From the NCBI GenBank assembly GCA_016205145.1, contig JACQJH010000002.1, positions 420,001 to 452,000 of the forward strand: DNA of 32,000 nucleotides, written 5' to 3'. The position numbers and the translations under genes were made by a program. The notes beneath the pieces were generated by a model. That model saw only the letters and a list, made by a program, of their open reading frames with translations, searched no databases and was not told the DNA's origin. The DNA is from Candidatus Iainarchaeum sp. GTDB lineage: Archaea > Iainarchaeota > Iainarchaeia > Iainarchaeales > JACQJH01. Of the stretch, positions 1-32,000 are shown one piece after another. The stretch's first letter is position 1; each line of letters opens with the position of its first letter.

Positions 1-143
1 TTTGAGCGGCATTTTTCCGCCAGCCCTTCAAGGGACTGTTTGCCTCGTGGAATGTACGCGGATCCGGGAAACGACCTGGCGAGGTCGGATGCAAGGCGCC
101 TGCTGATCATGCCCGGCTGTCTGGAAGTCGAAAAGGCAAGCAA
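1..143 (-). CDS. Brix/Imp4-domain ribosome biogenesis protein, N-terminal part; gene runs off the window start
   Basis: Read by hand on the minus strand. From TTG at 143 it gives MLAFSTSRQPGMISRRLASDLARSFPGSAYIPRGKQSLEGLAEKCRS, which fits the conserved TSR..P....R.F..DLA....RGK start of archaeal Brix proteins. It sits right after rpoP, as in the conserved superoperon order. The start codon is uncertain. Confidence 0.6.
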   Translation of the reverse strand, partial: MLAFSTSRQPGMISRRLASDLARSFPGSAYIPRGKQSLEGLAEKCRS

Positions 144-161
144 TTCGTAACCTTCTGGATT

Positions 162-293
162 TTACCTGGCCGTGAGTTCCTTTGCGACCGGGTCGCGCAC
201 TTTGTACAGCACCTTGTAGGCGCATGCCGGGCATCTTATCGGCCCGTCGTATAGCGCGTTTATTGCCGCGCCGCATTTTCCGCATTTGTACAA
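162..293 (-). CDS. rpoP: DNA-directed RNA polymerase subunit P (Rpo12), 43 aa zinc ribbon
   Basis: Absent from the ORF track because it is under 60 aa. Manual translation from TTG 293 gives MYKCGKCGAAINALYDGPIRCPACAYKVLYKVRDPVAKELTAR, ending at TAA 164-162. It has CxxC...CxxC. A GGAGTGGT Shine-Dalgarno lies 5 nt upstream. It follows L37Ae, as in other archaea. Confidence 0.85.
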   Translation of the reverse strand: MYKCGKCGAAINALYDGPIRCPACAYKVLYKVRDPVAKELTAR

Positions 294-308
294 TTTGACC
301 ACTCCTTG

Positions 309-641
309 TCAGTTTTCCTGTTCTTCTGTGCCTTCAAGCTGTTCCTCTTCGGTTTCGATTATTTCTTCAAGGCCCTGCGAGAAGGACTTTTGCGCCACCA
401 TTTTCTTGACTGCCCCGCCAGGCAGGGTTTCCGGCACGTAGGCGCCGCCCGCGAACTTGTGGCCGCATTTGGTGCAGGTGAACATTCCTGCCGCCAGCCT
501 TTTCACTTTTTCCGCGCCGCACGCCGGGCACGCGAATTTTTTCTTCTGCTTCTGCTCTATTTTGAGTATTCTCTTGCGTATGCCCACGCCGTATCTTGGA
601 CCGAACCTTCCGGTGTCGGACACTTTTTTCGTTCTGCCCAT
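309..641 (-). CDS. rpl37ae: 50S ribosomal protein L37Ae (eL43) with an acidic C-terminal tail
   Basis: The N-terminus MGRTKKVSDTGRFGPRYGVGIRKR and the CPACG...CTKCG zinc ribbon are typical of eL43. A glutamate-rich extension of about 20 aa follows the core. Confidence 0.95.
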   Translation of the reverse strand: MGRTKKVSDTGRFGPRYGVGIRKRILKIEQKQKKKFACPACGAEKVKRLAAGMFTCTKCGHKFAGGAYVPETLPGGAVKKMVAQKSFSQGLEEIIETEEEQLEGTEEQEN

Positions 642-647
642 GGAATC

Positions 648-1439
648 TCACCTGAAATGCTTTTTCCTTATTTCCTTCGAGTTTTTCAGCGCGATGTCAA
701 TGATGCTGTCGATTTCCTGCCTGGAGAATGCGCCGTGGCCACCGCCTTTCTGGAAGGCCGGCAGGTAACCGTCCTCTGTTGTAGCGACCGAGAACCTTGC
801 GTCAAGCGCATGCCATTCCGCGAGGTCCGGATCGGCAACAACAGTGCCGCCGATTTTTGCGAACGTTGACAGCAATGGCTTCCTTGAAAGCTTCAGCTTT
901 CCGTCGTATTCGCCTTTGACTATCTTGTCGTCCTTGAGCTTCGGAATCCTGGCGTTTTCAAGCGCCGCCAAAGCGGCTATTGACGCCGCATCGTAGAGGT
1001 TGCCGTCGTCGTTGAGCGCGTACAGGTCAATGAACACGACCCAGACAAGCTCTTTTTCCCTTATGCAGAGGTCCTTGAAGTCAATGCATTTGGACTCCCT
1101 TATGCCCCTGTCAACGACCCTTGAAAGTTCTATTGCCTCTTCTCCCGGCGGGCCGGATTCGAATGACGGCGATGCCAGCTGCAAGAGCTCTATGCCGACT
1201 GAAATCGTGCCTTCGTCGGGCGAGTCGGGGTATGGCAGGCCCGGCACGAACTTTACGCCTGCAATGACCTTGCAGCCGCCAAGCGTTACGGTCGCGCTGC
1301 CATCAGCGTTTTCACTCACGCCGGTTTTTATTTCAATGTGCCTGTACTCTTCAGGCTTTCTTCCGTCAAGCCTTTTTCCTTCCCGGAGGGCTTCCCTGAC
1401 CTTTTCAGTTTTAACGTCCCAGATAATTTCGTCGTTCAT
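648..1439 (-). CDS. rrp42: Exosome complex subunit Rrp42 (RNase PH-like, non-catalytic)
   Basis: RNase PH fold start GKRLDGRKPEEYRHIEIKTGV. The start is set at ATG 1439, which forms an ATGA overlap with the rrp41 stop at 1436-1438. The track ORF is longer, but that extra part overlaps rrp41. Confidence 0.9.
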   Translation of the reverse strand: MNDEIIWDVKTEKVREALREGKRLDGRKPEEYRHIEIKTGVSENADGSATVTLGGCKVIAGVKFVPGLPYPDSPDEGTISVGIELLQLASPSFESGPPGEEAIELSRVVDRGIRESKCIDFKDLCIREKELVWVVFIDLYALNDDGNLYDAASIAALAALENARIPKLKDDKIVKGEYDGKLKLSRKPLLSTFAKIGGTVVADPDLAEWHALDARFSVATTEDGYLPAFQKGGGHGAFSRQEIDSIIDIALKNSKEIRKKHFR

Positions 1440-2230
1440 TGGAATTCCCCCGCGTTTTCCCCGCCCAAAGCATTGTCCTGCGGCTTTTGGCTCTCGCCTT
1501 TTTCCGCTTCGGCGTATTTCTTTTTCAGCGCTTCCTTCTGGAGTTCCCAGACCTGCTTGCATCCTTTGATGCCCAATTCGACAAGCTGGTCCCATTCCTT
1601 TTTCTGGAGCAGGCCGTCCATCTGCAAAAGCACTATTTCTTCAGTGTTTGGAAGAATCGCCATCGGTATGTCAACCGCGTCCGGCGCGTCCTCTTCTTCC
1701 TTGTCCAGGTCCGCGAGAAGGTGCCCGCCTGCCTTTCCGACCCCGCACGCGCACACTATGTCGCGCATGGGAATGCCCGCGTCAACCAATGCGACCGAAG
1801 CCGCGGAAAGAGCCGCAACCCTGGTGCCAGCATTGCTGTCGAGGATTTCGACCAAGACATCGATTGTCATGTTCGGAAAGTTTTCCAGGAAAATCGCGCT
1901 TTCAAGCGCTTCGCCTGAAACCTTGGAAATTTCTATTTCCCTTCTTCCGGGCTTGGGATTTTTCCTGTCCGGAACCGAAAATGACGCCATCCTGTAAACA
2001 TAGCGCACAAGCGACTTGTAAGGATTCTGGATGTGCTTCGGCAACGCTTCCCTCGGCCCGTAGACTGCCGCGAGGATCTTGTTCTGCCCCCATTCAAGGT
2101 AACAGCTGCCGGCAGCCCTTCCAACAACCCCGACTTCGATTTTTATGGGCCTGACTTCGTCGGCCTTCCTGCCATCAAGCCTTTTTCCCTGCTTGTTGAC
2201 GTATTCCAGTTTTTCTTCCGTTTTCGCCAT
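1436..2230 (-). CDS. rrp41: Exosome complex exonuclease Rrp41 (RNase PH-like)
   Basis: Motif GKRLDGRKADEVRPIKIEVGVVGRAAGSCYLEWGQNKILAAVYGPRE. The start is chosen at ATG 2230, 1 nt after the rrp4 stop. It has a Lys/Glu-rich C-terminal tail. Confidence 0.9.
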   Translation of the reverse strand: MAKTEEKLEYVNKQGKRLDGRKADEVRPIKIEVGVVGRAAGSCYLEWGQNKILAAVYGPREALPKHIQNPYKSLVRYVYRMASFSVPDRKNPKPGRREIEISKVSGEALESAIFLENFPNMTIDVLVEILDSNAGTRVAALSAASVALVDAGIPMRDIVCACGVGKAGGHLLADLDKEEEDAPDAVDIPMAILPNTEEIVLLQMDGLLQKKEWDQLVELGIKGCKQVWELQKEALKKKYAEAEKGESQKPQDNALGGENAGEFQ

Positions 2231-2231
2231 T

Positions 2232-2915
2232 TCATTCCACCGTTCCAAAATTTTCTTCATCAGAAGGCGTTTCCGCGGGCGCATGCACGTGCAAGTTGCC
2301 GGCCTTCCCGTTTTCTTCCTTCAAAAACTGTTCAATCGTGTTCGTGAGGTTGCTTTTGTGCGCCTCGTCCTCTATTTTTTTTATGGTCTTCTGCAGGAGC
2401 ATTTCATTGCCGCCCTTCACCCAGATGCGGCCGTTCCTTCCCACAACCAGGTTGCAGCCCGTGCCGTTTTTGAGCACTGCCAGCATTGAACCGTTTTTCC
2501 CGATTATGCGCGGGACCTTGACCGCGGAAACCGTGAGAATGTCGCCGCCCCTCAAAACCCGGAGATCGGAGATTTCGACTTCGTTGACTTCGTTGATGCC
2601 CATCACTTTCGCCGAAACGACCGTGCCGCGCTTTGCGCCCTCCAAGGAGAAGTCCTTCGGGACATAGGAGGTTGAAAACGCGTTTATGTCGACCGTGAAT
2701 CCGGAGAACTTTTCCTCCGCAATGATCCCGATTATGATGTCATGTTCTTTCGGCAGGTAGCAGCCCTGCAGGGGAATGACCGAAGCCAGGCCTGCATCCT
2801 CGTCGCATATGCCAAGGCAGTCCGACACGATTTTTCCGTTTGAAACGAAAACGTGGCTTCCCGGCTTTTTCCTCTGTTCGGAGACGACTTCTCCGGGCAA
2901 AACAATCCTTTTCAT
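2232..2915 (-). CDS. rrp4: Exosome RNA-binding subunit Rrp4 (S1 + KH)
   Basis: It has an S1-like middle region and a KH motif (VPRIIGKNGSMLAVLKNGTGCNLVVGRNGRIWV). It lies between SBDS and rrp41. Confidence 0.9.
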   Translation of the reverse strand: MKRIVLPGEVVSEQRKKPGSHVFVSNGKIVSDCLGICDEDAGLASVIPLQGCYLPKEHDIIIGIIAEEKFSGFTVDINAFSTSYVPKDFSLEGAKRGTVVSAKVMGINEVNEVEISDLRVLRGGDILTVSAVKVPRIIGKNGSMLAVLKNGTGCNLVVGRNGRIWVKGGNEMLLQKTIKKIEDEAHKSNLTNTIEQFLKEENGKAGNLHVHAPAETPSDEENFGTVE

Positions 2916-2921
2916 CTTTTT

Positions 2922-3620
2922 TCACCTTTTTTCCAGAATCTTTGTTTCAATTTCGCCATGCGTTAAATGGTTGAGTTCGGAGAACAATTCAGCTTTCATG
3001 CCTGCGGGAATTTCCAGCAATGCTATCAGGCTGCCGTCGTTCCGCCATTCCTCTTTTTTGAGATCATGATTGTGCAGGAAAGCCGAGACTTTCCCCGCAA
3101 AGGTTGCCGGAACTTTCACCGCGACCTGCATTTTTTCGAAGGAAATCGGAATCAGCTTCCTTATTTCCTTGAGTATTTCCTGCATCTGGTCTTCAGCCGT
3201 TCTTGCCGGGTCAACGTTTATTTTTGCCTCGGCAAGCGCGTTTTCAATGCGCTGGGGCGGGTGCGGCGAGTTTGTCTGCGGGTTCAATGCGTTCCTTGCA
3301 ATCAACTGCACTATTTCCCTGTGCCTTTCCTCCTTCATCCGCTTCCTTTGGTCCGTTGTAAGCTGAACGTTTCCCTGTAAAATGATTTTTTTGACTATCG
3401 GGCCAATTTCAGTTGTGCCGAAAACTTCCTTGAGCTTGTTCTCCGAAGCCTCTTCGCCTTTTCTCGCGTCCTTGAAAATCTTGTCCAGCGCGAGCATTTC
3501 GTTGAGGTTCGGCTGCCTTCCCTTTTTGAGGTCCATTGCAAGGTCCGGGTCGACAAGGACCTCGAATTTTTCGCCGTGCGTTTCCAGCCTTGCTATGACC
3601 GCTTCTTCAAGCTTCACCAT
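2922..3620 (-). CDS. SBDS/Sdo1 family ribosome maturation protein
   Basis: The N-terminus VIARLETHGEKFEVLVDPDLAMDLKKG and the length (232 aa) are typical of archaeal SBDS. An AGGGGGA Shine-Dalgarno lies upstream. Confidence 0.9.
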   Translation of the reverse strand: MVKLEEAVIARLETHGEKFEVLVDPDLAMDLKKGRQPNLNEMLALDKIFKDARKGEEASENKLKEVFGTTEIGPIVKKIILQGNVQLTTDQRKRMKEERHREIVQLIARNALNPQTNSPHPPQRIENALAEAKINVDPARTAEDQMQEILKEIRKLIPISFEKMQVAVKVPATFAGKVSAFLHNHDLKKEEWRNDGSLIALLEIPAGMKAELFSELNHLTHGEIETKILEKR

Positions 3621-3657
3621 TCCGGAAAATCCCCCTGAAAATTTGGAAAAGGCCCGT

Positions 3658-4395
3658 TCAGGATGGTTTCCTGCTCAACAAGGATTTTATTTTCTGCCTT
3701 TCGACTATTGTGAAGGGCGTGTCCTTTTCGATGAACGCGAATTCAACGGTCTGAATGTCAAGCTTCTGCTTTTCGCCGAGGCTTTTTTCAAGCACGTCCG
3801 AGCAAAGCAAAACGGACTCTTCAAAGGACAATTTTTCCCTGAAATCCTTTTCCAGCAGTTTCATTGCATCCTTTTTTCCTTTTCCGATTGCAACCGCATA
3901 ATATTCCGCGAGGGCGCCTGACGGCTCTGTTTCGAAGAGCCTCGGCCCGGTCTCGTCAAATCCCCCTATGACAAACGAAACGCCGAACGGCCTCATTCCG
4001 CCGTACTGCGTGTAAAGCTGTTTCATGGAAGCAACTCTCTTAGCAAGGGTTTCGACCTGGATTTTTTCGTCGTAGTACATCCTGTTTTCCTGGGCTTCCT
4101 TGCGCGCCATTTGCACTATCCTTCTTGCGTCGCCGACCAGGCCCGCGCTTATGACGCCGATGTGGTCGTCGACCTTGAAAAGCTTTTCAATGGAGTCCGG
4201 AAGAAGCAGTTTTGACGAAACCCTCTTGTCGACGCCGAAAAGAATGCCCTTGTCGTAGGCTATTCCGATTCCCATGGTTCCCTGCTCGACTATTTTGGAG
4301 GCGTATTCGACCTGGTACAGCCTTCCGTCAGGCGAGAACATGGTTGAAACGCGGTCGTATGCAGAAGTCTGCTTGTTGCGAGAAATAGGGTACAA
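3658..4395 (-). CDS. psmA: Proteasome subunit alpha
   Basis: Motif YDRVSTMFSPDGRLYQVEYA. The start is TTG, preceded by GGTGG with a 6-nt spacer. Confidence 0.95.
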   Translation of the reverse strand: MYPISRNKQTSAYDRVSTMFSPDGRLYQVEYASKIVEQGTMGIGIAYDKGILFGVDKRVSSKLLLPDSIEKLFKVDDHIGVISAGLVGDARRIVQMARKEAQENRMYYDEKIQVETLAKRVASMKQLYTQYGGMRPFGVSFVIGGFDETGPRLFETEPSGALAEYYAVAIGKGKKDAMKLLEKDFREKLSFEESVLLCSDVLEKSLGEKQKLDIQTVEFAFIEKDTPFTIVERQKIKSLLSRKPS

Positions 4396-4456
4396 AAAAA
4401 ACCACCGTTAAAACTGACTTACTTTACTTTGACAAAGAAAGTTTTAGAGCGATAAC

Positions 4457-4464
4457 TATATAAA
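4457..4464 (-). promoter_or_regulatory. Candidate TATA box for the psmA-to-Brix transcription unit
   Basis: The minus strand reads CCTTTATATAGTT about 60 nt upstream of the psmA start. It is the only strong TATA-like element in this spacer. Confidence 0.45.
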
Positions 4465-4583
4465 GGTTTTGAGGCGGTTTAACGAAAAAAAGAAAGCAGT
4501 CGGGTATCGGGCAGCGCGAGCTTCCCGTGTAGGGGGCTTCCCCCTCACAATCCCCGAATGTTTAATGCGAAAATAAAGCAGAT

Positions 4584-4638
4584 GGGTACTGCGCAACAGC
4601 GAAGTACCCGTCGTCGAACCCGGCGGACGAAACCGCCG
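4584..4638 (+). repeat. Diverged copy of the modular hairpin repeat family (copy a)
   Basis: It has a GGGTAC/GTACCC hairpin (4584-4609), then GTCGTCGAACC, then the small hairpin CGGCGG-ACGAAA-CCGCCG (4621-4638). The architecture matches the copies at 11374-11443, 25817-25873, 28074-28122 and 30039-30093. Confidence 0.75.
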
Positions 4639-4651
4639 AAGGGGAGATGGG

Positions 4652-4678
4652 GGAGAGAAAAAAATCTTTTTTCTCTCC
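4652..4678 (-). terminator. Perfect 12-bp hairpin with an internal T-run, downstream of the 4693..5001 gene
   Basis: GGAGAGAAAAAA-atc-TTTTTTCTCTCC. On the minus strand a T6-7 run falls in the 3' arm, 15 nt after the stop codon. Confidence 0.55.
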
Positions 4679-4692
4679 GCCAAGAATGAATT

Positions 4693-5001
4693 TTACCAGA
4701 TCGGGTAGGGCACGTAGTCACGTCCTTTCCACGCGTGCTTTTTGAATTCCATGAACTGCCATTCCTGGAGGTTCCAGCCCGCCACGAGGGCGAGTATGGC
4801 TGCCGCCAGCAAGGGAAACGGCCCCATGCCGAATTTTGCAAGCAACACTACTGCTCCGAAAAGGCAGCCGAATGCTGTCGAAAGGTTCCAGCTCTGCTTT
4901 ATGAGCAGATCCCTGTAACCGTGTATGAGGTCATACCTTGTAAGATGCCCTTGTTCCCTGACGGGAACCCTGATGTGCGGAACTGCTTCATATCCAGCCA
5001 T
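4693..5001 (-). CDS. Small two-TM membrane protein, paralog A
   Basis: 102 aa with two hydrophobic segments. It shares the pattern [IL]R[VI]PV.E....(R)..L...Y.D ... 2 TM ... PYP[IK][WF] with the adjacent 5008..5352 gene. Confidence 0.65.
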   Translation of the reverse strand: MAGYEAVPHIRVPVREQGHLTRYDLIHGYRDLLIKQSWNLSTAFGCLFGAVVLLAKFGMGPFPLLAAAILALVAGWNLQEWQFMEFKKHAWKGRDYVPYPIW

Positions 5002-5007
5002 GCTTCA

Positions 5008-5352
5008 TCACCCCTTGAACTTCGGATAAGGAATATTGTGCCTTGAAAACACTATGTCCTTGAATTCTGTCATCCTTTTGAAAAACCTGAGTTCGAAGCC
5101 GAGCACGAAGCCGAATGGAACCACGAGCAGGTTTATGACCGGATGAGGCAGAACGACAATTATGCCGAAAACGCAGAAAATCATTTTGAGCATTGCCTTT
5201 GCCTGGTTGACGCGCATGTCAACGTATTGTTCGAGAAGCTTGTGCCTTGAAAAGTGCGGCGCTTCCTCGACCGGAATCCTGAGCTGAATGCTTTCGTCTT
5301 CCTCGCGCCAATTTTTGGTCGATTTTGTTTGTTCTCTCCCCATAAACACCAC
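5008..5352 (-). CDS. Small two-TM membrane protein, paralog B
   Basis: 114 aa with the same architecture as 4693..5001. It has its own AAGGAGTGGTG Shine-Dalgarno, and a TATA-like CTTAAATAGG lies upstream on the minus strand (about 5399-5410). Confidence 0.65.
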   Translation of the reverse strand: MVFMGREQTKSTKNWREEDESIQLRIPVEEAPHFSRHKLLEQYVDMRVNQAKAMLKMIFCVFGIIVVLPHPVINLLVVPFGFVLGFELRFFKRMTEFKDIVFSRHNIPYPKFKG

Positions 5353-5445
5353 TCCTTAATTGTAGGAAGTGAATACTGTACATATTGGTGCCCCTCACCT
5401 ATTTAAGCCTTTCCCGTTGCAACAGATTGCCAGTAAACCGCACTT

Positions 5446-5841
5446 TCAAGGCATTTTAGGCGTTTTTGGCCCGGAAAACAAGGTCCCTTTCAGGCTTTTT
5501 ATGGTTCCGCTTGTCCTCTGGCTTTCAGCCAGGCCTGAAGCGTTTATCGCCTGTTTTGCCTTGCCGGACACGGCGAGTGGCCTTGCGCAACGGCAGATGC
5601 CATGGCTTTCTGACAGCACAATGACGGTTATCAGCGGCTTTCCGAACCGCGAGTTGAAAGCGTTTTCCAGGGCATGCCTGCCGGCTTTTCCGAAAAACCG
5701 TCCGGCGGCTTTGCCCTTGAATTTGAACAGCAGATAGCGTTTTTTTTGCCGCTTGCTCGGCCTTATTCTTGCAGGCTTTTTTCCAACAAGGCTTGGATGT
5801 TTAAGCCCTGCGGTTTTGCCGCTACTTCCTTTTTCCGGCAT
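5446..5841 (-). CDS. rnp2: RNase P protein component 2 (Pop5/Rpp14 family)
   Basis: RPSKRQKKRYLLFKF ... ICRCAR ... SGTIKSLK matches the Pop5 pattern (R.K.RYl.fe ... vrc.r ... SGTik). The start is set at ATG 5841, 7 nt after the HD gene stop. Confidence 0.75.
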   Translation of the reverse strand: MPEKGSSGKTAGLKHPSLVGKKPARIRPSKRQKKRYLLFKFKGKAAGRFFGKAGRHALENAFNSRFGKPLITVIVLSESHGICRCARPLAVSGKAKQAINASGLAESQRTSGTIKSLKGTLFSGPKTPKMP

Positions 5842-5848
5842 TGCTTTT

Positions 5849-6400
5849 TCAGGCACCCATTCCACCCAGTGTTTCGTCGCAGCCGGCCATGGCAAGGAGT
5901 TCCTTTTCCAGTCCTAGGACCGCCGGATAGGCTTTTTCGATTGTTTCCCTGAAAGCGTTTCCCTTCACGCCATAGCGGTTGAAAAGGTATGCGAACCGTT
6001 CGCCAAGCGAAACAAGGGAGTCATGCCTTACCCTCTTGTCGGCGTAAAAGACGATTTTTGCCTCAAGCGAATTCAGGCCCTCGCCGCCTTCCTTGAGTAT
6101 GGTGCCAAGCATGTGCTTTTTGACTATTTCCGCGACCTTCGGCATGCCTTCCCCGACGAGAATTTCAAACGACTTTTCGCCGTGGATTTCCGGGTTTGAA
6201 AAAGAGTAATGCTTGTCGATGTCGTGCAGCAAAGCCGATGCGCTCACCACCGCCTTGTTGACTTTAACGCCTTTCGCATCCATGCGCTCCGCCAGGAACA
6301 TCGCCACTTCGTGCACTTTCAGGGAATGCGCGACAATGTGCTGTGGAACACCGTGCTTTTCAAGCAGGTCAAGGCAGCTTTTAACTGACATCACGGCCAT
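5849..6400 (-). CDS. HD-domain metal-dependent phosphohydrolase
   Basis: The pattern H..V...A..LA ... ALLHDIDK is typical of HD/HDIG proteins. The start is placed at ATG 6400, about 25 nt downstream of the minus-strand TATA-like ATTTATTTTTTTT (likely leaderless). The longer track ORF looks like a spurious extension. Confidence 0.8.
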   Translation of the reverse strand: MAVMSVKSCLDLLEKHGVPQHIVAHSLKVHEVAMFLAERMDAKGVKVNKAVVSASALLHDIDKHYSFSNPEIHGEKSFEILVGEGMPKVAEIVKKHMLGTILKEGGEGLNSLEAKIVFYADKRVRHDSLVSLGERFAYLFNRYGVKGNAFRETIEKAYPAVLGLEKELLAMAGCDETLGGMGA

Positions 6401-6434
6401 GCAACCAACAGAACTTGCTGCAAAAAAAATAAAT

Positions 6435-6824
6435 ATGCGTGCAGGCAAACAAATCGTAATGGGATTGGAAACAATAATCATTGCATTGGCCCTCGTTGCA
6501 ATTGCCATTGCCGCGTACGCATTCATCGCGTTCAGGCGCATGAAGCTCGCATTGGCAAAAAAACAGAAGGCCTCCCCGGCAAGGATTGCCCTGACAGCCG
6601 CATACCTTGCAATAATGCTTTTCATTGCGGCAAAAATCTTTGCCGAACCGCGGTTTTTCGCCGGCCTCGGCAAAGACAACGCCGGCCTGATTGAAGGCAT
6701 TGCCGGAATTGGAAAAGAAAACATCCTGCTTTTGCTTGCATTGCCCGCGGTTTTCCTGCTCGGAATTCTGGCACTTAAACTGAAAAGGAAAAAATTGCCG
6801 CAGAAAGAATGGCAAGCAAAATGA
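6435..6824 (+). CDS. Small membrane protein (about 3 TM), function unknown
   Basis: Three hydrophobic segments and a basic C-terminus. It converges on L15e. The alternative start ATG 6399 would overlap the HD gene start. There is no recognisable family. Confidence 0.5.
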   Translation: MRAGKQIVMGLETIIIALALVAIAIAAYAFIAFRRMKLALAKKQKASPARIALTAAYLAIMLFIAAKIFAEPRFFAGLGKDNAGLIEGIAGIGKENILLLLALPAVFLLGILALKLKRKKLPQKEWQAK

Positions 6825-6846
6825 AATAACGGGAAAATGCCAATGC

Positions 6847-7446
6847 TTACTTCTGCTTCTTTTTCTGCGCGGCGCGCTTTGAAGGCCTTGACTTTTCAGT
6901 TCCCTCGCCTTTGTTCCAGTGGCCCCTTGACTTCTTGCCTTTTGCAGTCAGGCCGCGGTTCGCCCTGCCTTTGTGGACTGGAAAGGTAATCCATTCAAGG
7001 TTCTTGTCGGCAATGATTGCCGGATGCGCCACATCAACAAGGATTACTTCAAAGTATTTGCGCTGGCCGTCCTCGCCGACATAATAAGAGTTCAAAACTT
7101 CGCAGTTGGCATACTTTTTGGCCGCCCTTGCTTCCGCAATGGCCTGGATTGACAGGTTGCGCGTCAGCCTTGTTATGCCCATGCGCTTTGGCCTTCTGCC
7201 AGCGTTCGGGCGCAGGTGCTGGCCGCCGCCCTTGCGGATGCGCACCCTTGCAACCACAAAGCCTTCCTTGGCCTTGTAGCCTAATTTCCTTGCCCTCGGC
7301 AGGTTTGTCGGCTTTTCAACCCTCACAATGGCTTCCGGCTCGTTCCTGTACGCGATTATGCGCTGCCTCAGGATAGCCTTGTAATCGTAGGCCTTGTCCT
7401 TCTTGCCGCCGAATTCCTTTTCAAACGTCTGCTGGATTGCTTTCAT
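6847..7446 (-). CDS. rpl15e: 50S ribosomal protein L15e
   Basis: RARKLGYKAKEGFVVARVRIRKGG ... YFEVILVD is characteristic of eL15. The start is taken at ATG 7446. Confidence 0.93.
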   Translation of the reverse strand: MKAIQQTFEKEFGGKKDKAYDYKAILRQRIIAYRNEPEAIVRVEKPTNLPRARKLGYKAKEGFVVARVRIRKGGGQHLRPNAGRRPKRMGITRLTRNLSIQAIAEARAAKKYANCEVLNSYYVGEDGQRKYFEVILVDVAHPAIIADKNLEWITFPVHKGRANRGLTAKGKKSRGHWNKGEGTEKSRPSKRAAQKKKQK

Positions 7447-7574
7447 TGCCGGCACAAAAAACACCCTCAAAATTCAAAACAAAAAAACCTGCCTCAAAAT
7501 CTTGAAAAAAGAATTTCAAGAAAAAGAAACGCAATAATAGCTTTTTTCAAGGCAAGCTTTTAAAGGGTTTCTAT

Positions 7575-7757
7575 GCCCGCTTTCGCGCGGCGGTTTCGTC
7601 CGCAGCCGTCTCGTCCGGCTGGTTCGAACCAAGGCGTATTGCTGATCGCAATACGCCGAGTATGCTGTTTGTGCATAAGTGGTATTGCGCAAGCAATACC
7701 ACGCAAGGGGTTTGCAAGGGGCGCTAGCCCCTGCGTTGTGACACGCCGAGTAAGCAG
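7575..7757 (-). repeat. Modular hairpin repeat, copy B, with an internal 80-nt insertion or duplication
   Basis: 7589-7662 is near-identical to 9673-9746 and to the reverse complement of 11369-11443. The element resumes at 7753 (AGCAG) after a segment flanked by direct ACGCCGAGTA repeats (7653-7662 and 7743-7752). The strand given is the one that carries the ACGAAA loops. Confidence 0.85.
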
Positions 7758-7816
7758 TTGTAAAATTTCTGGTTATGCGAATGCCCATACAAGCCGATTT
7801 CACCAAACATGGCAAT

Positions 7817-8491
7817 CTATGGCTGTGCGCGCCTTTGCGGCAAGGAATTGCTCTTTCCGTGCCTTGCCTTCCACGCCCTGACTTCCTCAAGCGTTTTGGG
7901 TCGCGGCTCGCCGTAGCCTTGCACGCCGGCTTCGCCTTGCTGTTTCCAGCGGAAATCGCGTATCCTATCAAGCCACTGCCTGCGGCGCGTTTCAATCGGC
8001 GTGCCGTCACGCCAGTTTGAATCAGCCTTGCCAAGCATGTTTTTCCGCGCCGTGCTCACGGTTTCATCCAGGCCATGATAAACTTTCCGACCCGGAAACC
8101 TTTTCGCCAGGTCCTTTGAAATTGCCGCCTCAACCCTTTGGCCCATGCCGAGGCCCGAAAACCTTTCAAAGCCCAAATTATTAAACGGGTAAAACTGGCC
8201 ATACCGCAAACGGCTGCCAAGGTCCTTGATTTCAATGTCACCGATTTTGACGTTTGCGTGCAGGTTATGTGATTTCACGACTTCCGCAAGTGCCGGTGAG
8301 CCTATGTAGCCGACAAATTCACCGCGGCGGGGCGCACTCCGAACAGCATAAGACTGCGTGTCAACCAGCAAAACCTCATAAGCAATTACTTCTTCGCCCT
8401 CTATGTTCCTTTTGTTTCTCCGCCAGATTTCCAGGCCATACCTTGCGCCCTTCCGGCCCGGCTTGCTTGCACTGCTGCCGCTTTCCGCCAT
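7817..8491 (-). CDS. Hypothetical protein, 224 aa (weak GNAT-like G.G.G segment only)
   Basis: This is the C-terminal part of the 540-aa track ORF. The start is set at ATG 8491 (MAESGSSASKPGRK...) because the upstream part is antisense to the thiolase gene. I recognise no confident family. Confidence 0.55.
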   Translation of the reverse strand: MAESGSSASKPGRKGARYGLEIWRRNKRNIEGEEVIAYEVLLVDTQSYAVRSAPRRGEFVGYIGSPALAEVVKSHNLHANVKIGDIEIKDLGSRLRYGQFYPFNNLGFERFSGLGMGQRVEAAISKDLAKRFPGRKVYHGLDETVSTARKNMLGKADSNWRDGTPIETRRRQWLDRIRDFRWKQQGEAGVQGYGEPRPKTLEEVRAWKARHGKSNSLPQRRAQP

Positions 8492-8527
8492 GCAAATAAA
8501 AGCGTTGCTTCGGCTTAAAATAGTTTT
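8492..8527. promoter_or_regulatory. 36-nt bidirectional promoter spacer with two opposed TATA-like boxes
   Basis: CAAATAAAAG lies about 25-30 nt upstream of ATG 8528 on the plus strand. AACTATTTTAAG lies about 25 nt upstream of ATG 8491 on the minus strand. This implies leaderless mRNAs in both directions. Confidence 0.45.
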
Positions 8528-9538
8528 ATGGGCGACAAAGCCAAGGCGAAAAAGTGCGAAAGGTGCGGGAAGGCTGCGAAAATGCACCTTTCTTACGGTC
8601 CGCACGACTACTGCGAAAAGCATTTCACGGAATTTTTCGAGCATCGCGTGCGCAAAACCATCCGGGTGAACGGCCTCGTGAAGCCGGGTGAAAAGGTTTT
8701 GGCCGGCGTTTCCGGCGGCAAGGACTCGCTCGTTACGCTGTATCTTTTGCACAAGATTTTCAGCCCGGCAATCCGGCTTGAAGCGCTCATGATTGACGAA
8801 GGCATTCCAGGCTACAGGGAAAAGGCATTGAAAATCGCAAAAGCCCATTGCAAGGACTGGAACGTTCCGTTCACCGTCGTTTCGCACAAGTCCGAATTCG
8901 GCAAAACCACAAGTGACGTTTTTCACGCAATCGGCGGCGAAAAGGCGGTGGAAAGCGCGTGCGCTTACTGCGGGCCGATGAGAAGGGAAATCCTCAACAA
9001 GTACGCGGTCCAAGGAAATTTTGACAAGCTTGCGACCGGCCACAACCTCGACGACGAATGCCAGAGCATTCTCATGAATGTTTTCGACAACGACACAAAG
9101 AGGATGGGGCGGCTGGGGCCGATCGCGGATTCCGATGAAACCGGCGCAATGGTTCCGCGCGTAAAGCCTCTTTACCTCTCCCCTGAAAAGGAAGTGATTG
9201 CCTTTGCCGCGTTCTCTGGCATTGAAACCTACAGCGAAGAGTGCTGCCCTTTCAGCTGGCAGGCCAAAAGAAATGCTTTCAGGGAAATGCTCAACAGCAT
9301 GGAGGAAAGGTTTCCGGGCTCGAAATTCAAAATCATCGGCTTCCTCGAAGGATTCAAAAAAACCGCCAATGCAAAAAAAACGTCCGAACAAAACCAAAGC
9401 GCGCAAAGTCATAAAAGCCAGAACCGCGAAACCACGCAAAGCCTTCTCCTTGAAAGGCTCGGAAAGCTTGAGAGGAAAACGCGTGCAAAAAACCGCAGGG
9501 ACAAAACTTTGACGTGCGCAACGACAAAGCTTGCCTGA
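8528..9538 (+). CDS. PP-loop ATPase, tRNA 2-thiolation protein (Ncs6/NcsA/TtuA family)
   Basis: It has an SGGKDS PP-loop, an N-terminal CxxC...C..H zinc finger, GHNLDDE and a C-terminal CC motif. A basic low-complexity tail follows. Confidence 0.85.
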   Translation: MGDKAKAKKCERCGKAAKMHLSYGPHDYCEKHFTEFFEHRVRKTIRVNGLVKPGEKVLAGVSGGKDSLVTLYLLHKIFSPAIRLEALMIDEGIPGYREKALKIAKAHCKDWNVPFTVVSHKSEFGKTTSDVFHAIGGEKAVESACAYCGPMRREILNKYAVQGNFDKLATGHNLDDECQSILMNVFDNDTKRMGRLGPIADSDETGAMVPRVKPLYLSPEKEVIAFAAFSGIETYSEECCPFSWQAKRNAFREMLNSMEERFPGSKFKIIGFLEGFKKTANAKKTSEQNQSAQSHKSQNRETTQSLLLERLGKLERKTRAKNRRDKTLTCATTKLA

Positions 9539-9582
9539 GGCTTAATTTTTAATTAATTGCCTTCAAAAAAAGTTATCTGCAC

Positions 9583-9654
9583 GGGCCTGTGGTCTAGTGG
9601 TATGATGTCTCCTTGACGTGGAGAAGACCGGCGGTCCGATTCCGCCCGGGCCCA
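9583..9654 (+). tRNA. tRNA-Val (anticodon GAC)
   Basis: Manual cloverleaf: acceptor GGGCCTG/CGGGCCC, anticodon arm TCTCC-TTGACGT-GGAGA, T arm GGCGG-TCCGATT-CCGCC, discriminator A. An AT-rich TATA-like box lies about 30 nt upstream (9543-9558). Confidence 0.85.
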
Positions 9655-9749
9655 AAGCCGATTTCGTCCGGCGGCGGTTTCGTCCGCAGCCGTCTCGTCC
9701 GGCTGGTACGAACCAAGGCGTATTGCTGATCGCAATACGCCGGGTAAGC
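9655..9749 (-). repeat. Modular hairpin repeat, copy C, starting immediately after the tRNA-Val 3' end
   Basis: It contains three small hairpins with TTTCGT or TCTCGTC loops, then GGCGTATTGC-tgatc-GCAATACGCC. 9673-9749 differs from the reverse complement of 11366-11443 by one substitution and one indel. Confidence 0.9.
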
Positions 9750-9817
9750 TATTTTTTCGATTGCCGCGTCAATTCTTCCGCCAGGCGCGTTTTACGCCAA
9801 ACCGCCGGCATGAAAAC

Positions 9818-9825
9818 TTTTATAT
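9818..9825 (+). promoter_or_regulatory. Candidate BRE/TATA for the coiled-coil gene
   Basis: GAAAAC-TTTTATAT lies 44 nt upstream of ATG 9869. Confidence 0.45.
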
Positions 9826-9868
9826 CCCGAACGGCACTAATTTTTGCATTCAGCGGTTTTTGGTGGCC

Positions 9869-11338
9869 ATGGACAGAAGACAAATCCTTTTGGACAGCGT
9901 GAAAAAGCTTGTAGCGCTGGACGTTTCCGACGAGGAAATAATCCTCAACCTGAAAGACGTGGGCCTGTCGCAGGGGGAATCGGAAAGGCTCATCCGCGAG
10001 GCAAAAGGCAAGCCTGTAGCGGAAGAAGTCCTTGAAGAGGTCAAAAGCGATTCCGGCAAGGTTTTGCGCGACGTCGCTGAAAGGCTTGCAATGGCCGAAC
10101 CGCCTTCCGCGCCCGAACCGGTGATAATGGAAAGGCGCGCGGCCGAGGAGCCGAAAATCGTGGTGCAGAAAACAGTCAACCTGAACAAGCTCTGGGAAAA
10201 AGGCATTCTCACGACGGTTGACCAGAAACTTGGCGAAATGGAACGGCTCAAAAAAAGCCTTGACGACGTCATCGACAGGAAAATTTCGGACGCGTCAAAA
10301 AAAGGCGTTGAACGGCTCACGGTTCTTTTCGAGTCGAAGGCCTCGCTGCTGTCCGCCAAGGTCGACGCGCAGCTGGAAGCAAAATCCGCGGAACTCACAA
10401 AAATCATCGACGCAAAGGTCAAGGAACTCAAGGACATAAATTCGGGCATAAAATCCAACCTCTCCGAGCTTGAAAAAAAGCGCCAGGAACACGACGATGC
10501 GGTGAAGGATTTTGACGGCAAAATTGCGGCGCTTGAAAACGCGAAAAAAACAATCATGTCCGAAGCCACTGCGGAACTCATAAAGTCGAAAAGCGAAATG
10601 CAGGATTTCCTCGACAATTCAAGGGAAAAAATGCAGGAAATAGACGAAAGGGTTTCAAGGACGCTCGAACTCGAATCCAAAATAGCGGAAGGCCTGCTTA
10701 AAGACGCGGAAGCAAAAATCGACGAAATGGCTTTGGCGAAAAGCGACGAACTGGCGCAGCGCGTTGAAAAGGAGCTCAAAAGCATTTCCGCGCTCAAGGC
10801 CGAGGTCGACCCCGGCAAAATCCGCGCGGAACTCGACAGCATCCGGGAAAAAAGCGACAGTCTCGCGTCCTTCGCCGGCTCGCTGAGGCAGTCAAACCAG
10901 CGGGCAGTTGAAAAAATGCAGAAGGATTTGTTCAAGGAATCCGAGGACAAACTTGTTGAAATTTTCTCGATGCAGAAGCAGGCGGCGGACAAGAAAGCCG
11001 ACAACGCAATAGCGCGGCTGGACTCTTACCGGGCCAGGATTGAAAAGGAAGTCGACCCGGAAAAATTCTCGGAAGAAATGAAGAACCTTGACGTGTTCAA
11101 GCAGCAGTTCATCAGGGTTATAGAGGAGAACGTCAAAAAATTCAACGAGTCGGTCGGCAGGCTGAATGCAATGGCCCAGGACCTTGACAAAAGGGGCGGC
11201 GAGAGGATAAAGCGGATTGACGCGAAAATAGCAGAGCTTGAAGCCTTTGAAAAGAATTTCGCCGACGAAATGGGCATCGCGGTCGAAAAGCTCGCGGAAA
11301 AGGAAAAAAAGAAAGAGCAGGCGAAAAAGAAAAACTGA
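9869..11338 (+). CDS. Long coiled-coil protein, 489 aa, function unknown
   Basis: It has a globular head of about 45 aa, a Pro/Ala linker, then about 400 aa of heptad-like K/E/L/A/S-rich sequence. The start is set at ATG 9869, since the upstream part of the track ORF runs through the repeat element. Confidence 0.75.
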   Translation: MDRRQILLDSVKKLVALDVSDEEIILNLKDVGLSQGESERLIREAKGKPVAEEVLEEVKSDSGKVLRDVAERLAMAEPPSAPEPVIMERRAAEEPKIVVQKTVNLNKLWEKGILTTVDQKLGEMERLKKSLDDVIDRKISDASKKGVERLTVLFESKASLLSAKVDAQLEAKSAELTKIIDAKVKELKDINSGIKSNLSELEKKRQEHDDAVKDFDGKIAALENAKKTIMSEATAELIKSKSEMQDFLDNSREKMQEIDERVSRTLELESKIAEGLLKDAEAKIDEMALAKSDELAQRVEKELKSISALKAEVDPGKIRAELDSIREKSDSLASFAGSLRQSNQRAVEKMQKDLFKESEDKLVEIFSMQKQAADKKADNAIARLDSYRARIEKEVDPEKFSEEMKNLDVFKQQFIRVIEENVKKFNESVGRLNAMAQDLDKRGGERIKRIDAKIAELEAFEKNFADEMGIAVEKLAEKEKKKEQAKKKN

Positions 11339-11365
11339 ATTTTCTGCTCTCTTGATTTTGTTACT

Positions 11366-11517
11366 GCTTACCCGGCGTATTGCGATCAGCAATACGCCTT
11401 GGTTCGTACCAGCCGGACGAAACCGGCTGCGGACGAAACCGCCGTCCGAGCGAAGCGAGGCAGCGCTATGCGAGCAAAGCGAGCATAGTGCGTCGGCACA
11501 CCCGCTCGAAAGCGGGT
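11366..11517 (+). repeat. Modular hairpin repeat, copy D (two tandem units), abutting the tRNA-Ala 3' end
   Basis: Components in order: GGCGTATTGC-gatca-GCAATACGCC (11374-11398); AGCCGG-ACGAAA-CCGGCT (11411-11428); GCGG-ACGAAA-CCGC (11429-11442); a 36-nt module (11461-11496) identical to 25817-25852; and ACCCGCT-cgaa-AGCGGGT (11500-11517). Confidence 0.9.
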
Positions 11518-11591
11518 TGGACCGGGCGAGACTCGAACTCGCGGCCTCCACAATGCCAATGTGGCGATCTACCAGGCTGATCTACCGGCCC
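11518..11591 (-). tRNA. tRNA-Ala (anticodon GGC)
   Basis: Manual cloverleaf: acceptor GGGCCGG/CCGGTCC with the G3:U70 alanine identity pair, anticodon arm CCACA-TTGGCAT-TGTGG, T arm GCGAG-TTCGAGT-CTCGC, discriminator A. A TATA-like CATTAAAAAGC lies about 30 nt upstream. Confidence 0.9.
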
Positions 11592-11669
11592 GCATTTTTT
11601 GCCAATCAGAATTGGGAAGTGAAAGCTTTTTAATGGTTTTAAGGCGCCTTGGCGGCCACGAAAATTTTT

Positions 11670-11888
11670 TCATGGGGAGATGAGGAGCACGTTGTCGCCT
11701 CTCACCATCAGCTTCCCGTATTTTGCCTTTGGCGAGCCGTTTTCGAGCTGTTCCGCGCCTTCGAGCACTATGTTCATGTGCACGTCGAAGGCTTTGAGGG
11801 TTCCGCGGATTGAAACGTTGTCCTTGAGCATGACCAGAACCTCTTTTCCGATCGCGTCATTGAGAAAATCGAATGGTCTTGACGTCAT
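11670..11888 (-). CDS. Sm-like archaeal protein (SmAP/LSm)
   Basis: 72 aa. The Sm1/Sm2 pattern is LKDNVSIRGTLKAFDVHMNIVL ... MVRGDNVLLISP. Confidence 0.92.
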   Translation of the reverse strand: MTSRPFDFLNDAIGKEVLVMLKDNVSIRGTLKAFDVHMNIVLEGAEQLENGSPKAKYGKLMVRGDNVLLISP

Positions 11889-11897
11889 ATTGTTTCA

Positions 11898-12689
11898 TCA
11901 CTGTTTTTTATTCCTTGAGAATATTGACAATAACCTGCTTAAAAAACCTTCGCGTTTTCCGCCGATGAATTCGACTGGAAGGCCGGCAAGCTTTGCCGCG
12001 GTTTTCTGTATCGCGATTGCCGCGGGGCTGTCCGGATTCCTCAGCACAAGGGGCGCGACTTTTTCCTGCATGAATGATTTCCTGACTTCCGCGTCGAATG
12101 GGATGAGGCCGTAAACCGGCAGTTCAATCATGCGCATGAGGTCCTCGTCGGAAATCTCGCCTTTTTCGTGCATTACAAAATTCACTATTATGCCGATGGG
12201 TTTTTTGCCGAGGCGCTGTGAAACGATTTTTGTCTTGAGCACGTCGGCAAGCGAGGGCGCGTTTGGCTGCGTCACAAGTAGCGTTTCCTCGCACGCATTG
12301 ATTGCCGCCATCACGTTTTTTTCTATTCCGGCAGGGGCGTCGAGGAAAACGAAATCGTAGTCGTTTGTGACTGCCTTCACTACGGATGCAAGGCGCTCCG
12401 AGTCAACCCTGCGGTAGCTTTCAAGGCTGAGGCCGGATGGAATGAACGATATGCCTCCGGGCCCGTCGTAAATCGCGTCCTGCACAACCGCTTCGCCCAG
12501 CAGTACGTCGTGCAGTGTTATCGGCGAGGACTGCATGCCGAGAATGAGGGAAAGGTTAGCCATGGCGATGTCGCCGTCAATCAGAAGGACTTTTTTGCCG
12601 CGCTTTGCGAGCGCTATGCCGAGGTTTGCCGTTATCGTCGTTTTTCCGACGCCGCCTTTGCCGGATGCGATTGTTATTGTGCGTCCCAT
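11898..12689 (-). CDS. minD: MinD/ParA-family P-loop ATPase
   Basis: It has the deviant Walker A GKGGVGKTT, the Walker B-like FLDAPAG, and a C-terminal amphipathic segment GFLSRLLSIFSRNKKQ. The start is taken at ATG 12689. Confidence 0.88.
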   Translation of the reverse strand: MGRTITIASGKGGVGKTTITANLGIALAKRGKKVLLIDGDIAMANLSLILGMQSSPITLHDVLLGEAVVQDAIYDGPGGISFIPSGLSLESYRRVDSERLASVVKAVTNDYDFVFLDAPAGIEKNVMAAINACEETLLVTQPNAPSLADVLKTKIVSQRLGKKPIGIIVNFVMHEKGEISDEDLMRMIELPVYGLIPFDAEVRKSFMQEKVAPLVLRNPDSPAAIAIQKTAAKLAGLPVEFIGGKREGFLSRLLSIFSRNKKQ

Positions 12690-12773
12690 GGAAAACCACT
12701 GAAACAAAATTTGGGCATTACCTGATTACCTAACAGGACATATTATCGTTAAAAAAACTTCGCTGGCGGAAAA

Positions 12774-13265
12774 TCAGGCGCTTTGCTGCTGTGGCTGCTG
12801 GTCGGCCTGGCGCTTTATGAGCTTTTCAATTTCCCTCGCCAGCGCCTTGAGCTCGATTGTTGAAACGTCTGAGCCGGCATTGACAATGAAAATCTTGTCT
12901 TCGAATGGGAGGACCATGAGCCAGTCGTCCTTCTGCTTTATCAGCGTCACTTCCGATTCAGGCAGTTCGGATGAAACATAGTTGAAAAGAGCGGTCGCGG
13001 TTATGGATTCCTTGAAGCCGTTGCCGTGCGTCGAGACAATCACGGTGCCGTCCTTTTTAGAAACTATGACCGAGTCGACAAGGTGCTTTTTCTTTACCAC
13101 TGCGAGGGCCTTTGAAAAGTCGACTGCCTTGACCGAAAAATTGTGCCTTGACGCGATGTCGTTGAGCAAAACGGACTGGTGCTTTGGCAGGCCGGTGCGC
13201 TCGAGGTCAAGGACAGCGGACGCAAAATCACGGAACGCGGATGAAATCCTTGAAAAAATCGCCAT
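12774..13265 (-). CDS. Roadblock/LC7 (MglB-like) domain protein
   Basis: The C-terminal ~100 aa (VDSVIVSKKDGTVIVSTHGNGFKESITATALFNYV ... IFIVNAG) fits the Roadblock/LC7 pattern. The assignment is by eye. Confidence 0.6.
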   Translation of the reverse strand: MAIFSRISSAFRDFASAVLDLERTGLPKHQSVLLNDIASRHNFSVKAVDFSKALAVVKKKHLVDSVIVSKKDGTVIVSTHGNGFKESITATALFNYVSSELPESEVTLIKQKDDWLMVLPFEDKIFIVNAGSDVSTIELKALAREIEKLIKRQADQQPQQQSA

Positions 13266-13276
13266 GTTTTCCAGCC

Positions 13277-13771
13277 TCAGATTTCCTGCAAGCCAAGCTT
13301 CTTGAAAAGACCGTATTTTGATTCCGTTAATTTGAGAACGTCCGACAGAACCTGCTGCGAGTAATCGGATACGTAAACTGCCGGCAAAAGCTTATTTAAA
13401 TCCTTTGGGGAAATTTCCCGCGTGAGCGAAATCTTTTCGTTGAACGCCACAATGAGCTCCATTTGCGGCATCGAAAGCTCTGAAATGTCGATAACGCCGA
13501 ATTCCGCCTTTGACGCGTTCAACACCTGCTTTGCCGCGAAGTCGCCGAAGATCGTCATGTCGAACTTGTCGTAATGGTAGGTTGAAGCGACAAGCCCTCC
13601 TTTCCGGAAAAACAGCATTCCTTCCTCAATTCCGGCGTATCCGTCGATTGTCAGGACGATGTATCCTGTGAATCCCTGGTCCATGAGCTTTTTCGCCCTT
13701 TGCGGAAAATCCGATTTTGAAAGCTCAAGCCTGCTTTCAATGACCTTGCCCGCGGGAATGTTCAGAGCCAT
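13277..13771 (-). CDS. Hypothetical protein with a DUF4388/DUF2226-like N-terminal segment
   Basis: FTGYIVLTIDGYAGIEEGMLFFRKGGLVAS resembles the tG.l.v....g.i.f..G.iv.A signature of PATAN/DUF4388-type domains. The resemblance is weak. Confidence 0.45.
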   Translation of the reverse strand: MALNIPAGKVIESRLELSKSDFPQRAKKLMDQGFTGYIVLTIDGYAGIEEGMLFFRKGGLVASTYHYDKFDMTIFGDFAAKQVLNASKAEFGVIDISELSMPQMELIVAFNEKISLTREISPKDLNKLLPAVYVSDYSQQVLSDVLKLTESKYGLFKKLGLQEI

Positions 13772-13775
13772 TGCA

Positions 13776-14237
13776 TCACTTTCCCAGGTAGACTACCTTG
13801 TCGGCGGTGTTTTTCAGCGCGGACGAGGAAGCGTCATCGACGAGGATTGCGACTGATTCCTTTCCGTATTTTTTGGTTTTCACCACGGCTGGAAGGAAAT
13901 CCGAGTCGCGCGTCACGAACGCAATGCAGTGGATGTTCGGGTTGAACACGGCTTCAGTGGCGTCGACAGCCATTGCCACGTCAACGTCGCCGACTGTTAT
14001 TATGCTTTCAAAGCCCTCGTTGACAACCGCTTCAACGAGCTTGTTTGACGCGAACTGGTTGAGGAAAACCTTTGCCACCTTTATTTCGCCCAGGGGTTCG
14101 ACGGCCTTTTTTATCTGCCTGAGGTCGACGGAGAATTCCTTGCGCAGAATGTTGGGGCCGTCGACGAAAACCGCCAGGTTCTTCCGGTCCTTCTTTTTGA
14201 ACGCCTTCTGGATTGCCCTGCCAACGTTTTCGAACAC
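13776..14237 (-). CDS. NYN/LabA-like (PIN-fold) domain protein
   Basis: LAVFVDGPNI ... VGDVDVAMAVDA ... FVTRDSDF matches the NYN/LabA acidic-residue pattern. The start is GTG at 14237. Confidence 0.75.
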   Translation of the reverse strand: MFENVGRAIQKAFKKKDRKNLAVFVDGPNILRKEFSVDLRQIKKAVEPLGEIKVAKVFLNQFASNKLVEAVVNEGFESIITVGDVDVAMAVDATEAVFNPNIHCIAFVTRDSDFLPAVVKTKKYGKESVAILVDDASSSALKNTADKVVYLGK

Positions 14238-14394
14238 CGGAAAAAACCCCGCAAATATATTGGGTAATCCCTATTTTATGCTTTCCCAAAGGCCGGAAAA
14301 AAGGCTTCCAGCCGGGCGGAAATGCCAAAAGCAAACAAATAGTATTTTAAAAACTTCAGGAGCTAATCGTCTTGAAACTGTTTTTGGTGGAATT

Positions 14395-14799
14395 ATGGTC
14401 GAAATTGGAGAAAAAAAGTTTTCGGATGTCGGCGGACTCAAAGTCGGCAACTATGTCCTGATTGACGGCTTTGCGTGCCAGATCAGGGGCATTGAAAAGT
14501 CCAAGCCGGGAAAGCACGGCTCGGCAAAGGCGAGGATTACCGCGTTTGACATTTTCACGGGCCAGAAAAAAACGCTTTTGAAGCAGACCGGCGCCGAAGC
14601 CGAGGTTCCCATCATCACAAAGGCGAACGGCCAGGTTGTCGCTGTAATGGGTGACAGGGTCCAGATAATGGACATGGAAACTTACCAGACATTCGACACG
14701 GATAATCCGAAAGACATTCCCGGCCTCAAAAGCGGCGTCGAAGTCGAATACAACAAGTGGGGCTCGCTTGTCAAAATCGTAAGGAAAAAGGGCGGATGA
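14395..14799 (+). CDS. eif5a: Translation initiation factor 5A (aIF5A)
   Basis: Hypusination loop SKPGKHGSAKA. The start is set at ATG 14395, with GGTGG upstream. The long track ORF prefix is antisense to the NYN gene. Confidence 0.93.
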   Translation: MVEIGEKKFSDVGGLKVGNYVLIDGFACQIRGIEKSKPGKHGSAKARITAFDIFTGQKKTLLKQTGAEAEVPIITKANGQVVAVMGDRVQIMDMETYQTFDTDNPKDIPGLKSGVEVEYNKWGSLVKIVRKKGG

Positions 14800-14808
14800 C
14801 CGGCTTTT

Positions 14809-15195
14809 TTATCTCGGGCTTCTCCTTTGCCTTATTGCTTCGCGATAGTGTGTTGTGAGTTGTTCCGGGCGGAATGGCTTGCCGATGTGCGCCGACCCCG
14901 GCACGTGTTCTGCTATTTTAGGGCCATGCGTTGACACCACTACAAGCCTGCAGTCTGGGGCACGGCGCCGTATCTCAAGCATTAAGTCCCTGAATCTTTC
15001 ATGGATTTCGTCGCCGCGCCAGATTTCCCCAAAAACTATGCGGGGGGCATTGTGGGCAAGGTATTCCCTCGCCTGCTCTGGTGTTTCCGCAACGAAAACC
15101 TGGGCGCCCGGAAACCATTTGGGGGCATTGACCCTGACAAGCTCGGCAATGCTGTCGTCTTCCTCAAGCCATAGAACTTTGTGGGCAGACGGCAT
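14809..15195 (-). CDS. Single-domain receiver (CheY-like) protein with Glu at the phospho-acceptor position
   Basis: KVLWLEEDD (acidic pocket), IVFGEIW (Glu where Asp57 is expected), VVVST, GKPF. The start is set at ATG 15195. Confidence 0.65.
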   Translation of the reverse strand: MPSAHKVLWLEEDDSIAELVRVNAPKWFPGAQVFVAETPEQAREYLAHNAPRIVFGEIWRGDEIHERFRDLMLEIRRRAPDCRLVVVSTHGPKIAEHVPGSAHIGKPFRPEQLTTHYREAIRQRRSPR

Positions 15196-15238
15196 TTTCA
15201 ACACCAAAATTAAATCAGTTTGTCGGCATATTTGGATT

Positions 15239-16051
15239 GTGAAGAGAACAAAAATCTTTCTGGTGCCCAGCGAGCAGGGCAGTCTGGACAAGAATCGCGG
15301 TTGCGCCAAAGCGCCTGCCGCAATCATAAAGGCTTTGGAAAAGGAAGGCATCAAGCCTGAAAACGAAAGCGTTGCAGTCGTGCAATCGGACATCGAGGCA
15401 ACTGATGAAGCCATTTTTTTGGCTGCAAAAAAGGCTTTTGCGGAAAAGGCGGGTCCGGAAAAATTTCCGGTTTTTCTGGGCGGCGACCACTCCATAACGT
15501 ATTCATTGTTCAGGGCTTTTTCGAAAACTTTCGGCAAGGATTCGGCGTTGGTGATTTTTGACGCGCACGCCGACTGCTGCCAGTTTTTCAAGCCCGTGAG
15601 CCACGAGGACATGAACAAGGTTTTGGTTGAAGAAGGTTTGCTGAAGCCCGAAAATCTGCTTATCATCGGCCTGAGAAAAGTCTTTGATGTCGAAAAGGGT
15701 TTCCTGCGGAAAAACAAAATCAAAAGCATTGCGCCGCAAACCGCAAACCTTGAAACGCAAAAGGCAAGGGCGCAATTGCGGGGGTTTTTGGCAAAGCGGA
15801 AAAACATTTATGTCAGCATCGACATCGACGCTTTCGACCCGGGCTTTGCGCCTGCGACAGGATATCCGGAAAAAAAAGGTTTGCTGGAAAAGCCGTTTTT
15901 CTCGCTTTTGGATGTTTTGCTTGAAAGCGGCAAAGTGAAGGCATATGACCTGGTCGAAGCCAATCCTTCGATGAACGGCGGCCGGAAAACCGTTGGATTG
16001 GCGGCCCGCATAATCGGAAAGATTGCCCGATTCCGACGAATTTCGCAATAA
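15239..16051 (+). CDS. speB: Agmatinase/arginase-family ureohydrolase
   Basis: Metal-binding motifs GGDHSIT, DAHAD and SIDIDAFDP. GTG 15239 is the first plausible in-frame start. It is linked with aIF5A, as in many archaea. Confidence 0.85.
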   Translation: MKRTKIFLVPSEQGSLDKNRGCAKAPAAIIKALEKEGIKPENESVAVVQSDIEATDEAIFLAAKKAFAEKAGPEKFPVFLGGDHSITYSLFRAFSKTFGKDSALVIFDAHADCCQFFKPVSHEDMNKVLVEEGLLKPENLLIIGLRKVFDVEKGFLRKNKIKSIAPQTANLETQKARAQLRGFLAKRKNIYVSIDIDAFDPGFAPATGYPEKKGLLEKPFFSLLDVLLESGKVKAYDLVEANPSMNGGRKTVGLAARIIGKIARFRRISQ

Positions 16052-16103
16052 ACAATGGGTTTTTTAATAAAATTCGCACGCAAGTCTTTTTCCGGTGGAA
16101 TGC

Positions 16104-17426
16104 ATGGTTGTTGTCATGAAATTCGGCGGCGCGGCCCTGGAGAACGCGGAAAAAATAAGAAACGTTTTTTCGGTAGTGAAGCCGAGGCTTGCCGAAAAGC
16201 CTGTCGTGGTCGTTTCCGCGATGAAAGGCATAACCGACCTTTTGCTTGGCTCGTTTGCGGAAAAATCGAATGTCGCGAAGATAAGGCAAATCCATGTCCA
16301 GGCGCTGAAAGAGCTTGGCCTTGATGAGAAGCTTTTGGACCGGCTTTTTGCGGAACTTGAAAAAGCTGTTTCGGTCGTCAGCAGAATCCACGACGTGAAT
16401 CCAAAGACAAGGGATTTTGCCGCGAGTTTCGGGGAAAGGCTTTGCGCAAGGCTTGTGGCGGCCCATTTTGAAAAACAAGGGGTCAAGGCCAAGGCTTTTG
16501 ACGCGTGGGACCTGGGCATGGTTACTGACAGCAATTTCGGAAAGGCACAGCCCCTGCCGGAAGCGGAAAAGGCAATCTCTGAAAAATTTGCAAAATTGAA
16601 GGGCGTTGACGTGCCCGTCATAACCGGCTATATCGGAAAGGACAGGCAAGGCGAAATCACGACGCTTGCCAGGGGCGGAACGGATTACACTGCCTCGTTT
16701 GTCGGCGCGGCAATCCATGCCAGGCAGATTGAATTCTGGAAGGAAGTCAACGGCATCATGAGCGCGGACCCGCGCATTGTGCCGGAAGCTAAAACCATTT
16801 CCTCCCTGTCGTTTGACGAAATGGCCGAGCTTGCCTTTTTCGGCGCAAAGGTTTTGCATCCAAGAACTGTCGAACCTGCCGTGCGCAAGAACATCCCGCT
16901 TTTGGTGAAAAACATTTTCGATCCGGGGCATGAGGGCACGATCATCAGCGAAAAGGCGCATGAAACCGAGCACAGGGTCAAGGCCATTTCAAGCAAGAAA
17001 GGCGTTTCCATAATAAACGTGAGGGCGGCAGAAATGCTGGGCTCTTACGGCTTTGCCGCGAAGGTCTTCGACATTCTCGGAAGGAACAGGATTTCAGTCG
17101 ACCTGATTGCCACGTCGGAGATAAACATTTCGTTTTCGGTCAGCAACAATGAGGCAAAGGACCTTGAAAATGCCGTGAAAGAAATCAGGGATTTCGCAAG
17201 CGTGCTTGTCGAGGGAAACCGCGCCATTATCAGCGTTGTCGGAAAAGGCATAAAGGGAAAGCCCGGCCTTGCTGGAAAGGTTTTCACTTCAACCGCGGAA
17301 AACGGCATCAACGTCGAGACAATCAGCCAGGCCGCACCCGAAATAAACCTGACGTTCGTCGTGGATGGAAAGGACGCGGACAAGGCAGTGAGGGCACTGC
17401 ATAAAAAGTTTGTTGAAGAAAACTAA
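16104..17426 (+). CDS. lysC: Aspartate kinase with C-terminal ACT domains
   Basis: KFGGAAL ... VVVSAM ... TLARGGTDYTA ... FWKEVNGIMSADPR. The ATG at 16104 lies 5 nt after GGTGG. Confidence 0.9.
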   Translation: MVVVMKFGGAALENAEKIRNVFSVVKPRLAEKPVVVVSAMKGITDLLLGSFAEKSNVAKIRQIHVQALKELGLDEKLLDRLFAELEKAVSVVSRIHDVNPKTRDFAASFGERLCARLVAAHFEKQGVKAKAFDAWDLGMVTDSNFGKAQPLPEAEKAISEKFAKLKGVDVPVITGYIGKDRQGEITTLARGGTDYTASFVGAAIHARQIEFWKEVNGIMSADPRIVPEAKTISSLSFDEMAELAFFGAKVLHPRTVEPAVRKNIPLLVKNIFDPGHEGTIISEKAHETEHRVKAISSKKGVSIINVRAAEMLGSYGFAAKVFDILGRNRISVDLIATSEINISFSVSNNEAKDLENAVKEIRDFASVLVEGNRAIISVVGKGIKGKPGLAGKVFTSTAENGINVETISQAAPEINLTFVVDGKDADKAVRALHKKFVEEN

Positions 17427-17430
17427 TCCT

Positions 17431-17694
17431 ATGCAGATTAGCGATTTTTCCGTCCGGCCGTGCCGCGGCTCCGCGGCATTGGAGTTCATTCCGAAGAAAA
17501 AGCCCGCCGGCGGGCTGGATGGCATGGCGGAAAGGCTTCGGGAAAAGGGTGCGAGCGTTGAAATGGAAACCCCTTTCGTCGTCATGGCAAAATTTGAAGG
17601 CCTGGAATTCAGCTTTTACAAAAGCGGGAAAATCATAGTGAAAGGCGAAAAAAACGAGGCGAAGGCCAGGAAAGCCCTTCAAAGAATCCTGTGA
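17431..17694 (+). CDS. Small hypothetical protein, 87 aa, with a C-terminus resembling a single TBP-fold half-repeat
   Basis: LEFSFYKSGKIIVKGEKNEAKARKALQRIL resembles the ..lIF.SGK.v.tGaks.e.......... segment of TBP repeats. The start lies 4 nt after the lysC stop. Confidence 0.4.
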   Translation: MQISDFSVRPCRGSAALEFIPKKKPAGGLDGMAERLREKGASVEMETPFVVMAKFEGLEFSFYKSGKIIVKGEKNEAKARKALQRIL

Positions 17695-17777
17695 AAAAAT
17701 GACAAGCCGAACCGCGCATTTAAATACATAAAAAGCCTATTTTTGATAAAAATAATTTTATTTTGGGGGTTGGTTTG

Positions 17778-18410
17778 ATGGATATTGCGGGGGCTTTCAA
17801 AAAGCCGTTTTCGGACATAACAAAACTTGCAATAGGCATAATCGTTTCATTGATTCCGATAGTCAACATTCTGCTGCTGCCGGGCTATCTTTTCAGGGTT
17901 GCCGTGAACTCTACAAAAGGCAAACCGGGATTGCCGGAGTGGAGTGACCCGGTCGGCCTGGTTGTCAGGAGCTTAAAGCTTATCGTGCTGATGATAATAT
18001 ACTATATTCCGGCAATCATTGTCGGCGCAATCGGCGTCGGCGCGGCAATTTCCGCGATACTGGCGAATCCCGGAAACATACTGAATTCAATGACTACTGC
18101 GATTGCCGCAGGCGGCGTGTTCATATTGCTGGCGTTGCTGCTTGCATTGCTCGGCGGATTGTTCGGAACCTCTGCCATGCTTCTGGCCGCGAGGACCAAC
18201 AGAATCGGCGACGGCCTGAAATTCGGCGAGGCCGTAAAGAATTTTTTCAGGCTCAGGTTCATTGCCGCCCTGGCCATAGTGCTCATTATTGCGGTGATAA
18301 TCAACGTGGTTTTGGGAGTAATTCCGGTTGTCGGCTGGGTTCTTGCATTGCTGCTTGTTTTCCCGCTCCAGACCGCGTACATCACAATCCTTGCGGAAGG
18401 CTACAACTGA
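17778..18410 (+). CDS. DUF4013-like polytopic membrane protein
   Basis: LLPGYLFRVAVNSTKG.PGLPEWSD followed by several TM segments fits the DUF4013 pattern. An alternative TTG start lies at 17763. Confidence 0.6.
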   Translation: MDIAGAFKKPFSDITKLAIGIIVSLIPIVNILLLPGYLFRVAVNSTKGKPGLPEWSDPVGLVVRSLKLIVLMIIYYIPAIIVGAIGVGAAISAILANPGNILNSMTTAIAAGGVFILLALLLALLGGLFGTSAMLLAARTNRIGDGLKFGEAVKNFFRLRFIAALAIVLIIAVIINVVLGVIPVVGWVLALLLVFPLQTAYITILAEGYN

Positions 18411-18412
18411 GC

Positions 18413-18460
18413 CTTCCCCTTTTTTCTTCTTTTTCTTGTTTTTTCTTTTTTTTCGTTTCT
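18413..18460 (+). terminator. 48-nt polypyrimidine/oligo-T tract after the membrane protein gene
   Basis: CTTCCCCTTTTTTCTTCTTTTTCTTGTTTTTTCTTTTTTTTCG contains multiple T5-T8 runs, the archaeal termination signal. Confidence 0.6.
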
Positions 18461-18509
18461 GGCAAACAAATTTAAACGGCTCCTGACACAAATCCCTTCT
18501 GGCGGTCAA

Positions 18510-19589
18510 ATGCGCATAGGCAAGTTTTTCGGCATTCCAATCGAACTGCATTCGTCGTTCATCCTTCTGATCGCGGTAATCGCCTTAGTGCTCGCGTTTT
18601 TTTCGCCTGACCGGTTCACGCAGACGCTTTTGCTTTTGTTTTTCCTGTTCCTGTCGGTTCTGCTGCACGAATTGTGCCATAGCATTGTCGCAACGGAACT
18701 CGGCTACAAAGTGCAGAAAATAATCCTTTTGCCCATCGGGGGGGTTGCGATGACGGAAACCATGCCGAAAAAGCCGAAAGAGGAATTCCTGGTCGCGATT
18801 GCCGGGCCGGCATTCAACTTCATTGTAGTGCTGGCAGTGCTGTTCGCGGTTGCCGCGTTCAACCTGCCTTTTCCAAAGGAAATAGCCGCGGAAAAGCTTG
18901 AGGAATACGTGCTCAACTTTCCCCTGTTCGGCCTTGTCTGGGTCAATTTCATTCTCGGCGCATTCAACCTTTTCACCCCGGCACTGCCGCTGGACGGCGG
19001 AAGGGTGTTCAGGGCAATCCTCGCGAAATTCGTGGGATTCAACCGCGCCACGAAAATTGTCGGCAAAGTCAGCTCGTTCGTTGCAATCGCGCTGTTTTTG
19101 GTCGGCATCCTCTACGCCGATTTCATAATCGCAATCATCGCGGTTTTCATCTACCTGGGCTCGAAGCAGGAAACCGAAAGCGTTTCGGTTTCGGAAAATC
19201 TTGAAAAGATAAGCGTTTCAGGCATTGTCAGAAAAAAGCCTTTTTTGGTCAAGGGCAGTGAGACCGTTGAAAAGGCGTTTGAAAAAATGCTGGAGCTGAA
19301 TGAAACCGCAGCGCTCGTGAAATTGGGAAAAGGCTTCGGAATTCTCACGCTTGAAGGCGTCAGAAACGTGCCGGAAACAAGGCGCTGGGACACTCCTGCT
19401 GAAAAGGCCTGCTTTCACGTTCCCGCGGTTGCAAGGAATGCCGATGCCGCTGCATTGTTTTCGCAGGCGAACGCGAAAGGCATTCCGATGTTCCCTGTTG
19501 CGGAAAAGGGCAGGCTTTTGGGCGTGGTTTTCCGCGAGGACCTCGAAAAACTGTACGCTTTGAGGCTCGCGGCGAACAGCAAAAAGTAA
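18510..19589 (+). CDS. Site-2 protease family (M50) zinc metalloprotease with a C-terminal CBS pair
   Basis: HELCHS (HExxH) lies in a TM segment, LDGGRV is the second metal ligand motif, and the C-terminal ~130 aa are CBS-like. Confidence 0.85.
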   Translation: MRIGKFFGIPIELHSSFILLIAVIALVLAFFSPDRFTQTLLLLFFLFLSVLLHELCHSIVATELGYKVQKIILLPIGGVAMTETMPKKPKEEFLVAIAGPAFNFIVVLAVLFAVAAFNLPFPKEIAAEKLEEYVLNFPLFGLVWVNFILGAFNLFTPALPLDGGRVFRAILAKFVGFNRATKIVGKVSSFVAIALFLVGILYADFIIAIIAVFIYLGSKQETESVSVSENLEKISVSGIVRKKPFLVKGSETVEKAFEKMLELNETAALVKLGKGFGILTLEGVRNVPETRRWDTPAEKACFHVPAVARNADAAALFSQANAKGIPMFPVAEKGRLLGVVFREDLEKLYALRLAANSKK

Positions 19590-19695
19590 AAAAGGCATCG
19601 GCGGGCTAAATTGTTTTAACACAAGCCTGCCCGGAAGGCAGAGGGTTCGAGTGCAACGAGAACCCTCAACGCGCACAAGCCGGGCGTTCGGCTTT

Positions 19696-19804
19696 GCAGG
19701 GATGGCTGAGTTCGGTTAAAGGCACCACGCTCGAGCGGATTTTATGGTCTAGGGCAACGTGGAGCCTCGCAAGAGGCACGTGGGTTCAAATCCCACTCCC
19801 TGCG
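19696..19804 (+). tRNA. tRNA-Ser (anticodon CGA) with a 21-nt intron at the canonical 37/38 position
   Basis: Acceptor GCAGGGA/TCCCTGC, discriminator G. The anticodon stem CCACG...CGTGG is interrupted by 19736-19756. It has a long variable arm GCCTC-gcaa-GAGGC and a T arm GTGGG-TTCAAAT-CCCAC. Confidence 0.85.
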
Positions 19805-19845
19805 AATCAAATAAAATTAAAAAAAGAAAAAGCCAAGGGTTGCTT

Positions 19846-20259
19846 ATGGACGAAGACTGCGTTTTCTGCAGGATTGTGAAAGGCGAGATTCCGAGCGTGA
19901 AGCTCTTTGAAAACGGGTCCATTCTCGCGTTCCTGGACATAATGCCCGCGGCAAAAGGCCATTGCCTCGTCATCCCGAAAAAACACCACTCAAGGATAAT
20001 CGGCGTGCCGCACGATGACCTGAAAGAAATCATGCTTTGCGTGCAGAAAATTGGCGCGGCGCAGATGTCGGCTTTGGGCGCGGACGGATTCAATGTCCTA
20101 CAGTCGAACGGCGAGGCCGCCGGCCAGGTCATTCCGCACGTGCATTTCCACGTGATTCCGCGCAGGAAAGACGACAAACTTGACTTTTCCTGGGTGCAGA
20201 ACAGGGAAGAAAAAGAGGAACTTGAACGCTATTGCAGGCTGCTTAAGGAACAGATCTAA
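19846..20259 (+). CDS. HIT-family nucleotide hydrolase/transferase
   Basis: Histidine triad HVHFHVIP. The start is set at ATG 19846, because the track ORF prefix overlaps the tRNA. Confidence 0.9.
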   Translation: MDEDCVFCRIVKGEIPSVKLFENGSILAFLDIMPAAKGHCLVIPKKHHSRIIGVPHDDLKEIMLCVQKIGAAQMSALGADGFNVLQSNGEAAGQVIPHVHFHVIPRRKDDKLDFSWVQNREEKEELERYCRLLKEQI

Positions 20260-20264
20260 ACCGC

Positions 20265-20283
20265 GGAGGGGGACACCCCCTCC
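20265..20283. terminator. 8-bp GC hairpin between the convergent HIT and metG genes
   Basis: GGAGGGGG-aca-CCCCCTCC lies 6 nt after the HIT stop. Confidence 0.4.
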
Positions 20284-20334
20284 CCAGTTTTAAGGTAATC
20301 CTGACCCACCCCCGCTACTAAGCAACGGGCAAAA

Positions 20335-22489
20335 TCAAATCTCCTTCCACGTTCCGCCGCAGTAATTGGTGATTTTTTCGCAGATTTCCTTCAAGGCGTT
20401 TTTGCAGTAATCGTCTGACATCAGATTGTTGCCCTGCACGTACAAAACAATGTGCCTTGTGCCGTTGTCGACCTTTGTGTGCTCGCACTGCTTTTCGTCA
20501 AGCCAGCAGATTACTTCCTTCGAGTCTTCAACCGCAAAGCCGCCTTTCGGGATTTCCTTTTTCGCCTGCGAGCCAAGCGGGGTGTAAGGCGTTTTGCCAT
20601 CATAAATCCTGAAGCGGATGTCGCCTGAAAGCTTGCTTATGTCGTGCGCTCCCACGACAACCTTGCGCCGCAATGAAACCAGGTTGTATGCATCCACCGC
20701 AGTGTTGATCTGCGGGAGTTTGCCCTGCACTTTCACCTGCTCGACAAGGTTGCGGACGGAATTCGTCACGTTTGAAATGCCAAGGCGGTCGTAAACTTTT
20801 TCGTATTCGCGTATCAGGTTGTTCGCTTCCGGCGACGACAAATCGGTTTTTTCGGCCGCATCCTTTTTTTCGCGCTCCAGGCCGGAATGCTTGTTCTTGA
20901 TTTTCGCGTTTTCGACGACGGCGGAAAAGACTTTCAGGCCCAAGCCCATAACGTCCTTGTCGACTACGACTTTTATTGGCCGCGCAGTTTCAACTTTTTC
21001 CTCGAACTTCATTTTCTGGAAAAGCACTTCGCCTTTTTTTGTCTTCGCGCCCGCTTTGAGCAGATTGAATTTCGTGTCCTTCCACAGGCCAGCCTTCACG
21101 CCCAATTGCGCGTTGATTTTGCCGCTTGTCTCCGGCATGAAAGGGGAAATTAGAATTGAAATTATGCGCAGGGAATCTGCAAGGGAGTAAAGCGTTTCGT
21201 CAAGCTGTTTGCCGGACTGCTTCCAGGGCTCGCGCTCGTTAATGAACTTGTTGCAGGAGCCCATGAAAGCGAAGGTTTCGTTCAGCGCCTCGTGGAACTC
21301 GAATGCGTCCATCTTTTCTTGGATTTTTTTCAGGTTCAGGCTTTTCTGGAGGCCTGCATTGGTTTTGGATTTCGGTATTTTGCCCGCATGGTATTTTTCA
21401 AGCATGACTATTGTCCTGTTCAGCAGGTTGCCCAGTTCGTTTGCCAGCTCGTTGTTTATGCGTTCAACCAGCGCCTGCTCGGAAAAACTTCCGTCCTGGC
21501 CGAAAGGTATTTCGCGCATCAGGTAATATCGCACCGCGTCAACCGGATAGCGCTGAACCAATTCCAGGGGGTCTATGACATTGCCCAGGGACTTTGACAT
21601 TTTTTCGCCCGAAGCGGTGTTGATGAAGCCGTGCACCCAGACCTGTTTCGGCGGCGCAATGCCCATGGACTTGAGCATTGAAAACCAGATGGCAGAGTGG
21701 AACCAGACAATGTCGACGCCGATGTTTTGCACGTTTGCCGGCCAGAAGGTTTTGAAGTTTTTGTCAGGCCAGCCTACGCCGGTGAGATAGTTGACGAGGG
21801 CATCCCACCAGACGTAAATTGTGTGTTTTTTGTCGTTGGGCAACGGAATGCCCCAGCTGAAAGAAGTGCGTGAAACGGACAAGTCGCGCAAAGGCTCGGC
21901 TTTGATGCGGTTGAGGATTTCAAGGCGTTTGCCTTCCGGCCGCACGATTTCAGGATTTTTTTCAAGCAGGTCAACCAGGTATTTCTGGTATTTTGCCATG
22001 CGGAAAAAATAGCTTGGCTCGGAAACGGGTTCTGCGGACACCTTGTGCATTTTGCACTTGCCGTCAGCAAGGTCCTTTTCGAGATAGAATGCTTCGCATT
22101 GCGCGCAGTAAAGGCCCTCGTACTTGCCCAGGTAAATGTCGCCGTTGTCGAGCGCGAGCTTGAACAGCTGCCGGCACTTCTTTTCGTGGTCCTTGTCCGT
22201 GGTGCGGATGAAGCGGTCGAAGGAAAAATTCCAGGCATTGCACAGGGCCTTGAAGTGAACGGACATTTCGTCGACGTATTGCTTGGGCGGCTTGCCGGCG
22301 GCTTCCGCTTTTCTTTGGATTTTCTGGCCGTGCTCGTCCGTGCCCGTCAGGAAGAAAACCTTTTCGCCGAGCAGGCGGTGGTACCTCGCCTGGACGTCCG
22401 CGCACGTCTTTTCATAGGCGTGGCCGAAGATGGGGCTTGCTGGAAGGATAATCAATTGCAGTCGTCACGTAAAAGGTTTTTCCCGCCAT
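20335..22489 (-). CDS. metG: Methionyl-tRNA synthetase (bacterial-like MetG) with a C-terminal B3/B4-type domain; reading frame interrupted by one extra nucleotide at about 22426
   Basis: The track ORF (TTG 22455) lacks the N-terminus. ATG 22489 has an AGGTGA Shine-Dalgarno 8 nt upstream and encodes MAGKTFYVTTAIDYPSSKPHL in another frame. Joining it across the extra C gives ...PHLGHAYEK, a perfect HIGH motif. Also present: TDEHGQKI and KMSKS. The span is 2155 nt, which is 3n+1. Confidence 0.9.
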
Positions 22490-22569
22490 AAGCCGCTTCA
22501 CCTTGACTTAAATTATGCCTGCAAAAATAATAAATAGGTGCTTTTGCGGGCGAGAGCTGGCAGAAGCCG

Positions 22570-22971
22570 TCAGCCCGTTTCCTCGAAGTCAAGGCAGACC
22601 GAATTGATGCAATAGCGTTTTCCGGTTTTTGTCGGGCCGTCGTCGAAGACGTGGCCGAGATGCGAGCCGCATTTGGCGCAAACCGCTTCGGTGCGGCCAA
22701 GGCCGAAGCTTTCGTCGCGTTCAAGTTTTACCGCGCCTTTTTTGGCCTGGTCGAAGCTCGGCCAGCCCGTGCCGGAGTCAAACTTCGTGCCCGACTCGAA
22801 CAAGACGCTGCCGCAGGCCTTGCATTTGTAATCGCCTTTTTTCCGGTTGTGCAGCAGCTTTCCGGTGAAAGGCATTTCAGTGCCCTTTTCGCGCAAAACG
22901 CGGAATTCTTCGCCTGAAAGTTTTTTCCTCAGCCCAGCATCGGACAATTTTTCCGCCATTATTTTCACCAA
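22570..22971 (-). CDS. msrB: Peptide-methionine (R)-S-oxide reductase MsrB
   Basis: CxxC...CxxC zinc site, GWPSF and the catalytic RYCINS motif. Confidence 0.93.
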   Translation of the reverse strand: MVKIMAEKLSDAGLRKKLSGEEFRVLREKGTEMPFTGKLLHNRKKGDYKCKACGSVLFESGTKFDSGTGWPSFDQAKKGAVKLERDESFGLGRTEAVCAKCGSHLGHVFDDGPTKTGKRYCINSVCLDFEETG

Positions 22972-23095
22972 TGATGCAATTGTGTTTTTCCGGCTTTTAA
23001 GGTTTTTTCCTGATTAAGCCAAATTTCAGTCCGGGCGGGAACGGAAAAGATTGGGAAAAAAGTATTTATTCGTCTGCGCGTAAATTTTCTTTGGA

Positions 23096-23575
23096 ATGAA
23101 ATTGGCGAAAACCGAAAAGGCTGTTTTTGCGGCAGGCTGCTTCTGGGGAGTCGAAGACCTTTTTTCAAAGGTTCCGGGAGTGAAGGGCACGCGCGCGGGC
23201 TACACCGGGGGGCATACCGCCAATCCAAGCTATGAGCAGGTTTGCTCGGACAGGACGGGGCATGCGGAAGCGGTTGAAGTCGAATTCGACCCCGCCAAGG
23301 TCAGCTATGAAAAACTGCTTGAATTGTTCTGGAAACTCCACGACCCGACGCAGGAAAACAGGCAGGGCCCGGATGTTGGCTCGCAGTACCGGTCCGCGGT
23401 ATTCTATCACAACGAAAAGCAGAAAGCGGCCGCGGAAAAATCTAAAAAAGCGCTTGAAAAGTCCGGCAAATTCGGCAAGCCAATCATGACGCAAATCGTC
23501 GCCGCAAAGGAATTTTTCGAAGCCGAAGATTACCACCAGAAATACATGCAGAAGCACAGGAATGCTGTGTGCTGA
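23096..23575 (+). CDS. msrA: Peptide-methionine (S)-S-oxide reductase MsrA
   Basis: GCFWGVE active-site motif, GHAEAV and DYHQKY. Confidence 0.93.
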
Positions 23576-23576
23576 A

Positions 23577-24290
23577 TCAGATTTTACGGCGAAACTGACC
23601 CGATAAATCTTCAGGGGATTCCGGAAAATTTGGATTCACGTATTCAGTCATTACCCGGACAATATGCCGGTTTAATATTTCAAGCGGGCCTCTTCCGCCA
23701 ACCGCCCGCATAATTAACATAGCATTAGCATGCGCAGCAAACTGCAACAGAATAACCCTCAGGTTATTCTCCCTGGCTTTCAAAACGACACCCGGCCCGC
23801 TTTCCCTGAGTTCAGCCGCCGCCCTACAAACAGCAAGCTCAGAATCAAGCGCGGCCTCAAGCTCTGAAAGAGCACCGCCGTCCAACTGTAATTCTTGTGC
23901 CAGAAATTCCCTGTGTTCTGACAGTTGATTATGTAAATCTTCAAATATTTTAAGAGCTTCCTGGACATTAATCCTGCCATTGGCGTTGGCTATGTTCAAT
24001 TGGTCAACGATTCGCATACGCTTTGCATTCAGAGTTTCGGCCATTTGCCTGTCCGCTTCAGGGATGTTGCGCATCCCGCCAACAAGAAAACGGAAAAGCT
24101 CCAGTTTAACCAGATCACGTGCAGGTTTCCCGGATACCTGAAGACTTTCAGCATATTCTGACAAGACGCCGATTGTTTCTTGGGGGGTCGGCAAATGCAA
24201 TTCGTGCCGCGGGAACCCTTCAAGCCGGTTATGTTCTGGAACTTTCCCACGGCGTTTGCCCCCTTCTGGTTCTGGCTTGTCTGGACGCAC
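23577..24290 (-). CDS. Hypothetical all-alpha protein, 237 aa
   Basis: Open frame from GTG 24290, with a TATA-like GCTTAAATATG about 25-30 nt upstream. There is no recognisable motif. Codon choices look different from the neighbouring genes. The stop lies 1 nt from the msrA stop. Confidence 0.5.
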   Translation of the reverse strand: MRPDKPEPEGGKRRGKVPEHNRLEGFPRHELHLPTPQETIGVLSEYAESLQVSGKPARDLVKLELFRFLVGGMRNIPEADRQMAETLNAKRMRIVDQLNIANANGRINVQEALKIFEDLHNQLSEHREFLAQELQLDGGALSELEAALDSELAVCRAAAELRESGPGVVLKARENNLRVILLQFAAHANAMLIMRAVGGRGPLEILNRHIVRVMTEYVNPNFPESPEDLSGQFRRKI

Positions 24291-24405
24291 GAAAATTTAT
24301 TAGAAGAAAGACATATTTAAGCATTCCATGCCTTCAAAAATGATTTTGAACCTTTCAAGGCAAGGTTAAAAAAGTTACAAGACGGTATTTTATTGAAGGG
24401 GGAAT

Positions 24406-25005
24406 ATGAGGATGCTGTTTGATTCTGAAGCGAAAGAGCACAGGAAAAAAGAACATGGCGTTGACGAGCTGTTTATTGGCAGGTGGTCGCCGAGGGCTTT
24501 TTCGGACGAAAAGCTCGACCACAAAACGGTGTTGAAGCTTTTGGAGGCCGCGCGCTGGTCGCCGAGCTCTTACAACGAGCAGCCGTGGCGCATAATCTTT
24601 GCGGCAAGCGAAAAGGACAGGAAAATTTTCGCTGAATGCCTTATGGAAGGAAACCGCGGCTGGGCGTCAAAGGCGCCCTTGCTTGTCTGCATTGCCGGAA
24701 AAAAGCTGTCGGACGTGACTGGCGGGCCGAACAACAAGTACGCGTTCGACTGCGGGGCTGCGGCATTGTCGATTGACTTGCAGGCAAGAATGCTCGGATT
24801 GTACACGCATTCGATGGGCGGGTTTGACGCGAAAACTACGGCAAAACTGCTGGAAATACCGGATGGCTTCGAGCCAATCGTGTTTGTGGCGGTCGGAAAG
24901 CGCGGGAACAAAAAGGATTTGCCGCAGATGCTGCAGGAAAGGGAGAATCCGAGCCAGCGCAAAAAATTCGAAGAGATTGCGTTCGAGGGAAAGTTCAAGG
25001 GATGA
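24406..25005 (+). CDS. Nitroreductase-family flavoprotein
   Basis: RWSPRAF ... ARWSPSSYNEQPW is typical of the nitroreductase fold. A GAAGGGGGA Shine-Dalgarno lies upstream. Confidence 0.85.
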   Translation: MRMLFDSEAKEHRKKEHGVDELFIGRWSPRAFSDEKLDHKTVLKLLEAARWSPSSYNEQPWRIIFAASEKDRKIFAECLMEGNRGWASKAPLLVCIAGKKLSDVTGGPNNKYAFDCGAAALSIDLQARMLGLYTHSMGGFDAKTTAKLLEIPDGFEPIVFVAVGKRGNKKDLPQMLQERENPSQRKKFEEIAFEGKFKG

Positions 25006-25011
25006 AGAAAA

Positions 25012-25575
25012 ATGTCCTTGACTCCGAGCGATTATTTCAAAGTCAAGCCCGGCGAAAAGGCGCCGGATTTTTCCCTGCCCGCGACTGACGGCAAATCGTA
25101 TTCGCTGAAAAGCTTTGCCGGCAAAAAGGCTTTGCTTGTCATTTTCATCTGCAACCACTGCCCTTATGTGAAGCCAAAGTTTTCAAAGCTCATTGAACTG
25201 CAGGCAAAATACGGCGGAAAAGGATTGCAAGTAGCGGGCATCTGCGCTAACGATGCCGAGGATTACCCGGAAGACAATTTCGTGAACATGAAAAAGGAAG
25301 TGAAAAAGCGCGGCATAAATTTCGTTTATTTGCGCGATGAAAGCCAGGAAACTGCAAAGGCTTACGGCGCGGGCTGCACTCCCGACCCTTTTCTCTTTGA
25401 CGCTGAACAAAAACTTGTTTACCATGGCCGCATTGATGACGCGCATGGCAAGCCGCACGAAGAGGCTGCAACAAACGAGCTGGAAGAAGCCATTCAGCAG
25501 GTTCTGGCCGGGAAAAAGGTTTCAGTGAAAGCCGAGCCGAGCCTCGGGTGCAGCATCAAATGGAAAAAAACCTGA
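25012..25575 (+). CDS. Thioredoxin-fold redoxin (AhpC/TSA-like) with a CNHCP motif
   Basis: APDFSLPATDGKSYSL ... LVIFICNHCPYV ... GCSIKW is typical of this thioredoxin-like family. Confidence 0.8.
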   Translation: MSLTPSDYFKVKPGEKAPDFSLPATDGKSYSLKSFAGKKALLVIFICNHCPYVKPKFSKLIELQAKYGGKGLQVAGICANDAEDYPEDNFVNMKKEVKKRGINFVYLRDESQETAKAYGAGCTPDPFLFDAEQKLVYHGRIDDAHGKPHEEAATNELEEAIQQVLAGKKVSVKAEPSLGCSIKWKKT

Positions 25576-25797
25576 ATTTTCGGGCGGAAAAAAAAGGCCA
25601 ACTATCATTTTTATATTTTGGAAATCTTTTTCCGGCGGCAAAACCGGTTCGGATTTGTAAGCTGGAATGCATAATAAGTTCAAGGCAATAAGTATTCTGG
25701 TTGGAAAAAAAAGCGCTTTTTTGCCTCAGGCCGGACAAATTCTTTCTCCCAACGCGCGGCTGGCGAAAAAAGGCTTTTTTGCAAGGTATGCGGGGTT

Positions 25798-25874
25798 GCG
25801 AGCACAAAGTGCGAGCCAGCGCTATGCGAGCAAAGCGAGCATAGTGCGTCGGACCAGCCGGACGAAACCGGCTG
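25798..25874 (+). repeat. Modular hairpin repeat, copy e
   Basis: 25817-25852 is identical to 11461-11496 (36 nt). 25853-25874 is identical to 11408-11429 (22 nt) and includes AGCCGG-ACGAAA-CCGGCT. The module order is permuted relative to copy D. Confidence 0.9.
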
Positions 25875-25928
25875 AGGGGAAATGCACTCTAGCGACTGCA
25901 TTTTTAAGCCGGAAGACGGCGTTTTGTT

Positions 25929-28049
25929 TTGGGGGAATGCCTTTTGGAACTGGATTTTGAGGAAATCGAGAATTCCGGCCAGAATCCTTATGCGGAAAAG
26001 CTGGAAGCGTTTTTCGGCTCGGTTTACAGGAAAAACGTCGAAAGGCTTGTGGGCGAGTACCCTGAAAACAGGTCCCTGCTAGTCGACTTCAAGGAGCTTG
26101 AAAAGTTCGATTTCCAGCTGGCAGACGATTTGCTTGACAACCCCGATTATGTCATCGAGGCCGCCAAAAGCGCGCTGTCGCGCATCGACGTGCCCGCGCT
26201 TGAAATCGAAAAATTCGAGCCGCACATACGCTTTTTCAACCTGCCCAAGGACAGGAAGTTCCTCATCCGGGACATCAGCGCCGACCATTTGGGCAAAATG
26301 ATTGCGGTCGAAGGCATCATCAGGCAGATTACCGACGTTTTGCCCAAACTGAAGACCGCGGCCTGGCAGTGCAGGCGGTGCGGCAATGTTTACAAGAAAG
26401 AGCAGGGCCTGCACAAGGTTGTGACTCCGGCTGTCTGCCAGTGCAAGCAGCGCGACTTCGAACTGCTGGCGGAGCAGAGCATTTTCATTGACTACCAGAA
26501 AATCGAGATCCAGGAGTCATTGGAGAACATCAAGGGCAACGAGCAGGCGCAGAACATAACAATTTACGTTTCAAACGACATGGTGAACAGGGTAACGGCG
26601 GGAGACAGGACGCTTTTTGTCGGAATGCTGAGGCTCTCCCATCCGGACGACAAGAAAACCATTTACGGCAGGTTCCTTGACGCAACCTATTTGGAGGAAA
26701 CCCAGAAGGAATTCATGGAAGTCGAGGTTTCGCCTGAAGAGGAAAAGGAAATCAGGGAGCTTGCAAAGGATCCGAAGATTTACGACAAGCTTATTGCATC
26801 GCTTGCGCCCGGGATTTACGGCCACGAAATGGTCAAGGAAGCGATTGTCATGCAGTTGTTCGGCGGAGTCAAAAAGGTTCTGCCCGGCCAGCAGCAAATC
26901 AGGGGAAACATCCACGTCCTGCTGGTAGGCGACCCGGGCGCGGCAAAGTCGACAATACTGCTTGCAACCAACCGCATTGCGCCAAAATCTATTTACGTTG
27001 CGGGAAAGACAGCGACCGGCGCGGGCCTCAGTGCAACGGCAGTCAAGGACGAATTCGGCGAAGGCGGCTGGACTTTGAAGGCAGGCGTATTGGTTCTGGC
27101 TTCGGGTGGGTTGGCAGCAGTGGACGAGTTTGACAAGATGGAGACAGAGGACAGGAGCGCAATGCACGAAGCCCTTGAACAGCAGCAAATCAGCGTGGCA
27201 AAGGCAGGCATTGTGACAAGGTTCAAGTCCGACACAAGCGTTCTTGCCGCGGCAAACCCCAAATTTGCAAGGTTCGACCCATATCAGCCGTTCATCTCAC
27301 AGATCGACCTGCCGGCAACGCTCATTTCACGGTTCGATTTGTTTTTCATGATCCGCGACGTCCTGGACAGGCAGCGCGACGAGGAAATCACGGCGCACAT
27401 ACTCAAAACCCATCATGCAGGCGAGGCCCTGCTGCAGGCGAAATCAAAGGGCGAATCGCTTGCAAAATCCGAGCTTGAGGAAATCGAAAAGGTTTCAACC
27501 CCGCCCATCAGCGGCGAACTGTTCAAAAAATTCGTTTCATACGCGCGCCAGACAATGTTCCCTGTGCTGTCAAAGGACGCGGTTGAAATGATTTCAGAGT
27601 TTTATGTCAATTTGAGGAGCGAAGGCAAAAAGGACGGCAGTTATACCGCAACGCACAGGCAGTTGGAAGGCCTTGTCAGGCTGTCGGAGGCATCCGCAAA
27701 AATCAGGCTGTCCGACACCGTCGACAAGGAGGATGCGGCGCGCGCAATCAGGCTGGTGCGCACAAGCCTTGAAAACGTCGTGACTGACCCGGAGACGGGC
27801 AAGATTGACATTGACATCATCACAAGCGGGCAGACGCACACAAAGCTTACGAACATGAAAAAGGTTTTGCAGATAATCAAGGAAAAGTCCGTTGACCTGG
27901 ACATGGTGCCGATCGACGACATCGTTTCGGAAGCCGAAATCCAGGGAATAAGCAAGGAAAAAACAATGGACATCATTTCGGAACTGGACAAGAAAGGCGA
28001 AATCTACAAGCCGAGGCACCACTTTGTCAAGCCGACGCAGAAGAGCTGA
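25929..28049 (+). CDS. mcm: MCM replicative helicase
   Basis: Zinc motif CRRCG...CQC, Walker A GDPGAAKS, Walker B DEFDKM, arginine finger SRFDL, and a C-terminal winged-helix-like tail. There is no intein. The start is uncertain (TTG 25929 or TTG 25944). Confidence 0.93.
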   Translation: MGECLLELDFEEIENSGQNPYAEKLEAFFGSVYRKNVERLVGEYPENRSLLVDFKELEKFDFQLADDLLDNPDYVIEAAKSALSRIDVPALEIEKFEPHIRFFNLPKDRKFLIRDISADHLGKMIAVEGIIRQITDVLPKLKTAAWQCRRCGNVYKKEQGLHKVVTPAVCQCKQRDFELLAEQSIFIDYQKIEIQESLENIKGNEQAQNITIYVSNDMVNRVTAGDRTLFVGMLRLSHPDDKKTIYGRFLDATYLEETQKEFMEVEVSPEEEKEIRELAKDPKIYDKLIASLAPGIYGHEMVKEAIVMQLFGGVKKVLPGQQQIRGNIHVLLVGDPGAAKSTILLATNRIAPKSIYVAGKTATGAGLSATAVKDEFGEGGWTLKAGVLVLASGGLAAVDEFDKMETEDRSAMHEALEQQQISVAKAGIVTRFKSDTSVLAAANPKFARFDPYQPFISQIDLPATLISRFDLFFMIRDVLDRQRDEEITAHILKTHHAGEALLQAKSKGESLAKSELEEIEKVSTPPISGELFKKFVSYARQTMFPVLSKDAVEMISEFYVNLRSEGKKDGSYTATHRQLEGLVRLSEASAKIRLSDTVDKEDAARAIRLVRTSLENVVTDPETGKIDIDIITSGQTHTKLTNMKKVLQIIKEKSVDLDMVPIDDIVSEAEIQGISKEKTMDIISELDKKGEIYKPRHHFVKPTQKS

Positions 28050-28052
28050 AGG

Positions 28053-28122
28053 CGGGCGAAAGCGAGCCTGTTCGGTTGAGCCTATGCTCAACCGGGCGTC
28101 GAACCAGCCGGACGAAACCGGC
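28053..28122 (+). repeat. Modular hairpin repeat, copy f, directly after the mcm stop
   Basis: GGTTGAGC-ctat-GCTCAACC (28074-28093), then GGGCGTCGAACCA, then GCCGG-ACGAAA-CCGGC (28107-28122). Confidence 0.8.
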
Positions 28123-28163
28123 GTGTCAAATTGCTCCAAAGGCAAAAGCCGTATTAGAGAAAA

Positions 28164-28385
28164 ATGTTCCACTACTTCCAATACAACCGCGACAAATTCT
28201 TGAAACACTACCACGCAAGAAGCAATGTAGAAACCACGTTCATGGCCTTAAAAACCAAATTCAACGACTGCCTAAAAAGCAAAACAAAGGCCGCACAAGT
28301 CAACGAGCTACTGCTCAAAGTTCTATGCTTCAATATCGTGCAAGTAATACACGAAACAAACGAATTAGGCATAAAAACAGATTGA
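28164..28385 (+). pseudogene. C-terminal remnant of a DDE transposase (IS4/IS5-like)
   Basis: KHYHARSNVETTFMALKTKFNDCLKSK....QVNELLLKVLCFNI matches the Y..R..vEt.F..lK..fg ... E ... N signature around the catalytic Glu of DDE_Tnp_1-type transposases. An in-frame TAG at 28155 closes the frame upstream, and no N-terminal catalytic part is present. Confidence 0.65.
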
Positions 28386-28393
28386 AACCTTAT

Positions 28394-28744
28394 ATGAACA
28401 TGGCAAGAGAAACAGAACGAAAAGCAATTGAGTTCGTTCTACAATACGAGAAAGAACAGGGCAGAACCCCCAAAGAACTTAAACAAGGGCACGGATACGA
28501 TGTGGATTCAAATGACCGCCAAATTGAAGTCAAAGGACAGGGCGAAGATAACCCGCAATTCGTTCTTTTGAATGAACACAACATCAAGGCAATGCAACGA
28601 GAACCAAATTGGTATCTTTACATAGTTTATGGGATAAAAAACTATAATCCAAAAATAAAGATTTTCCAGAAGCCGGAAGTTCTTGAACGTGCCAAATTTT
28701 CTATTACCTGGGAAGTTCCATTAAGGAAAGCCGATTTGCAATAG
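28394..28744 (+). CDS. Minimal DUF3883-like (PD-(D/E)xK nuclease fold) protein, 116 aa
   Basis: E..A.EFVLQYEKEQG......GHGYDVDS.DRQIEVKG......FVLLNEHNIKAM......YLYIVY fits the DUF3883 core pattern (GyD...iEVK ... t.nE ... y.l..V). The second half is AT-rich. Confidence 0.6.
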   Translation: MNMARETERKAIEFVLQYEKEQGRTPKELKQGHGYDVDSNDRQIEVKGQGEDNPQFVLLNEHNIKAMQREPNWYLYIVYGIKNYNPKIKIFQKPEVLERAKFSITWEVPLRKADLQ

Positions 28745-28753
28745 GGAATTTTT

Positions 28754-29056
28754 ATGTCAGAAATTAAATTTGAAATAGAAGCTTCTTTTGCAAATGATTT
28801 GAAAGTCTACCTTCAAAACGAGGGTATTCGCGCTGAAACTGAATTTGAATTGTCAGAACAGGAAATTATTCGATTTGCATTAATTGCAATTGATTGGGGG
28901 CAGCGCATAGTTTTTGTGCTTTCCTTGCTTAAATGGCTCGCCGAAAAAAGAAATCAGGAAGAACACCCAAAATTTAAACTGCATTACGACGGAGAGATAA
29001 TAACTGAATTTGATGCGCTCCGCGAGCATTTAAAACGCAAAGGAATCCTAAAATAA
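28754..29056 (+). CDS. Small hypothetical protein, 100 aa, very AT-rich
   Basis: The open frame starts 9 nt after the previous stop. It has one hydrophobic or amphipathic central segment (IIRFALIAIDWGQRIVFVLSLLKWL). No family is recognised. Confidence 0.5.
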   Translation: MSEIKFEIEASFANDLKVYLQNEGIRAETEFELSEQEIIRFALIAIDWGQRIVFVLSLLKWLAEKRNQEEHPKFKLHYDGEIITEFDALREHLKRKGILK

Positions 29057-29169
29057 CCATTGTGCAAGTATTCAAATTTCTGTATAAGCCCAAACAAGGA
29101 TTTCTTACACAAAGCTGCGCAAAGCTAAAATATTAAATCCTTGAAAGCCGTTAGTTTACTGTTTTACAG

Positions 29170-29991
29170 ATGAACAAGGAGCTTTTGGCGCGGCTTGTAC
29201 TCCTGTTTGTCGTGACGCAGGCGATCGGCCTGTTTGTCGCGGGCACGCTTGTAAGGGACGATGTCAAGGCAACGTTCATCACGGACAACCCTGATGACGT
29301 GGAAAACTCCGTCGGCCTCATTGTTTACATTCTTTTTTTCACCGCCTGCCTTCTGGTCGCAATAAGGTTTTTTGCCGGGCGCATAAGGCTGCTTTTCAGA
29401 GTAATCGAACTGCTCGCGGTGTTTGGAACCTCGGTCATAGTCTTTTCGGCTTTTTTTCCGGAGGCTGCATTGCACTTCGCTTTGCTTGTGCTGGCGCTCA
29501 AGCTTGCCGTTCCGGACAGCATTGCATTGCGAAACGCGACCGCCGTTATTGCGACTGCCGGCGCCGGAAGCCTTGTCGGCGTATCATTGGGGATTCTGCC
29601 GGTAATCGTTTTCATCGCCATCCTGTCGGTTTATGACCTCATCGCGGTTTTCGGAACAAAGCACATGATTGTCATGGCAAAGGCAATGACAAAGGAAAAC
29701 GTTTCGTTCACTTTCGCCTTGCCCACCAAAGAGCACACTTTCGAGCTTGGCACGGGCGACATGGTCATTCCATTGGCATTCGCTTCCTCCGTGCTTGCGG
29801 CAAACGCCAAGGCAGTTGCATTCCCGCTGTCGTATGCAATGCCTGCATTGCTTTTGCTTGCCTCGCTTGCCGGCCTGCTGTGGACGATAAATTTCATTTC
29901 AAAGCGCGTGGGCATGGCCCTTCCCGCATTGCCGCCGCAGACAGTTTTGATGCTTGCGGTTTTCGTTGCAGGCAAGGCAATAGGATTATAA
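29170..29991 (+). CDS. Presenilin/signal-peptide-peptidase-like intramembrane aspartyl protease (A22 family)
   Basis: It is polytopic, with the catalytic motifs YD (SVYDLIAVF) and GxGD (LGTGDMVIP), plus a C-terminal PALP. Confidence 0.8.
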   Translation: MNKELLARLVLLFVVTQAIGLFVAGTLVRDDVKATFITDNPDDVENSVGLIVYILFFTACLLVAIRFFAGRIRLLFRVIELLAVFGTSVIVFSAFFPEAALHFALLVLALKLAVPDSIALRNATAVIATAGAGSLVGVSLGILPVIVFIAILSVYDLIAVFGTKHMIVMAKAMTKENVSFTFALPTKEHTFELGTGDMVIPLAFASSVLAANAKAVAFPLSYAMPALLLLASLAGLLWTINFISKRVGMALPALPPQTVLMLAVFVAGKAIGL

Positions 29992-30038
29992 AAAAGGCGA
30001 AAGCACGCCCGCGCCGGCCGGACAAAAGCAGCTTACTC

Positions 30039-30093
30039 GGCCGTTCGCAGCAGCGGACGGCCCTGGTTTCGGACCAGCCGGACGAAACCGGCT
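30039..30093 (+). repeat. Modular hairpin repeat, copy g, between the convergent presenilin-like and DedA genes
   Basis: GGCCGTTCGC-agca-GCGGACGGCC (30039-30062, one G-T pair), then CTGGTTTCGGACC, then AGCCGG-ACGAAA-CCGGCT (30076-30093). Confidence 0.8.
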
Positions 30094-30095
30094 TT

Positions 30096-30608
30096 TCAAA
30101 ACAGCAGGCCTTTGAGCAGGGTTACGCTGTAATAGCCGGCGTAGGCAATTATAATGTATCTGACTGTCTTGCCGCTGATTGCAAGGGCTGCGAACTTCCT
30201 GAAATCGTAGCTTATCAGGCCGGCGGCAATGCCTATGACGTCGAAGCCCAGCGGCAGCAAGGCGCCGAAGAAGATTATGGGCGCGCCCTTTTCCTTTATG
30301 GTTTTTGTCATGCCAAGGATTTTCCTGAGATGCGGCTTGTCGAACTTTTCCAGGCCGACCGAGCTGGCTTTGCCGAGAAGGTAGCCCGTGCATTCGCCCA
30401 GGCCGGCGCCGATTCCGGCGAACAGGCCCAGCAGCAATGGGCTGAAAACCCCGAGATTGTTGAAATTGAACAGCGGCGCGGACGTAAAAATGAGTATTTC
30501 AATCGGCAGCGGAAAGATTATTGTGGCATTCGCTATGAGCGATGCGAGGAAAAAGCCCGGCAGGCCGTAAGTCTGGACAAGCGATGCGAGAAATGCCTCG
30601 AGGCCCAT
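30096..30608 (-). CDS. DedA/SNARE-associated (VTT domain) membrane protein
   Basis: The polytopic FFLASLIANATIIFPLP ... G...GYLLG pattern is typical of DedA/YqaA proteins. The start is set at ATG 30608, about 25-30 nt downstream of the minus-strand TATA-like CCTATTTTA. The track start is 30638. Confidence 0.75.
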   Translation of the reverse strand: MGLEAFLASLVQTYGLPGFFLASLIANATIIFPLPIEILIFTSAPLFNFNNLGVFSPLLLGLFAGIGAGLGECTGYLLGKASSVGLEKFDKPHLRKILGMTKTIKEKGAPIIFFGALLPLGFDVIGIAAGLISYDFRKFAALAISGKTVRYIIIAYAGYYSVTLLKGLLF

Positions 30609-30689
30609 GCAACCGGATGAAAGTTTGGCTGGAAGCATTAAAATAGGTTTTGATGCAAGAATTTTTGGTTGAGTTCTGGAAGTGCCTGC

Positions 30690-31094
30690 ATGGAATACGA
30701 GAAAATGCTTGACCGGCTTTACATGTCATTGCCGGAAAAAACGCTGTCAAAGGAAAGGTTCGAGGTGCCCGAAGCCTCTTCTTTCATCCAGGGCGCGAAG
30801 ACAGTTGTCAGGAATTATTCGCAGTTGCTGAAAATCATGCGCCGCGAGGAAAAGCATCTGTTCAGGTTCATTGCCAAGGAAATCGGCACTGCCGCGAGCG
30901 TCGAGGGCGGCAGCCTTGTGCTGAACGGAAAGTTTTCGCAGGACCAGGTCAGAAAGCTTTTCATGGACTATTTCAAGACGTTTGTGCTGTGCCCGGAGTG
31001 CGGCAAGCCTGACACGCAGGTCATAGCCTGGCAGAGCGTAAGAGCGCTCAAATGCGAGGCTTGTGGTGCAGTAACGCCGGTAAAAGGATTGTGA
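30690..31094 (+). CDS. eif2b: Translation initiation factor 2 subunit beta (aIF2-beta)
   Basis: YEKMLDRLY ... C-terminal zinc ribbon CPECGKPDT...CEACG. Confidence 0.92.
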   Translation: MEYEKMLDRLYMSLPEKTLSKERFEVPEASSFIQGAKTVVRNYSQLLKIMRREEKHLFRFIAKEIGTAASVEGGSLVLNGKFSQDQVRKLFMDYFKTFVLCPECGKPDTQVIAWQSVRALKCEACGAVTPVKGL

Positions 31095-31119
31095 TTTTTT
31101 CTGTTCGGGCCGTGGAACA

Positions 31120-31410
31120 ATGTTCCATAAAATCCACCGCAGCGTTTCCGGCGAGGTTCTGGCTGTCTGCGACAAGGATTTGTCCGGCAAGACCTTGGAG
31201 TTCGGCGAAATCTTTTTTGAGGTCAGGGAATCGTTTTACGGCAAGGAGCATTTGTCCGGGGAACGGCTTGCGGAATTGCTTGCGGAGTTCGGCAACGCCA
31301 ACCTTGTCGGGGAAAAATGCGTGGGCATCGCGATAAAAGCGGGCTTTGCGTCAGAGGGCAACACTATTAGGATTAAAAACGTTCCACATTTACAGATTTT
31401 CAGGATTTGA
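31120..31410 (+). CDS. DUF424-family protein
   Basis: VLAVCDKDLSGKTL ... FYGKE ... NLVGEK ... VPHLQIF fits DUF424. It sits next to aIF2-beta, as is commonly seen. Confidence 0.7.
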   Translation: MFHKIHRSVSGEVLAVCDKDLSGKTLEFGEIFFEVRESFYGKEHLSGERLAELLAEFGNANLVGEKCVGIAIKAGFASEGNTIRIKNVPHLQIFRI

Positions 31411-31454
31411 CTTTCTTATTTGATGTTTTGATTTTTTGGTTTGAGGCGAAAGAT

Positions 31455-31772
31455 TTGGCTGCTGTTCAAGAAGACGAGGAGAACGAGTTCCGCAGGATAA
31501 GGCTGCCAAGGGAGCGCGATTTGGAGCAGTTCGGCCTGGTCATCCAGCTCATGGGAACCGACCAGATCAAGGTTTTGTGCGCGGACGGAAAGGAACGGCA
31601 GTGCAGGATCCCCGGAAAGCTGAAAAAAAGGGTGTGGATCAGGCAGAACGACATTGTCATAATAAAATTGTGGGATTTCCAGCCGTCGAAAGCGGACATT
31701 GTGTGGCGGTTTTTCGGCCACCAGACCGAGTATTTGAAGCGCGAGGGCAGGCTCAAGGGGCTGCCCGTCTGA
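31455..31772 (+). CDS. eif1a: Translation initiation factor 1A (aIF1A)
   Basis: The S1-like core is RIRLPRE..EQFGLVIQLMG...IKVLCADGKERQCRIPGKLKKRVWIRQNDIVII. The start is tentatively TTG 31455 (GAGG 8 nt upstream). The track ORF starts at 31407. Confidence 0.88.
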   Translation: MAAVQEDEENEFRRIRLPRERDLEQFGLVIQLMGTDQIKVLCADGKERQCRIPGKLKKRVWIRQNDIVIIKLWDFQPSKADIVWRFFGHQTEYLKREGRLKGLPV

Positions 31773-31801
31773 TTTTACTGTTTTTTGCCCCCATTCCATT
31801 T

Positions 31802-32000
31802 ATGCACAAAAGTTTTTCCGAGGACAAGGTAATCAGCGAGGAGTCGCTGAGAAAGGTCTTTGAAAAGGTTTTCAACGAGCGCACCATGCGCTGCCTGTAT
31901 TCGCTTGCCTCAAAAGGCTATTTCCAGAGCCTTGAATTCCAGGTCAATGACGGCAAGGAAGCGCACGTTTTCAGGGCAGTGGATGCGTCGGGAACGTTCC
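31802..32000 (+). CDS. rio1: RIO-type serine/threonine kinase (Rio1), N-terminal part; continues beyond the window
   Basis: Manual translation gives MHKSFSEDKVISEESLRKVFEKVFNERTMRCLYSLASKGYFQSLEFQVNDGKEAHVFRA. The L..L...G....l...i..GKEA.VF pattern is the RIO N-terminal signature. It is adjacent to aIF1A. Confidence 0.8.
   Translation, partial: MHKSFSEDKVISEESLRKVFEKVFNERTMRCLYSLASKGYFQSLEFQVNDGKEAHVFRAVDASGTF

Follow-up and report, generated by a model that had tools for sequence, protein, structure and literature searches.

The elements and their genomic setting

The window, i.e. the whole 32,000-nt stretch of Candidatus Iainarchaeum sp. DNA that was analysed, carries seven intergenic sites occupied by palindromic elements. 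Intergenic DNA makes up approximately 10% of the window, and all seven sites fall within it. They comprise eight full units, each defined by the linker TCGNACC and an ACGAAA-loop GC hairpin, together with four extra small hairpins. The sites had been proposed by a sequence-only reading and were all present at its coordinates, with corrected bounds for site 1 (4581-4638) and site 7 (starting near 29997). The same reading had named a gene at 7817; a gene of 224 aa does exist there (7817-8491). The 540-aa ORF overlaps the real TtuA-like gene. An exosome operon is located at 648-2915. The sites and adjoining features are:

4581..4638, + strand: site 1; long hairpin GGGTACT..AGTACCC, linker GTCGTCGAACC, small hairpin CGGCGG-ACGAAA-CCGCCG
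7575..7757, - strand: site 2, the largest mosaic, with two 5' motifs, three long hairpins, a linker and three small hairpins; first part, 5' motif GCTTACTCGG and hairpins AGGGGC/GCCCCT and GTGGTATTGC/GCAATACCAC; second part, 5' motif GCATACTCGG, hairpin GGCGTATTGC/GCAATACGCC, linker TTGGTTCGAACC; end, small hairpins with the loops ACGAGA, ACGAAA and GCGAAA
8528..9538, + strand: TtuA-like gene
9583..9654, + strand: tRNA-Val(GAC), its 3' end adjoined by site 3
9655..9749, - strand: site 3; 5' motif, hairpin GGCGTATTGC/GCAATACGCC, linker and three small hairpins, the last of which (GCCGG-ACGAAA-TCGGC) stops 2 nt short of the 3' end of tRNA-Val
9869..11338, + strand: coiled-coil gene (MBI4053464.1), between the convergent tRNA-Val and tRNA-Ala
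11366..11517, + strand: site 4, flush with the tRNA-Ala 3' end; A-type unit (5' motif, GGCGTATTGC hairpin, linker, AGCCGG-ACGAAA-CCGGCT, GCGG-ACGAAA-CCGC), then B-type unit (GCGAAGCGAGGCAGC, hairpin GCTATGC..GCATAGT, GCGTCGGCAC, ACCCGC-TCGAAA-GCGGGT)
11518..11591, - strand: tRNA-Ala(GGC), its 3' end adjoined by site 4
25798..25874, + strand: site 5, a B-type unit ending 55 nt upstream of the MCM start; GCGAGC-AAA-GCGAGC motifs, hairpin GCTATGC..GCATAGT, GCGTCGGACC, AGCCGG-ACGAAA-CCGGCT
28053..28122, + strand: site 6, directly 3' of the MCM stop; mini-hairpin GCGAAAGC, hairpin CGGTTGAGC/GCTCAACCG, linker GGGCGTCGAACC, GCCGG-ACGAAA-CCGGC
28123..29110, + strand: low-GC islet adjoining site 6, outside the repeat family; C-terminal fragment of a DDE transposase (28164-28385), NOV_C/DUF3883 ORF (28398-28744) and a 100-aa ORF
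29997..30093, + strand: site 7, ending 2 nt from the stop codon of a convergent VTT-domain gene; mini-hairpin GGCG-AAAGCA-CGCC, 5' motif GCTTACTCGG at 30031, hairpin GGCCGTTCGC/GCGGACGGCC (one G.T pair), linker CTGGTTTCGGACC, AGCCGG-ACGAAA-CCGGCT

Architecture, enrichment and covariation of the units

From 5' to 3', a unit consists of an (A-rich)GCWYACYCGG motif, at least one long hairpin, the linker (G)TCGNACC and one to three short GC hairpins, and the resulting elements are polar, mosaic and palindromic with sizes of 55-185 nt. The 5' motif is conserved ahead of the long hairpin at sites 2, 3, 4 and 7. The long hairpins can have nearly any sequence; the loop of the small hairpins is ACGAAA, with ACGAGA, ACGTGA, ACGGAA and TCGAAA as variants. 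It is the unpaired, strand-asymmetric segments that are conserved, and the helices are interchangeable. Recounting gave nine exact ACGAAA loops (4627, 7594, 9662, 9678, 11417, 11433, 25862, 28112 and 30082) and one ACGAGA variant in each of sites 2 and 3. These numbers equal those reported before, and every stem listed earlier was as described.

An ACGAAA loop closed by a stem of 4 bp or more occurs nine times, compared to 0.56 +/- 0.77 expected from 300 dinucleotide shuffles (maximum 4). Among all hexaloops only ACGAAA/TTTCGT is found more than twice in the window, and it is the sole over-represented one. The sequence GGACGAAACC is present in eight exact copies and, with at most one mismatch, in 14 copies versus 2.9 expected; at sites 2-4 it is arranged in tandem with a period of 16 nt. 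These two enrichments place the motif above compositional expectation. A covariance model of linker and small hairpin recovered the eight full units in a scan of the window and none in the window's coding sequence.

Within the small stems 93.7% of cells are paired, both sides are changed in four of six pairs, and the covariation score was matched by none of 500 shuffles. The proposed design of an invariant loop and linker with replaceable helices that are kept complementary is thus upheld, and the modular, REP-like dispersed repeat family is real. Selection on structure, as argued before, is not the sole route to compensated stems. The stems are 97% Watson-Crick, as is expected of young or template-corrected DNA palindromes rather than of old RNA helices. 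Five G.T pairs versus one A.C pair among 193 stem pairs slightly favour the ACGAAA strand; the asymmetry suggested from the G-T pairs is weak. Folding of the ACGAAA strand is better by 5-7 kcal/mol at four of the seven sites; for site 1 the fold has z = -5.7.

Turnover in related genomes

Comparison of site 1 with the congeneric contig L224 reveals a clean 58-nt insertion between ...AGCA and AAGGGG..., and this junction shows neither a target-site duplication nor terminal inverted repeats. The element that flanks tRNA-Ala in contigs L209 and L211-214 is of the same subtype as site 1 (90.6% identity). In contig L083, the flanking DNA of which is 92-93% identical to the window, site 6 is missing and only 80 nt extend from MCM to the presenilin-like gene; the low-GC islet and site 6 were inserted together relative to this contig. 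Site 7 is missing as well (intergenic gap of 16 nt versus 104 nt in the window), and the position of site 5 is occupied by other modules (GGCGG-ACGAAA-TCGCC plus GCCG..CGGC) upstream of a conserved MCM promoter region. Ten contigs from different samples display four element configurations at the same nucleotide of the tRNA-Ala 3' end. In contig L210, the homologue of a site 2 hairpin differs by two double substitutions, both of them fully compensated (GTGGTATTGC/GCAATACCAC versus GTGGTGTTTC/GAAACACCAC). The TtuA-like gene of L224 contains an in-frame B-type unit of 63 nt (21 aa) that is missing from the window, L222 and L223. The family is patchy, since copies are missing from two relatives, namely L084 (22 kb) and L222 (14.7 kb).

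Gain, loss and rebuilding of the elements outpace the divergence of the flanking genes. Insertion is clean, with neither target duplication nor terminal inverted repeats, and the elements occupy gene 3' ends, either flush with tRNA 3' ends or just past stop codons, and occasionally an in-frame position in coding sequence. No consistent target motif was apparent at the few defined insertion junctions that were compared.

The family is also conserved across genera: two further copies, L065 and L223, stem from the Iainarchaeum MAG GCA_043808155.1 with a GC content of 34-35%. L065 has a 25-nt identical core in common with the window elements; in L223 the 5' motif, linker and loop recur, and the element at 7134-7232 adjoins a tRNA-Val in the position and orientation of site 3. 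The long hairpins of both copies are AT-rich and unrelated to those in the window; the GC-rich core is intact even in this 34%-GC genome.

On either side of the coiled-coil gene lies one arm of a 58-nt inverted repeat. The arms are 98% complementary, the left one (9692-9749) in site 3 and the right one (11366-11423) being the first 58 nt of site 4. The gene has the opposite orientation in nine or ten other genomes or contigs, i.e. in all relatives examined: in L084, L222, L223, L224 and the six sister population contigs L208, L209 and L211-214 the ortholog points the same way as LSM and tRNA-Ala. The evidence for this inversion comes from the source assembly; no Logan unitig extends across the 58-nt repeats. 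Once in place, the elements mark sites of rearrangement, here a gene inverted between two inverted copies. Presence and absence, the in-frame copy, different subtypes at one tRNA flank and the bracketed inversion provide direct evidence of mobility and turnover beyond what the sequence-only reading had offered.

Note that in the source sample, unitigs built from short reads break off at element copies and that the junction of L210 to an iPGM-like gene may be an assembly chimera.

Possible nature of the elements

That the repeats are a product of chance, composition or assembly can be practically dismissed. Metagenome assemblies do mis-join at repeats, which calls for general caution and could apply to the L210 junction, but the enrichment is much above shuffles, the unrelated 34%-GC MAG carries the same architecture, and identical junctions are present in independent assemblies of several samples: Logan contig L215 confirms the tRNA-Val/element junction of site 3, and L205 and L206 confirm the tRNA-Ala junction of site 4. 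Very improbable, too, is an origin as conventional MITEs or as end fragments of a DDE-type IS such as the one with a remnant beside site 6. The elements are small, non-coding and dispersed, and a DDE_Tnp_1 C-terminal fragment lies 42 nt downstream of site 6. This fragment is, however, a shortened remnant without matching end sequences; its orientation places the element at the deleted N-terminal part instead of an IS end, and nothing element-like follows its stop codon. The elements' 5' end (GCWYACYCGG) and 3' end (CCGGCT) do not form terminal inverted repeats, the site 1 junction has no target-site duplication, and searches of phage, plasmid and viral collections gave no match, as did Rfam even at E <= 5. 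The elements are not fragments of a known IS or MITE, and the explanation is largely refuted. Apart from the DDE remnant, neither the window nor about 43 kb around it yielded a transposase or nuclease gene, in agreement with the earlier statement that a partner gene is absent from the window.

Binding of a host chromatin, topology or regulatory protein to duplex DNA at GGACGAAACC with 16-bp spacing, comparable to IHF or gyrase at BIMEs and with merely incidental palindromes, would account for the tandem arrangement at sites 2-4, the preserved core at 34% GC and the location between convergent genes (sites 4 and 7), where supercoiling accumulates. A duplex-binding protein needs no hairpin, yet the asymmetric motif is always inside a covarying one and the long hairpins are kept with wholly different sequences; the in-frame copy and the presence or absence in close relatives also speak against a required architectural role, and we consider this explanation improbable. 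Somewhat better placed, but still unlikely, are host-functional structured 3'-UTR modules in which the ACGAAA strand is transcribed, is bound by a protein via loop and linker, and could stabilise or terminate transcripts, as REPs do against 3' exonucleases. The organism encodes an exosome, and the conserved unpaired nucleotides, covarying helices, G.T excess and better folding of the ACGAAA strand fit this function. The ACGAAA strand is sense just 3' of a stop codon at sites 2, 4, 6 and 7, in the L218 copy, in L065 (after TFB) and in L223 (after TtuA), and sense at site 5; in total it is sense downstream of a protein gene at about eight of ten loci. The reported bias is thus real, but the redoxin stop is 220 nt away from site 5, and site 1, site 3 and the tRNA-flanking copies in L207-L214 are antisense to neighbouring transcripts. 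The bias does not establish an RNA role because of these antisense tRNA-flanking copies and because the gene inversion reshuffled orientations. Moreover, one copy is in-frame within a coding sequence, copies are dispensable and swapped at the same genes between 92-93%-identical genomes, the nearly perfect stems with very few wobble pairs are unlike old RNA helices, most copies lack a following T-tract, and Rfam offers no relative.

We therefore regard it as likely that the elements constitute a mobile, mosaic, palindromic repeat family specific to this lineage of Iainarchaeota (Diapherotrites, DPANN archaea), best read as a previously undescribed archaeal family of the REP/BIME/RPE kind. A trans-acting protein, with its gene elsewhere in the genome, probably recognises the element in the form of a folded single strand, given the conserved unpaired, strand-asymmetric segments, the interchangeable helices and the GC-rich core kept at 34% GC. 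The closest mechanistic model would be an HUH/Y1 transposase that works on hairpins of single-stranded DNA, in the manner of IS200/IS605 and REP/RAYT; a single-stranded-DNA/Y1 step by itself is possible but rather doubtful. Alternatively, the elements might spread via microhomology-guided gene conversion, and any advantage to the host, for example 3'-end RNA stabilisation, would come second.

Relation to known systems

The IS200/IS605 family and its non-autonomous derivatives, the PATEs of haloarchaea, are known in archaea; their ends have no terminal inverted repeats or target-site duplications but subterminal hairpins with functional nucleotides unpaired on one strand. The present elements resemble them in these features and in polarity, but are much shorter and more modular, have no tnpA or tnpB nearby, no definable conserved 4-5-nt target and no Rfam match to IS605-associated RNA motifs. 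Integron attC sites are recognised as a folded single strand, as is probable for the present elements, with conserved structure and free sequence, and both kinds of site are placed after gene 3' ends; here, however, R''/R' core sites (RYYYAAC / GTTRRRY), a cassette array and an integrase are absent, and the flanks are housekeeping genes in conserved synteny. Rickettsia palindromic elements (RPE) are palindromic selfish DNA of a reduced genome that can insert in-frame into protein-coding genes without destroying them. The present palindromic DNA of a reduced genome, with the 21-aa insertion in the TtuA-like gene of L224 as the example, is similar, but there is no sequence relationship, only one copy is intragenic, and most copies are intergenic and modular. 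RPE were reportedly described by Ogata et al. in 2000. RPE-4 and RPE-6 have been classed as CGTC REPs (PMC3733652).

For REP/BIME and REPIN-RAYT systems of E. coli, Pseudomonas and Stenotrophomonas (Nunvar 2010, PMC2817692; Bertels and Rainey 2011, PMC3116915; Di Nocera 2013, PMC3733652), the earlier comparison holds for a REP-like modular family but not for REP/RAYT proper, because the GTAG or CGTC tag and the inverted-pair organisation are lacking. GTAG and CGTC are absent as family tags, CGTC occurring in some linkers only, and the sizes of stems and loops are unlike those of CGTC families. The host is an archaeon, the units are polar and head-to-tail where REPINs are inverted pairs, no RAYT was found in the window and about 43 kb around it, and what is conserved is a hexaloop, a 7-nt linker and a 10-nt 5' motif. 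Common to both are short hairpin-forming extragenic repeats assembled as mosaics of several module types, enrichment at gene 3' ends and between convergent genes, stem subtypes that vary round conserved unpaired nucleotides, the absence of terminal inverted repeats and target-site duplications, intragenic copies now and then, and a role as rearrangement hot spots.

Architecture and abundance of the repeat units

All seven intergenic sites proposed in the sequence-only reading are found as described in the window sequence; their positions and neighbours are as follows.

Repeat sites and adjoining genes in the window (strand in brackets)
4581-4638: site 1
7575-7757: site 2
9583-9654 (+): tRNA-Val(GAC), abutted by site 3
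9655-9749: site 3
9869-11338 (+): coiled-coil gene
11366-11517: site 4
11518-11591 (-): tRNA-Ala(GGC), abutted by site 4
25798-25874: site 5
28053-28122: site 6
29997-30093: site 7

Read on the ACGAAA strand, a unit has four parts. It starts with an A-rich lead-in and, at sites 2, 3, 4 and 7, the 5' motif GCWYACYCGG; at least one long hairpin comes next, then a linker whose last bases are TCGNACC, and finally one, two or three short GC hairpins looped by ACGAAA. Two main unit types are distinguished: the A type carries GGCGTATTGC/GCAATACGCC and related stems, and the B type combines GCGAGC-AAA-GCGAGC motifs with a GCTATGC/GCATAGT hairpin. There are also several smaller modules, many of them with GCGAAGC or GCGAAAGC, which are very stable mini-hairpin sequences.

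Hairpins with an ACGAAA loop are more frequent than the composition of the window predicts (9 observed against 0.56 ± 0.77 in shuffles of the window), and ACGAAA is the only over-represented hexaloop in it. The window contains eight full units according to a scan with a covariance model (R1), none of them in coding sequence. The covariation of the small stems that had been claimed from the sequence is likewise borne out, with both sides changed in four of six pairs and a score that none of 500 shuffles reached. Of the 193 pairs that make up 26 distinct hairpins, 186 are of the Watson-Crick type; five others are G.T when the ACGAAA strand is read, and one is A.C. Together the elements amount to about 730 nt, approximately one quarter of the intergenic DNA of the window; the gene-dense stretches of 5-14 kb between sites are free of them.

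The eighth site known from the neighbourhood lies approximately 37.8 kb along the window coordinate (positions 1-70 of contig L218), 3' of a CoA-ligase-type gene at the end of a Logan unitig, and reads GGGTTTGCAAGGGGTGCAACCCCTGCAGTGCAGACTCGCTTCGCTCGGACGCGCTTTCGGTCGG; some of its modules recur at sites 2 and 4. At 4652-4678, after a 102-aa gene, a palindrome of 12 perfectly paired bp, GGAGAGAAAAAA-ATC-TTTTTTCTCTCC, looks like a bidirectional terminator and is distinct from the repeat family; a covarying version of it, GGAGGGAAAAAAA/TTTTTTTCCCTCC, is present in the congeneric relative L224 (5252-5280).

Genomic setting

According to Pfam scans the window is an archaeal core-gene region that codes for exosome subunits, SBDS, proteasome alpha, L15e, a TtuA-like PP-loop ATPase, LSM and MinD, and further for MetRS, MsrA/B, a redoxin, MCM, a presenilin-like peptidase and translation factors. 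It has three tRNA genes, one of which contains an intron. The best named homologues of MCM and of the proteasome belong to Candidatus Diapherotrites/Iainarchaeum (60-70% identity), and the coiled-coil protein shows 100% identity to MBI4053464.1 (HY394_05515) of a Candidatus Diapherotrites MAG. Unitigs that match the window at 100% come from runs SRR12113383, SRR12113384 and SRR12113385.

Turnover of the elements between related genomes

Contigs for comparison were found by exact-protein look-ups and form three layers: a sister population, a congeneric relative and other genera. Within the sister population (L083, L207-L214 and L221; 91-93% nucleotide identity to the window) the elements vary. 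In L083, the 93%-identical relative, site 7 is missing (gap of 16 nt versus 104 nt in the window), site 6 is missing together with the adjoining 1-kb islet, and site 5 carries a different module set although the neighbouring MCM promoter region is conserved. Downstream of an identical LSM gene and tRNA-Ala, four element configurations occur among ten contigs from different samples, all of which begin at the nucleotide after the discriminator base; the commonest configuration, found in five samples, is the subtype present at site 1 of the window (90.6% identity). Homologous hairpins show fully compensated double changes, for example GTGGTATTGC/GCAATACCAC versus GTGGTGTTTC/GAAACACCAC.

The congeneric relative L224 (79-85% identity to the window) has an empty site 1, relative to which window positions 4581-4638 are a clean 58-nt insertion without duplication or inverted ends; the junction flanks are AGCA| and |AAGGGG. 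Conversely, the TtuA-like gene of L224 harbours a 63-nt B-type unit that aligns to the B-type units of the window, lies in frame on the sense strand and adds 21 residues. This unit is missing from three orthologs (window, L222 and L223). At the matching point (window 9123-9149; L224 1570-1650) the native gene of the window reads ATCGCGGATTCCGATGAAACCGGC, which already looks like a small palindrome with GAYGAAACCGGC (GACGAAACCGGC of the element) after it; this sequence likeness hints at a microhomology anchor or a preferred insertion target, and may be either.

Beyond these relatives, contigs L084 (22 kb) and L222 (14.7 kb) are devoid of copies, and GCA_043808155.1, a MAG of 34-35% GC, has two in 22.5 kb. 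The copy on its contig L065, after a TFB gene, shares a 25-nt stretch with the window core that is identical, TCGGACCAGCCGGACGAAACCGGCT. The copy on L223, between the TtuA stop codon and the 3' end of tRNA-Val, carries GCGTACCCGA, a pair of AT-rich hairpins, TCCGTACC and CGCCG-GACGTGA-CGGCG. Across genera, therefore, architecture and unpaired motifs have been kept and the helices rewritten. When genome contigs were scanned with the 19-mer core, 79 of the matches listed were due to chance (high-GC bacteria) and at least one, L065, was true. Scans of JGI metagenomes gave no match to a 24-mer, and a tandem-loop pattern retrieved only unrelated coding repeats there (e.g. L089 and L134); viral, plasmid and phage collections yielded no match to the elements.

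Probable inversion and other rearrangement at the repeats

The convergent tRNA-Val and tRNA-Ala genes of the window enclose the coiled-coil gene, and 58-nt inverted copies of 98% identity stand on either side of it. In L084, L222, L223, L224, L208, L209 and L211-L214 the ortholog of this gene points the other way. The inversion is very likely real yet rests on the source assembly, since the outer junctions are supported by the independent unitigs L205, L206 and L215 and the 58-nt repeats themselves are spanned by the source assembly and by no independent contig.

On contig L210 of the sister population (627-2021), tRNA-Ala is followed by a mosaic similar to site 2 and then by a gene for an iPGM-like phosphoglycerate mutase in place of the coiled-coil gene; this junction may reflect one more rearrangement through the repeats or a chimera created by assembly at the repeat. 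Where relatives are free of elements, ordinary T-rich tracts directly follow tRNA-Val and tRNA-Ala (L084 393-505; tRNA flanks of L222 and L223), and in the window GC hairpins stand in their place. The tRNA-Val gene has an intron in L084 and none in the window.

Comparison with known repeat families

Like REP sequences, the elements are short, palindromic and mostly extragenic repeats, with eight units at seven intergenic sites in 32 kb in addition to the eighth site. The GTAG tag at the foot of REP hairpins does not occur in any copy, and CGTC is found 5 nt upstream of the stem only in some linkers (sites 1, 4b, 5 and 6), others reading GGTTCGNACC or AACTCGGACC. REP families with a CGTC tag have stems of 8-9 bp and loops of 4-5 nt (PMC3733652), whereas the stems here comprise 4-6 bp and the loops 6 nt, so that the elements do not fit. 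In contrast to the inverted pairs of REPINs and BIMEs, small hairpins and units are arranged head-to-tail within each site, and the sole inverted pair of sites is formed by sites 3 and 4, which are 1.6 kb apart. The likeness to REP/RAYT elements that the sequence-only reading had drawn thus does not extend to membership, for which both the defining GTAG/CGTC tags and the inverted-pair organisation (REPIN) are wanting. Its remark that the window lacks a partner gene applies also to the Logan extensions, as no RAYT (REP-associated Y1 transposase) or other Y1 transposase is present among the ORFs of either.

Two features of non-autonomous elements derived from IS200/IS605 are seen, namely subterminal hairpins and the lack of terminal inverted repeats (TIRs) and target site duplications (TSDs). 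Such derivatives insert 3' of a fixed tetra- or pentanucleotide, with TnpA encoded in the genome; from the junctions examined here no common insertion target or TSD could be extracted. Rickettsia palindromic elements (RPEs) share with the present family the in-frame insertion into a protein-coding gene, here of 63 nt or 21 aa in the TtuA-like gene of L224; because the sequences themselves do not resemble RPEs, this likeness is one of analogy and not of membership. The family works like REP, BIME and RPE sequences and belongs to no described family. A literature search on DPANN and Diapherotrites returned no description of REP-, BIME- or RPE-type elements, and among Rfam covariance models run on the window only those of the three tRNAs reached the gathering score, the elements being unmatched even at E <= 5.

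Several other assignments were considered and rejected. A DDE-type MITE is at odds with the ends GCWYACYCGG and CCGGCT, which are not inverted repeats, and with the lack of a TSD at the site 1 junction. A hammerhead ribozyme is brought to mind by GGACGAAAC, which is similar to the stem II/GAAA junction, but a CUGANGA box, a cleavage-site arrangement and an Rfam match are all absent. Integron attC sites would have a GTTRRRY/RYYYAAC pair beside a cassette array with intI; no such pair was found, and the genes on either side are housekeeping genes in synteny. Readings as CRISPR, attC or origin-recognition boxes are unsuitable in spacing, core sites and context. As to intrinsic terminators, a T4 tract follows site 7 only, the other sites continuing with GAGG, GTGT or AAGG. 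A pseudoknot between linker TTCGT and loop ACGAA shows no covariation (ACGTGA and ACGAGA loops occur with an unchanged linker) and would have a connecting loop of just 1 nt, a closing helix of the 5' motif with the linker is not conserved, and a tRNA-like T-arm in GGTTCGAACC has no supporting stem and was negative with ARAGORN and Rfam. The 224-aa gene beside site 2 was dismissed as a partner: it matches nothing in Pfam or NCBIfam and gives only a weak indication of GNAT, and its AlphaFold model (pLDDT 38.9) is unusable.

Nature and possible mobility of the elements

We conclude that the elements are a mobile DNA family of the selfish type, on the grounds of clean gain and loss, the same subtype at non-orthologous places, rapid module turnover, an in-frame intragenic copy and near-perfect palindromes. 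In behaviour they match both Rickettsia palindromic elements and the mosaics of REP/BIME. Segments that are unpaired and asymmetric between the strands have stayed conserved even where the composition of the genome is very different, which implies that a specific protein recognises the elements, in the simplest case as folded single strands. Because TIRs and TSDs are absent, the elements would be moved by an HUH/Y1-type mechanism (enzymes of this class act on single-stranded DNA hairpins) or by templated recombination, a step that we infer, as no enzyme gene was seen in the window and its Logan extensions.

A role at the RNA level would agree with the sense orientation after a protein gene at about 8 of 10 loci and with wobble pairs that slightly favour the ACGAAA strand. 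As the primary explanation, however, it conflicts with the antisense orientation of the copies that flank tRNA genes, with the dispensability of the copies and with the one intragenic copy, and we regard it as secondary to mobility as DNA. The compensated stems do not call for selection on RNA either, because intra-strand template switching in DNA palindromes would repair both arms together. The sequence-only reading was largely right in kind, in that the elements are REP-like and presumably recognised through their structure, and mobile DNA is a better frame for them than an RNA motif. A more far-reaching proposal, which we consider unlikely, is that the family is an archaeal counterpart of the REPIN-RAYT type, in which a polar single-stranded module (5' motif, TCGNACC and ACGAAA) would be kept across Iainarchaeota genera of 34%-51% GC by co-evolution with a putative dedicated HUH/Y1 or other nuclease while the helices can be rewritten, or else that this module is a structured RNA or DNA motif of a new kind, bound by a protein and serving the host at the 3' ends of genes and beside tRNAs.

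The genomes of DPANN archaea are very small and densely packed with genes, and they are usually considered repeat-poor. Here one dynamic family accounts for about a quarter of the intergenic DNA of a 32-kb DPANN core-gene region, varies between genomes of 92-93% identity, interrupts assemblies made from short reads, flanks an inverted gene on both sides and has provided an essential tRNA-thiolation enzyme of a relative with 21 residues. Its invariant unpaired core, conserved across genera alongside freely replaceable helices, is a handle for finding the enzyme, and the family is useful for strain typing and for the study of plasticity in DPANN genomes and of the fragmentation of MAGs from these lineages.

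Other features of the region

The methionyl-tRNA synthetase gene at 20335-22455 (-) codes for a C-terminal B3_4 domain (residues 559-679). This fusion is unusual because the domain normally resides in the PheRS beta subunit; the MetRS ortholog of L084 has 492 aa and is without it. The intron-containing tRNA gene at 19696-19804 (+) was matched by Rfam with 44.3 bits and missed by ARAGORN, and a hairpin, GAGGGTTC..GAACCCTC, is located just upstream of it (19641-19667). A 540-aa minus-strand ORF at 7817-9439 is mostly spurious, the real genes being the 224-aa gene at 7817-8491 (-), which is missing between L15e and TtuA in L222 and L224, and the TtuA-like PP-loop ATPase gene at 8528-9538 (+). The islet between MCM and the presenilin-like gene (28123-29110), absent from L083, is low in GC (~45%) and contains the following.

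Contents of the islet
28164-28385: truncated C-terminus of a DDE_Tnp_1 transposase
28398-28744: NOV_C/DUF3883 restriction-endonuclease-like ORF
100-aa ORF without family match

In relatives, free-standing LAGLIDADG endonuclease genes are found beside tRNA genes (L223 1240-2013; L222 13588-14661), and several of the MCM homologues from other Diapherotrites are variants of approximately 1070-1230 aa with inteins.
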